Positions 1 to 45,950 of a stretch of DNA of 45,950 nt are shown here, piece by piece. This DNA is from Neolewinella sp. (lineage in GTDB: Bacteria; Bacteroidota; Bacteroidia; Chitinophagales; Saprospiraceae). The notes beneath the pieces were generated by a model. That model had not been told where the DNA came from, did not search any database, and worked only from the letters and a program-made list of their open reading frames with translations. Numbering within the stretch: the first letter of the stretch is position 1; every line of letters begins with the position of its first letter. Position numbers and translations under genes: made by a program. Location: the NCBI GenBank assembly GCA_047637095.1, contig JBLIGS010000001.1, positions 1 through 45,950 on the forward strand. The letters are read 5' to 3'.

Positions 1-211
1 TTATTTTGCCCCCACCAAACTTAAAAATCATTTCCGTAGCTAAGGCTATGCAAAGGATTTGTAAGTTTGGTGAGAACAAAAGCGTCAGATCAAAAACCAG
101 TAAGTTATTTATACGGCGTCCCTAAGGACCTGGGTTTCCTTCAACGTCAACAGGAAACAGTTTTTTATAAAGGCTGATGACGGGCGCCAAGAGGTGGTTT
201 GTTCCCAGATG

Positions 212-249
212 AAAAAAGGGCAGACGTCTGTAATTACAGAAGCCTGCCC
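212..249 (-). terminator. Rho-independent terminator after the 303..506 gene
   Basis: GGGCAG...TCTGTAATTACAGA...CTGCCC stem preceded by A6 on + (U6 tail on -). Confidence 0.7.
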
Positions 250-302
250 CTAGGATAATTTGCTAGTAAGCTAGCTGCTGAATGTAAGACCGTGTGATGG
301 GT

Positions 303-506
303 TTAGCCCTCTTCTTTTTCTGGTTCTCCTTTCCACACCAAAAAGCCTAACCAAGCCAGTAAACCAAGCGCAATTCCTGCCAACATACCTTCCGTTGTCT
401 GGAGGTTCTCGTGGCTGATTCCCAAATTTTCGCCAATTGGGCCAACGAAAGACCATACCGTAAACGTCGTTGGTACGAGGATGTGGAGTATATTCTTAGT
501 AGTCAT
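303..506 (-). CDS. small hypothetical membrane protein (67 aa)
   Basis: ATG after an AT-rich leader, two hydrophobic segments, acidic tail, followed by a terminator. Confidence 0.6.
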   Translation of the reverse strand: MTTKNILHILVPTTFTVWSFVGPIGENLGISHENLQTTEGMLAGIALGLLAWLGFLVWKGEPEKEEG

Positions 507-565
507 ATCTACATATTTACCCTGAAGAAAGTGAAAAATAATACCTCAACACCGGGGCGTTTCTT

Positions 566-790
566 GTGTGTATAATCAATGGCAGGAGTCCTGAAATGCC
601 CCTCGGTGCGGACCTCGACTCGCTTCACTCGTTCGGTACTTGCTCGGGGACCGAATGGAGTGGGGCTTTCCGTATGCGCGAAGCACATACGGATGATTAC
701 TGAATAGTCGGTCCCCGAGCGAACATCGAGCGACCGAAGGGAGTCGAGATGGTAGCCGAGGGGCAAGCTCCTACAATTTATTATACACAC
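566..790. repeat. 225-bp imperfect palindrome (REPIN/MITE-like)
   Basis: Arms GTGTGTATAAT..AGGAG..TGCCCCTCGG..CTCGACTC..GCTCGGGGACCGA..CCGTATG are mirrored on the right; central GCGAAGC at 678-684. Confidence 0.8.
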
Positions 791-869
791 GGTCTCTTGT
801 CTACCTTCGGCGGTTATTCAGTAGAAAAATGGCACGCATCTACCGCCTACAATACCACCGTCTACAATA

Positions 870-2126
870 CTACCTCGCAGCAGTTTCCACCGCTTTCCAA
901 ACCCGCAGTACATTCCCAGAACACATCTTCTCGATGTCTCCTTCGGAGTAACCACGTTTTAGTAGCGTATAAATCAAGTTGGGGTAATCGGCAACGTCCT
1001 TCAGGCCAGTAGGCAACGAATCGCCTACACCGTCAAAATCAGAGCCGAAGCCAACGTGGTCAACACCTGCGAATTTGACAACACGGTCGATGTGGTTAAC
1101 GACCATTTCTACATCGGAGTAAAGTGTAGGAAATTCCTTTTTGAAGGCTTCTTCCAGTTCTTCGGTGCCCTCGTCGCCGTAGTTTTCAATGCCGGCATCG
1201 GCTAAGCGTTCAAAGAAAATTCCGCGGAGACTGTCCTGTCGGGTACGGAGCGTTCCATCTAAGAAAGTCGAACCGAAGTTGATCTGGATAACACCTCCTT
1301 CTTCGCCGAGGCGGGTAATCATCTCGTCGTTCATATTCCGCTCGAAGCCGGGGGTGTAATGGCGGACGCTGGAATGGCTGGCAATCATCGGTACATCGGT
1401 CATTTCTACTACCTGCCAGAAGGTGGAATCACTTACGTGGCTGATGTCAATCATGATGCCGACTTTGTTCATTTCCAGGACGACTTCGCGGCCGAAATCG
1501 CTCAGGCCGCCGTGGGTGCCGGTCGTGTCATAGCTGCTGTCGCAGATGAGGTTGTCCTTGGCGTGGGTCAGGGTGATGTAGCGAATACCCTTGTCGTGGT
1601 ATTCCTGAACGCGCTCGATCTTGTCTTCGATCGGAGAGCCATTCTCCATGCCCATTGGTAGGCTGATGACGCCATCTTTGAAGTTCTGCTCAAGCTGGGC
1701 AGTGCTGGTGGTGATCCTGAATTTGTCGGGGTGGGCATCGGCGATGCCGCTGACCATCGTGATCAGGCTATCGGCCAGTTTTGGGCTTTCACCGGGCTCT
1801 TTTTGGAGCGCGCTGGGGATGTAGATCGACATGAAGGGCGCGTCGAGGCCACCTTCTACGGAGCGTTTGTAATCGAAGTCGCCTTCGTCGGTTTCAATTG
1901 GAATGCCGAGGTATTCTTTGTCCAGTTTGAAATTCTTCACCTTGAGGCGGTAGGGCAAATCTACGTGGCCATCGGTGATGAGGAACTGATGAGCGAGGAC
2001 CTTGGAGTGGGCACGGAGCTCGTCGTCGGTCATGTCTTTTGTGGCCTTCACTGTTTCGGAGGCGGGGCCGCAGGTGCAAAGAAATATTGCCAGCAGAGTA
2101 AGGGAAAGTAAACGTTGTCCTTTCAT
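870..2126 (-). CDS. membrane dipeptidase (peptidase M19 family), secreted or lipoprotein
   Basis: DGHVD, GMENG, ITLTH, DISH, ASHS and GSDFDG motifs; N-terminal signal peptide. Confidence 0.92.
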   Translation of the reverse strand: MKGQRLLSLTLLAIFLCTCGPASETVKATKDMTDDELRAHSKVLAHQFLITDGHVDLPYRLKVKNFKLDKEYLGIPIETDEGDFDYKRSVEGGLDAPFMSIYIPSALQKEPGESPKLADSLITMVSGIADAHPDKFRITTSTAQLEQNFKDGVISLPMGMENGSPIEDKIERVQEYHDKGIRYITLTHAKDNLICDSSYDTTGTHGGLSDFGREVVLEMNKVGIMIDISHVSDSTFWQVVEMTDVPMIASHSSVRHYTPGFERNMNDEMITRLGEEGGVIQINFGSTFLDGTLRTRQDSLRGIFFERLADAGIENYGDEGTEELEEAFKKEFPTLYSDVEMVVNHIDRVVKFAGVDHVGFGSDFDGVGDSLPTGLKDVADYPNLIYTLLKRGYSEGDIEKMCSGNVLRVWKAVETAAR

Positions 2127-2261
2127 AGTTGTATAGTGTGTGAGACTTAATTACTCGAACAAAATTGTGCATTAATACTGTTCGAACTCTTAAAGGTACA
2201 ATCTCCGCCTACAAAATGGACACCCAACCAACTTTCCTCCCTAGGATACGATCTTTCTGAT

Positions 2262-2753
2262 ATGCGACTTATTTTACCCCTGCTCTTGGTAGCCTTTCTC
2301 TGCACCTGCGTCCGCGCCCAAAAGGTTCTCCTCTTCGAAAAACTCACGGCTTCCCAATCAGAGCGCCTCTACGAAGGCGAGATGCTAAAATTTCGGATGA
2401 AAGGTGATAAATTCTGGCAAGAAGGCCCCATTCGAGAGATGCGGCCCGACATCCAAGCCCTGGTCATCAACGACCGCTTCATCATGCTGAATGAAATCGA
2501 GTCCGTCCACCAAGGAGCCACTGCTGGTAAAGTAGTGGGGCTGTCTTTAATGGCCTTTGGCACCAGCTGGTCCTTCTGGTCCCTCGCCGGAAATTACACC
2601 GACGGCGACCCCATGACCCGCTACGAAAGCCGTGACCTCATGATCAGCCTCACCTCCATCGGTACTGGTTTTCTCATCCAGCAGCTGCTGGGCAAAAAAC
2701 GGTTCAAGCCGGGGAAGTATAAGCGGTTAAGGGTGGTGGATACCAGTTTTTAA
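2262..2753 (+). CDS. hypothetical exported/membrane protein
   Basis: Signal peptide ending CTCVRAQ, two C-terminal hydrophobic segments. Confidence 0.8.
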   Translation: MRLILPLLLVAFLCTCVRAQKVLLFEKLTASQSERLYEGEMLKFRMKGDKFWQEGPIREMRPDIQALVINDRFIMLNEIESVHQGATAGKVVGLSLMAFGTSWSFWSLAGNYTDGDPMTRYESRDLMISLTSIGTGFLIQQLLGKKRFKPGKYKRLRVVDTSF

Positions 2754-2757
2754 TTGA

Positions 2758-3894
2758 TTACCCATAAAGTGCTTTTGCCAATACCTCCGCAAACGCCCCT
2801 GGCGTACTCGCAAATGGCTTCATTCCCATCTCCGCCAACTGCGCAGCCACGTCCTTATCGTAGGCCGGCGCTCCTTCGTCGCTCAAAGCCAATACCGGTA
2901 AAAAAGTCAGTCCCGTCTGCTGTAGTCGGCGAATGCTTTTCAGCATACCGTTAACGGATCCTCCTTCGAAGAGGTCGCTCAGCAGAATCATGACAGTATC
3001 CCTAGGGTTGGTATTGAGCTGCTCTGCGTACCGCAGCGCCTTACCAATATCTGTTCCGCCTCCCAGCTGAATGGCGAAGAGTAATTCAAGCGGATCTGGG
3101 AGTTGGTCCGTCAAGTCCACCACACTGGTATCAAAGGCGACGACGTGGGTTTTTAGGGCAGGGATGCTGGCCAGGATGCAGGACAAAACGCCGGCGTAGA
3201 CGACGGACGCAGCCATGGAACCGGATTGGTCAATCAGCAGAATGACGTGCTTCAGCCCGGTCTTTGACCGGGACAAACCCCGCAAACTCACCGGCAACAC
3301 CGTCTTATACTCCGGCTGATAATGCTTCATGTTTACCCGGATGGTCTGGTCCCAGTCAATGTCCTGGTGCCGCGGCCTACGGTTGCGGTTGTGCTGCCTC
3401 TTCCTACCAGAAATAGCTTGTTCTATTGGCCGTTTTAATTCCTTTTCAATCTGCTTCACAACTTTCATCACTACCGCCCTGGCCGACTCCCGGCTCCGGT
3501 CAGGCAACAAATTCTTCAGCGTCAACAACGTTCCAATCAGGTGAACATCGGGTTCGATGGTTTCCAACAACTCCGGCTCCAGGAGCATTTGCTTCAAACC
3601 CAGCCTATCCAGCGCATCGCGCTGGAGCAACTGCACCGTATCCGTCGGGAAATACTTCCGAATATCCCCAAGCCACCGGTTAACGTTCGGGTTGGTTTTT
3701 CCCAACCCTCCCTTCCTGTCTTGGTCGGCATACAACGCCTCCAGCGTTGCGTCCATCCCGGCCAGCCGTTGGGGCAGGTCGATGGCGTTATCACCGCTTT
3801 GCTCCTCGGCCTGTTGGCCGAGAATGAGGCGCCATTTGCGGAGGTGGTCATCAGAGGTAGTCTTGTCGTCTTGTGGTTCGGTAGGCTGCCGCAT
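2758..3894 (-). CDS. VWA domain protein (CoxE/YehP-like)
   Basis: KWRLILG N-terminus, MIDAS DQSGSM, GGGTDI, LSDL. Confidence 0.88.
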   Translation of the reverse strand: MRQPTEPQDDKTTSDDHLRKWRLILGQQAEEQSGDNAIDLPQRLAGMDATLEALYADQDRKGGLGKTNPNVNRWLGDIRKYFPTDTVQLLQRDALDRLGLKQMLLEPELLETIEPDVHLIGTLLTLKNLLPDRSRESARAVVMKVVKQIEKELKRPIEQAISGRKRQHNRNRRPRHQDIDWDQTIRVNMKHYQPEYKTVLPVSLRGLSRSKTGLKHVILLIDQSGSMAASVVYAGVLSCILASIPALKTHVVAFDTSVVDLTDQLPDPLELLFAIQLGGGTDIGKALRYAEQLNTNPRDTVMILLSDLFEGGSVNGMLKSIRRLQQTGLTFLPVLALSDEGAPAYDKDVAAQLAEMGMKPFASTPGAFAEVLAKALYG

Positions 3895-4020
3895 TGGTAG
3901 TATAAGTAGTTTAAGAGTCTGGTAGGCTGCCGCAAAAGGCAGGTGTTGCTTGTTGACAGAAAACCCACCGGTTTATCGGTATTAGAGTCCTCTCTGATTA
4001 TAACGTGCGGTAGCCTAAAA

Positions 4021-4105
4021 GGCCGCAGGCCGTCTAAATGCAGCCGAAGGCTGCGTCTACAAGGTTGCGAAGCAACCGTCTAAAAGTGGCCTTAGGCCAC
4101 GTCCA
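4021..4105. repeat. array of four short hairpins with a 23-bp period
   Basis: Linker GTCTA/GTCCA at 4032, 4055, 4078 and 4101; hairpins GGCC-GCA-GGCC, GCAGCC-GAA-GGCTGC, GGTTGC-GAA-GCAACC, GTGGCC-TTA-GGCCAC. Confidence 0.85.
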
Positions 4106-4126
4106 GTAAAGAATCCTTAGGCTTTT

Positions 4127-5968
4127 TTACTCCGTTTCCATCCCTCTAATCCTTCGCTTACTCCCAACACTTTCTATCCGTTCGAGCAAGCCATCGGCTT
4201 CAACGATCTCCCGAAGGTGGTAGAAATTGAGGGCGAAAGAGACAGCCCAGATACAGAAAACGATGGCGAAGATGAAGTAGTAGACAATGCACTGGAGGAT
4301 GACGTTGGCATTATCAATGGCCGTTGGGTCGGCGTAGATGACCCAGTCGAGGAAAGAGAAAAGCAAGGTTCCTACCGTTGTCGTCAGCACGATGGTGGAA
4401 AGGAAGGCCATCAGGATGATGATGAAGAAATTGCTGTAGGTAGTGGCCAGGCTGGCGAAGATGTAGCTAAAAATCTGTTTCAAGCTTGCGAGGCCGGCGT
4501 ACCCTGCATAAGCAAAAGTCATTACCGTTGGAAGTAAAAAGATGACGAACAGACTGGCAATGACGCCGTTCCAGGCAAAGCCAAAGGCAATGACCAAAGA
4601 AGCAAGGAACAGGAACGCTTCAGAGCGCCAATTGGCCGGTAAAATTCCTATATCGGTGGCTCGCCAGAATAACTCGAAGGAAAGGCGAAGCATACTGTAA
4701 AAACCGCTGGCGACTAATAGCAGAAAGAAAAGCCCTCTGCTTCTGGAGAAACTGGTTGTCAGTTCGTGAACGTTGATGAAATCGCCGTAGAACTCACCGT
4801 CGAAGAAGTACCTCGCGCTGGAGGCAGAGCCGAAAAAGGTGAACGACAAGAGTGTATAAACCAGGGTGATTATGCCGATGCCGCCGAAGAACAAACCGAT
4901 GTTCCTCCGGAGGATATCGAAGGTAGCGGAGAGGTTTTCACCGGGGGTACGAATTTCTTTTAGCTTGACGGATGAACTCACCTGGCTGCTAGTGCGGATG
5001 GCGTCTTCTTCTTCCAGCGCTGGGCGCTGGCTTACCCGCCAGGGATAAATAATGTAGTACCAAATTATGAAGGCAAAACAGGTCGCAATGAAGGCGGCCC
5101 GGATGGCATCTGGTAGTTCTGTATGCCTAGTGATGTAGCCTTCGAGGAAACCGGCACAAAAAAGGAGTGGCACGATACCAAGCATGATTTTAAGACCGTC
5201 TCTGGCTGAAATTTTGAAGGCATCAAATCGGGATAATGTTCCAGGGAATATTAGTCCTCTTCCCATTGCTAAGCCAGCACCTCCGGCAATTACGATGCTG
5301 CTGATCTCTAGTGCACCGTGAATCCAGATGGTGAGGAAACTTTCTTGAAACAGACCTTGGTCATAGAAAAAGTACTGGAATACACCCACCATAATACCGT
5401 TCGAAATCAATACGAATAATGAGCCAACAGCAAAAAAAGCTCCTGAAATAAAAGTAAGGAAAGCAATCTTAGTGTTGTGTAATGTAATGCTCAATGACAT
5501 ATTTAACGCGGACCTTCCTTTGTAGACGGCCATGGGATCTCCATTTTCGATATTGGCCTTGGTCATTTCTACGTAGCCCTCACCTAAGATGACTTCGGCA
5601 AAACTCGGATCAATCTGATAGCTGATGATACCGATCAACATCGCAAGTACGAAGGTTCCGAGTGAGAGCAGCAGCGCGAAGCGCTGGTTGTGTACTACCC
5701 GTGGTAATTCATCCGTCCAGAAGGTAATGAACCGGCCAGCCTCTCCCCGCCGTCCGCGGTAGATCTGCAAAAAGGTCTTTTGCGCCAGACTGTTCAGGTA
5801 TACACGGACACTTCGGTTAGGATAAAACGTGCGGGAATATGAAAGGTCATCGGTCGTATGAATGTATAGCTCGTTAAGGAGCTTTGGGTCCTTGTCGTCG
5901 CGGTCCAGGGCGCGCTCATAGCGCGTCCATTTTTCCTTGTTCTTCTCGATGAATTCGGTCTCCCGCAT
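4127..5968 (-). CDS. stage II sporulation protein M (SpoIIM/DUF95) family membrane protein with C-terminal extension
   Basis: MRETEFI, DDLSYSRTFYP, NGIMVG, IHGALE, AGFLEGYIT motifs; many transmembrane segments. Confidence 0.88.
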   Translation of the reverse strand: MRETEFIEKNKEKWTRYERALDRDDKDPKLLNELYIHTTDDLSYSRTFYPNRSVRVYLNSLAQKTFLQIYRGRRGEAGRFITFWTDELPRVVHNQRFALLLSLGTFVLAMLIGIISYQIDPSFAEVILGEGYVEMTKANIENGDPMAVYKGRSALNMSLSITLHNTKIAFLTFISGAFFAVGSLFVLISNGIMVGVFQYFFYDQGLFQESFLTIWIHGALEISSIVIAGGAGLAMGRGLIFPGTLSRFDAFKISARDGLKIMLGIVPLLFCAGFLEGYITRHTELPDAIRAAFIATCFAFIIWYYIIYPWRVSQRPALEEEDAIRTSSQVSSSVKLKEIRTPGENLSATFDILRRNIGLFFGGIGIITLVYTLLSFTFFGSASSARYFFDGEFYGDFINVHELTTSFSRSRGLFFLLLVASGFYSMLRLSFELFWRATDIGILPANWRSEAFLFLASLVIAFGFAWNGVIASLFVIFLLPTVMTFAYAGYAGLASLKQIFSYIFASLATTYSNFFIIILMAFLSTIVLTTTVGTLLFSFLDWVIYADPTAIDNANVILQCIVYYFIFAIVFCIWAVSFALNFYHLREIVEADGLLERIESVGSKRRIRGMETE

Positions 5969-6057
5969 AGTCGTTCGGTAGGTTGGTAGTTAGGTAGACT
6001 ACCACTTCGTTTTAGGTATATGTTGGACTAAGGTAAGACTAATTTTTAGTTACAAGT

Positions 6058-6492
6058 CTACTCTTCCACCGTATTCATCTTCCGCATTTCATCCCTGATC
6101 TCAGACAACAGCTGAATGTCCTTTGGTGTAGGAATTTCGATGTTGCCTTCGTCCTCAGCTTTTTCTTTCAGGGTGTTGATGACCCGGACGACGAAGAACA
6201 AAGTCAAGGCCACAATGCCGAAATCCATCAGCGCTTCAATTAAAGCGCCATAGCCGATCACTACTCCAGTATCAATAACATTGTCTCCTTCTTTAACGGG
6301 GGGAGATAATACCCATTGTAGGTCACGAAGGTCAATTCCTGCCGTTATGAATCCCAACGGAGGCATGATGATTTTTTCCACCAAGACGGTGACAATCTTA
6401 TTGAAAGCCGCACCAATAATGATACCGATGGCCAGGTCAATCATGTTGCCTTTAACGGCAAACTTTTTGAATTCGTCGATGAACTTACCCAT
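6058..6492 (-). CDS. mscL: large-conductance mechanosensitive channel
   Basis: EFKKFAVKGNMIDLAIGIIIGAAF and LLSEIRD signatures. Confidence 0.97.
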   Translation of the reverse strand: MGKFIDEFKKFAVKGNMIDLAIGIIIGAAFNKIVTVLVEKIIMPPLGFITAGIDLRDLQWVLSPPVKEGDNVIDTGVVIGYGALIEALMDFGIVALTLFFVVRVINTLKEKAEDEGNIEIPTPKDIQLLSEIRDEMRKMNTVEE

Positions 6493-6589
6493 AACTAAAT
6501 AATAATTTTTTCATAACCCGACTTTGGGGCATGATGTTAACGTCAGAATGATTTTTTTAGCTTGAGTGTCCTCGTTTTCTAACGTTCCT

Positions 6590-6657
6590 TGCACACATTC
6601 GACTTCGGACTCCACTGAGCGCAGCCGAACGTGCTCAGTGTGCGCCTGCGTCCGCGG
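6590..6657. repeat. REP-like unit (TTCG-C-CGCTCAG family) with a nested inverted copy, followed by the dispersed 19-bp motif
   Basis: Similar to 11466-11511; internal CACTGAGCGCAGCCGAACGT is an inverted copy. Confidence 0.6.
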
Positions 6658-6803
6658 TAAAAAAATAAGACGGGCACCAGCCAAGCAATCAGCTACCGCA
6701 AGTGGGTAATGTGATAAACCATGATCCGTGCAGCAGCCTACAAAGCTACTCTACTGCCTCCAACGTGCGGTAGCTACTCACGAACCTTCCAACTCAATGA
6801 CTC

Positions 6804-7784
6804 TCACCAGCTCACTCCCAAAACCACCGGAAGCATCGCCGCAGTGAATAGTAAAAGATGCACCACCTCTGCTCTCGACTGCTTCATATTAACCAAGCCC
6901 AAACCAAGTAAAGCCCCGAGTGGAACCACCAAGACTTGGGCGTTAGCAGCTGTGACTGTTCCCGAAAATGCCAGGATTAGAATGCCTGAAACTAACATCC
7001 AGGCCAGGAGGTTGGTGTTCTTACTTCCTTCAATGTTAAGCATCATAGAAATACTACCGTAACCAAGTATTACACCTAGAATCAAGAGGGCTAAAATACC
7101 TAAACCAATGAGGTTAGCTGTACTCGTAGCCTGCAGTGATAGAAGCCCGAAGTGGCTAAATTGAAAGCTAATACTATCGGCCAAGACGCCCTTGAAGTAA
7201 GCGGTAACAAAAAGGAAAAAATAAACGATGGCAACGCCGATGACCAACTGTAAAAGCCTGGTGAATTCTATGCGGCGAAGTATTCTGATGCCCGCAATAA
7301 ATGCGGGGATAAACAACAAATACTCCGGCCGAAAAAGCGATGCAACTCCCAGCCAAGCACCTGCATTAAACAAGGCTACCGCCGGCTCTTCTTTTTTGTA
7401 TAGTCGGCCTAAAGATAGCAGCCCAAAGAGCATAAACAGGTTGGCAAAAAGAAACGAGCTAAAGGGGTGGAATGACAGTACGAGGGCCGTCGTCAATACC
7501 ATGAATAAACCAGGAAACTGTGTTACTGCCCGTGAAAGCTGGTGGCGGGCCGCCCACGCATTAAGTTGGATACCCTGGAAGCCGACCAATAAAATCGTAG
7601 CGAAAACAGCCAAGACGGGTTGGCCTTCGAAGAGGCCCATTGTCCAGGTTCCCAAAATCCCGTCGCCGGTAATTTCAGTCGAAACTGCGTCCCCCCCAAA
7701 GAAAAGAGGAAGCCAAAGAACCAATGCATAAATGAAAAGCAATAACCCGGCGTATGCCTGGTTCGTGCGGAAGAGGGATAACAA
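6804..7784 (-). CDS. multi-pass membrane protein (DUF6427-like)
   Basis: About 9 hydrophobic segments; FNAG..GVASLF motif recalled for this Bacteroidota family. Confidence 0.65.
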   Translation of the reverse strand: MLSLFRTNQAYAGLLLFIYALVLWLPLFFGGDAVSTEITGDGILGTWTMGLFEGQPVLAVFATILLVGFQGIQLNAWAARHQLSRAVTQFPGLFMVLTTALVLSFHPFSSFLFANLFMLFGLLSLGRLYKKEEPAVALFNAGAWLGVASLFRPEYLLFIPAFIAGIRILRRIEFTRLLQLVIGVAIVYFFLFVTAYFKGVLADSISFQFSHFGLLSLQATSTANLIGLGILALLILGVILGYGSISMMLNIEGSKNTNLLAWMLVSGILILAFSGTVTAANAQVLVVPLGALLGLGLVNMKQSRAEVVHLLLFTAAMLPVVLGVSW

Positions 7785-7927
7785 ATTAGTTTATTTGTGT
7801 AGGTCGTACAGGTGATAGCTCGAGGCTAAAGTAAGGTAAAGTTGGCTATGTTTTGCGTTTAAACATCTAAGCCTTCCTTTAACAAGCTATTTATCAATAT
7901 CAAATGAGGAGGGAATAGCCTTGAAAG

Positions 7928-9664
7928 TTAAACCACTTTTTCCGTTTCTGTAATTAGTTCCCGGGCCGTTTTGTAAGTGTCGGCAAGGTCATCAGCTTTG
8001 TCCTGGCCAGCGTAAAGCGCCATTTCACAGCGTTGTAACAAGCTATCATAGCGCTGAATGAGGTTGGCGTCGGCACCAGCAGTACTTAGTTGAGTGCTGA
8101 TGTTCTTCCGGCTGAGCTCAGATGTAGGTAGGTGGAATTTATCTTTAAGGTAACCGAGCAAAGCACCTTCAATTTCATCGTAGAAAGCTTTGGGCTCTAT
8201 CTTGTCGAGGTGGACCTTAGCCGCTTTTAACCGTGCTGTGGCGGCACGTGCAGCACGCGCCCGTGCCATCTCCGCCGGGTCCCGGCCGTTAAGATGTTGT
8301 TGGTAACGTTGCCAACCTATGGCGCCACCGGCGGCGAAGAGTGGCAGTAAAAATAAGGCCCCAAACGGCCAGTTACTACTAGGGGCATTGCCGTGAAATT
8401 TGCCCCTAGGTAAGGTCGAAACTTCCCGGAGACTAAGCGTTTCCTCCACGACTTTCGTTGTATCTATTTCGTAGGTAGGGGCTCCGTCACCTCCGGTGAC
8501 GGTAACCTTGAAGTTGGCATCCGTGGCCGTTACGTATGCGGCACTGTCGGTATTGAAGTAAACAATTCCTGGTGCTAGGTCGTAGACCCCGGAACGTTTT
8601 GGGACGATTTTGTATTCCAGCACTTTGCGGCCGAGCATCCCCGTTGGACTGTCGAGAAATTCTTCCTGGAGAATCTCTGGATCATAAATGTCCCAGTCTT
8701 TTTCGTTGACCGGTGGAACACCTTCCAAACGCTGAATATCGCCTTCACCAGTAATGGTTATTTTGAAAGTAAGGGCATCATCGGTCGTCATATCTACTCG
8801 GTTGGCCTGGGCCTGTATCCGGTAATTGCCGACGGCGCCGGAAAAATTCTTGGGCCTTGGTTGGGGAAGTTCGTTGACTTGAATATAGAGGGTGTCGGTG
8901 GCCAAGGGAACCTGTTCGTTGCGGCGGCGCGCACCGGCACCAGTATCGTAATAAACGGTCGTGCCCATAATCAGGCGGTAGGGCGTGATCTTGATAATGC
9001 CGCTTTTTGTGGGGAAAAGAGCGAGACTGCCAAGCGTCCGCCGCTGGTACTCTTTACCGTTTTCAAGGACGGCCCGGGGCCGGCCGTCGTATTGCCGGCG
9101 AGGCTGGGCAAAGAAGCCGTCGAAGTCCGGCTCTTGCATCAAGTTGCGGGAGTTTTCCCGGGTGGTGGTGTAGAGGTTGAGGTCGAGAATTATTTGCTGA
9201 CCGACAAAGGCGGTTTCGGTAGAAATGTCGGCACGTAGAAAATTGGCAGGAGCTAGGGCGGTGGCTTCTGCGTCAACGGGCAGCACCTCAATGATTTTGG
9301 AATTGGTCCGGTAAGTTCTGCCGCTGGCGCGGATGCTGGCAGGGCCAATCGTCAGTTTCCCTTCTCGCTTTGGCTGCAGCAGCCAAGCACTAGATTCATA
9401 GCTGGTCAGCACCCCGTTAAAATTCCTGGTGCCAATGGAACGACTTGGCCCGTTCAGGATAACGAAATCTTTAAAATTGGGAAGCTTCAGTTGTTCTCCT
9501 TGAGCATTACGCAGGGTTACCTGGTAGCGCACGGTACTGTTGACTAGCATTTGAGATTTATCGACTTCAGCGACGAAGGCGATGTCCTTATGCTGCTGTG
9601 CTAACAGTTCTTGGGCGCGGCCGCAGGTGCAAAAAAGAAGTATTAAAGCAAGGTTTTTCCACAT
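7928..9664 (-). CDS. BatD family protein
   Basis: Signal peptide ending CTCGRAQ, FSGAVG motif, C-terminal TM segment and CEMALYA; start taken at the ATG of MWKNL. Confidence 0.85.
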   Translation of the reverse strand: MWKNLALILLFCTCGRAQELLAQQHKDIAFVAEVDKSQMLVNSTVRYQVTLRNAQGEQLKLPNFKDFVILNGPSRSIGTRNFNGVLTSYESSAWLLQPKREGKLTIGPASIRASGRTYRTNSKIIEVLPVDAEATALAPANFLRADISTETAFVGQQIILDLNLYTTTRENSRNLMQEPDFDGFFAQPRRQYDGRPRAVLENGKEYQRRTLGSLALFPTKSGIIKITPYRLIMGTTVYYDTGAGARRRNEQVPLATDTLYIQVNELPQPRPKNFSGAVGNYRIQAQANRVDMTTDDALTFKITITGEGDIQRLEGVPPVNEKDWDIYDPEILQEEFLDSPTGMLGRKVLEYKIVPKRSGVYDLAPGIVYFNTDSAAYVTATDANFKVTVTGGDGAPTYEIDTTKVVEETLSLREVSTLPRGKFHGNAPSSNWPFGALFLLPLFAAGGAIGWQRYQQHLNGRDPAEMARARAARAATARLKAAKVHLDKIEPKAFYDEIEGALLGYLKDKFHLPTSELSRKNISTQLSTAGADANLIQRYDSLLQRCEMALYAGQDKADDLADTYKTARELITETEKVV

Positions 9665-9913
9665 GGCTCCGAAGGGCTGAGGGTTTGGGATGGGTGAAGA
9701 TAGGAAGTTCGCCACTTCATGCCCTATTCTCTCCTAGTATCATTTTTAATGAGCAGTTACTAAAAGATGAAAAACCTTGGTTTTCGATTGTCTTATTATT
9801 CCACTACCAACGTGATCCGATAGTCATCTTGGCTGTCAGGCTGGCCACCACAGGGGAAAGGGAGTAATTCTATTAACCGAATGGTAAAGGAGCGACGTTG
9901 GTAACTTTCGCAA

Positions 9914-11389
9914 TCAATTCCTCCTAACCGCCGACAACCGTTCTCCAGTAATGAAATCATACAGCGTCAACCGACGAAGCTCGTAAACACCCAGCCAAAA
10001 ATCTCGGAGGCCAGAAACGTACTGTCGGCGAGCTTCGTCCATTTCCCGGACGGCCAATTGCAACTCTGTTATACTGATCTTACCAATCAGGTAGCGCTTA
10101 CGGGTGATGGCTTCCCGGCGGAGGGCAACGTCGTTGGCCCGCTCGGCCAGGTCGACCTGGTTGCGCAACAGCTCAAAACGCTGTACTTGTAATTGAACTC
10201 GGCGTTCAAAACTGATCTTCTCCTGGGAGATGTTTAGTCGCTCCAATTCTAGGTTTGACCGAGCAACTTCTATCCGGCTTCGGGCTTTGCCAAAGTCGGC
10301 AATTGGCACCCGAATACCAAGGGTGACGACTTCCTGATCAATGAGGCCATTATAGGCCCCGCCGAAGTTCGGAGCGGTGCCGGAAAGCCCAACCTGCCCA
10401 TTGATGTCTAGTTGGAAACCGTTGTTTTTTCGTGCCCGGTCAACTTCCGCCTCCGCCTCGAGCGCCCGGCGCTCGAACCCAAGAATTTCACTTCTGTTTT
10501 CCAGCGCATAGCTTAGGGCGGCTTCAGCGTCTACTACCTGAACGGGAATAACCGCTGGTGTATAAAGTTGGAAGTCAACGTCTTCAACGATGCCTAGAAA
10601 GCTGCGAAGTTGTTCGTTAGCAGTTTTAGTATTGAGTTGTGCTTGGGCCAAGGCTGCGTTGGCGTTCATTACGCTTAGTTCAATTTGTAGAAGGTCGGTC
10701 TCCGCAATACGACCAACGCTGAACCTCCCTTCACTTATGGCGTAAAGGGTGTCTGAATTGTCCTTGTTTTTTCTGGCAGCTTCCTGGTTGAGCTGTGAAA
10801 TAAGTAAATCGAAAAATAACCGTGAAGCTTCGGTGGCAGCCCGTTCCTTTTCCTCGTTGAAGCTTCGCTGGCTTTCTTCGTATCGGAGAGGCTCAATTTT
10901 TTTGCCCCATTTTAGCTCGTTAAAAGCTCGGAGGGGTTGGTTAAAACCGATGGAAACGGGGGTGGATAACCAGGAAACAGACCCTTGGTTAATATCAGTT
11001 TTGAAAAGGTCGAGGCGGCGGAGGCCGGTGGTGAAAAATAACCGTCCACCCGTCGCGACGACAGGTTGAGAGAGGGAAATGTTTACGGAGTTCCGCATCA
11101 GGGCGCGGGAGACAAAATCTTCGCTACCGTCGGGAAGAATGATGGGGTCAATACTCCGGTTGAGGTTGGGCAAGGTCGCATCTAGCGTTATCTGGGGTTT
11201 GTAATCAGACTGGAAAGAACGGTAGCGCCAGTAGGTATTGTTGAGGCGGGTTTCGGCGAGTTTGACGGACGGGCTTTCGGACCGGGCAATGCCTATGACC
11301 TCATCGAGGGTAAGCTTGTACGTTTCCTGGGCCGATATAATGCTGGTTAAGAAGAGAAATAAGATTAAAGGGTACGAATAGATAGGCAT
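9914..11389 (-). CDS. TolC family outer membrane efflux protein
   Basis: Signal peptide from MPIYSY, LTLDEVIGIA, RFSVGRI, RYLIGKI, LRRLTLYDF. Confidence 0.9.
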   Translation of the reverse strand: MPIYSYPLILFLFLTSIISAQETYKLTLDEVIGIARSESPSVKLAETRLNNTYWRYRSFQSDYKPQITLDATLPNLNRSIDPIILPDGSEDFVSRALMRNSVNISLSQPVVATGGRLFFTTGLRRLDLFKTDINQGSVSWLSTPVSIGFNQPLRAFNELKWGKKIEPLRYEESQRSFNEEKERAATEASRLFFDLLISQLNQEAARKNKDNSDTLYAISEGRFSVGRIAETDLLQIELSVMNANAALAQAQLNTKTANEQLRSFLGIVEDVDFQLYTPAVIPVQVVDAEAALSYALENRSEILGFERRALEAEAEVDRARKNNGFQLDINGQVGLSGTAPNFGGAYNGLIDQEVVTLGIRVPIADFGKARSRIEVARSNLELERLNISQEKISFERRVQLQVQRFELLRNQVDLAERANDVALRREAITRKRYLIGKISITELQLAVREMDEARRQYVSGLRDFWLGVYELRRLTLYDFITGERLSAVRRN

Positions 11390-11511
11390 TTGTTGGGCTT
11401 GAGGTCGGCTTGTAAAAGGATGGATGTAATTGTTGGTGCAGGGGACCTTGCTCGTCAACATCCCCTGCACACATTCGGCTACGCTCAGGTGTGCGCTGCC
11501 TGCGTCCGCGG

Positions 11512-12834
11512 CTAATCACTTCGCAGGGCCTTAATCGGGTCAAGCTGCGCCGCCCGCTGGGCGGGGAACAGTCCGAAAACAAGCCCAATGACCGAGGCTA
11601 CGCCAAAAGAAAGGACAACGGACCAAAGAGAAACCTCGGTCGGGATATCATAATTGATGGCAATGAACTTAGCTGCTCCAACTCCCAATAAAACGCCAGT
11701 AATTCCACCAATAAGACTGATGAAAACAGCCTCCAATAAGAACTGTTGAACGATGTCTTGCTGCGTAGCTCCAAGGCTACGACGGGTACCAATCTCCTTG
11801 GTCCGTTCCAGCACGGAGGCCAGCATAATATTCATAATGCCGATGCCGCCTACGAGCAATGAAATGCCGGCAATAAAAGCCAGCACTTTATTGAAAGTAT
11901 CTTGGGTTTCCTGCTGTGCTTCCAGCAGCTTTTCCGGAACGGTCATCTCGTAGTCTATGATGGTCTGGTGGCGGCGTTTCAGGAGCCGGGCAACAATGTT
12001 ACTCGTTGCAAGTAACTCGTCTGACTCTTTTACTCGGATGACCATTCTATCTAACTGGTGATAATTTTCAGGAGCCCCCCCGTTGCCATTATTATTACCA
12101 ATGTCGCGTGCATGGGCGTAGCTGCGATCTTTGAACCGGAGCAGGGCGGTCTGGAGCGGAATGTAGATGTCTTGGTTGTAATCCCGAATGCCAAGGTCTT
12201 CCAACTGGCTTTCTTTAGCAATTCTCTCCTTCATAATCCCGATGACCCGTAACCAGGTCTGGCCACATTTGATGCGCTGACCAATGGGGCTCCCGTCATT
12301 GAAATATTTGGCTTCAATGTCTTTGCCAATGATGCAGACAGGATCTCCTTTTTCGAGGTGACGGCTGTGGAAAAAAGTTCCTTTTTCCAAGTCAAGGTTG
12401 TTGAGTTCGAAGAAGGCATTGGTAACACCAATAGCTCGGCTTTTACCAATCTTTCCCTCCCGGATAACAGTGGAAGGAAGGACGATTTCTGGACTGATTG
12501 CTTCTACTCCAGGTAAAATTTTATTTATGGCCCGAACATCGCCCATGTTTAATCCCGGGCTCCAAGGGAGGGTGTTCTTTTCTTGCCCGGAGGACTGTGC
12601 ATCATCACCGTCATTACCGTTAGCTACTTTTTGGAGGCTTTGGATGACGATGTTGTTGGCGCCAATCAGGCGCATTTGTGCAAGTATGGTCTCTCTTGCG
12701 CCCGTTCCGATGGCCAACATCGCAATCACTGCCCCGACACCAAAGATGATGCCCAGCGCAGTGAGAAAAGCCCGCAAACGGTTGGCGGCTACGCCCTCGA
12801 GGGCGAGCTGGAAATTGAATAGTAATTTCTGCAT
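11512..12834 (-). CDS. MacB-like ABC transporter permease (no fused ATPase)
   Basis: LTALGIIFGVGAVI, GGIGIMNIMLASVLERTKEIG, PAQRAAQLDPIKALR. Confidence 0.93.
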   Translation of the reverse strand: MQKLLFNFQLALEGVAANRLRAFLTALGIIFGVGAVIAMLAIGTGARETILAQMRLIGANNIVIQSLQKVANGNDGDDAQSSGQEKNTLPWSPGLNMGDVRAINKILPGVEAISPEIVLPSTVIREGKIGKSRAIGVTNAFFELNNLDLEKGTFFHSRHLEKGDPVCIIGKDIEAKYFNDGSPIGQRIKCGQTWLRVIGIMKERIAKESQLEDLGIRDYNQDIYIPLQTALLRFKDRSYAHARDIGNNNGNGGAPENYHQLDRMVIRVKESDELLATSNIVARLLKRRHQTIIDYEMTVPEKLLEAQQETQDTFNKVLAFIAGISLLVGGIGIMNIMLASVLERTKEIGTRRSLGATQQDIVQQFLLEAVFISLIGGITGVLLGVGAAKFIAINYDIPTEVSLWSVVLSFGVASVIGLVFGLFPAQRAAQLDPIKALRSD

Positions 12835-12845
12835 GATCAATGGTT

Positions 12846-14234
12846 TTAAAAGATGATCATGTAGCCTCCACCGTCGTCGCCTCCACTATTGGACAGGCCG
12901 GAGTCTTTAGGTAGGTTGGCTTCTTTTTCATCGCCAATCCGACGGCGTTCTGCCCGCTCACTAAGCAGTTTTTTTTCCGCAGCCTCTTTGGCAATATCGG
13001 CCAGTGGACTCAGTCGTAGCTTGGCAGCATTCGGCGGTGCGGTGAGGTAAACGTGGTCTCCGGCGGCGAGGCCTTCGATGATGACGACTTCGTTGTCGTT
13101 GCTCCAACTGCTGACTACCTGTTGCTTGACCGGCCGGCCGTCAACCTCGCGGTAGACAAAAGAGACGCTGTCTTTATAAAGCGCTTCCAGAGGAATGAAT
13201 AACTTATCGTCTAGGATGTCCGTAACAATTTCATTGCTCGTAGTCATCGCTGGCCGGAGGATAGAATCGCTTTCATAGACCTGGATAATGACCTCAAAAA
13301 CTTTGGAGTCGTAATTCCTTAACTGTTCTCCGATGTTGGCCACTTCGATGACGACTCCGGTATAACTGTTGTCCGGGAAGGCGTCGACTTCAACTTTTAC
13401 CTCCTGCCCTTTCCGGACACGGCTGATGTCTACCTCATTAACGTAGGTCTTGGACACCATCTCGGTTAAATCAGGAAGCTCGGCCACTATGGGGTTCCAA
13501 GCTTGAACCCTGGAGCCAGCTTTCACCTTCCCACTCCATCCACGGGAATAAATGACCATACCGTCCTTTGGTGCCGTAATTGTAAATTCTTTTGCTAGGT
13601 CCTGAAGCCGGGTTAGGCCAATCTGTTGCTTTTTTAAGTCAGCCAGAATCTCATTAATCTGTGTCTGGGCCTTTTCCTGGCTTAGTTGGTACTTTCTTTC
13701 CAGTTGTTTAAAGTCTCGTTCGGAGCGCTCCAGCTCGATATTTGCCCGCTGAATTACCATCGGCGCTTCGTACTTGCTTTGCTCAACCTCCAACATTTTT
13801 TCACGCATCCCAAAACGCATGTTGATCAACTGGTCCCTCAATCCCCGCATTTCAATGGCGGTATCAATTCGGGTTGCCTCCATTTTTGTGTTGATCTTGT
13901 CCATCTCGGCCATGACCTCTTTGATCTTCGTGTCCAGTTCTGTCTTGTCGAGGGAGGCAACATACTCCCCTTCTTTTACCATCGTCCCTTCGGCAACCAT
14001 GTCCGTGATGCTTGTTTCGTAAATCTGGTTGGTTCGCATCGCAGCCGGGCCTTTGATCTGCTCAGACCGCTTAGCTTTTAATTCGCCAGTGGAAATTACG
14101 GTCATATTGAAAGTTCCCTGGGTAACGGGGACGGAAAGCATTATGGCTTCTTCATCGACTTCGGGTCGGGTAAAAGTCCAGATAAGTAGACCAACAACAA
14201 GTAGTCCTATTATGTAGGGCAGGGCTTTTTTCAT
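12846..14234 (-). CDS. efflux periplasmic adaptor (MacA/HlyD-like)
   Basis: N-terminal anchor, lipoyl half-motifs (EGTMVKEGE, ITAPKDG), coiled coil, LRPAMT. Confidence 0.9.
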   Translation of the reverse strand: MKKALPYIIGLLVVGLLIWTFTRPEVDEEAIMLSVPVTQGTFNMTVISTGELKAKRSEQIKGPAAMRTNQIYETSITDMVAEGTMVKEGEYVASLDKTELDTKIKEVMAEMDKINTKMEATRIDTAIEMRGLRDQLINMRFGMREKMLEVEQSKYEAPMVIQRANIELERSERDFKQLERKYQLSQEKAQTQINEILADLKKQQIGLTRLQDLAKEFTITAPKDGMVIYSRGWSGKVKAGSRVQAWNPIVAELPDLTEMVSKTYVNEVDISRVRKGQEVKVEVDAFPDNSYTGVVIEVANIGEQLRNYDSKVFEVIIQVYESDSILRPAMTTSNEIVTDILDDKLFIPLEALYKDSVSFVYREVDGRPVKQQVVSSWSNDNEVVIIEGLAAGDHVYLTAPPNAAKLRLSPLADIAKEAAEKKLLSERAERRRIGDEKEANLPKDSGLSNSGGDDGGGYMIIF

Positions 14235-14553
14235 GGTAGGTGTGGTTAGAGGTGTGGTTTAAGGTACAGATGCTAAGTTAAGTTATAATGGTTGGTGGAC
14301 CAACCCATAACCTAATCTAGGTAACGGTTGAATAATGAACTAAACGGGTTCTTGAGTTGGTATTTAACGGTTTTATCCCCTTTTCAAGTTGTTTACACGG
14401 CGCCCCTTAAGGTGATTTGCATAAAAAAACACTAAAAAACCAATGCTTGTCATGTTGTACGGCGTCCCTTAGTATTATGGCGACGCATAGATTAGGAAAA
14501 TGACCTCGGATACCCAAGAGTGGGTTAGCACCGGAAACTGTATCTTACGCCTG

Positions 14554-14997
14554 ATGAAAAACCGCGCTTACACGCTCGAATCCCTTCCTTCTTTGGCCAC
14601 CGAAATATTGACAACCTACGGCAACGACCGGGTCTTCGCCCTCGTCGGTGATCTTGGAGCAGGGAAGACAACGCTCGTTAACGAAATTTGCCAGCAACTG
14701 GGGGTGACGGAGCCAACGAGTAGCCCTACCTTCAGCATTGTTAACCAATACGACGGAGCCAACGGCCCCATCTTTCACATGGATTGCTACCGCCTGAACA
14801 ACGTTGAGGAAGCACTTGATGCGGGCCTCGAAGAACTTTTTGAAGGCGAAGGCTATCCCATCTTTGTGGAATGGCCTATGGTGATAGAACCTCTTTTGCC
14901 ACCGGACGTTGTGTATCTACGCCTGGCGCATTCTTCCGATGGCGCTTCACGTCATCTCTCCATTTCCACCGGTCACCAACCCAGCCATGAGCAGTAA
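14554..14997 (+). CDS. tsaE: tRNA threonylcarbamoyladenosine biosynthesis ATPase TsaE
   Basis: GDLGAGKTT, SPTFSIVNQY, HMDCYRL, EW motifs; start at MKNRAY. Confidence 0.95.
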   Translation: MKNRAYTLESLPSLATEILTTYGNDRVFALVGDLGAGKTTLVNEICQQLGVTEPTSSPTFSIVNQYDGANGPIFHMDCYRLNNVEEALDAGLEELFEGEGYPIFVEWPMVIEPLLPPDVVYLRLAHSSDGASRHLSISTGHQPSHEQ

Positions 14998-16222
14998 GGA
15001 CAAAAAAAAGGTTTCCCTACCCGAGGAATTAACGTCTGGCTATGGCCAGACCCAAACCGAGACCCTTGCTGTGGAACCCAAGCAAGAAAGCTTGTTCATC
15101 GGTATTCCGAAAGAAATTACCCTGCAGGAAAAACGGGTAGCCCTCGTTCCCAGCGGAGTCGCCAACCTTACCAGCCGGGGGCACCGGGTGTTGATAGAAA
15201 CTGGTGCTGGAGTACATAGTAATTTTACGGACCATGCCTACAGCGAGCAGGGAGGAGAAATAGCCTACTCCGCCAAAGAAGTTTACCAGAAAGCCCGGAT
15301 TATCCTCAAGGCAGCGCCGCCGACGTTGGAAGAGATTGAAATGATGCAGCCAGGGACGGTTTTGATCAGCCCTCTGCAACTCCCCATCATTAGCGCCGAA
15401 TACCTTTTTCGATTAAAGCATAAACGCATCATTGCCCTAGCAATGGAGTATTTACAGGATGAGCAGGGGTCCTTCCCGATTGTCCGGATTATGAGTGAGA
15501 TGGCGGGGATAACAGCGGTGCAAACAGCCGCCGAATTGTTGTCTTCTACCCGGGGTGGCCCCGGTGTGTTACTCGGTGGTATTTCCGGTGTGCCAAGTGC
15601 CAAAGTCGTTATCCTTGGCGGCGGTGTTGTGGCAGAATACGCCACGCGGGCAGCCCTCGGTATGGGCGCCGAAGTACGCATCTTCGATGACAACGTAACC
15701 AAGTTAATGCGCTTGCAGACGAGTGTTGGGCGCCAGCTTTACACCTCGGCCATTAACCCTTATTACCTGCGGCGAGAACTGTTGACTGCAGAAGTCGCCA
15801 TCGGAGCCATTCATGCGGAGCATGGGCGGGCCCCCGTGGTGGTAAGTGAGGATATGGTGAGGGCCATGCGCCCGGGGTCTGTCATCATCGACGTCAGTAT
15901 CGACCAGGGTGGCTGTTTTGCGACAAGCGAACTGACAAGCCTTGATAAACCAACTTTTACCAAGCACGACGTTATCCACTATTGCGTCCCAAACCTCGCC
16001 AGCCGTGTTGGCCGGACGGCAAGTATTGCTGTTAGCAATGTCCTCGTTCCGCTACTACTTAAAGCCGATGGTGCCCGCTCTTTCGAGCACTTCATTCTTC
16101 GTCGGCCAGGGCTTCGTCACGGCGTATATACCTTCCGTGGCTGCTTGACGAACCCTTACCTCGGTAAGCGGTTTGATATGCGGTGTACGGATATTGATTT
16201 GCTTATGACGAGTGGGTTGTAG
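14987..16222 (+). CDS. ald: alanine dehydrogenase
   Basis: IGIPKE..EKRVALVP, MSEMAG, LGGGVVA, DVSIDQGGCF, HYCVPN; start at MSSKDK. Confidence 0.92.
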   Translation: MSSKDKKKVSLPEELTSGYGQTQTETLAVEPKQESLFIGIPKEITLQEKRVALVPSGVANLTSRGHRVLIETGAGVHSNFTDHAYSEQGGEIAYSAKEVYQKARIILKAAPPTLEEIEMMQPGTVLISPLQLPIISAEYLFRLKHKRIIALAMEYLQDEQGSFPIVRIMSEMAGITAVQTAAELLSSTRGGPGVLLGGISGVPSAKVVILGGGVVAEYATRAALGMGAEVRIFDDNVTKLMRLQTSVGRQLYTSAINPYYLRRELLTAEVAIGAIHAEHGRAPVVVSEDMVRAMRPGSVIIDVSIDQGGCFATSELTSLDKPTFTKHDVIHYCVPNLASRVGRTASIAVSNVLVPLLLKADGARSFEHFILRRPGLRHGVYTFRGCLTNPYLGKRFDMRCTDIDLLMTSGL

Positions 16223-16433
16223 GGAATAATTTTAGGCCGGGCGCGCAGGTACAATGTATGGTTGAATGGAACCTAGCAAAGCCCTTCAAACAATAGGTAA
16301 TTGCCACAACCGTCATCAATCCTTCAAATCCCTAGTCCCCGATAGGGACTACGCAATGGAGCAGCCATCGGGCATGTCTCTCGAAAGGCACGTCAGATTG
16401 GAAAAAAATACAACCCTACCCCGCCTCCGACGT

Positions 16434-16532
16434 TTGCAACAACTGCAACAACTGCAACAACTGCAACAACTGTTACAACTGCAACAACTGCAACAACTGC
16501 AACAACTGCAACAACTGTTACAACTGTTACAA
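16434..16532. repeat. 9-bp tandem repeat, 11 units (CTGCAACAA/CTGTTACAA)
   Basis: Read directly from the sequence; the last unit overlaps the dacB stop codon. Confidence 0.95.
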
Positions 16533-17906
16533 ATTCTCATGACACCACCCCAACGTCTTCTCCATCTCCTCGTAATACGCTCGGCTACTACCAACGTAGT
16601 TGTTGTGCATAAAGCTAAAGGCCAGCCATTTTCCCCGCTTGGTTAACAGCATGCCGCTTAGGCAAGCTACACCGCTTAGGGAGCCAGTCTTGGCCCAGAG
16701 GTAGGTCTTTTCTTCGTTATTATAACGATTTTTGAGGGTGCCGGATTCGCCGCCGGCGGGGAGGAGGGAAAGTAGTCTATCCCTGCCAACTTCCTGGTCA
16801 AGGGCTAGGACGATGCGCGTCATCTGGCGGGGCGAAATGAGGTTGTAGCGGCTAAGGCCGCTGCCATCGACCCAGCGGATACCTTCAACACCCAAGCTTG
16901 GAAAAAGGGTATCGCGGGCATAGTCAATGACCATTTCGGTGGAAGGTAAACCATAGCGTTTGGCCGCTGCCTGTAGCAGCAACTGTTCGGCTAGGTAATT
17001 GTCGCTTTCCTGCAGGAGTTTACGGAAAACGGTGTCTGGTAAAGAAGCCTCCAGAACGTTGAGTTGGCTGGCTTCGGGGTAAGGAGCGTAGCCAGTAGAG
17101 ATTTGTATTTGCGGCAGGGCGATGGCCAATTCATTGGTTAGGAATTCCGGAGACAGGTGCAAGGGGCGCTCCAGGGGGAAGCGGAGTGGTTCGTAGAAGG
17201 ATGGCCCGACGGTGAAGTCGTTGCCAAACTCGGAGCGACGAATTCTTACCTCCTGGCCGTCGGGCTGGCGCAGCGCGCCAACGACCGAAGGCGGGCTTCC
17301 CAACAGGCTTTGCCTACCCAGGCTGTCGACCGGGCTCAAGTCCATAAACAACCTGTTGCCATAGAGTGGAAAAGCGGATCGCTCGTAGACGTAGCTGTCG
17401 TTATAATCGTCCCAGCTCCAGCCAGCGCCGTAGCGTGAGACTGCTCCAGGGCCGACGGGGAAGTTGATCGTGATCGGCTTAGTCTGCCTGGCCAGCCAGG
17501 GGTACAGTTCGTCGTAGGCACCAAAGTCGGGGTGTAGCGCCAGTGGGTAACCGCTGCCCCACAACTCAAGATGATCGGCGAATTCCTGGTAGAAGACGCC
17601 GGGCGCGCGGTGGCCTAGCAAGCGGTTGGCTAGGTAGAAAGTTAGCAACTTGATGTTGCTGGCCGGAACGAATTTACGATCGGAGTTGAAGCCGTAGAGG
17701 TGAGACTGGTAGTCCATGTCGTACAGAACGAAACCGGTGTGGGCTTGCTCGAAGACGGGGTTGAATTCGACCAGCTGTTGCAGCTGGCGAGTGGCCTTTG
17801 CACCCAAAGGGGGTTGTCCTCGCACCTGCGTCCCCGCCCCAAAGAAGCACAGCGTCAGCAAGAATAATGAACGGAGATAGAACGGAGGTATGTGTTGGAC
17901 GGTCAT
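16527..17906 (-). CDS. dacB: D-alanyl-D-alanine carboxypeptidase/endopeptidase (peptidase S13)
   Basis: PASNIK (SxxK), SDN, DGSGLSR and AKTG motifs. Confidence 0.9.
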   Translation of the reverse strand: MTVQHIPPFYLRSLFLLTLCFFGAGTQVRGQPPLGAKATRQLQQLVEFNPVFEQAHTGFVLYDMDYQSHLYGFNSDRKFVPASNIKLLTFYLANRLLGHRAPGVFYQEFADHLELWGSGYPLALHPDFGAYDELYPWLARQTKPITINFPVGPGAVSRYGAGWSWDDYNDSYVYERSAFPLYGNRLFMDLSPVDSLGRQSLLGSPPSVVGALRQPDGQEVRIRRSEFGNDFTVGPSFYEPLRFPLERPLHLSPEFLTNELAIALPQIQISTGYAPYPEASQLNVLEASLPDTVFRKLLQESDNYLAEQLLLQAAAKRYGLPSTEMVIDYARDTLFPSLGVEGIRWVDGSGLSRYNLISPRQMTRIVLALDQEVGRDRLLSLLPAGGESGTLKNRYNNEEKTYLWAKTGSLSGVACLSGMLLTKRGKWLAFSFMHNNYVGSSRAYYEEMEKTLGWCHENL

Positions 17907-17920
17907 TGGTATATAAAAAT

Positions 17921-17952
17921 AAAAAAGCCGCCCCGCTCAACGGCAGGACGGC
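17921..17952 (-). terminator. Rho-independent terminator
   Basis: Minus strand GCCGTCCTGC-CGTTGA-GCGGGGCGGC-TTTTTT. Confidence 0.8.
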
Positions 17953-18015
17953 CCATAAATCATAATCCCAAAAACTAAAATTCTTTGGTGCCGAGAAGGC
18001 ACTGTTTCTTTTCAA
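17921..18015 (-). ncRNA. candidate small RNA (about 95 nt)
   Basis: TACATTTG promoter element at 18027-18020, internal hairpin GTGCC-TTCTC-GGCAC, intrinsic terminator, no convincing ORF. Confidence 0.4.
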
Positions 18016-18101
18016 AGACCAAATGTAAAGAATTTTACGCGAGCGGTTGTCCCCACACGGAAAAAACATTCAGTCATGTTCAAGGGGAAGTGATGTTTAT
18101 G

Positions 18102-18845
18102 TTAATTCTCTTCCATCTCGCTGCGCACAAGAAGCTGGAAACCATTGCCATGAATGTTGACAATTTCGATCTCGCTATCCGGTTTAAGATATTTACGCAG
18201 CTTGGTAACGAAAACGTCCATGGAACGCGCAGTGAAGTAATTATCTTCTCCCCAGATCTTAGTCAGGGCCTCGCTGCGGCTCAGGATATTGTTCTTGTTG
18301 ATGGCAAATAGGCGAAGAAGCTGGGCTTCTTTCGGGCTCAATTTTTCCTTGGATTTGTCCCCCTCGTTGTTCGTATGGGTAAGAATACGGAGCGGGAAAT
18401 TGAAGTGGAATTGACCGAATTCGAAGTCGGTTTGCTCTTCCTTTGGATCGGCAGGCAAAGCACTGCGGCGTAGGATAACGTTTATCCGCGCCAGTAACTC
18501 CTCGGAGTTGAATGGCTTGGTGATGTAGTCATCGGCACCAATCTCGAAACCGTTGAGGATGTCTTCCTTCATCGTCCGGGCAGTAAGGAAGATGATTGGC
18601 GTCTGCTTATCGTTTTCTCTTACTTTTTTGGCAAGTTCAAAGCCACTGAGGCGAGGCATCATTACGTCGAAGATGCATACGTCCCATTTACCCTGTCGGT
18701 AGGCTTCAAAACCGGCAAGGCCATCAGTGGCTAGGGTGACGTCGTAATCGTGCACCTCAAGGAAGGAACGAAGTACATCGCCGAAGTTTTGATCGTCTTC
18801 TACGAGTAAGATTTTGGGGGCGGTTTCTTGGGTAGTGTCACTCAT
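18102..18845 (-). CDS. OmpR-family response regulator (RprY-like)
   Basis: LLVEDD, DVMMP, FLTA, DDYITKPF, RSMDVFVTKLRKYL; start at MSDTTQ. Confidence 0.93.
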   Translation of the reverse strand: MSDTTQETAPKILLVEDDQNFGDVLRSFLEVHDYDVTLATDGLAGFEAYRQGKWDVCIFDVMMPRLSGFELAKKVRENDKQTPIIFLTARTMKEDILNGFEIGADDYITKPFNSEELLARINVILRRSALPADPKEEQTDFEFGQFHFNFPLRILTHTNNEGDKSKEKLSPKEAQLLRLFAINKNNILSRSEALTKIWGEDNYFTARSMDVFVTKLRKYLKPDSEIEIVNIHGNGFQLLVRSEMEEN

Positions 18846-18873
18846 GGGGGTCGGTTTTTGGGTATAGTGGGAG

Positions 18874-20289
18874 TTAAGATTGTCTGTAAGGGAAGGTAAT
18901 AATAAAGCTACTACCTTCTCCCAATTCACTCTTTACGTTAATGGTACCGTTGTGTACTTCGGTGATGGTTTTGACATAAGAAAGGCCGAGGCCGAATCCT
19001 TTAACATCGTGCCGGTCACCAGAATGTACCCGATAAAAACGGTCAAATATGTTTTTTCGTGCCTCACGGCTCATGCCGAGACCGTGATCCTTAACAGTAA
19101 CCTCTACACCCTTACTAACATTGCGTGTGGACACCACGATTTTTGGCTCTTCCGGAGAGTATTTGTTCGCGTTGTCCAGCAAATTGTTGATCAAGCTGGA
19201 AATGTGGGTCATGTCTCCTTCAACAACGGCTGGGGCTGCATTCAGTTCGGTAACGACGGTTCCGCCCCGGGGCTCTACCTGGAGGGAGATATATTCTACG
19301 GCTTCTGCGGCTACCCTGTTTATGTCGACAGCAGTCAGACTAAGGTGCAACCTGGACTTGTCCAGTTTAGCCATTTGCAAAACCTTTTCCACCTGGTTGT
19401 TCATTCGCCTGTTCTCCTGCTTAATGATGTTGACAAAGCGGGCAACCTTCTCCGGGAAAGGTGCAATTTTGGGACTCTTTAAACTATCGGTTGCAAGCGA
19501 AATCGTCGCAATCGGTGTCTTGAATTCGTGGGTCATGTTGTTGATGAAGTCGGTCTTCATCACCGACAGTTTATTCTGCAGTAGGATGGTGTAAATGGTA
19601 TAGATAAAACAACCGAGAATGATGCTAACGAAGAGAAAACTGGCAATCAAGTTTAAACCGATGGATTGGAGAATTACCGTTTTTTTTCGCGGGCTGAAGG
19701 CCATCAGGTAGCCGTGGTTTTCGAACAGGGAGACTTTGTAAGAGGAGGTCATCAGGTCCTGATGGCGTGCGGCTTCGGAACCGATGGTGGATAGCCGGCG
19801 GCCATTGCGGACAACGAATTCTTCGCGGCGGTTATCGTAAACGCCGTATTCCAAATTCCCAGACAGTTGGGCGTTGGTAAATTCTTTGTTGATCAGTCGG
19901 TCCAGCGAACGGTGATCGATCCTTTTGATCAATTGGTAACTGGCAAACTCGGTTTGAACCGACAGGCGGGTCGAAAACGAAGGCGTACTGCTGTTGAGCT
20001 TTGGCCGGGTAAGGAGGCTGGGAGTTTCTAGCGCCTGGCTAATACTCCGGCCGGTCAATGAGCTGCTGGCATTAAGGCTGTTTCGGCTGTCTGCTTCGTA
20101 GTTAATCTGGGCGTCCTCTTGGCTTTCCAGCTCGCGGGCAGCGGCCCGCAGGGCGTCCAGCACCGTCTCGTCGTAACGTTGTTCGTTAACCTTCATACCA
20201 GTCCGGATCATGTCCATCTGTAGGAAGATGACCCCGATTATGGCGCTGGTGATGAGGCCGATGATGAGGTAAATGGTTCTTTTGCTCAT
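18874..20289 (-). CDS. sensor histidine kinase (RprX-like)
   Basis: Two TM segments, THEFKTP H-box, NLLDNANKYS, DHGLG, GFGLGL; start at MSKRT. Confidence 0.93.
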   Translation of the reverse strand: MSKRTIYLIIGLITSAIIGVIFLQMDMIRTGMKVNEQRYDETVLDALRAAARELESQEDAQINYEADSRNSLNASSSLTGRSISQALETPSLLTRPKLNSSTPSFSTRLSVQTEFASYQLIKRIDHRSLDRLINKEFTNAQLSGNLEYGVYDNRREEFVVRNGRRLSTIGSEAARHQDLMTSSYKVSLFENHGYLMAFSPRKKTVILQSIGLNLIASFLFVSIILGCFIYTIYTILLQNKLSVMKTDFINNMTHEFKTPIATISLATDSLKSPKIAPFPEKVARFVNIIKQENRRMNNQVEKVLQMAKLDKSRLHLSLTAVDINRVAAEAVEYISLQVEPRGGTVVTELNAAPAVVEGDMTHISSLINNLLDNANKYSPEEPKIVVSTRNVSKGVEVTVKDHGLGMSREARKNIFDRFYRVHSGDRHDVKGFGLGLSYVKTITEVHNGTINVKSELGEGSSFIITFPYRQS

Positions 20290-20474
20290 GAACTGGAAAA
20301 TAGGAAAATCAGATGTAAGGTACTTCCTGTTCAGGTTTAGCTGGACTCTGTGAGACTGCTGTGCCTTTCGGAAAGCACACATAGTACAACCTTAACGAAT
20401 GAAATGTGGCGAAGCAGTACAAGGTTTAAGGGAACGGTAACGATCTTAGCGACCGATCACCTTACCTTAGCAAC

Positions 20475-21212
20475 ATGGAATCCGTCACGATCCGTACTAC
20501 CCAAAATGTCAGTATTGACTATCAACTAGCCAAAACGGGAACCCGTATTGGTAGTTTCTTTATTGATGCCGCTATTTTTCTGATCTCTTACAATGTATTT
20601 ATAGGTTTTTTGGCGGCGGTCTTTGATCGTTTCATCAGCGTCGAGATCCTCTTTACTTACGGTAACCTCGTCTTTTTTATCCTCTATTATTTTTTGATGG
20701 AGCTCTTTAACCGGGGACAAACCCTAGGAAAACGAATTGTTGGCATCAAAGTCATTCGCCTTGATGGAAGAGATCCTACACCAGCTGACTTCGTCACCCG
20801 CTCTATCTTCCTGATGCCAGATATAATTTTTTCTGCGGGTATTCCCGCAGTGTTATTAATCTCCGGTGGCCGCCACAAACAACGGATGGGAGACATTGTT
20901 TCCGGCACCGTCGTTATTCAGTCTGCCGTCAGTAGTGCTTTCACCCTCCGGGAAATTATGGCCATTCAAAGCCGGGATGGCCACGAGCCGGAATTTCCCG
21001 AAGTGCAACGGTTTACGGATACGGACATGATGGTGGTAAAGCACGCACTCACCCGCCTACGTTCCTACAATAACCAAGCACACCGGCAGGCCGTCCGCCA
21101 ATTGGCCGTTAAATTGGCCGATCAAATGGGCCTCGAAAAATCCACCGTGACCTACACGCCAGAAAAATTCCTGGACAAACTGTTGCTAGATTATATCGTT
21201 CTTACGCGATAA
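20475..21212 (+). CDS. RDD family protein
   Basis: TTQNVSIDY, RIGSFFID, GQTLGK, QRMGD motifs. Confidence 0.9.
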   Translation: MESVTIRTTQNVSIDYQLAKTGTRIGSFFIDAAIFLISYNVFIGFLAAVFDRFISVEILFTYGNLVFFILYYFLMELFNRGQTLGKRIVGIKVIRLDGRDPTPADFVTRSIFLMPDIIFSAGIPAVLLISGGRHKQRMGDIVSGTVVIQSAVSSAFTLREIMAIQSRDGHEPEFPEVQRFTDTDMMVVKHALTRLRSYNNQAHRQAVRQLAVKLADQMGLEKSTVTYTPEKFLDKLLLDYIVLTR

Positions 21213-21309
21213 GCTGTAACATCGGGATAACCGCAAACTTCCCATAGTGCCAACATTGACCATCGGGGTGAACGGGTGTTTACGTGCTAACGAACTAATA
21301 AATTGCTTT

Positions 21310-22071
21310 TTGATCTACATAATCGCCCTCGTTGGCGCCTTTCTCGCCGGTTGTGTAAACACGCTTTCCGGCAATGGTTCAGCCATTACCCTGACCATTT
21401 TGATGGAACTCCTCGGCTTGCCGCCGGATGTGGCGAACGGCACCAACCGGGTTGGCGTACTTGGCAATAGTATGGCTGCCACCCTCGGCTTTAAAAAAGG
21501 AGGTCGGCTTGAGATGCCGAAGGATAAAGCCAAAGACATGTGGCAGATCGTCATCATCGTCACCCTCGGTGCCATCTTGGGGATCTATCTCAGCCTCATC
21601 ATCTCTAACGAAGCTTACCGTAAGGTCTTTCGCTACCTCTTAGTGGTCATGCTTTTTATCATTCTTATTAAGCCTAAGCGCTGGTTGGCAGCTCCGGAAA
21701 AAGTTGCCCAGTTGTCCCCATGGCTAAGTGTTCCGCTGTTCTTTGCCCTAGGCATCTACGGCGGATTCATCCAAATGGGGATGGGAGTTTTCTTTTTGGC
21801 ATTGATGGTGTTGGTGGCCCGTTACGAGATCATTCAGGCCAACGTAGTCAAAGCCCTTGCTGTCTTCGTTTACACAGTGATTGCCGTCGGCATTTTTGCC
21901 TGGCGTGGCCTGATCGATTGGGAGATCGGAGCCTTGATGGCCGTTGGTCAAATTATTGGCGGTTACCTGACGGCGAAGTATGCTTCTAACCATCCAAAGG
22001 CGGGGCTTTGGGCTTACCGTTTGCTAGTGGTGGTGGTCATTGCGGCGATTTTGAAGGCTTTCTGGCCGTAG
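21310..22071 (+). CDS. sulfite exporter TauE/SafE (TSUP) family protein
   Basis: AGCVNTLSGNG, ANGTNR, GIYGGF motifs; TTG start is uncertain (ORF open from 21247). Confidence 0.88.
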   Translation: MIYIIALVGAFLAGCVNTLSGNGSAITLTILMELLGLPPDVANGTNRVGVLGNSMAATLGFKKGGRLEMPKDKAKDMWQIVIIVTLGAILGIYLSLIISNEAYRKVFRYLLVVMLFIILIKPKRWLAAPEKVAQLSPWLSVPLFFALGIYGGFIQMGMGVFFLALMVLVARYEIIQANVVKALAVFVYTVIAVGIFAWRGLIDWEIGALMAVGQIIGGYLTAKYASNHPKAGLWAYRLLVVVVIAAILKAFWP

Positions 22072-22334
22072 GGGATAGGAGTTAGAAACTAGAGCGTTAA
22101 TAAGCGGGCTTCTAGCTCTCTATGTTCTATTTTTGGCCGCGGCCGCAGGTGCAAAGAACGTTGTATTGCAAGGACCCTCCGCCGGGCAAATAGGCAAGTA
22201 TGTGCCGCTCCGACGTGGCGTAGCCTATCTGGCCTATCTCGTGCGATAGCTACTCCCCTACTCCCTAATTCAGCGACTCACTAACTCAGGCTGCAACGAA
22301 ACTTCTACTACCTTACAGCGGTTAACTCTCTTAC

Positions 22335-23546
22335 ATGGCAAATGAATGGAATGTCGGGCAAAAAAAGTCCGGACTCAAGAAGGAAGTAGAATACGCAGTA
22401 ACGGTTGGCCTCATAAGACGAGGACAGTCGGAGGAACAGGTAAGTGAGTACCTAGATGAACTTGAGTTCCTGGCCCTGACGGCTGGCGCTAAGACGCTAA
22501 GGCGTTTTACCCAGAAGCTGGAAAGTCCGGACAACAAGACCTTCGTCGGCAGCGGCAAAGCCGCTGAAATAGCCGAGTACGTTGAAGCGCACGAAGAGGT
22601 GACCATGGTCATCTTTGACGACGACCTCAGCGGCAAACAAAACGGTGTTCTCGAAGAACGCCTGAAGGTTAAGATCATTGACCGGTCAACCCTCATCCTC
22701 GACATCTTTGCCAGCAGGGCCCAAACGGCCCAGGCCAAAACCCAGGTCGAACTCGCCCAAATGCAGTACATGCTTCCTCGGCTTCGCGGCCTCTGGACGC
22801 ACCTTGAGCGGCAGCGCGGTGGTATCGGTATGCGGGGCCCTGGTGAAACAGAAATCGAAACGGATCGCCGGATCATCCGCGACAAGATCAGTAAGCTGAA
22901 AAAGGACTTGATTAAGCTGGACAAACAGGCCGAAACCCGCCGCAAAGGCCGGGACACCATGGTCCGCGTAGCCCTCGTCGGCTACACCAACGTTGGAAAG
23001 TCAACGCTGATGAACCTGTTGACAAAGAGCGATGTCTTCGCCGAAGACAAACTCTTCGCCACCCTCGATACCACCGTCCGGAAAATCGCCTACCAAGGCG
23101 TCCCTTTCCTAATGACGGACACCGTTGGCTTCATCCGCAAGCTACCGCACCACCTAATTGAGAGCTTCAAGTCTACCCTGGACGAAGTCCGGGAAAGTGA
23201 CATCCTCCTCCACGTCGTAGACATCGCTCACCCAGTGCATGCCGACCAGATTAGGACGGTTCAAGAGTTGCTTAAAGAGCTCAAAGCTGAGAGCAAGCCC
23301 ACCCTGCTGGTCTTCAACAAAGTTGATCTGTTCCGGGAACGAAACTTCGACCTTTACCTCGACGAAGAAGGCCGCGAAGAAGTAGAAAAAGGCCTTCTCC
23401 AAAGCCTCGAAAGCGAGTTTGGCGACGAATCCCTTCTCATCTCAGCCCATACCAAAGAAAACCTCAATGTCCTTCGGGAACGGTTGGTGGAACTGGTTAA
23501 AGAGTCCTACCAGACGACTTATCCTTATGTGGCTAAGCACTGGTAG
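22335..23546 (+). CDS. hflX: GTPase HflX
   Basis: GSGK, ILDIFASRA, GPGETEIETDRR, GYTNVGKS, DTVG, NKVD. Confidence 0.97.
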   Translation: MANEWNVGQKKSGLKKEVEYAVTVGLIRRGQSEEQVSEYLDELEFLALTAGAKTLRRFTQKLESPDNKTFVGSGKAAEIAEYVEAHEEVTMVIFDDDLSGKQNGVLEERLKVKIIDRSTLILDIFASRAQTAQAKTQVELAQMQYMLPRLRGLWTHLERQRGGIGMRGPGETEIETDRRIIRDKISKLKKDLIKLDKQAETRRKGRDTMVRVALVGYTNVGKSTLMNLLTKSDVFAEDKLFATLDTTVRKIAYQGVPFLMTDTVGFIRKLPHHLIESFKSTLDEVRESDILLHVVDIAHPVHADQIRTVQELLKELKAESKPTLLVFNKVDLFRERNFDLYLDEEGREEVEKGLLQSLESEFGDESLLISAHTKENLNVLRERLVELVKESYQTTYPYVAKHW

Positions 23547-23777
23547 TTTTACAGGCGGAAGGTAGGAGACGAGGGTAAAGGGACCAAACATTGGAGACGG
23601 TATGGATCATTGTGTCCAATAACCTTCTGTGCACCTGCGCCCGCGCCCTGAATCAGCATTGATGCTCTGCCAAGTCGATCTTGCCACCTCCAGCATAGGG
23701 TAACCTGCCAACCTTCAATAACTGCCAGACTACCGAAGTCGGTAGCCATTCACCAACCTACTAATCCCACCAACCTA

Positions 23778-24887
23778 GTGACTGAATCACAACTCAACGC
23801 CTACGCCCATCTCCTCGTCAACTACTGCGTCAACCTCCAACCCGGCGAGCGGTTATTTGTCAATTCTACTACCCAGGCAGCCCCGCTTATCCGGGAGATT
23901 CAACGGGAAGTGTTGAAAGCCGGCGGCCACTTTGAATTTTCCCTTACCATCGAAGGGCAGGGTGTCGTGATGGCCGAGCACGGTAACGAAGAGCAGTACC
24001 GTTATGTGCCGACGCTGTACCGGGAGGCCCTTGAAAATTTCGAAGCATACATCAACATCCGGGCACCCTTTAGCCTACGGAACGACCCTCCGGCGGAGAA
24101 CCTGCAAGAGGCTCGCCGGAAGGCGATTAAGCCCATTCTCAAAACCTATTTTGAACGGACGGCCGACCTCCGCCTCAAGCGCAGTGTCTGCGTTTATCCC
24201 TGCCCCGCCCTCGCTGAAGAAGCGGGTATGGGCCTGGAAGAGTACACAGATTTTGTAATGAAGGCCACTAAGGTGGATCAGCCCGACCCCCGCGCTGCCT
24301 GGATTGACGTTCGCCACCGCCAACAAGCCGTTGTTGATCACCTCAACAACTGTACCACTTTCCGGTACGTTAACGACCGGTCAGACATCACTTTTACCAC
24401 AAATGGCCGCACCTGGATTAATAGCGACGGGCAGACCAATATGCCCAGCGGAGAGGTATACACCAGCCCGGAAGAAGACGCTGTAAACGGACACATTTAC
24501 TTTGACTATCCGGCCATTCGGAACGGCAAAGTCGTCCAGGGAGTAACCCTAAAAGTGAAGGACGGAGAGATTTATGAATGGTCTGCTGACCAAGGCCAGG
24601 AGGTACTGGATGAGACCTTTGAGATCCCCGGAACACGCCGCTTCGGAGAAGCAGCTGTCGGAACGAATTATACCATTGATCGCTTCAGTAAAAACATACT
24701 TTTCGATGAGAAGATAGGCGGAACCGTCCATATGGCCATCGGCCAGAGCTATGCTCAGGCGGGCGGAAAAAATGAAAGTACGGTCCATTGGGACATGATT
24801 GCTGACATGAAAAAAGGTGGAATAATCTATGCTGACGGAGAAGAAATTTATCGTGACGGCCGTTTTAGTTCTGTTTTGTGGCCCTAA
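23778..24887 (+). CDS. aminopeptidase (M29, AmpS/AmpT type)
   Basis: NMPSGEVYTSP, GEAAVG, LFDEKIGGTVHMAIG, HWDMI. Confidence 0.92.
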   Translation: MTESQLNAYAHLLVNYCVNLQPGERLFVNSTTQAAPLIREIQREVLKAGGHFEFSLTIEGQGVVMAEHGNEEQYRYVPTLYREALENFEAYINIRAPFSLRNDPPAENLQEARRKAIKPILKTYFERTADLRLKRSVCVYPCPALAEEAGMGLEEYTDFVMKATKVDQPDPRAAWIDVRHRQQAVVDHLNNCTTFRYVNDRSDITFTTNGRTWINSDGQTNMPSGEVYTSPEEDAVNGHIYFDYPAIRNGKVVQGVTLKVKDGEIYEWSADQGQEVLDETFEIPGTRRFGEAAVGTNYTIDRFSKNILFDEKIGGTVHMAIGQSYAQAGGKNESTVHWDMIADMKKGGIIYADGEEIYRDGRFSSVLWP

Positions 24888-25038
24888 GGTCAACCTTTGG
24901 GCTTCGTGGCCGTCTTAATTCTCGCAAGTCTTAGCTACCTTGCAACTATATTATGCTTTGAAGGGGCCCTACCCACGAAACATGAAACGTAATTGAAACA
25001 ATACAGGGAACGTTACTTACTGAAATCAACCAAAAACC

Positions 25039-25917
25039 GTGAACGAGAACATCGCCTTTCTAGAACTTAAATATGGTAACATCTACGGAGGTTACCCGAA
25101 TTTTTACGCCATCAGTGAAATTGCACTACTCGTCTTCGAGCGGGGCTCAAACAAGATTTTCCTCGAAAGCTGGATCAACCAAGCTAACGTAGACATCGTA
25201 GACGTCTATGCCGAGACGGACGAATTGGGGCATACCACCCGCCGCGTCCGTGAAGTACTAAACATGCGGACGAATCGCCGCTATGCCTACAACGAGGAGT
25301 TCCGCCTGACAGAAAATGACCTGCAGTTTGCTTTCCGCAACCTGCGTTCTACCAAGTCTGCGGTCAAGAACTTCCTCCTGAAGAACTTGAATAAGTACCA
25401 CTTTGACGACCTGATCGTCTTCGACGGTCGCCGAGACATCTTCCTCTGTGAGCGCTCCGACGTTAACTTCGGCTATATCAATATCGTTGATATCCAGAAG
25501 GACCTCAACCGGGAAACCGACTACCTCTTTAGCCTCAACAAACTGGCCAAAGTAATCGACTTCCATACCGATCGCTCCTACCTTCGCTCCAACAACCTCG
25601 AATACTGGTTGCACCCCATCGCTGCCCGCCAGATCGTTCCAGGAACGGCTGCGTTTGACGCCGCCCGCCTGTTGATGGTCTTCAACGAGTACACCGAACG
25701 CCATGATGACTTCATGATCAAGGCTGCCATCCTACTGAATAAGATTCAGAAGAAGAAGGATGAAGAGAAAGCCCGCATCGAAGCAGAAGGACCCGCAGAG
25801 CCTGTGGAACCAGAAACACCACCGCAGGAAACTCCGCAGGAAGCGCCGCAGGAAGCGCCAGTAGAAACTCCGCCAGAGGTTGAAAGCCAGGTAGAGGAAA
25901 AGAAGGAAGAAGAGTAA
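25039..25917 (+). CDS. hypothetical protein with a degenerate DEDD exonuclease-like pattern and an acidic Pro/Glu tail
   Basis: Long ORF with coding-like codon use; motif order resembles DnaQ-fold ExoI-III; PQET/PQEA repeats. The CDS is well supported, the fold is an inference. Confidence 0.7.
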   Translation: MNENIAFLELKYGNIYGGYPNFYAISEIALLVFERGSNKIFLESWINQANVDIVDVYAETDELGHTTRRVREVLNMRTNRRYAYNEEFRLTENDLQFAFRNLRSTKSAVKNFLLKNLNKYHFDDLIVFDGRRDIFLCERSDVNFGYINIVDIQKDLNRETDYLFSLNKLAKVIDFHTDRSYLRSNNLEYWLHPIAARQIVPGTAAFDAARLLMVFNEYTERHDDFMIKAAILLNKIQKKKDEEKARIEAEGPAEPVEPETPPQETPQEAPQEAPVETPPEVESQVEEKKEEE

Positions 25918-26030
25918 ACGTAAGTTCTCGGACTCAAAAGAGTATTGGAAAGCATTTAGCAATTAGTATTGAGCGCCTCGCTCTAAACTAATTGCTAGAT
26001 GCTTTTTGCTTTCCGCTATTGACGGTTGTC

Positions 26031-27263
26031 TTAAAAGATGATAACAGCGGCAACGATAAGAGTGCTCAGTATCAGCCCACCTAGGAAAATGGTGTAGGCC
26101 ATGCGAAGTAGACTGTGCTTGCGCTCGAGGCTGCTGCCCATGCCGTGGAGCTCGTTGATGAGGGTTCCATAAAGGGCATTGGGGTCGCGAAGGCGGGCTT
26201 CTGTGCGGGCGGAGAACTCCTCGCGGGAAAGCTTGCTGAAATAACCGAAGAAGGCCAGGTTTTCGCCGTCGCTGCTGCGCTTGGTGGGGCGGGCCGCTAG
26301 GGCCGCGTAGATAAGGCTGGCAAGGCCGCAGACGGTGAACAGGGCAACGGGAAGAAGAATCAATGGTCGGGTTTCTGCCCAATTACGGTAACTGGTGAAG
26401 GTCGCCAGGGCGCCGATGATGAGGGCGTTGACGCTGATCATGATGGCGGCCTTTTGGTCGGCCATCGAGAGTAGATTGATATGGTTGCGGAAGACTGTCC
26501 GGAAATAAGTCTGGGTGGCTTGGCGGGTGGGCCCATCTTCGAGGTTCGATAACTGGGTCAGCATTGGGTCCGGGGCATCCGGGGCTGGGGTTAAGGGCGC
26601 GGCCGCAGGTGCAGGGATAGGTTGTTTGGCAGCGCGGTCAGCCAATTTGTCAACCAATCGCTGGAGGTCTAGCAGGACGGCGGAGTGGGTGTGTTGGTAC
26701 TGCCGGCGTAGCTCGCTGTTCCGAAAGCGAGCCTCCCGTAGTTCCTCGAGGTAACGGCTCAGAGCAGCCTGCCGGGAAGGAGGCGTTATTCCTTGGTTGG
26801 TACCATACCGGATTTCCAACCAGGTGAGTTCTGCACCTTCTGTGCCGGACAATAACCGTTGTGCTAACCGGGCATCGTGCAGAACGTCGGCAATGTCGGC
26901 CGTCAATGGGCCATTGCCACCTGGAAGAGCGGATTTCAACGCAAGGTTAAGGTTGAGGTAGCCAGGCCCTGTCCATTGTCGGAACTCCTGGCTTACTTCG
27001 TTCCAGTCTCTTTTTTCTGTGTCTACACTCCAGTACCTGCAGGCGTGGAGTAGGGCGGTTGCCCGGGCCAAGGGGACGAGGTCGGGGCCGGCCCCGGGCC
27101 GGCGTAGCGCAATCTCGCGGGCATGGCCCGCCAGGGCCAAGGCCCAGCTGTCGTTATGCAGCACTCGGCCACTCGTCTGTCGCTCGTAGGCCATGAGCAT
27201 AAAGCGCTCGGCTTGGTCGGCGAGGTCAGCAAGGTGGGGTGTTGTGAAGGGGGAAGTTTGCAT
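26031..27263 (-). CDS. Pycsar-effector-family (DUF5706) membrane protein with a degenerate N-terminal HD domain
   Basis: TYFRTVFRNHINLLSMADQKAAIMISVN, NLAFFG and three TM segments; HD position reads LLHAC. Confidence 0.8.
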   Translation of the reverse strand: MQTSPFTTPHLADLADQAERFMLMAYERQTSGRVLHNDSWALALAGHAREIALRRPGAGPDLVPLARATALLHACRYWSVDTEKRDWNEVSQEFRQWTGPGYLNLNLALKSALPGGNGPLTADIADVLHDARLAQRLLSGTEGAELTWLEIRYGTNQGITPPSRQAALSRYLEELREARFRNSELRRQYQHTHSAVLLDLQRLVDKLADRAAKQPIPAPAAAPLTPAPDAPDPMLTQLSNLEDGPTRQATQTYFRTVFRNHINLLSMADQKAAIMISVNALIIGALATFTSYRNWAETRPLILLPVALFTVCGLASLIYAALAARPTKRSSDGENLAFFGYFSKLSREEFSARTEARLRDPNALYGTLINELHGMGSSLERKHSLLRMAYTIFLGGLILSTLIVAAVIIF

Positions 27264-27329
27264 AAACTGGGTGTTACACACAAGGTAATAGCATTCCCAT
27301 TATTCGAGAGGTTTTAATCTGACTTTTTA

Positions 27330-28103
27330 CTAACCCACCTGCAAAGTCTTTTCAAACCGCCCAATCACATCAATGAATTCATTGGGAAGAAAAGCACTCA
27401 TCACGTCCTCAAGTTGGGGGTCAATACCGCCATAAAATACTTCGGCGATGCTGCCAGCCATGGCAGCCTGGGTGTCGGTATCTCCGCCAAGGGAGACGGC
27501 CAACCGAATGGCATGGACAAAGTCCTTCGAGTCAAGAAAAGCAATGATTGCCTCAGGAACGGAACCCTGACAGCTAACGTCAAAAGCATAATCTGGCCGA
27601 ATCTCTTCCACCGTCCGGCGGAGGTTGTACCCGAAGGCCTCGGTGAGGTGTTGGCGGATGTCTTCTTTACCACCACCTTTCCGGGCAAGGAAGATGGCGG
27701 TGGCAATAGCTTCGGCTCCTTTGACGCCTTCGGGGTGTCCGTGGGTAGGCAGTGCCGTATTACGCGCCTCCCGGCGCACCGTCTCCAAGTCATTGAATAA
27801 CCAGCCCACCGGGCTGACCCGCATAGCAGAGCCATTTCCCCAGCTGCTATATTCTTCTTCCAACTCATCCCGCATCCATTTTTTGAACGTGCCACCATAA
27901 CCAGCCTCCGGATAAGCTAGGGCATAGGCCTTTATAGCTTCGCCATAGTCTTTTTGGCTCAGGATGGCATCGGCAATGGCAACCGTCAGAACGGTGTCGT
28001 CCGTAAACCGACACTCGGTAGTGAACAGTTCAAAGTCTGTTGTCTTCGGTCCGCTACGTTCGAGACGGCTGCCGACGATGTCTCCGATGATGGCACCTTT
28101 CAT
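27330..28103 (-). CDS. ADP-ribosylglycohydrolase family protein
   Basis: GAIIGD, FTDDT, GNGSAMR, THGHP, GGDTDT motifs. Confidence 0.93.
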   Translation of the reverse strand: MKGAIIGDIVGSRLERSGPKTTDFELFTTECRFTDDTVLTVAIADAILSQKDYGEAIKAYALAYPEAGYGGTFKKWMRDELEEEYSSWGNGSAMRVSPVGWLFNDLETVRREARNTALPTHGHPEGVKGAEAIATAIFLARKGGGKEDIRQHLTEAFGYNLRRTVEEIRPDYAFDVSCQGSVPEAIIAFLDSKDFVHAIRLAVSLGGDTDTQAAMAGSIAEVFYGGIDPQLEDVMSAFLPNEFIDVIGRFEKTLQVG

Positions 28104-28182
28104 GGCTTGGTATTTTGGTTAGGTAAAGGGGGTGCAAAGATAGGAAACACTTAGCTTGATTATTAAACTAAGAAAAAGTGGA

Positions 28183-28226
28183 TTCAAAAAAAGGCTACCA
28201 CTAAACAGTGGTAGCCTTTTTTTGAA
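28183..28226. terminator. bidirectional intrinsic terminator downstream of apaG
   Basis: A7-GGCTACCAC-TAAACA-GTGGTAGCC-T7. Confidence 0.88.
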
Positions 28227-28265
28227 CGAAAGTGAAGTGGACTTCTATTCGATAACAATTTCGTA

Positions 28266-28661
28266 TTAATTCAGAATTTCGGGAGCGAGGTGTAAGAACT
28301 TAGGCACCTGAACGGGGAAAAATTCTTCCCGTCCACGGCTATTGTTACGGCGCATGGAATAGCTGCCCTGCATAGCCCCCATCGGTGTTTCAAACTGCAC
28401 CCAGCTGGTATATTCATGGTATTGGCCAGGCATGATTTCAGGCTGTTCTCCAACCACTCCCTCACCTTCTACGAGTTTGCGTTCTCCCGTTGCGTCAATC
28501 ACTTCCCAGGCACGGGCCAGCAGGGTGACGGGCACAGCACTGTTGTTTGTAATCCTGATGCGGTAAGCAAAAACGTACTGCATTTTGGCAGGATCGCTGT
28601 AAGCTTCTTGGTAAACACTTTCCGCGCTAACGGTAACTTCCTGAGTAGTAAGCTGTGCCAT
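28266..28661 (-). CDS. apaG: ApaG domain protein
   Basis: YVFAYRIRITN, GEGVVGEQP, YTS, GAMQGSY. Confidence 0.95.
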   Translation of the reverse strand: MAQLTTQEVTVSAESVYQEAYSDPAKMQYVFAYRIRITNNSAVPVTLLARAWEVIDATGERKLVEGEGVVGEQPEIMPGQYHEYTSWVQFETPMGAMQGSYSMRRNNSRGREEFFPVQVPKFLHLAPEILN

Positions 28662-28740
28662 GGTCCTGGATTGAGATCGTTACTTTTTGTTGAGACAGCA
28701 AATTTATGGGCAATGGTTCATAAGCTGCCGTTAAAGTTTA

Positions 28741-28864
28741 GGGCTAGGAGTTAAAAGCTAGAGGATAAAAGTTAGAGAGCTAGGAGTTAATGGGACTAAT
28801 CCTCTAACTTCTAAATCACTAACTCTTAGCTCCGAGCTTCTAACTTCTAGCTCCTAAGCTCTAG
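28741..28864. repeat. degenerate heptamer tandem repeats in head-to-head orientation
   Basis: AGCTAGG/AGTTAGA-type units followed by TCTAACT/TCTAGCT-type units, ending at the DUF3127 stop codon. Confidence 0.75.
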
Positions 28865-29241
28865 AATGGGAGATCATCCGTTGCTTCCGCAGCAGGCTCA
28901 TCGTTGCCGGCAGCTGGGAAATCAGTGAAGGATTCTGCTGCTGCATCGGGCTTGGCCCCCGCTGCTGCCGTGCTCAGGCTTTCCACTCGCCAGGCATTCA
29001 GGTTGGTGAAGTACTTCTCCTGCCACTGGCGACCACGAAGATCGAAGTGTACCTTGATTTCGTCGCCTTCGTTGAAGTCGTCAATGATGGCGGTACGGTC
29101 CTGTGTGGTCTGGAACTTTACGAAGTTGTCGTACTGGCCACCGTCGTTGGCTTTGATAACGAAGTCGCGTACACGGAAAGATTCGCCTTTGGTCTCGACC
29201 TCGTACTTCTTAACGAGGGTGCCGGTAATTTCGAAAGACAT
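28861..29241 (-). CDS. DUF3127 family protein (SSB-like OB fold)
   Basis: VKFQTTQDR, VHFDLRGRQW, YFTNLNAWR, C-terminal DDLPF. Confidence 0.9.
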   Translation of the reverse strand: MSFEITGTLVKKYEVETKGESFRVRDFVIKANDGGQYDNFVKFQTTQDRTAIIDDFNEGDEIKVHFDLRGRQWQEKYFTNLNAWRVESLSTAAAGAKPDAAAESFTDFPAAGNDEPAAEATDDLPF

Positions 29242-29469
29242 AGTTGTATGTTCTTGGTTCTTTGTTTTGCAACGGCCCTGCGGGCCGCTTTGAGAATAAG
29301 CACCTCACTGCCGCTAAAGTTTAGCAAAAAGGTAGACTAATTTCAATGTTCAACATTTTGCGTTGAAACGAAGTGCGAAAATACGTAAAATGTTGAAAGT
29401 ATACATAAGCCTTGTATTCTTGATGGTTTACATAACCATTGATAGAAGAATACAGTGCGGGGTACTGGG

Positions 29470-29937
29470 CTAAGGCTTCTTCGTCTTCTCGCACCCGCCA
29501 GCACAGTTACCGTAGAGGTTGAGAGAATGAGAGGTTACTTCAAAATTTAGAATCTCTCCCATCATGTTTTTAATCTGCTGCACCCGCGGATCGCAGAATT
29601 CAAGCACCTTGCCGCAGTCGTTACAAATCAGGTGATCGTGTTGCTTGTAGCCATAGCTCTTTTCGTATTGGGCTAGGTTCTTGCCGAACTGGTGCTTTTT
29701 TACCAGATCGCAGCTGACGAGTAACTCCAGCGTATTGTAGACCGTTGCTCGGGAAACCCGGTAATTATTGGTCTTCATGTGGATGTAGAGCGACTCCGCA
29801 TCGAAGTGATCGTCCCGACTATAGATTTCTTCAAGAATGGCATAACGCTCGGGCGTCCGGCGGGCCTTACGGTCCTTGAGGTGCTTGGAAAAAAGATCCT
29901 TTACGATATCGATGTCGTTGGTTGGATTCGTCTGCAT
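29470..29937 (-). CDS. fur: Fur family transcriptional regulator
   Basis: TPERYAILE, SRATVYNTL, HDHLICNDC. Confidence 0.9.
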   Translation of the reverse strand: MQTNPTNDIDIVKDLFSKHLKDRKARRTPERYAILEEIYSRDDHFDAESLYIHMKTNNYRVSRATVYNTLELLVSCDLVKKHQFGKNLAQYEKSYGYKQHDHLICNDCGKVLEFCDPRVQQIKNMMGEILNFEVTSHSLNLYGNCAGGCEKTKKP

Positions 29938-29984
29938 GACTATCAGGTTGGGGCGTGTTGCAATATGCGGAGGAGATTGCTCAT

Positions 29985-32207
29985 TTATTCCTCTATGCGA
30001 GAAACAGTCGAAACGTGTTCTAAGTTTTTGAGGGCCTGCATCACGAGGTAAAGCTGGTCTGTATTCCGGACGAGTAGGCTGATGTTGGCTTCAAAATAGC
30101 CGTCCTCTCCAGCAATACTGAAACTGCGAATGTCCAGAGCCATCTCGGTAATTTTATGACTGATGGTTTCAATCACTCCTGTGCCGCTGTCGAGGCCAGT
30201 CATCCGAAGGTTAACCACAAAGCTGCTCTCGGAGGTGCTCACCCATTCGGCACGCATGACCCTATAACCATAGTTGGCCATTAGATTTTGGGCATTGGGG
30301 CAGCGGCTACGGTGAATCTTTAGTCCAGCGTTTGCAGTGAGGTAGGCAAAGACCTGGTCTCCCTGAACGGGATTACAACAGGTTGCCATACTGTATTCAA
30401 ACTGGTTGCCAGGTTCGCCGTTGATAAGTAATTTGGATTGGCCCTGCAGCTTGTGGCGGGGACGGCGCGGCGCAGCGATTTCTTTGTCATTTTCCGTGGG
30501 CATCTCCACGGCTTTCGCTACCAGTTTACCGTTTTCAACAATGAACGGCTCGATGATCTGGGCAACAGAAACATTTTCTTGGGCAATGTTGTAAAAAAGG
30601 TCGATGTGGCTGTTCTCGTAATGGTATTTCGCCAGTACGTCCACTGCTGCTGGAGCATCGTTGATGCGGAGGTGCTTCAGCTTACGCATCAGGGCTTCTT
30701 GGCCGAGCTCTCCTTGTTGTTTGCGGTCTGCCTTGAGGGCCTGACGGATTTTGGCCTTGGCCTTACCCGTCTTTACCATCTTGAGCCAGGCTTCTTTAGG
30801 CGACTGTTGTTTGTTGGTGACGACCTGAAGGCGGTCACCGTTCTGAAGCTCGTAACTTAGAGGAACGATCTTTTCGTCCCGCATCACACTCTGGCAATGG
30901 AAGCCGACCATGCTGTGCACGCTGAAGGCAAAGTCAAGGGCCGTCGAACCTTTGGGTACGGTCTTCATGTCGCCGTCCGGGGTCCAAACATAGACTTCTT
31001 CGTTAAAGAAATTGTTGGCGCGGAAGTCTCCGAGGAATTGAACGGTGTCGGAGTTCGGATCATCTAAGATATCGCGGACGGAGTCGAACCAGGTTTCGTA
31101 AACATCCGGTTGGTTACTGCCGCCTTTGTATTTCCAGTGCGCGGCGAAGCCGCGCTCTGCTATGTCGTTCATCCGTTCCGATCGGATCTGAACTTCGACG
31201 AATCGGGCCTCAGGACCGGCCACCGTCGTGTGTAAACTCTCATAACCGTTTGACTTGGGAATCGTAACCCAGTCTTTCAACCGCTCAGGAACACCCTGGT
31301 AGATATCGGTTACCATACTGTAGGCTGCCCAACAAGCCAGCTTCTCTTTACGTGGCTCGACGTCAACGATGATCCGGACGGCAAAGAGGTCATAAATCTG
31401 CTCAAAAGGGACCTGCTTTTTCTTGATCTTATTGGAGATGCTATATATGGATTTGGGCCGACCGAATATCCGGTAAGCATAACCCAGTTCATCCATTCGC
31501 TCCTTTATCGGAGCGATGAAATTTTCGATGTATTGCTCACGGCTGGTTTTTGTCTCCTGCAGCTTCTTCGCCACGGTGTTGTATTCGTCCCGCTCCAGCA
31601 CTTTCATGCAAAGGTCGAGGAACTCCGAGCGGAAGTTGTACAGACCAAGGCGATGCGCAAGCGGTGCGTAGACGTAACTCGTCTCGGCTGCAATTTTGAA
31701 CTGCTTGTGTTCCGGCATGCTCTTTATCGTCCGCATATTATGCAGCCGATCGGCCATCTTGATCAACACAATTCGTACGTCGACGATTAGGGTGCTGAGG
31801 ACTTTTTTGAAGTTGGCCGCTTGCTGGCTTTCGTTTTGGTAGGCACTATCCAGTTTGGTGAGGCCGCCAACCATTTGGGCGATGCGATCGCCGAAGTCCG
31901 TGCGGATATCAGACAGCGTTACCGGTGTGTCTTCCACAACATCGTGCAAAAGGGCAACACAGATGGCCGTTGGACCAAGACCAATTTCTTCAGCGCAAAT
32001 ATGAGCCACCGCAATGGGGTGGTACATATATGGTTCACCGGATTTGCGCCGCTGGTAGCGGTGGCTGTAGTTGGCCAATTCGTAGGCCCGCAGCATTTGC
32101 TCCAAATCCTGAGCGTCAGGTGTCTTCTGCAGCGCGCCGATCATATCGTCGTAGGCCTTACGCAGACCTGCCTGCTCTTCCGTACTTGTTTCGATCACTT
32201 CAGCCAT
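29985..32207 (-). CDS. rel: bifunctional (p)ppGpp synthetase/hydrolase (long RSH)
   Basis: RKSGEPY, LLHDVVED, ADRLHNMRT, RLKD, NGYESLHT, EVQIR; TGS, CC and ACT regions. Confidence 0.95.
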   Translation of the reverse strand: MAEVIETSTEEQAGLRKAYDDMIGALQKTPDAQDLEQMLRAYELANYSHRYQRRKSGEPYMYHPIAVAHICAEEIGLGPTAICVALLHDVVEDTPVTLSDIRTDFGDRIAQMVGGLTKLDSAYQNESQQAANFKKVLSTLIVDVRIVLIKMADRLHNMRTIKSMPEHKQFKIAAETSYVYAPLAHRLGLYNFRSEFLDLCMKVLERDEYNTVAKKLQETKTSREQYIENFIAPIKERMDELGYAYRIFGRPKSIYSISNKIKKKQVPFEQIYDLFAVRIIVDVEPRKEKLACWAAYSMVTDIYQGVPERLKDWVTIPKSNGYESLHTTVAGPEARFVEVQIRSERMNDIAERGFAAHWKYKGGSNQPDVYETWFDSVRDILDDPNSDTVQFLGDFRANNFFNEEVYVWTPDGDMKTVPKGSTALDFAFSVHSMVGFHCQSVMRDEKIVPLSYELQNGDRLQVVTNKQQSPKEAWLKMVKTGKAKAKIRQALKADRKQQGELGQEALMRKLKHLRINDAPAAVDVLAKYHYENSHIDLFYNIAQENVSVAQIIEPFIVENGKLVAKAVEMPTENDKEIAAPRRPRHKLQGQSKLLINGEPGNQFEYSMATCCNPVQGDQVFAYLTANAGLKIHRSRCPNAQNLMANYGYRVMRAEWVSTSESSFVVNLRMTGLDSGTGVIETISHKITEMALDIRSFSIAGEDGYFEANISLLVRNTDQLYLVMQALKNLEHVSTVSRIEE

Positions 32208-32692
32208 AGGGCGGGAACTGTATTTTGTGTGGACGTCTTGGGCGGGCTAAGATAAGGACATGGCCTTGACTTGGTGCTACTTGTTTATAGCATCATTTAA
32301 CCCGGTGTAAGGTGCAGTTGAATACCCATGTTTTTTCTCAGCCCCTCAAATTTAATATTTCTCCATTTTTTTTGAAAACATCGTGAACACCGATTTTGGT
32401 CCTTAAACATAGAATTTGGCACAAAAATCACGTTTTTGATCATATATAGTCAATGTGGGCGAGGGCGCGGGTGCAAGGAGAGGTTGAGGTAGCAATTTTT
32501 TCAACAAAAACCAACGGTTGACTGTATTTCGCCAATATTGAAAGAAAAAGCACTTTTTTGATAAAAAGATCAATAAGCAGCGCACCTAGGGGTAAACATC
32601 TGGTTTGAGGAGATAGAAAGCACGCCTAAAGAGGCGATCTGAAGCATACCAGTCATACAAATTTCTCTCTATCACTTAGACATTTACTTATT

Positions 32693-32992
32693 ATGAAGAA
32701 CGTTCTACTCTCTTGCTTTTTTCTTGTATTCTCTTTCGTACTCAGCGCGCAGTCTGCCACTGAAAACCTTCGGATTTTCCCTAACCCAGTAACTACCTCT
32801 TTCGAAATCGGCGAGTCCGACCGGGTATCTACCATCCGTGTTATGAATATGGTTGGCCGCGAAGTAAAGATGTTTGATTTCGTTATTGATGAAAAGTACG
32901 GCATCGCAGAACTGCCACAAGGCATGTACCTCGTTCAGCTTCGTGATGCTGACGAAAAAGTTATCCACACTCAGCGTGTGAAAAAGAATTAA
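32693..32992 (+). CDS. stand-alone T9SS type A sorting (CTD) domain protein
   Basis: Signal peptide followed directly by IFPNP..NMVGREV..LPQGMYLVQL..VKK. Confidence 0.88.
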   Translation: MKNVLLSCFFLVFSFVLSAQSATENLRIFPNPVTTSFEIGESDRVSTIRVMNMVGREVKMFDFVIDEKYGIAELPQGMYLVQLRDADEKVIHTQRVKKN

Positions 32993-33125
32993 TTTTTGCC
33001 GGCCGCTGGCCGGTCATAATCCCCAAGACGTTTATTTTTTTCTGAGATTATTTTCATTTATCGTCACTTATTCATCGTCGAGTTATCCTTATTATAATTA
33101 CTCTCTAAGCGAATTCAAGTTCAAG

Positions 33126-33160
33126 AGCCTGCTAACCCTTATGGGTGGCGGGCTTTTTTT
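33126..33160 (+). terminator. intrinsic terminator
   Basis: AGCCTGCTAACCC-TTAT-GGGTGGCGGGCT followed by a T-tract. Confidence 0.75.
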
Positions 33161-34544
33161 ATCCCAAGCTCGCCTGCATCAAATAAGCACAAATCAACGC
33201 CCCATAAGTCCCCAACGCATAACCGATTACGGCCATGATGGCACCAACCGGCGCCAGCGCAGGGCTAAAAGCACTAGCTACTACCGGCGCGGAAGCCGCG
33301 CCACCAATATTAGCCTGGCTACCAACGGCGACGTAGAAAAACGGCGCCTTTATCAGCCAAGCCACAAACAGTAGGATGGTTACGTGGACGATCATCCAGA
33401 TGACTCCGATGGCAAAAAGGCCAAGGTTGGAGAAGATGTCTCCTATGTTCATCTGCATACCGATGGTGGCCACCAGGATATAGATACAAACCGAGCCCCA
33501 CCGGCTGGCACCAACCCCTTCAAACTTGCGGGCAGAGGTGAAACTGAGGGCGAAGCCGACGGTGGTAGCGATGACGATCAGCCAGAAGAACCCGCTCATG
33601 AGCGTCGTCAATCTCCAGGCCTCCAGGGTTTCTTCAAACTGCTTGAAGAATGGGGCAATTAGGTCGGAGCCGAAGTGCGCCAGGGCCACTCCGCCAAAGG
33701 CAATGGCCAGTAACTGGAAAGTGGACAAGGTTGTCGGCTCCCGCTTCACGCTGGCGGCGTAGCCTTCTACCCGCTCGGTGAGTTCCTTGATGGCGGTGTT
33801 GTCGGCCTTCAGGAACTTGTCGATTTTGTCGCTTCGGCCCGCGCCGAAGAGTAGGAAACCCATCCATATGTTGGCCACCAAAACGTCGACTATGATCATC
33901 TGTCCAAAAATGCCGGTAGGAACCTCAAAGATTTCCTTCATGGCCGCCTGGTTGGCGCCGCCGCCGATCCAGGAACCAGCGATGGTGCTTAGCCCGCGCC
34001 ACAGCTGTTCTGGGTCCAGACCAATAAGGTCTGGGAACAAGTAGGTAATGATCAATAAAGCAATCGGTCCGCCAATGACGATACTAAAGGTCGCGGCCAG
34101 GAACATTATGATGGCCCGGTAACCCAGGTTCCAGATGCCCCTCAAATCGATATTGAGGCAGAGGAGAATTAGACTTGCTGGCAGCAGATAGCGGCTGGCC
34201 ATGAAGTAGAGTTGGCTGTGGCCTTTGGCTTTACTGTAGTCATCGGCATTGAGGCCTGCAGCCTCAATGGCCTTGTTAACCTCTCCGAAGGAATCTCCGT
34301 CTTGAAACTGAACCCCAGCATCCGTCAACGTTCCCAATACCTCTGGTGAATACCAGTCGTAAGCGATTATACCCAACGGCCAGTGCAGTAGCGCTGGCAG
34401 GAAGTAACACAGCAACAGTGCAGGCACATAGGTGTAAAATTTCTTCCAAAAAGAGCTTTCGCTATTGTTGGTAGTAAAGATGATCGCAAGGATGATGAGT
34501 AAGATGCCGAAAACAACGGCGTCGTTGGTGATGAAGGGTTCCAT
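33159..34544 (-). CDS. DUF819 family membrane protein
   Basis: GSWIGGGANQ and GSQANIGGAASAPVVA motifs; start at MEPFIT. Confidence 0.9.
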   Translation of the reverse strand: MEPFITNDAVVFGILLIILAIIFTTNNSESSFWKKFYTYVPALLLCYFLPALLHWPLGIIAYDWYSPEVLGTLTDAGVQFQDGDSFGEVNKAIEAAGLNADDYSKAKGHSQLYFMASRYLLPASLILLCLNIDLRGIWNLGYRAIIMFLAATFSIVIGGPIALLIITYLFPDLIGLDPEQLWRGLSTIAGSWIGGGANQAAMKEIFEVPTGIFGQMIIVDVLVANIWMGFLLFGAGRSDKIDKFLKADNTAIKELTERVEGYAASVKREPTTLSTFQLLAIAFGGVALAHFGSDLIAPFFKQFEETLEAWRLTTLMSGFFWLIVIATTVGFALSFTSARKFEGVGASRWGSVCIYILVATIGMQMNIGDIFSNLGLFAIGVIWMIVHVTILLFVAWLIKAPFFYVAVGSQANIGGAASAPVVASAFSPALAPVGAIMAVIGYALGTYGALICAYLMQASLG

Positions 34545-34624
34545 GCGGGGAAGATAGGAAGAGATTGGTGTTTTGGGTTGCTGCGCGGTGAGTGTCCGGC
34601 CTTGGCCTTGCGCAACAAAAGAGA

Positions 34625-34948
34625 ATGTCTGTTCATGAAAATGTGAAAACAACACATAACTTTGAAGTGGAATGTCAGAAAATAGTAGGGGTAAAACAAG
34701 GGGTAATTGGCTTGTGGGAAGAAGGTGAAATTCGAGACAGTTTTCCAAGTATTGAAAGTGAAAATGATATTTTCAACCTCCTTAGTCAAGTGGAAATTGG
34801 GATTTATAACGAGGAGGCTTTCAATCACGAATGCATGGATAAGGAGCTCTACTCAATTCGAGCAAACTGTCCATGGGATATAGAACATGGAATTGAATTT
34901 GAGATAAAGTTGGAAGAGGTAGAAAAAAGTAATGCGTCCCATTCTTAA
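34625..34948 (+). pseudogene. AT-rich acidic ORF, possible DUF6985-like fragment
   Basis: Visibly AT-rich patch; CPWDIEHG resembles the CxWDxEHG motif; start uncertain. Confidence 0.4.
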
Positions 34949-35177
34949 AAAGGAACTCATATCTCCAAGTCCAGACTTTAATTCAAGTAAGGCCCCATTC
35001 CCACCCCATCCACGTAATGTAAATTGTTACGCCCATCACAACTTAAAACTATTTGTTATTTAATTTTTATTTTCTATCTTCGCCTTCCGGCCTACGGCCC
35101 GGGCTGTTTTGGAAACCTTGCTCCCGTAAACCTTCCATTGCACCTGCGTCCGCGCCCAGAAAAATTAGCAGCAGTTA

Positions 35178-37808
35178 ATGACCAACGATACTGACAACAC
35201 CCCCGGCCACCAGGCGCCGGAAGACAACGTAACGACCCTCAAGGGAATGTACGAGGATTATTTCCTCGACTATGCCAGTTACGTTATCCTCGAACGGGCT
35301 GTTCCGACGATAGAAGACGGCCTCAAGCCCGTTCAACGACGCATCCTACACGCCCTGAATGAAATGCACGATGGCCGCTACCACAAGGTTGCCAACGTCA
35401 TTGGCCAAACGATGCAGTACCACCCCCACGGCGATGCTGCCATCGGTGATGCCCTCGTCGGCCTCGGTCAGAAAGACCTGTTGATTGATCCCCAGGGAAA
35501 CTGGGGTAATACGCTCACCGGAGACTCCGCCGCCGCCAGCCGCTACATCGAGGCACGCCTCACCAAGTTCGCCACCGACGTCGTCTTTAACCCGCAAACC
35601 ACCAACTGGAAAGTCAGCTACGACGGCCGTAAGCGCGAGCCGATCAACCTGCCCGTCAAGTTCCCGCTGTTGCTGGCCCAGGGCACCGAAGGCATCGCCG
35701 TCGGCCTGAGCACCAAAATCATGCCCCACAACTTTATCGAGTTGTGTAAGGAAAGCATCAAGATACTTGAAGGGAAAAAGCCGAAAATTTACCCTGATTT
35801 TCCTACCGGCGGCACCGTCGACGTCAGCGATTACCAGTGGGGAAAACGTGGTGGAAAACTGAAGGTTCGGGCTACCATCGAGAAGATCGATAACAAGTTT
35901 ATCGCCATCAAAGAATTGCCCTACGGCACGACGACGGCTACCCTGATCGACAGCATCCTCAAGGCCAACGACAAGGGGAAAATTAAAATCAAACAGGTAC
36001 AGGACAACACCGCCGCTGAGGTGGAAATTCTGATAGAGCTTGCAACGGGCATCAGCCCTGATGTGACGATCGACGCCCTATACGCTTTCACCAATTGCGA
36101 ACTGTCTATCTCTCCAAACGCCTGTATTATTATTGGCGGAGATAAGCCACACTTCGTCTCGGTCCTAGATATTCTGGAGCACATCACTTTCCAGACCCGG
36201 GACTTGTTGAAACTGGAACTCCAGATCAAGCAGAAGGAGCTGGAAGAGAAACTTCTTTTCGCCAGCTTGGAAAAGGTCTTTATCAAAAAACGGATCTACC
36301 GCGACATCGAAGAAGCGGAGGATTTTCCTGAAGTGATAGACATCATCCGCGCCGGATTGGAAAAATATTTCCGCGAACCAAACTCAAAGGCTAAGGCCGG
36401 CGATACGCGGATGCTGCTTCTGCGCAATATCTCCGACGATGACATTATTCGGCTGACCGAAATCCGTATTAAGCGGATTTCTAAGTACAACAGTTTCGCT
36501 GCCGACGAACGGATTGCCAAGCTAGAAGAAGAACTCAAGGAGGTTAAACACCACCTGCTACACCTCACGGAATACACCATCGCTTGGTACCAGCGCCTGC
36601 TGGACAAGTACGGTAAAGGCCGGGAACGTCAGACCCAAATTGCCAGCTTTGAAAAGGTGGCCGTTACGGCCGTTGCTGCCAATAATGCCAAGCTTTACGT
36701 GGACCGTAAAGAAGGCTTCGTAGGCATGGGGCTGAAAAAAGAAGAATTCCTTAGCGAATGTTCTGATATCGACGACGTCATCATCATCCGGAAGGATGGA
36801 ACGTTACTGGTTACCCGAATTGCGGACAAGACCTTTGTTGGAAAAAATATCCTCCACGTTGCTGTCTGGAAGAAAGGAGACGAACGGACGACTTATAACT
36901 TGGTTTACATCGATGCCAAAACTGGCCGCTCGATGGGCAAGCGCTTTAACGTCAAAGCCATCACCCGCGACCGGGAATACCCGCTGACCAAAGGCGTAAA
37001 AGGATCCAAACTGCTCTACCTGACGGTCAATCCTAACGGAGAGGCAGAGATTGTTAACGTACTGCTCAGCCCCGCAAGCAAAGCCCGGGTGAAAGATTTC
37101 GACTTTGACTTTGCAGAGCTGACAATTAAAGGCCGTGCTTCGGGCGGCAACATCGTCACCCGATACCCCGTCCGCAAAGTCACCCTCAAGGAAGCCGGCA
37201 AGAGTACGCTCGGTGCCCTCAAGGTTTGGATGGACGAGGTCAGCGGACGGTTGAATACCGGAGAACGCGGTCGCCTGCTCGGTGGCTTTGATACCGGTGA
37301 CTACATCCTGACCGTCAATAAAGACGGCACCTACGAACGGGAAGTCTTGGACATGTCCCGCAAGTATGATCCAAAACAGCTCTTCTTCATCGGTAAGCAC
37401 TCCGAAGAGATGGTCGTCTCCGCCGTTTACTACGAAGGAGAACGGGGAATAACCCTGGTGAAACGTTTCCAGATCGAAACGAGTAGCCCAGGCTCCTCCT
37501 TCGACTTTATCTCGGAGCACAAACTGTCTAAACTCTACCACGCTACCGTGCACCCGGAGCCAGAGGTGGAAATCTCTTTCCGCGTGAAGCGAGAAACCCA
37601 AACCCGGATTGTCCAGTTGTCCGAGTTCATCGATGTGAAAGGATGGAAATCACTTGGTAATAAACTGGAGGACGGTAAGCTTACTGGCGTCAAGGAACTG
37701 AATGAACCGTTTGTTCCCGTTGTTCGGGAAGTTACCCGGCCGAAGAAGACGACCAAAGATGCAGAGGAAGGTGGTCTGAAACCAGGTAGTACAATTGAGC
37801 TGTTTTAA
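35178..37808 (+). CDS. parC: DNA topoisomerase IV subunit A (Bacteroidota type)
   Basis: DGLKPVQRRIL, YHPHGD, catalytic RYIEARL, GIAVG; no GyrA-box seen. Confidence 0.88.
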   Translation: MTNDTDNTPGHQAPEDNVTTLKGMYEDYFLDYASYVILERAVPTIEDGLKPVQRRILHALNEMHDGRYHKVANVIGQTMQYHPHGDAAIGDALVGLGQKDLLIDPQGNWGNTLTGDSAAASRYIEARLTKFATDVVFNPQTTNWKVSYDGRKREPINLPVKFPLLLAQGTEGIAVGLSTKIMPHNFIELCKESIKILEGKKPKIYPDFPTGGTVDVSDYQWGKRGGKLKVRATIEKIDNKFIAIKELPYGTTTATLIDSILKANDKGKIKIKQVQDNTAAEVEILIELATGISPDVTIDALYAFTNCELSISPNACIIIGGDKPHFVSVLDILEHITFQTRDLLKLELQIKQKELEEKLLFASLEKVFIKKRIYRDIEEAEDFPEVIDIIRAGLEKYFREPNSKAKAGDTRMLLLRNISDDDIIRLTEIRIKRISKYNSFAADERIAKLEEELKEVKHHLLHLTEYTIAWYQRLLDKYGKGRERQTQIASFEKVAVTAVAANNAKLYVDRKEGFVGMGLKKEEFLSECSDIDDVIIIRKDGTLLVTRIADKTFVGKNILHVAVWKKGDERTTYNLVYIDAKTGRSMGKRFNVKAITRDREYPLTKGVKGSKLLYLTVNPNGEAEIVNVLLSPASKARVKDFDFDFAELTIKGRASGGNIVTRYPVRKVTLKEAGKSTLGALKVWMDEVSGRLNTGERGRLLGGFDTGDYILTVNKDGTYEREVLDMSRKYDPKQLFFIGKHSEEMVVSAVYYEGERGITLVKRFQIETSSPGSSFDFISEHKLSKLYHATVHPEPEVEISFRVKRETQTRIVQLSEFIDVKGWKSLGNKLEDGKLTGVKELNEPFVPVVREVTRPKKTTKDAEEGGLKPGSTIELF

Positions 37809-37873
37809 TGGTAGGCTACTAAAGCCGTAACTTTGCCCCGTTCACCAGGTCATCACTCATTAAGCCCCGTCAC

Positions 37874-38041
37874 GTGTCAAAGCAGTCTACCCGCCACTCC
37901 TACAAAACCCGCCGCGAGCGGAATGCTGTCGTCGCCAAACGCACCAAGGTCATTTTGATCTTTGCTGCTATCCTTGCCGTGCTGCTGTTTATCCGCAGTT
38001 GGGAAAGCTGGTACAATTGGGGGAAAGCGATGATGATGTAA
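37874..38041 (+). CDS. small single-pass membrane protein (55 aa), absent from the ORF track
   Basis: GTG start; MSKQSTRHSYKTRRERNAVVAKRTKVILIFAAILAVLLFIRSWESWYNWGKAMMM; TAACTTTG promoter element at 37828. Confidence 0.65.
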   Translation: MSKQSTRHSYKTRRERNAVVAKRTKVILIFAAILAVLLFIRSWESWYNWGKAMMM

Positions 38042-38144
38042 GAAGCAGCTTCTATTACCCTTAAGTGACCGAGCCAATTACAAAGTAACGGACTTGTGAC
38101 AAGCCCACAATGGCTTGGTCGTTCCTTTGCAAAAACGATTTAAG

Positions 38145-38834
38145 ATGATACAACGATTCGTACTTTTTGGCCTGTTGGCCTTGGCTTTTTCCTGTGAAGA
38201 TTCCAGCACAGCTATAGTTGAATCCGATGGCCAGGATCAGTTCTACCGCCGGCATGTTCAGGATCCCGTAACTGGGGAATACCTGAAAGATTCACTGGGT
38301 TATCCAGGTAACCAACCTACTGACCCGGTGACTGACGAGATTATGCCTGAACCCGTCAGAGATTGGAACTACATCGATCAACAACGTCGCCCCTTCGGGA
38401 GCGACAGCTTGAGAGGTAAAGTCTACGTTGCCGAATTCTTCTTTACCTCTTGCCCAACAATTTGCCCCAAGGTCAAAGGCCAAATGCTTCGCCTTGAGGA
38501 AGAGTTTGCGGAGTACGAAGACTTTGCCATGGTCTCTTTTACCGTTGACCCCAAGCGGGATACTCCGGAACGGATGATGGATTATTCCACAAAGCTGGGC
38601 ATTGAAGACATGGACCGCTGGCGGTTCATCTACGGCGATAAATTTGAAATCTATGACTTGGATGCCGATTACCTAAGCATCGCGGAGGAAAACGTAAATG
38701 CTCCAGGAGGATTTGACCACAGCGGATATATCGTGTTGGTTGACCGTAATGGATTTGTTCGTTCTTATGCGAACGGCACGAAATCTGAAGAAGTAACTTA
38801 CTTGATCGATGACATTAAGCTGTTGTTGAAGTAG
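38145..38834 (+). CDS. SCO family copper chaperone lipoprotein
   Basis: Lipobox AFSC, FFTSCPTICP, VDPKRDT, DHS. Confidence 0.92.
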   Translation: MIQRFVLFGLLALAFSCEDSSTAIVESDGQDQFYRRHVQDPVTGEYLKDSLGYPGNQPTDPVTDEIMPEPVRDWNYIDQQRRPFGSDSLRGKVYVAEFFFTSCPTICPKVKGQMLRLEEEFAEYEDFAMVSFTVDPKRDTPERMMDYSTKLGIEDMDRWRFIYGDKFEIYDLDADYLSIAEENVNAPGGFDHSGYIVLVDRNGFVRSYANGTKSEEVTYLIDDIKLLLK

Positions 38835-38916
38835 GTAACCTTATTCCTAGAAGGAGGGTGTTTTTCCGAATTTTCATTGCGATTCCTTAGGAGTCGAGGG
38901 TGCAAGCAGCTGAATA

Positions 38917-38944
38917 GTAGCGACAAGGCATGTCTTGTCGCTAC
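38917..38944. repeat. GTAG-type REP palindrome
   Basis: GTAGCGACAAGGCATGTCTTGTCGCTAC. Confidence 0.8.
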
Positions 38945-39001
38945 CGTTTGCGCCTGCAAGGGCGGTGATTCCTTAGGAATCATTAACGGAACATTCTATT
39001 C

Positions 39002-39661
39002 CTAGAAGCTGTCAATTTCTCTTTGGATGTTTATTCTTGCGGAAGCCTCCCATTTGTCTCTGGACTCCTGCAAATGATAGATAAGCGGTTGCTCAATGAA
39101 ATGCTGTAAGGCCTTTTTTCTGCCAGGCTTGTAGAGGCAATTTGGATAGATTTTAAATTCTCTCCGGACTGCTTTGGCGTACGCGTCGTAACCGTCGGCT
39201 GGACGGGCGAGGACTGCGAGGTCAAGGTCTATCAATAGTGCGTCAGAATGATCACTGCCCTCTAACAATTGATGGCTTTTGGTGGCCATGATGAGCCGGT
39301 GACAGTAAGCACCGTCTTCTTCGGATGCTCCGATGGCGAGAAGGTCTTTGACCAACAAGTCGGCGCTTTTGGCTTCATTGTCCCTGCGGCTGGCGGTGTA
39401 GACGATGTCGTGGTAGATAAGGGCTAAGCCCCATAGTGCTTCTTTTTTAGACAGAAGGGCCGCAGGCGCGGTTGCTGAGCGGGGCTGAAGTACAGGGGGA
39501 GTGTTTGTTAACTGAGCAGTGTAGTGTCCCAGCATCTCGCGCAAATGCGCGAGGTTATGATAAGCCCTCCTGCTGTAGGCACTTTCAATTTGCGTCCATT
39601 TTGAACCGGTGCCAGGATTAATAACCCGCAAACAATGGTGGTAAAAGTTAACGGGTTCCAT
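39002..39661 (-). CDS. HD-superfamily metal-dependent phosphohydrolase (COG4339-like)
   Basis: RAYHNLAH, YHDIVY, NEAKSA, DLDLAVL. Confidence 0.88.
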   Translation of the reverse strand: MEPVNFYHHCLRVINPGTGSKWTQIESAYSRRAYHNLAHLREMLGHYTAQLTNTPPVLQPRSATAPAALLSKKEALWGLALIYHDIVYTASRRDNEAKSADLLVKDLLAIGASEEDGAYCHRLIMATKSHQLLEGSDHSDALLIDLDLAVLARPADGYDAYAKAVRREFKIYPNCLYKPGRKKALQHFIEQPLIYHLQESRDKWEASARINIQREIDSF

Positions 39662-39773
39662 AGCCGACTAAATTGGATTTTGATTGTGGGTTAATCCCAT
39701 GATGTGACGGTAAAGGTTAAATTTAGAGACAGCCTTAAAAAGGACTAACTTTGCGGCTCCAAAACGAAACGTC

Positions 39774-40628
39774 ATGACCGAAAGTCTCCGCCAACGCATC
39801 CTGCAGTTCATCACCGAAGCCCTCGCCGAGGACGTCGGACCAGGTGATTACACTAGTGAAGCTACGATCCCTGCCGCTAACCGGGACACTGCCCGTTTGC
39901 TGGTCAAAGACGTTGGTGTCCTCGCCGGCGTCGAAGTCGCCAAGATGATCTTCGAAGCCGTTGACCCAACGGCCGAATTCGAACAGAAGATGAACGATGG
40001 TGATCTTATGCACGTTGGAGACGAAGCTTTCTTCATTACCTGTAACTCCCGTGCACTCCTCCGCGCCGAGCGCCTCGTGCTTAACACCATGCAGCGTATG
40101 AGTGGCATCGCCACCCTGTCCAACCGCTACGCCTTCGAAGTAGAAGACCTCCCCGTTACCGTTCTAGATACACGGAAGACAACGCCTAATCTCCGTTTTT
40201 TGGAAAAATGGGCCGTCCGGCTTGGCGGCTGTAGTAATTACCGCGATGGCCTCTACGACCGGGTAATGATCAAGGACAACCACATCGATGCTGCCGGTAC
40301 AATCACCGCTGCCATCGAAGGTGTTCAGGCCTTTTTTAAGGAAAATAACATGGTACTTCCCATCACCATCGAGGTACGTAACCTCGTCGAACTCATGGAG
40401 GTTCTCAAGATTGGCCAGGTTGATAGGATTATGCTCGACAACTTTGAAGTCCCCATCATGAAGGAAGCCGTCGCGCATATTGACGGTCGCTTTGAAGTGG
40501 AAGCCAGTGGCGGCATTACCCTGGAAACCATCCGGAGAATTGCGCAAACTGGCGTAAACTTCATCTCCGTTGGCGCCCTTACCCACTCCGCTACCAGCCT
40601 TGACTTGAGCCTGAAAGTGATGAAGTAA
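39774..40628 (+). CDS. nadC: nicotinate-nucleotide pyrophosphorylase (quinolinate phosphoribosyltransferase)
   Basis: DTRKTTP, MIKDNH, IMLDN, EASGG, SVGALTHS. Confidence 0.97.
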   Translation: MTESLRQRILQFITEALAEDVGPGDYTSEATIPAANRDTARLLVKDVGVLAGVEVAKMIFEAVDPTAEFEQKMNDGDLMHVGDEAFFITCNSRALLRAERLVLNTMQRMSGIATLSNRYAFEVEDLPVTVLDTRKTTPNLRFLEKWAVRLGGCSNYRDGLYDRVMIKDNHIDAAGTITAAIEGVQAFFKENNMVLPITIEVRNLVELMEVLKIGQVDRIMLDNFEVPIMKEAVAHIDGRFEVEASGGITLETIRRIAQTGVNFISVGALTHSATSLDLSLKVMK

Positions 40629-40631
40629 AAA

Positions 40632-40690
40632 GCCCTTCGGCCTTTTAGGCGCGGCCTTCGGCCAGCTCGTAGACGGCCTTCGGCCTTGTA
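40632..40690 (-). repeat. three GGCC-GAA-GGCC-type hairpins, same family as 4021-4105
   Basis: G(G/C)CCTTCGGCC at 40632, 40653 and 40675 with TAG(A/G)C linkers. Confidence 0.75.
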
Positions 40691-40694
40691 GCGA

Positions 40695-40863
40695 CTAGTA
40701 CAGTGTAATCTAAGTTTCATCGCCTAATTCGCGGTGCTTTTCACCGCCTAACTGCGTTGGAGAAATCCTCACTTAGGGACGGCTAGGCTCCGGTTTTTCC
40801 GCCTTGTTAGTCGGCAAAACCCACCAGCGAATTTGTCGACAAACTTAAATTACACTGTACTAG
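40695..40863. mobile_element. MITE-like element (169 bp) with terminal inverted repeats and CTAG ends
   Basis: CTAGTACAGTGTAATCTAAGTTT ... AAACTTAAATTACACTGTACTAG (one mismatch); related copy at 41761-41924. Confidence 0.8.
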
Positions 40864-40987
40864 ACAAAGTATAACTGACGAAATTCTTGTTCTTTTCGCA
40901 ATCCTTAGCAAGGGACCAGCCAGACACTAAGCGGATGGCGTAGTCCCTTGCTAAGGTTCCCAATCCTAATGACGGGAACCCGCGACG

Positions 40988-41030
40988 AAAAAAACCAGCC
41001 CCTTGCTCTCGTTAGAGCAAAGTGCTGGTT
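40988..41030 (-). terminator. intrinsic terminator downstream of the ssb pair
   Basis: Minus strand AACCAGCACTTTGCTCT-AACG-AGAGCAAGGGGCTGG-T7. Confidence 0.75.
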
Positions 41031-41176
41031 CGGCCGCCTCCCGCTTTATCCAAAAGACGTGTCTTTTACAGAAATCGAGTGAGTCCCCATACTGCTTTCC
41101 AGAGGCGGCGGTGCAAAACCCATCGTCACCACCAGGTTAAAATTGTTGTGGTTAAAATGGAGCCATTCGGAAAAGA

Positions 41177-41671
41177 CTAGAATGGCAGATCGTCGTCGGC
41201 TTTGGGCATGTCCGATTCGTCGGCCATGGCGACAGCCATGGTTTCCTTTGCCAACCGTTTTTCAGTGCGGGCGTCGATGGGCTTACCAAGTGGTTCGCCA
41301 ACCATGGACGGTGTAGCATGGCTGTTCTCTTTTCGCGGCCCATCCATAAACTGGAAGGACTCAACGATGATTTCCGCCTTGGTACGTTTTTGCTCGTATT
41401 TGTCCAGCCAATTATTGTAGCGAAGAGTGCCGACGATGGACACCTTACTCCCACGGTCAAGGTATTGGTTAAGGACTTCCGCCGCCTTACCGAAGGCTTT
41501 TACATTATGCCATTCGGTTCGCTCTACTTTATTACCATTGCGGTCTTTATAGGCGTCGTTGGTGGCAAGGCGGAATTCTGTGAGCATCTGTCCACTGGGC
41601 ATGGTCTTGGACATGGGCGGGCCGCCCAAGTAGCCGATCAGGTTGATGAAGTTGCTGTTAGTCAAAGACAT
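41177..41671 (-). CDS. ssb: single-stranded DNA-binding protein with acidic tip
   Basis: NFINLIGYLG, FRLATN, TEWHNVKAFGK, C-terminal DDDLPF; start at MSLTN. Confidence 0.92.
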   Translation of the reverse strand: MSLTNSNFINLIGYLGGPPMSKTMPSGQMLTEFRLATNDAYKDRNGNKVERTEWHNVKAFGKAAEVLNQYLDRGSKVSIVGTLRYNNWLDKYEQKRTKAEIIVESFQFMDGPRKENSHATPSMVGEPLGKPIDARTEKRLAKETMAVAMADESDMPKADDDLPF

Positions 41672-41760
41672 AATATTGGAGTTGAAAGGGAGAAGGAACT
41701 TGCCCTCGGCACCCGATTTCGGATGCCGAGTAAGCAAACTGTTTTGGGATCAGTAAAGGA

Positions 41761-41924
41761 CTAGTGCTGTGTCAGGCCAATTTTTACACCTCATCTACGG
41801 TGTCTTTTTCCGGCTGACTTCGTTGGCAAAACACTACCGTAGCTAAGTGAGGATTTTTCCAACGCGGTTAGGCAGTAAAAGACACCGCGAATTAGGCGAT
41901 GAAACTTAGTTTACAGTGTACTAG
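41761..41924. mobile_element. second MITE-like element (164 bp), inverted relative to 40695-40863
   Basis: Bounded by CTAG at both ends; right ~80 bp are a near reverse complement of 40695-40776; left part diverged. Confidence 0.7.
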
Positions 41925-42373
41925 GCGATGGTAGCCATCTGCTTTTTAGTAGGCTTCTTTGCTCGGCGGGTGATGGTCTTCTTGTCTGTTGCCTCGTTTG
42001 TCGAATCGTTCGTTGTATCGCCTTCTTGCTTGGGTTCGTACTTGCCATTACTGAGGAAGGTGAACTCCTCGGTAATCACTTCAGCGGTAATGCGGTTCTG
42101 CTCGAACTGGTCAACCCACTTGCGGTACTTCATGGAGCCGACGATGGAAACCTGAGAGCCACGTTGTAGGTACTGGTCGAAGAGCTCGGCCACCTTGCCG
42201 TAGGCCTTGACCTTATGCCATTCTGTTTTAGTCTGCCGCTTACCGTCCGCATCGCGGTAGTACTCGTTGGTGGCCAGGGAGAATTCGGTGGCCGTTGTAC
42301 CGCTCTTGAGGGTTACTGTTTTAGGATCAGCGCCAAGGTTGCCGGTAAGGTGGATGTGGTTACGTACGTTCAT
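41921..42373 (-). CDS. ssb: single-stranded DNA-binding protein paralog with a basic tail
   Basis: NHIHLTGNLGADP, FSLATN, TEWHKVKAYGK; ends KKPTKKQMATIA; start at MNVRN. Confidence 0.9.
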   Translation of the reverse strand: MNVRNHIHLTGNLGADPKTVTLKSGTTATEFSLATNEYYRDADGKRQTKTEWHKVKAYGKVAELFDQYLQRGSQVSIVGSMKYRKWVDQFEQNRITAEVITEEFTFLSNGKYEPKQEGDTTNDSTNEATDKKTITRRAKKPTKKQMATIA

Positions 42374-42525
42374 CTTATGGTGAATTTTATTAGCCGCAGT
42401 GGAGGGTTGTAGTGAATGCGACCAGGTTATGTAGTGTGTCATCTCCTGAGTAAGTAGCGGTGAAGCAACTCTTTCATTCGGTGACGATGCAAAGGTGGGG
42501 TGGCCTCCAAACGCTAGTCGTCTTT

Positions 42526-42561
42526 TATACGTATACTTACGTTTATATGCGTATATAAACG
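42526..42561. promoter_or_regulatory. candidate operator upstream of the ssb pair
   Basis: TATACGTATA (42526-42535) and CGTTTATAT-GCGT-ATATAAACG (42540-42561) palindromes. Confidence 0.45.
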
Positions 42562-42868
42562 CTTATTAGGTGAGTTTTAAACAATAAGTATCTGATTGTC
42601 AGTAATTTGTGTGGGTGCTGTTTTTTTACCTTTTTTTGCTCATATTCCCCTCCTTTGCACCTGCGTCCGCGCCGTATTCCAACAACAGCACACCTAATAC
42701 CTAACCCTTTGTACCTAAATCTCTTGTAATGGGGCGCGGACGCGAGTGCAAGGCAAGGCTTCAACGGCAAGGATATTCCTTCGCCATGTAAGCCTGCGAC
42801 ATCCCACATCGCTTCTCCGCATAATCAATCGCTACCCATAGACGTACTTTAAGCTAAACCCCAGCCTT

Positions 42869-43372
42869 ATGTTCCGTCTCCTCCTGCCTCTCCTGTTTCT
42901 GTTACCCGTTTCCCTCGCAGCACAGGACATGTCCAACGTCCGCCTGGACTCCATTTTTCACGCCGTTCTCGACTCTGTCTCCGGAGATCTCGGCCGCTGG
43001 GAACTCACCTTCGGCGAAGTCAAAATGCTTTGCCTCACCGATGAGAACAATGATCGGATGCGCCTCATCACGCCTGTCCAAGACGTAAAAGAAGCTACTC
43101 CCGCCGAGATCTTCGCCTGCATGGAAGCCAATTTTCACTCTGCCCTTGACGTCAAATACGCCCTCTCCGACGACTTCATTTGGGTCGCCTACATCCACCC
43201 ACTCAGCCCCCTTCGGGACGATCAGCTACTCGATGCCATTTCACAGGTCCGCAACGCGGCCCTCACCTACGGAACGATCTATACGAGTACGAACCTGACT
43301 TTTCCCGGCAGTAAGGCGGAGGAGAAGAGAGAGGAGGTTAAGAAGAAGAAAAAGAAAGGGAATAAGTCGTAG
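42869..43372 (+). CDS. exported hypothetical protein, possible YbjN/CesT chaperone-like fold
   Basis: Signal peptide ending LAAQ, RMRLITP, MEANFHSALDVKYA, poly-Lys tail; fold is an inference. Confidence 0.7.
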   Translation: MFRLLLPLLFLLPVSLAAQDMSNVRLDSIFHAVLDSVSGDLGRWELTFGEVKMLCLTDENNDRMRLITPVQDVKEATPAEIFACMEANFHSALDVKYALSDDFIWVAYIHPLSPLRDDQLLDAISQVRNAALTYGTIYTSTNLTFPGSKAEEKREEVKKKKKKGNKS

Positions 43373-43520
43373 CCTATTGGTACTTTGGTTCTTTGGGCTC
43401 CGCATATTGGAAGTGCTGCTTGCTTGTGCAGACTACTAATTTGCCAAGGCTAAGAACCAACACCTCCAACGAGGGGTAGCCCAAAATACCACAAGACCAA
43501 AGAACTAAAATACCACAAGG

Positions 43521-44243
43521 CTATTTAGCAAGTTCCTTGCTAACCGGCGGCGGAATGCACAATAGTGCAAGGTCCAAATGGCTGCCAAAGAAGACATTCC
43601 GGTCAACGTTACCATGAATACCAGGGAGGCGGCCTTTATCGGTGTACTGCCAGAATTGGTACTCCCGCCCACAAACGGTAACGGGTTCCTCCACGTCGTA
43701 GCGCGCAAGCCAAAGCGGGTATTCGTCGATATGGCCGGCGAGAAAACGGTTGTAGAAATTCTGCCCGGTGTAGATGATGGGCTTAACGCCGTAGCGGGCT
43801 TCGGTCATTTCTGCCCATACATCGATGGCATTGATGAGCTCCAGTGGAGAGAGTTTGCCGATGGCTTCTACATCGAGAACGGGTGGTAAATCGCCAGGGG
43901 ACAGGTTAACCTGGCTCAGGAAATTTTTCGCCTGGGTTTCAGGCTTTACCTCCGGACGAAAGAAATGGTAGGCTCCACGGCGGAGACCGTAGCGGCCAGC
44001 TTCCTCCCAGTTGGCAACAAAGTTATTGTCCCAAAGCTCTTTCCCTTCGGAGGCTTTGATAAAAGTGAAGTCGTGGCCATCGGCCGCCAACTTCTGCCAA
44101 TTAATTTTTCCTTGGTAATGGCTTACGTCAATTCCCAGAATTTCATACCGGTCGCCGGCGTCAGGGCCGTCGCCCAAGCAACCCGTTAGCACAAGCAACG
44201 GCAGGCAAAGGAGGAGAATATGTAGTTTCTTGGAGAGAATAAT
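43521..44243 (-). CDS. glycoside hydrolase family 25 (lysozyme) lipoprotein
   Basis: GIDVSHYQG, IKASEG, GAYHFF, LDVE, WQYT, VDRN; lipobox LTGC; start uncertain (ATT 44243/44240 versus TTG 44198). Confidence 0.9.
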   Translation of the reverse strand: MILSKKLHILLLCLPLLVLTGCLGDGPDAGDRYEILGIDVSHYQGKINWQKLAADGHDFTFIKASEGKELWDNNFVANWEEAGRYGLRRGAYHFFRPEVKPETQAKNFLSQVNLSPGDLPPVLDVEAIGKLSPLELINAIDVWAEMTEARYGVKPIIYTGQNFYNRFLAGHIDEYPLWLARYDVEEPVTVCGREYQFWQYTDKGRLPGIHGNVDRNVFFGSHLDLALLCIPPPVSKELAK

Positions 44244-44436
44244 CGGTTAGCTTGAGGTTAATACGACGCTAATATAAAGAAGGTCGGCTATAACTGAAGG
44301 TTTCAAGGAGACGATGTCCGTCGAGAGACCTTTGTTATAGTAAGCGGTTAGCTTATGGTCTTTAACGGTTAGCGTAAAGCATTTTAGGAACTAACTAACC
44401 GCTAAACACTTTACGCTAACCGCTTGGAACCTCCGC

Positions 44437-45015
44437 TTAAAGCGGCGCCACTGTTCCTCGGATGTTCCAGTTAATGGTCTCCGAACCAGTGATGGCGTTG
44501 AAGCTGCTCCAGATTCCGCTGGTGGGCGTACGCATCCGATCGCCGTTGGGGTTGTAGTTGCTTCCGTCATCGCAGCCCATGGATTGTGTTCCGTTGGCGG
44601 CCAGGTCTGTCTCCACTGCTAGCCAAAGGCCGTCTGCTGGAATGTCTTGTCCGCCGGGGATAATGTGGTCAATCCAGCCCGAGTTGTTAACCCGTTGGGT
44701 AAGGTCTACGCGGTAAAGTTCATCGCCTGGAGTCTGGGTATTGCCACTATTAGCGAAGATGATGACGCTCGTTGTGGTAGGAACGGTCTCCAGCCAGAAG
44801 GTGATTTTTTCAAGCTGACGGCCTTCGTATTGGGAGACTTCGGTTGCGGGAAAGAAGGCAGCAAAGCTGTTGAGGCCTGCACCGTTTTGCGGCGCGCTGA
44901 ATTTGTCTCCGTCGTAGTTGAGTATCTCAACGATGGTGTCATCGTCTTCACAGGAAGAAAAGCCGATTAGGCCGATGCAAAGGAGTAAAAGAAGGGGGAA
45001 GTAAGTCGTTTTCAT
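44437..45015 (-). CDS. hypothetical lipoprotein
   Basis: Lipobox FSSC followed by an acidic EDDD stretch; LNYDG and NWNIRG beta-rich domain. Confidence 0.8.
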   Translation of the reverse strand: MKTTYFPLLLLLCIGLIGFSSCEDDDTIVEILNYDGDKFSAPQNGAGLNSFAAFFPATEVSQYEGRQLEKITFWLETVPTTTSVIIFANSGNTQTPGDELYRVDLTQRVNNSGWIDHIIPGGQDIPADGLWLAVETDLAANGTQSMGCDDGSNYNPNGDRMRTPTSGIWSSFNAITGSETINWNIRGTVAPL

Positions 45016-45139
45016 TTGGTTGGGTTGTTATTTATAATGGACGCTAAGTTCGGGACTGTCGTTGGTTTGGGCTGCTAAGGATGTCTTAAATCTTTTCAGA
45101 GGGCTACCTTCACTGCCATCTAACGGCAATAAATTCAAT

Positions 45140-45950
45140 ATGAACATTCTCCTTACAGGTACTTCCACCGGCATCGGCTACACTACGGCAAAGACTTTGC
45201 TCGATGCGGGCCACTTTGTCTTCGGCACCGTCCGTAAATTGGCCGACGCAGAACAACTGGCCTTGCACCCCGCGTTCAGCGCCCTGAAAATGGATGTTAC
45301 TGACCGGGACAGCATTCGCAGCGCCATCGCCGAAATAAAATCCTCAGGCAAACCGCTTCATGCGCTTATCAATAATGCTGGCATCGCGGTCTCTGGCCCG
45401 TTGGAAACCATCGCCGAAGAGGATTATCGCCGGCAGTTTGACGTCAATGTCTTTGGTGGACTAGCCGTAAGCCAGGAAGCTTTAGCCCTCTTGCATGCTG
45501 CCCGCAAAGCGGGCGAGGGGAACATCAAAATAATCTACATCAGCTCCGTCTCCGGCTACCTAACCTCCCCCTTCACCGGAATCTACTCCGCCAGCAAATT
45601 TGCCACAGAAGCCATCGTCGACGGCCTCCGCCGCGAACTCATGCCTTTCGGTATCGACGTTCTTTCCGTCGCCCCGGGCCCGGTCAAAACCCCCATCTGG
45701 ACCAAAGCTAAAACCCAGACCAAAGCCTTCGAAGGGACCCGCTACGCCAACATCCTGGAAAAACTGACCGATTATACAGAAAAGGCAGAAGCCGGCGGCG
45801 TCGAACCCGAAAAAGTAGCCAACCTAATCCTCAACCTACTGGAATCGGCCAAGCCTCGTCCTGATCAATTGATTATGAGGAAAGCATGGATGGCCCGCCT
45901 CATCCGGCAATTGCCGAAACGGATGCAGGATAAGATGCTCTCGAAGAACC
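45140..45950 (+). CDS. SDR family oxidoreductase (3' end outside the window)
   Basis: TGTSTGIG, INNAG, ISSVSG, YSASK, PGPVKT translated by hand. Confidence 0.92.
   Translation, partial: MNILLTGTSTGIGYTTAKTLLDAGHFVFGTVRKLADAEQLALHPAFSALKMDVTDRDSIRSAIAEIKSSGKPLHALINNAGIAVSGPLETIAEEDYRRQFDVNVFGGLAVSQEALALLHAARKAGEGNIKIIYISSVSGYLTSPFTGIYSASKFATEAIVDGLRRELMPFGIDVLSVAPGPVKTPIWTKAKTQTKAFEGTRYANILEKLTDYTEKAEAGGVEPEKVANLILNLLESAKPRPDQLIMRKAWMARLIRQLPKRMQDKMLSKN

Follow-up and report, generated by a model that had tools for sequence, protein, structure and literature searches.

The window, that is, the whole 45,950-nt stretch of Neolewinella sp. DNA that was analyzed, carries one motif dispersed over both strands, within and between genes that include dacB-like, hflX, relA/spoT, parC-type, and ssb genes. 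Copies were scored with a genome-trained matrix of 22 columns (31.7 bits), and those of at least 15 bits were called strong. The copies and one associated box are as follows.

2060..2081, minus strand: strong copy (30.4 bits) in the LCTCGPA signal-peptide codons of ORF 870-2126, paired divergently with the copy at 2298
2298..2319, plus strand: strong copy (37.3 bits) in signal-peptide codons (LCTCVRAQ) of ORF 2262-2753
6638..6659, plus strand: weak intergenic copy (13.8 bits), invariant core intact, with a REP-like hairpin before it; fills the plus-strand comb
9613..9634, minus strand: strong copy (33.7 bits) in signal-peptide codons (FCTCGRAQ)
11492..11513, plus strand: only the right part is present (CCTGCGTCCGCGG from 11499), with other sequence in place of the left part; completes the plus-strand comb
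16235..16256, minus strand: degenerate copy (17.6 bits) just beyond an alanine dehydrogenase-like gene
17818..17839, plus strand: strong copy (31.2 bits) antisense to the 5' end of a dacB-like gene (GAGTQVR)
22135..22156, minus strand: strong intergenic copy (35.7 bits) upstream of hflX, directed away from it
23627..23648, plus strand: strong intergenic copy (30.2 bits) downstream of hflX
26595..26616, minus strand: strong in-gene copy (36.3 bits, and alignment), reading PAPAAAP in a linker
32457..32478, minus strand: intergenic copy (28.2 bits) upstream of relA/spoT
35116..35122, plus strand: CCTTGCT box upstream of the parC-leader copy, an example of the first half-site
35136..35157, plus strand: strong copy (37.2 bits) in the leader of a gyrase/topoisomerase IV subunit A (parC-type) gene
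39458..39479, minus strand: weak in-gene copy (11.2 bits); fills the minus-strand comb
42653..42674, plus strand: strong copy (33.0 bits); with the next copy it forms a convergent pair, a rare arrangement, upstream of two ssb genes
42732..42753, minus strand: copy (27.4 bits), right member of that pair

Two weak window copies follow REP-like hairpins. A link to the tandem ssb genes was rejected, as no conserved upstream site was found across 16 loci. In relatives, the parC leader holds a copy in either orientation, or none.

The dispersed motif was confirmed as real. The 2.47-Mb, 59%-complete genome that holds the window (G000) contains 591 strong sites, compared with 2 in a simulated fifth-order Markov sequence of the same length, and the window has 11 matches with at most three mismatches against 0.06 expected. 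Of the 15 copies listed in the first-pass annotation, 12 score at least 15 bits, and the minus-strand copy given at 2061 is real but starts at 2060. The copies given at 6641 and 39457 are weak, and the one at 11499 keeps the right part only. These weak copies are probably genuine, because their inclusion makes the copies in the window fall into two regular combs and because right-part-only copies avoid same-strand strong copies genome-wide (in G000, 3 of 69 lie within 2 kb of one, whereas 42% of positions do). The chromosome-wide occurrence that had been suspected was borne out, but the proposed length of 19 bp was too short. The element spans about 45 nt and is polar, consisting of a CYYTGCT box, a variable spacer, CYYTGCACCY, and then a GCG-loop-CGC stem; the upstream CYYTGCT-type box lies at a distance of 15–19 nt in 388 of the 591 copies, spread flatly over five spacer lengths. 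Although intergenic DNA makes up 20% of G000, it holds 324 of the 591 sites. The other 267 (45%) fall within called genes, 145 of them in sense and 122 in antisense orientation, with five of six frames well used. The motif is non-palindromic, polar, and over-represented in coding and noncoding DNA, and the earlier view that the constraint acts on nucleic acid rather than protein is supported.

The motif likely folds into a small single-stranded hairpin, judging from sequence. Loops are 4–6 nt long, with symmetric insertion around CCG. In the dialect of a congener (G048), a hand tally of the first 100 of 685 listed sites showed stem bases covarying around loops of variable length: A closes with T in 44 of 45 cases, C with G in 7 of 11, and T with A in 3 of 4, while sites starting with G close as a G..A loop in 38 of 40. 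This covariation suggests a single-stranded hairpin. No compensatory stem swaps were seen in G000, G002, and G023, and the hairpin of the window dialect therefore rests on loop-length variation and homology to G048. For the G009/G050 dialect, folding is not predicted, and folding energies do not show which strand is read.

The spacing of the copies was then considered strand by strand. With the weak copies included, spacings in the window are 4.3–11.5 kb on the plus strand (CV 0.35) and 3.3–7.6 kb on the minus strand (CV 0.24). Sites recur about every 7–10 kb on each strand separately, or about one per 4 kb with both strands counted. Among the 591 sites of G000, same-strand pairs closer than 1 kb number 3 versus 66–74 expected, and those closer than 2 kb number 15 versus 126–132; opposite-strand pairs within 1 kb show no repulsion (80 in total versus 68–74 expected). 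The same-strand exclusion was repeated in G002 (3 of 107 spacings below 2 kb versus 25.6 expected) and G023 (2 of 94 versus 19.9), and in the dialects of G001, G017, and G048 no same-strand close pair was found (5.6, 4.0, and 2.9 expected); no depletion was seen in the small G057 sample (2 versus 2.3). Divergent pairs are in excess in G000 (58 versus 34–37 expected) and G002 (21 versus 7.4), but not in G023 (7 versus 5.7). Both strands are used equally (56 plus, 53 minus) inside a 400-kb stretch of constant GC skew, that is, within one replichore, so there is no leading- or lagging-strand bias. Orientations are also mixed along Mb-scale contigs and do not follow the replichore as in KOPS/AIMS or lagging-strand priming. 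An all-plus run in G041 and G013, considered as replichore polarity, was a listing artefact, as narrower patterns gave mixed strands. These counts show that a directional motif tiles each DNA strand separately. The alternative offered by the first-pass annotation, a chromosome-wide binding tag, is closer to these observations, with the amendment that the tag is polar and likely read on single-stranded DNA.

Copies lie even inside conserved genes, where they arise largely by substitution and alter conserved residues; in 11 gap-free alignments, counted by hand, the site is present in one genome only and was made by substitutions, including amino acid changes. These alignments bear on the possibility that the motif is a mobile repeat of REP/MITE type, relic or active. 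Several in-gene copies do lie in indel-rich loops, the two weak window copies noted above follow REP-like hairpins, and a REP-like repeat in G056/G058 ends in a similar word. However, that repeat differs from the motif (1 of 32 in long ORFs), insertion leaves the per-strand regularity unexplained, and the flanks lose their information past about −22 and +27, with no common ends or duplications past the ~45 nt, so the embedding in an IS or MITE considered earlier was not seen. A mobile origin is largely refuted, and we give it next to no weight. REP/RAYT repeats and the Ssn-related motifs (NTS) have many chromosomal copies, as the motif does, and are hairpins read on single-stranded DNA, as the motif likely is, but they are extragenic and clustered, whereas the motif is often intragenic, largely substitution-made, and evenly spaced.

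The distribution of the motif was examined across genomes, using forward-strand match counts because reverse-strand counts double-count variable gaps. The motif is confined to one genus, Neolewinella, plus some phages, and congeners use at least four other dialects, which bears out the lineage specificity proposed at first. The dialect search left out G020, G021, G051, and G052; no clear dialect was seen in G056/G058 (REP-like repeats only), G249, and G153. In G209 a GC-GNAA-GC word occurs 35 times in 140 kb but shows no same-strand avoidance (6 versus 7.4 expected). Two complete phage genomes, G361 (44.6 kb, 10 matches) and G362 (38.7 kb, 8 matches), carry the motif at host density and on both strands, and a phage contig (L308) has copies in scaffold-like and tail-like genes; these phages were found by motif search, and 2 of 5 records checked had one match only. 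No description of the motif was found, by title or start of the abstract, in the largely open-access Lewinella/Neolewinella literature searched.

Such a distribution recalls the DUS/USS type of tag, in which a surface or periplasmic receptor prefers motif-bearing DNA, and biased uptake with recombination writes the motif into the genome. Like DUS/USS, the motif is lineage-specific with dialects, as in the Neisseriaceae (PMC3630211), occurs in hundreds to more than a thousand copies, genic as well as intergenic, without replichore bias, is written into genes at amino acid cost, and is evenly spaced, a property also cited for USS (PMC1939737). Matches to comEC and dprA occur in 44 and 43 of 47 genus genomes, respectively, but also in 10–11 of 14 controls, so this competence-gene check does not discriminate; neither gene was found in the 59%-complete G000, and no competence data for Neolewinella were found in the literature searched. 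Uptake in H. influenzae has been reported to be independent of USS orientation (PMC1939737), whereas the redundancy of the present motif is strand-specific, and a classical surface uptake tag is therefore not the leading reading. The variable-loop hairpin and the local skew flip described below also set the motif apart. Opposite-strand neighbors within 200 bp number 29 among 591 sites, mostly divergent, and so few close inverted pairs are unlike the DUES terminators (10.1101/2025.10.24.684340), the count being one of sites and not of predicted terminators. DUS have been reported as absent from recently acquired genes (PMC2397512); with atypical composition as a proxy for acquired DNA, no depletion was found in G002 (2.9 versus 2.7 sites per 10 kb) and G023 (2.2 versus 2.5), and depletion was weak in G001. 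The DNA uptake signal first proposed is, on balance, unlikely. The observations agree better with an intracellular signal, Chi-like in function, that is recognized in single-stranded DNA.

Base composition around the sites was analyzed at four-fold degenerate positions in G000. At 40–250 nt on the 3' side, the motif strand has more C than G, with a change in ln G/C of −0.46 ± 0.06 in sense genes and −0.85 ± 0.06 in antisense genes; on the 5' side it has more G than C (+0.41 sense, +0.21 antisense). This flip fades over ~1.5 kb and is present at isolated and in-gene sites alike. The principal change is that the strand leaving the site gains C; the tract 3' of the motif is C-rich and G-poor. A gene-position artefact was rejected as its cause, since the flip survives the control and relocated sites give about 0. 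The flip was repeated in G002 in both orientations, and was the same for both within one replichore; it is weak or absent in G023, G001, G057, G004, and G048, and the 3' sign is opposite in the small samples of G017 and G009/G050. Strands running 5' to 3' into a site are C-poor, as would be predicted if 3' tails were exposed.

Where neighboring genes run in the same direction, short spacers between them also have C over G on the transcribed strand (−0.195), so the cause of the flip may be linked to transcription. The motif might then restrict transcription of either strand as an RNA hairpin, or initiate it as a cryptic start; one example would be Rho-linked termination of untranslated RNA that stays silent under ribosome cover. 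Rho loading sites are C-rich and G-poor, as is the tract 3' of the motif, and Rho is present in G004. The motif is mildly co-oriented with downstream genes (57% versus 47% upstream), and loops of the G009/G050 dialect are GNAA in 29 of 29 cases, a figure partly fixed by the search pattern. Against this stand the equal numbers of copies in almost purely sense (97) and antisense (85) neighborhoods, the different orientation of the parC leader copy between clades, and the lack of any Rfam match in the window at the gathering score. TA occupies the slot of the conserved parC promoter element of the genus in only 23 of 589 copies, and a housekeeping-promoter reading was rejected on this count. A transcription-level role is accordingly quite unlikely.

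Two further readings would place the motif in DNA synthesis or nicking. Single-strand initiation signals contain a hairpin. The motif could be such a site (ssi/PAS-like), where priming or helicase loading serves restart or the filling of gaps in either strand: it combines a linear box with a hairpin on the pyrimidine-rich strand and is strand-specific, in outline like ssi/sso (PMC5714925) and the primosome assembly site, phages carry it, and divergent pairs are favored in two genomes. However, those sites are known as one or two per plasmid or phage and the motif numbers about 1,300 per chromosome on both strands, with no lagging-strand bias and a skew flip alike for both orientations in one replichore. 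The 7–10 kb spacing also exceeds Okazaki length, and C deamination on an exposed template would predict the opposite skew sign; this role appears very unlikely. Alternatively, the motif could be a strand-specific nick site. It would then mark a strand for repair, or be the transfer or packaging origin of an HUH nuclease or terminase that has been domesticated, and resynthesis would run 3' from the nick. Nick translation would produce such a gain of C on the outgoing strand, single-stranded hairpins are read by HUH and Ssn nucleases (PMC11893778), and 46 of 47 genomes have matches to the Y1 transposase family. Yet these matches vary in number (1–7 per genome) and size, none occurs in G047 despite its 724 forward motif matches, no motif cluster accompanies the two in G000, and Ssn motifs cluster near their own gene rather than tiling the genome. 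We see only a slim chance for a nick site. A crude text-pattern search of the G000 protein calls gave no HUH, GIY-YIG, or relaxase candidate, but it also missed the two Y1 matches and therefore carries no weight.

We tentatively favor, at somewhat below an even chance, a single-stranded hairpin signal that marks own DNA for an intracellular end-processing or recombination machine in the manner of Chi. Known Chi sites are 5–8 nt long, unstructured, and leading-strand biased. The motif resembles the Chi sites of RecBCD/AddAB in being polar, non-palindromic, over-represented, and present about once per 4 kb, both strands counted, but it differs in its length of ~45 nt, its bipartite and structured make-up of 31.7 bits, its lack of leading-strand bias, its hard same-strand exclusion, and its dialects within one genus, and the link to an enzyme is putative. 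Chi is read as a single strand (reference cited in PMC1939737), and it stops end processing and yields 3' overhangs (PMC8860600). A UvrD helicase-PD-(D/E)XK nuclease family matched in all 47 genus genomes, with the UvrD fusion confirmed in G004; 11 of 14 controls likewise gave a match, which makes its presence hardly informative. A search for RecC in five genomes found none. No reader emerged among the candidate families compared; none of comEC, dprA, Y1 transposases, and PD-(D/E)XK separates genomes by motif state.

Under this Chi-like reading, unwinding of a strand would start at a break or at the end of incoming or phage DNA; a putative protein would bind the two CYYTGC half-sites and the hairpin, and the bound protein would halt degradation or begin one-way strand exchange across a few kb. 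Another copy close by on that strand would be superfluous and decay, whereas the other strand would require its own series. Phages may acquire the tag while resident as prophages or by mimicking it, and dialects would drift along with the reader. The fuller version would be a new class of chromosomal signal. This version, in which a single-stranded hairpin code tiles each strand, a putative dedicated reader uses it to distinguish the cell's DNA from foreign DNA or to permit recombination, phages mimic it, species dialects diverge under that pressure, and the genome bears a mutational sawtooth, is possible though on balance doubtful as a whole.

Sequence-specific self tags covering whole chromosomes are well known mainly from the uptake sequences of two proteobacterial families and from short Chi words. 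Neolewinella is a marine Bacteroidota genus with cultured type strains, and the logic of its tag differs in per-strand tiling, a likely hairpin, dialects, and phage copies. For tracing the putative reader, the motif can be used directly as pull-down bait and its dialects form a natural series; it also tests whether even tag spacing reflects uptake or an intracellular role, a question open for USS according to PMC1939737. It may govern the survival or recombination of foreign DNA in these bacteria.

The motif was present in the window as the first-pass annotation had described, with 11 matches at ≤3 mismatches compared with 0.06 expected. Of the 15 copies listed there, 12 were strong, whereas the other 3 were weak or partial, yet filled gaps in two regular series. 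Genome-wide, a trained matrix with a cut-off of ≥15 bits gave 591 sites, clearly set apart from background, compared with 2 in a fifth-order Markov simulation, and the words of the motif were the commonest 8- to 16-mers of this 2.47-Mb, 59%-complete genome. A description of the motif was sought in the literature, of which coverage was incomplete, and none was found. Other repeats lie among the copies in the window:

6610–6660, REP-like hairpin directly before a degenerate plus-strand copy, in place of the left part of the motif
11470–11515, REP-like hairpin, likewise directly before a degenerate plus-strand copy and in place of its left part
16435–16530, intergenic tandem array of a 9-nt unit (GCAACAACT)

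Across the genome, 43 runs of this 9-nt unit and 37 runs of the 7-nt unit CAACCCG were counted, mostly outside called genes.

On the C-rich strand, the motif consists of a CYYTGCTYYT box, a spacer, often AAC, then CYYTGCACCY, GCG, a 4-nt loop, CG(C/G)C, and an A-rich tail. The start of the core recurs in the upstream box, the spacer between them takes five lengths in a nearly even spread, only CC, GCG, and CG are invariant, and G is almost missing from the 12 nt preceding the core. The box is common to the congeners G002 and G048 and weak or absent in G023, G017, G001, and G050. The information in the motif stops at about −22 and +27; therefore, no longer element surrounds it. The idea that the copies are a mobile repeat is very improbable.

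The 591 sites comprised 324 intergenic and 267 genic sites (145 sense and 122 antisense). The genic sites use five frames, in agreement with the earlier proposal that the constraint is on DNA rather than on protein. In codon alignments with G023 and G002, a manual count gave 11 gap-free cases with a site in one genome only, including amino acid changes in hflX and in putative ClpB-like and IscS-like genes; 8 sites were shared at identical codons, and more than 12 lay within or adjoining indel-rich loops. The parC-leader site has opposite orientations in the two clades (forward in one, reverse in the other), and several genomes lack it. The one-genome-only sites and the parC differences indicate that sites turn over while density is held. 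Upstream of parC (window ~35,040–35,090), a promoter-like pair distinct from the motif, with a TTG-containing box ~19 nt before TAYCTTCG, is conserved across the genus (loci L118–L146).

Spacing is the key property of the motif. Under two null models, the window's own genome had 3 same-strand pairs <1 kb apart (66–74 expected) and 15 pairs <2 kb apart (126–132 expected). The same-strand rule was repeated in G002 (3 of 107 spacings <2 kb, 25.6 expected) and G023 (2 of 94, 19.9 expected), and copies retaining only the right part also kept it across the genome: 3 of 69 had a same-strand site within 2 kb, compared with 42% for background. Opposite-strand pairs showed no overall depletion: divergent pairs were enriched (58 vs 34–37 expected) and convergent pairs reduced (22 vs 34–37). 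The divergent excess was repeated in G002 and absent in G023. These two genomes also contain one-strand clusters of identical words (~60 in G002, L167–L186; ~23 in G023, L147–L166), which look like CRISPR arrays.

The strand-skew comparison proposed by the first-pass annotation gave equal numbers on each strand, both within 400 kb over which GC skew is constant and along Mb-scale contigs. A KOPS-like role and a lagging-strand role are thereby ruled out. That both strands are used alike speaks against a role at the replication fork or in mRNA. A transcription-linked signal is doubtful.

Four-fold degenerate sites of the motif strand are rich in C over ~1 kb 3′ of the motif and rich in G over at least 1.5 kb 5′ of it. 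Adjusted for gene position and codon family, the coding-strand G-versus-C logits adjoining the site were −0.40 (3′ side) and +0.34 (5′ side) in the sense case and +0.78 (3′ side) and −0.25 (5′ side) in the antisense case, and relocated control sites gave an effect of ~0. The flip was upheld by contig bootstraps for isolated, in-gene, and intergenic sites and was repeated in G002 in both orientations; it was weak or missing in a further five genomes, and the 3′ side was reversed in small samples from G017 and G009/G050. The flip may reflect mutation or selection. Coding strands of the window's genome have a strong C>G bias at four-fold sites (0.395 vs 0.221), and short co-directional spacers have the same sign (−0.195). 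That the motif is a priming site or a nick site seems improbable, equally for the two.

A flexible pattern gave 120–890 forward matches in 36 of 47 genomes of the genus, at ~1 per 7–10 kb per strand in the richer ones, and near-control counts in 11. Outside the genus, the core pattern had ≤11 matches per genome across 297 further members of the family, and another pattern ≤36 among the rows listed in an order-wide draw of 151. A scan covering some of the species genomes listed 116 loci; among the first 80, 79 came from records of Neolewinella, Lewinella, Saprospiraceae/Lewinellaceae, or unclassified Bacteroidota and 1 from Pseudonocardia, which would make the genus Neolewinella. When 60–280 kb of each of 7 of the 11 pattern-lacking genomes was searched, 5 carried a related word at similar density with balanced strands. 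The words, with same-strand pairs <2 kb, are as follows:

G001, CCTGCGCTCCGYCGC, 0 pairs (5.6 expected)
G048, TGCTCCYGC + hairpin, 0 pairs (2.9 expected)
G017, TGCTACTTTG..AGYC, 0 pairs (4.0 expected)
G009, ACCTGCGGAAGT, 1 pair (1.9 expected)
G050, ACCTGCGGAAGT, 1 pair (2.5 expected)

The search of G056 and G058 found REP-like repeats only (L421–L424 and L187–L196): a long variable hairpin ending CCTTCCAGGCACCTCACGC, of which 1 of 32 copies falls in a long ORF, and another repeat of ~50 nt ending TTTAGACACGCTCT, often in back-to-back pairs. G004 has a mixture of GCACC and GCTCC starts. G209, from another genus of the family, has 35 copies in 140 kb (L207–L213) of a hairpin word, GTTTT(R)GC-GNAA-GC, which may be distantly related to the motif; 24 of the copies lie in long ORFs, and they show no per-strand spacing.

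In G048, the base following YTGCTCCYGC predicts the base preceding the closing G(C/T), and the loop length is variable. Of the 685 sites listed (control, 11), the first 100 were tallied by hand. The closing base was T for 44 of 45 A-starts, G for 7 of 11 C-starts, and A for 3 of 4 T-starts; 38 of 40 G-starts had G..A-closed loops, many of which could pair with the GCTC arm instead. The loops GCA, GTGA, CTTG, and TTTA fall in classes that are unusually stable in DNA hairpins. A 6-nt loop class in G002, G023, and G001 has one extra base flanking the central CCG at either end. Against the hairpin, no compensatory stem swaps were found in the window's own dialect, no fold was predicted for the G009/G050 dialect, and folding energies slightly prefer the opposite strand. 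As sequence features, the flexible spacers and covarying stem point to recognition as a single strand.

The strict pattern matched 31 IMG/VR stretches. Among phage records, which were picked by the motif itself, two complete genomes with terminal repeats had matches on both strands (10 in 44.6 kb and 8 in 38.7 kb), a provirus had 10, and two others had one each. In the phage contig L308, copies lie within scaffold-like and tail-like genes; L308, L367, L369, L376, and L381 are related contigs (54–55% GC) with the motif in structural genes, and this family presumably infects Neolewinella. The first-pass annotation had put forward a DNA uptake signal or a chromosome-wide binding tag; a tag for uptake at the cell surface is unlikely. 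Compared with DUS/USS, the motif has strand-specific redundancy and few close inverted pairs, and it is not classed with them.

A reader of the motif was sought genus-wide among comEC, dprA, Y1 transposases, a UvrD-PD-(D/E)XK fusion, and ssb paralogues; all of these occur across the genus, and none tracks the motif. In the window, single-strand binding protein genes (Pfam SSB) form a tandem pair:

41177–41671, minus strand, ssb gene
41921–42373, minus strand, ssb gene

The pair recurs in close relatives, genomes of the genus show 1–6 matches, and no conserved motif copy was found upstream of it. In G004 (L402:9521–19960), the neighborhood of a 1059-aa UvrD helicase–PD-(D/E)XK nuclease fusion includes rho, comEC, and, presumably, serS and frr; such a nuclease and comEC are ≤~11 kb apart in many genomes of one clade.

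On the basis of spacing, single-strand features, strand equality, and the sign of the skew, we tentatively place a Chi-like signal that is read intracellularly ahead of an uptake tag, a transcription-linked signal, a priming site, a nick site, and a mobile repeat. Unlike Chi, the motif is without leading-strand bias, long, and structured, and it is not classed as Chi. A long site is kept only where it earns its place. End processing and recombination expose either strand equally, and the C-poor strands running into the site have the sign that exposed 3′ tails would give. Since same-strand neighbors are excluded, one site would be enough for a few kb in a single direction, with the other strand served separately.
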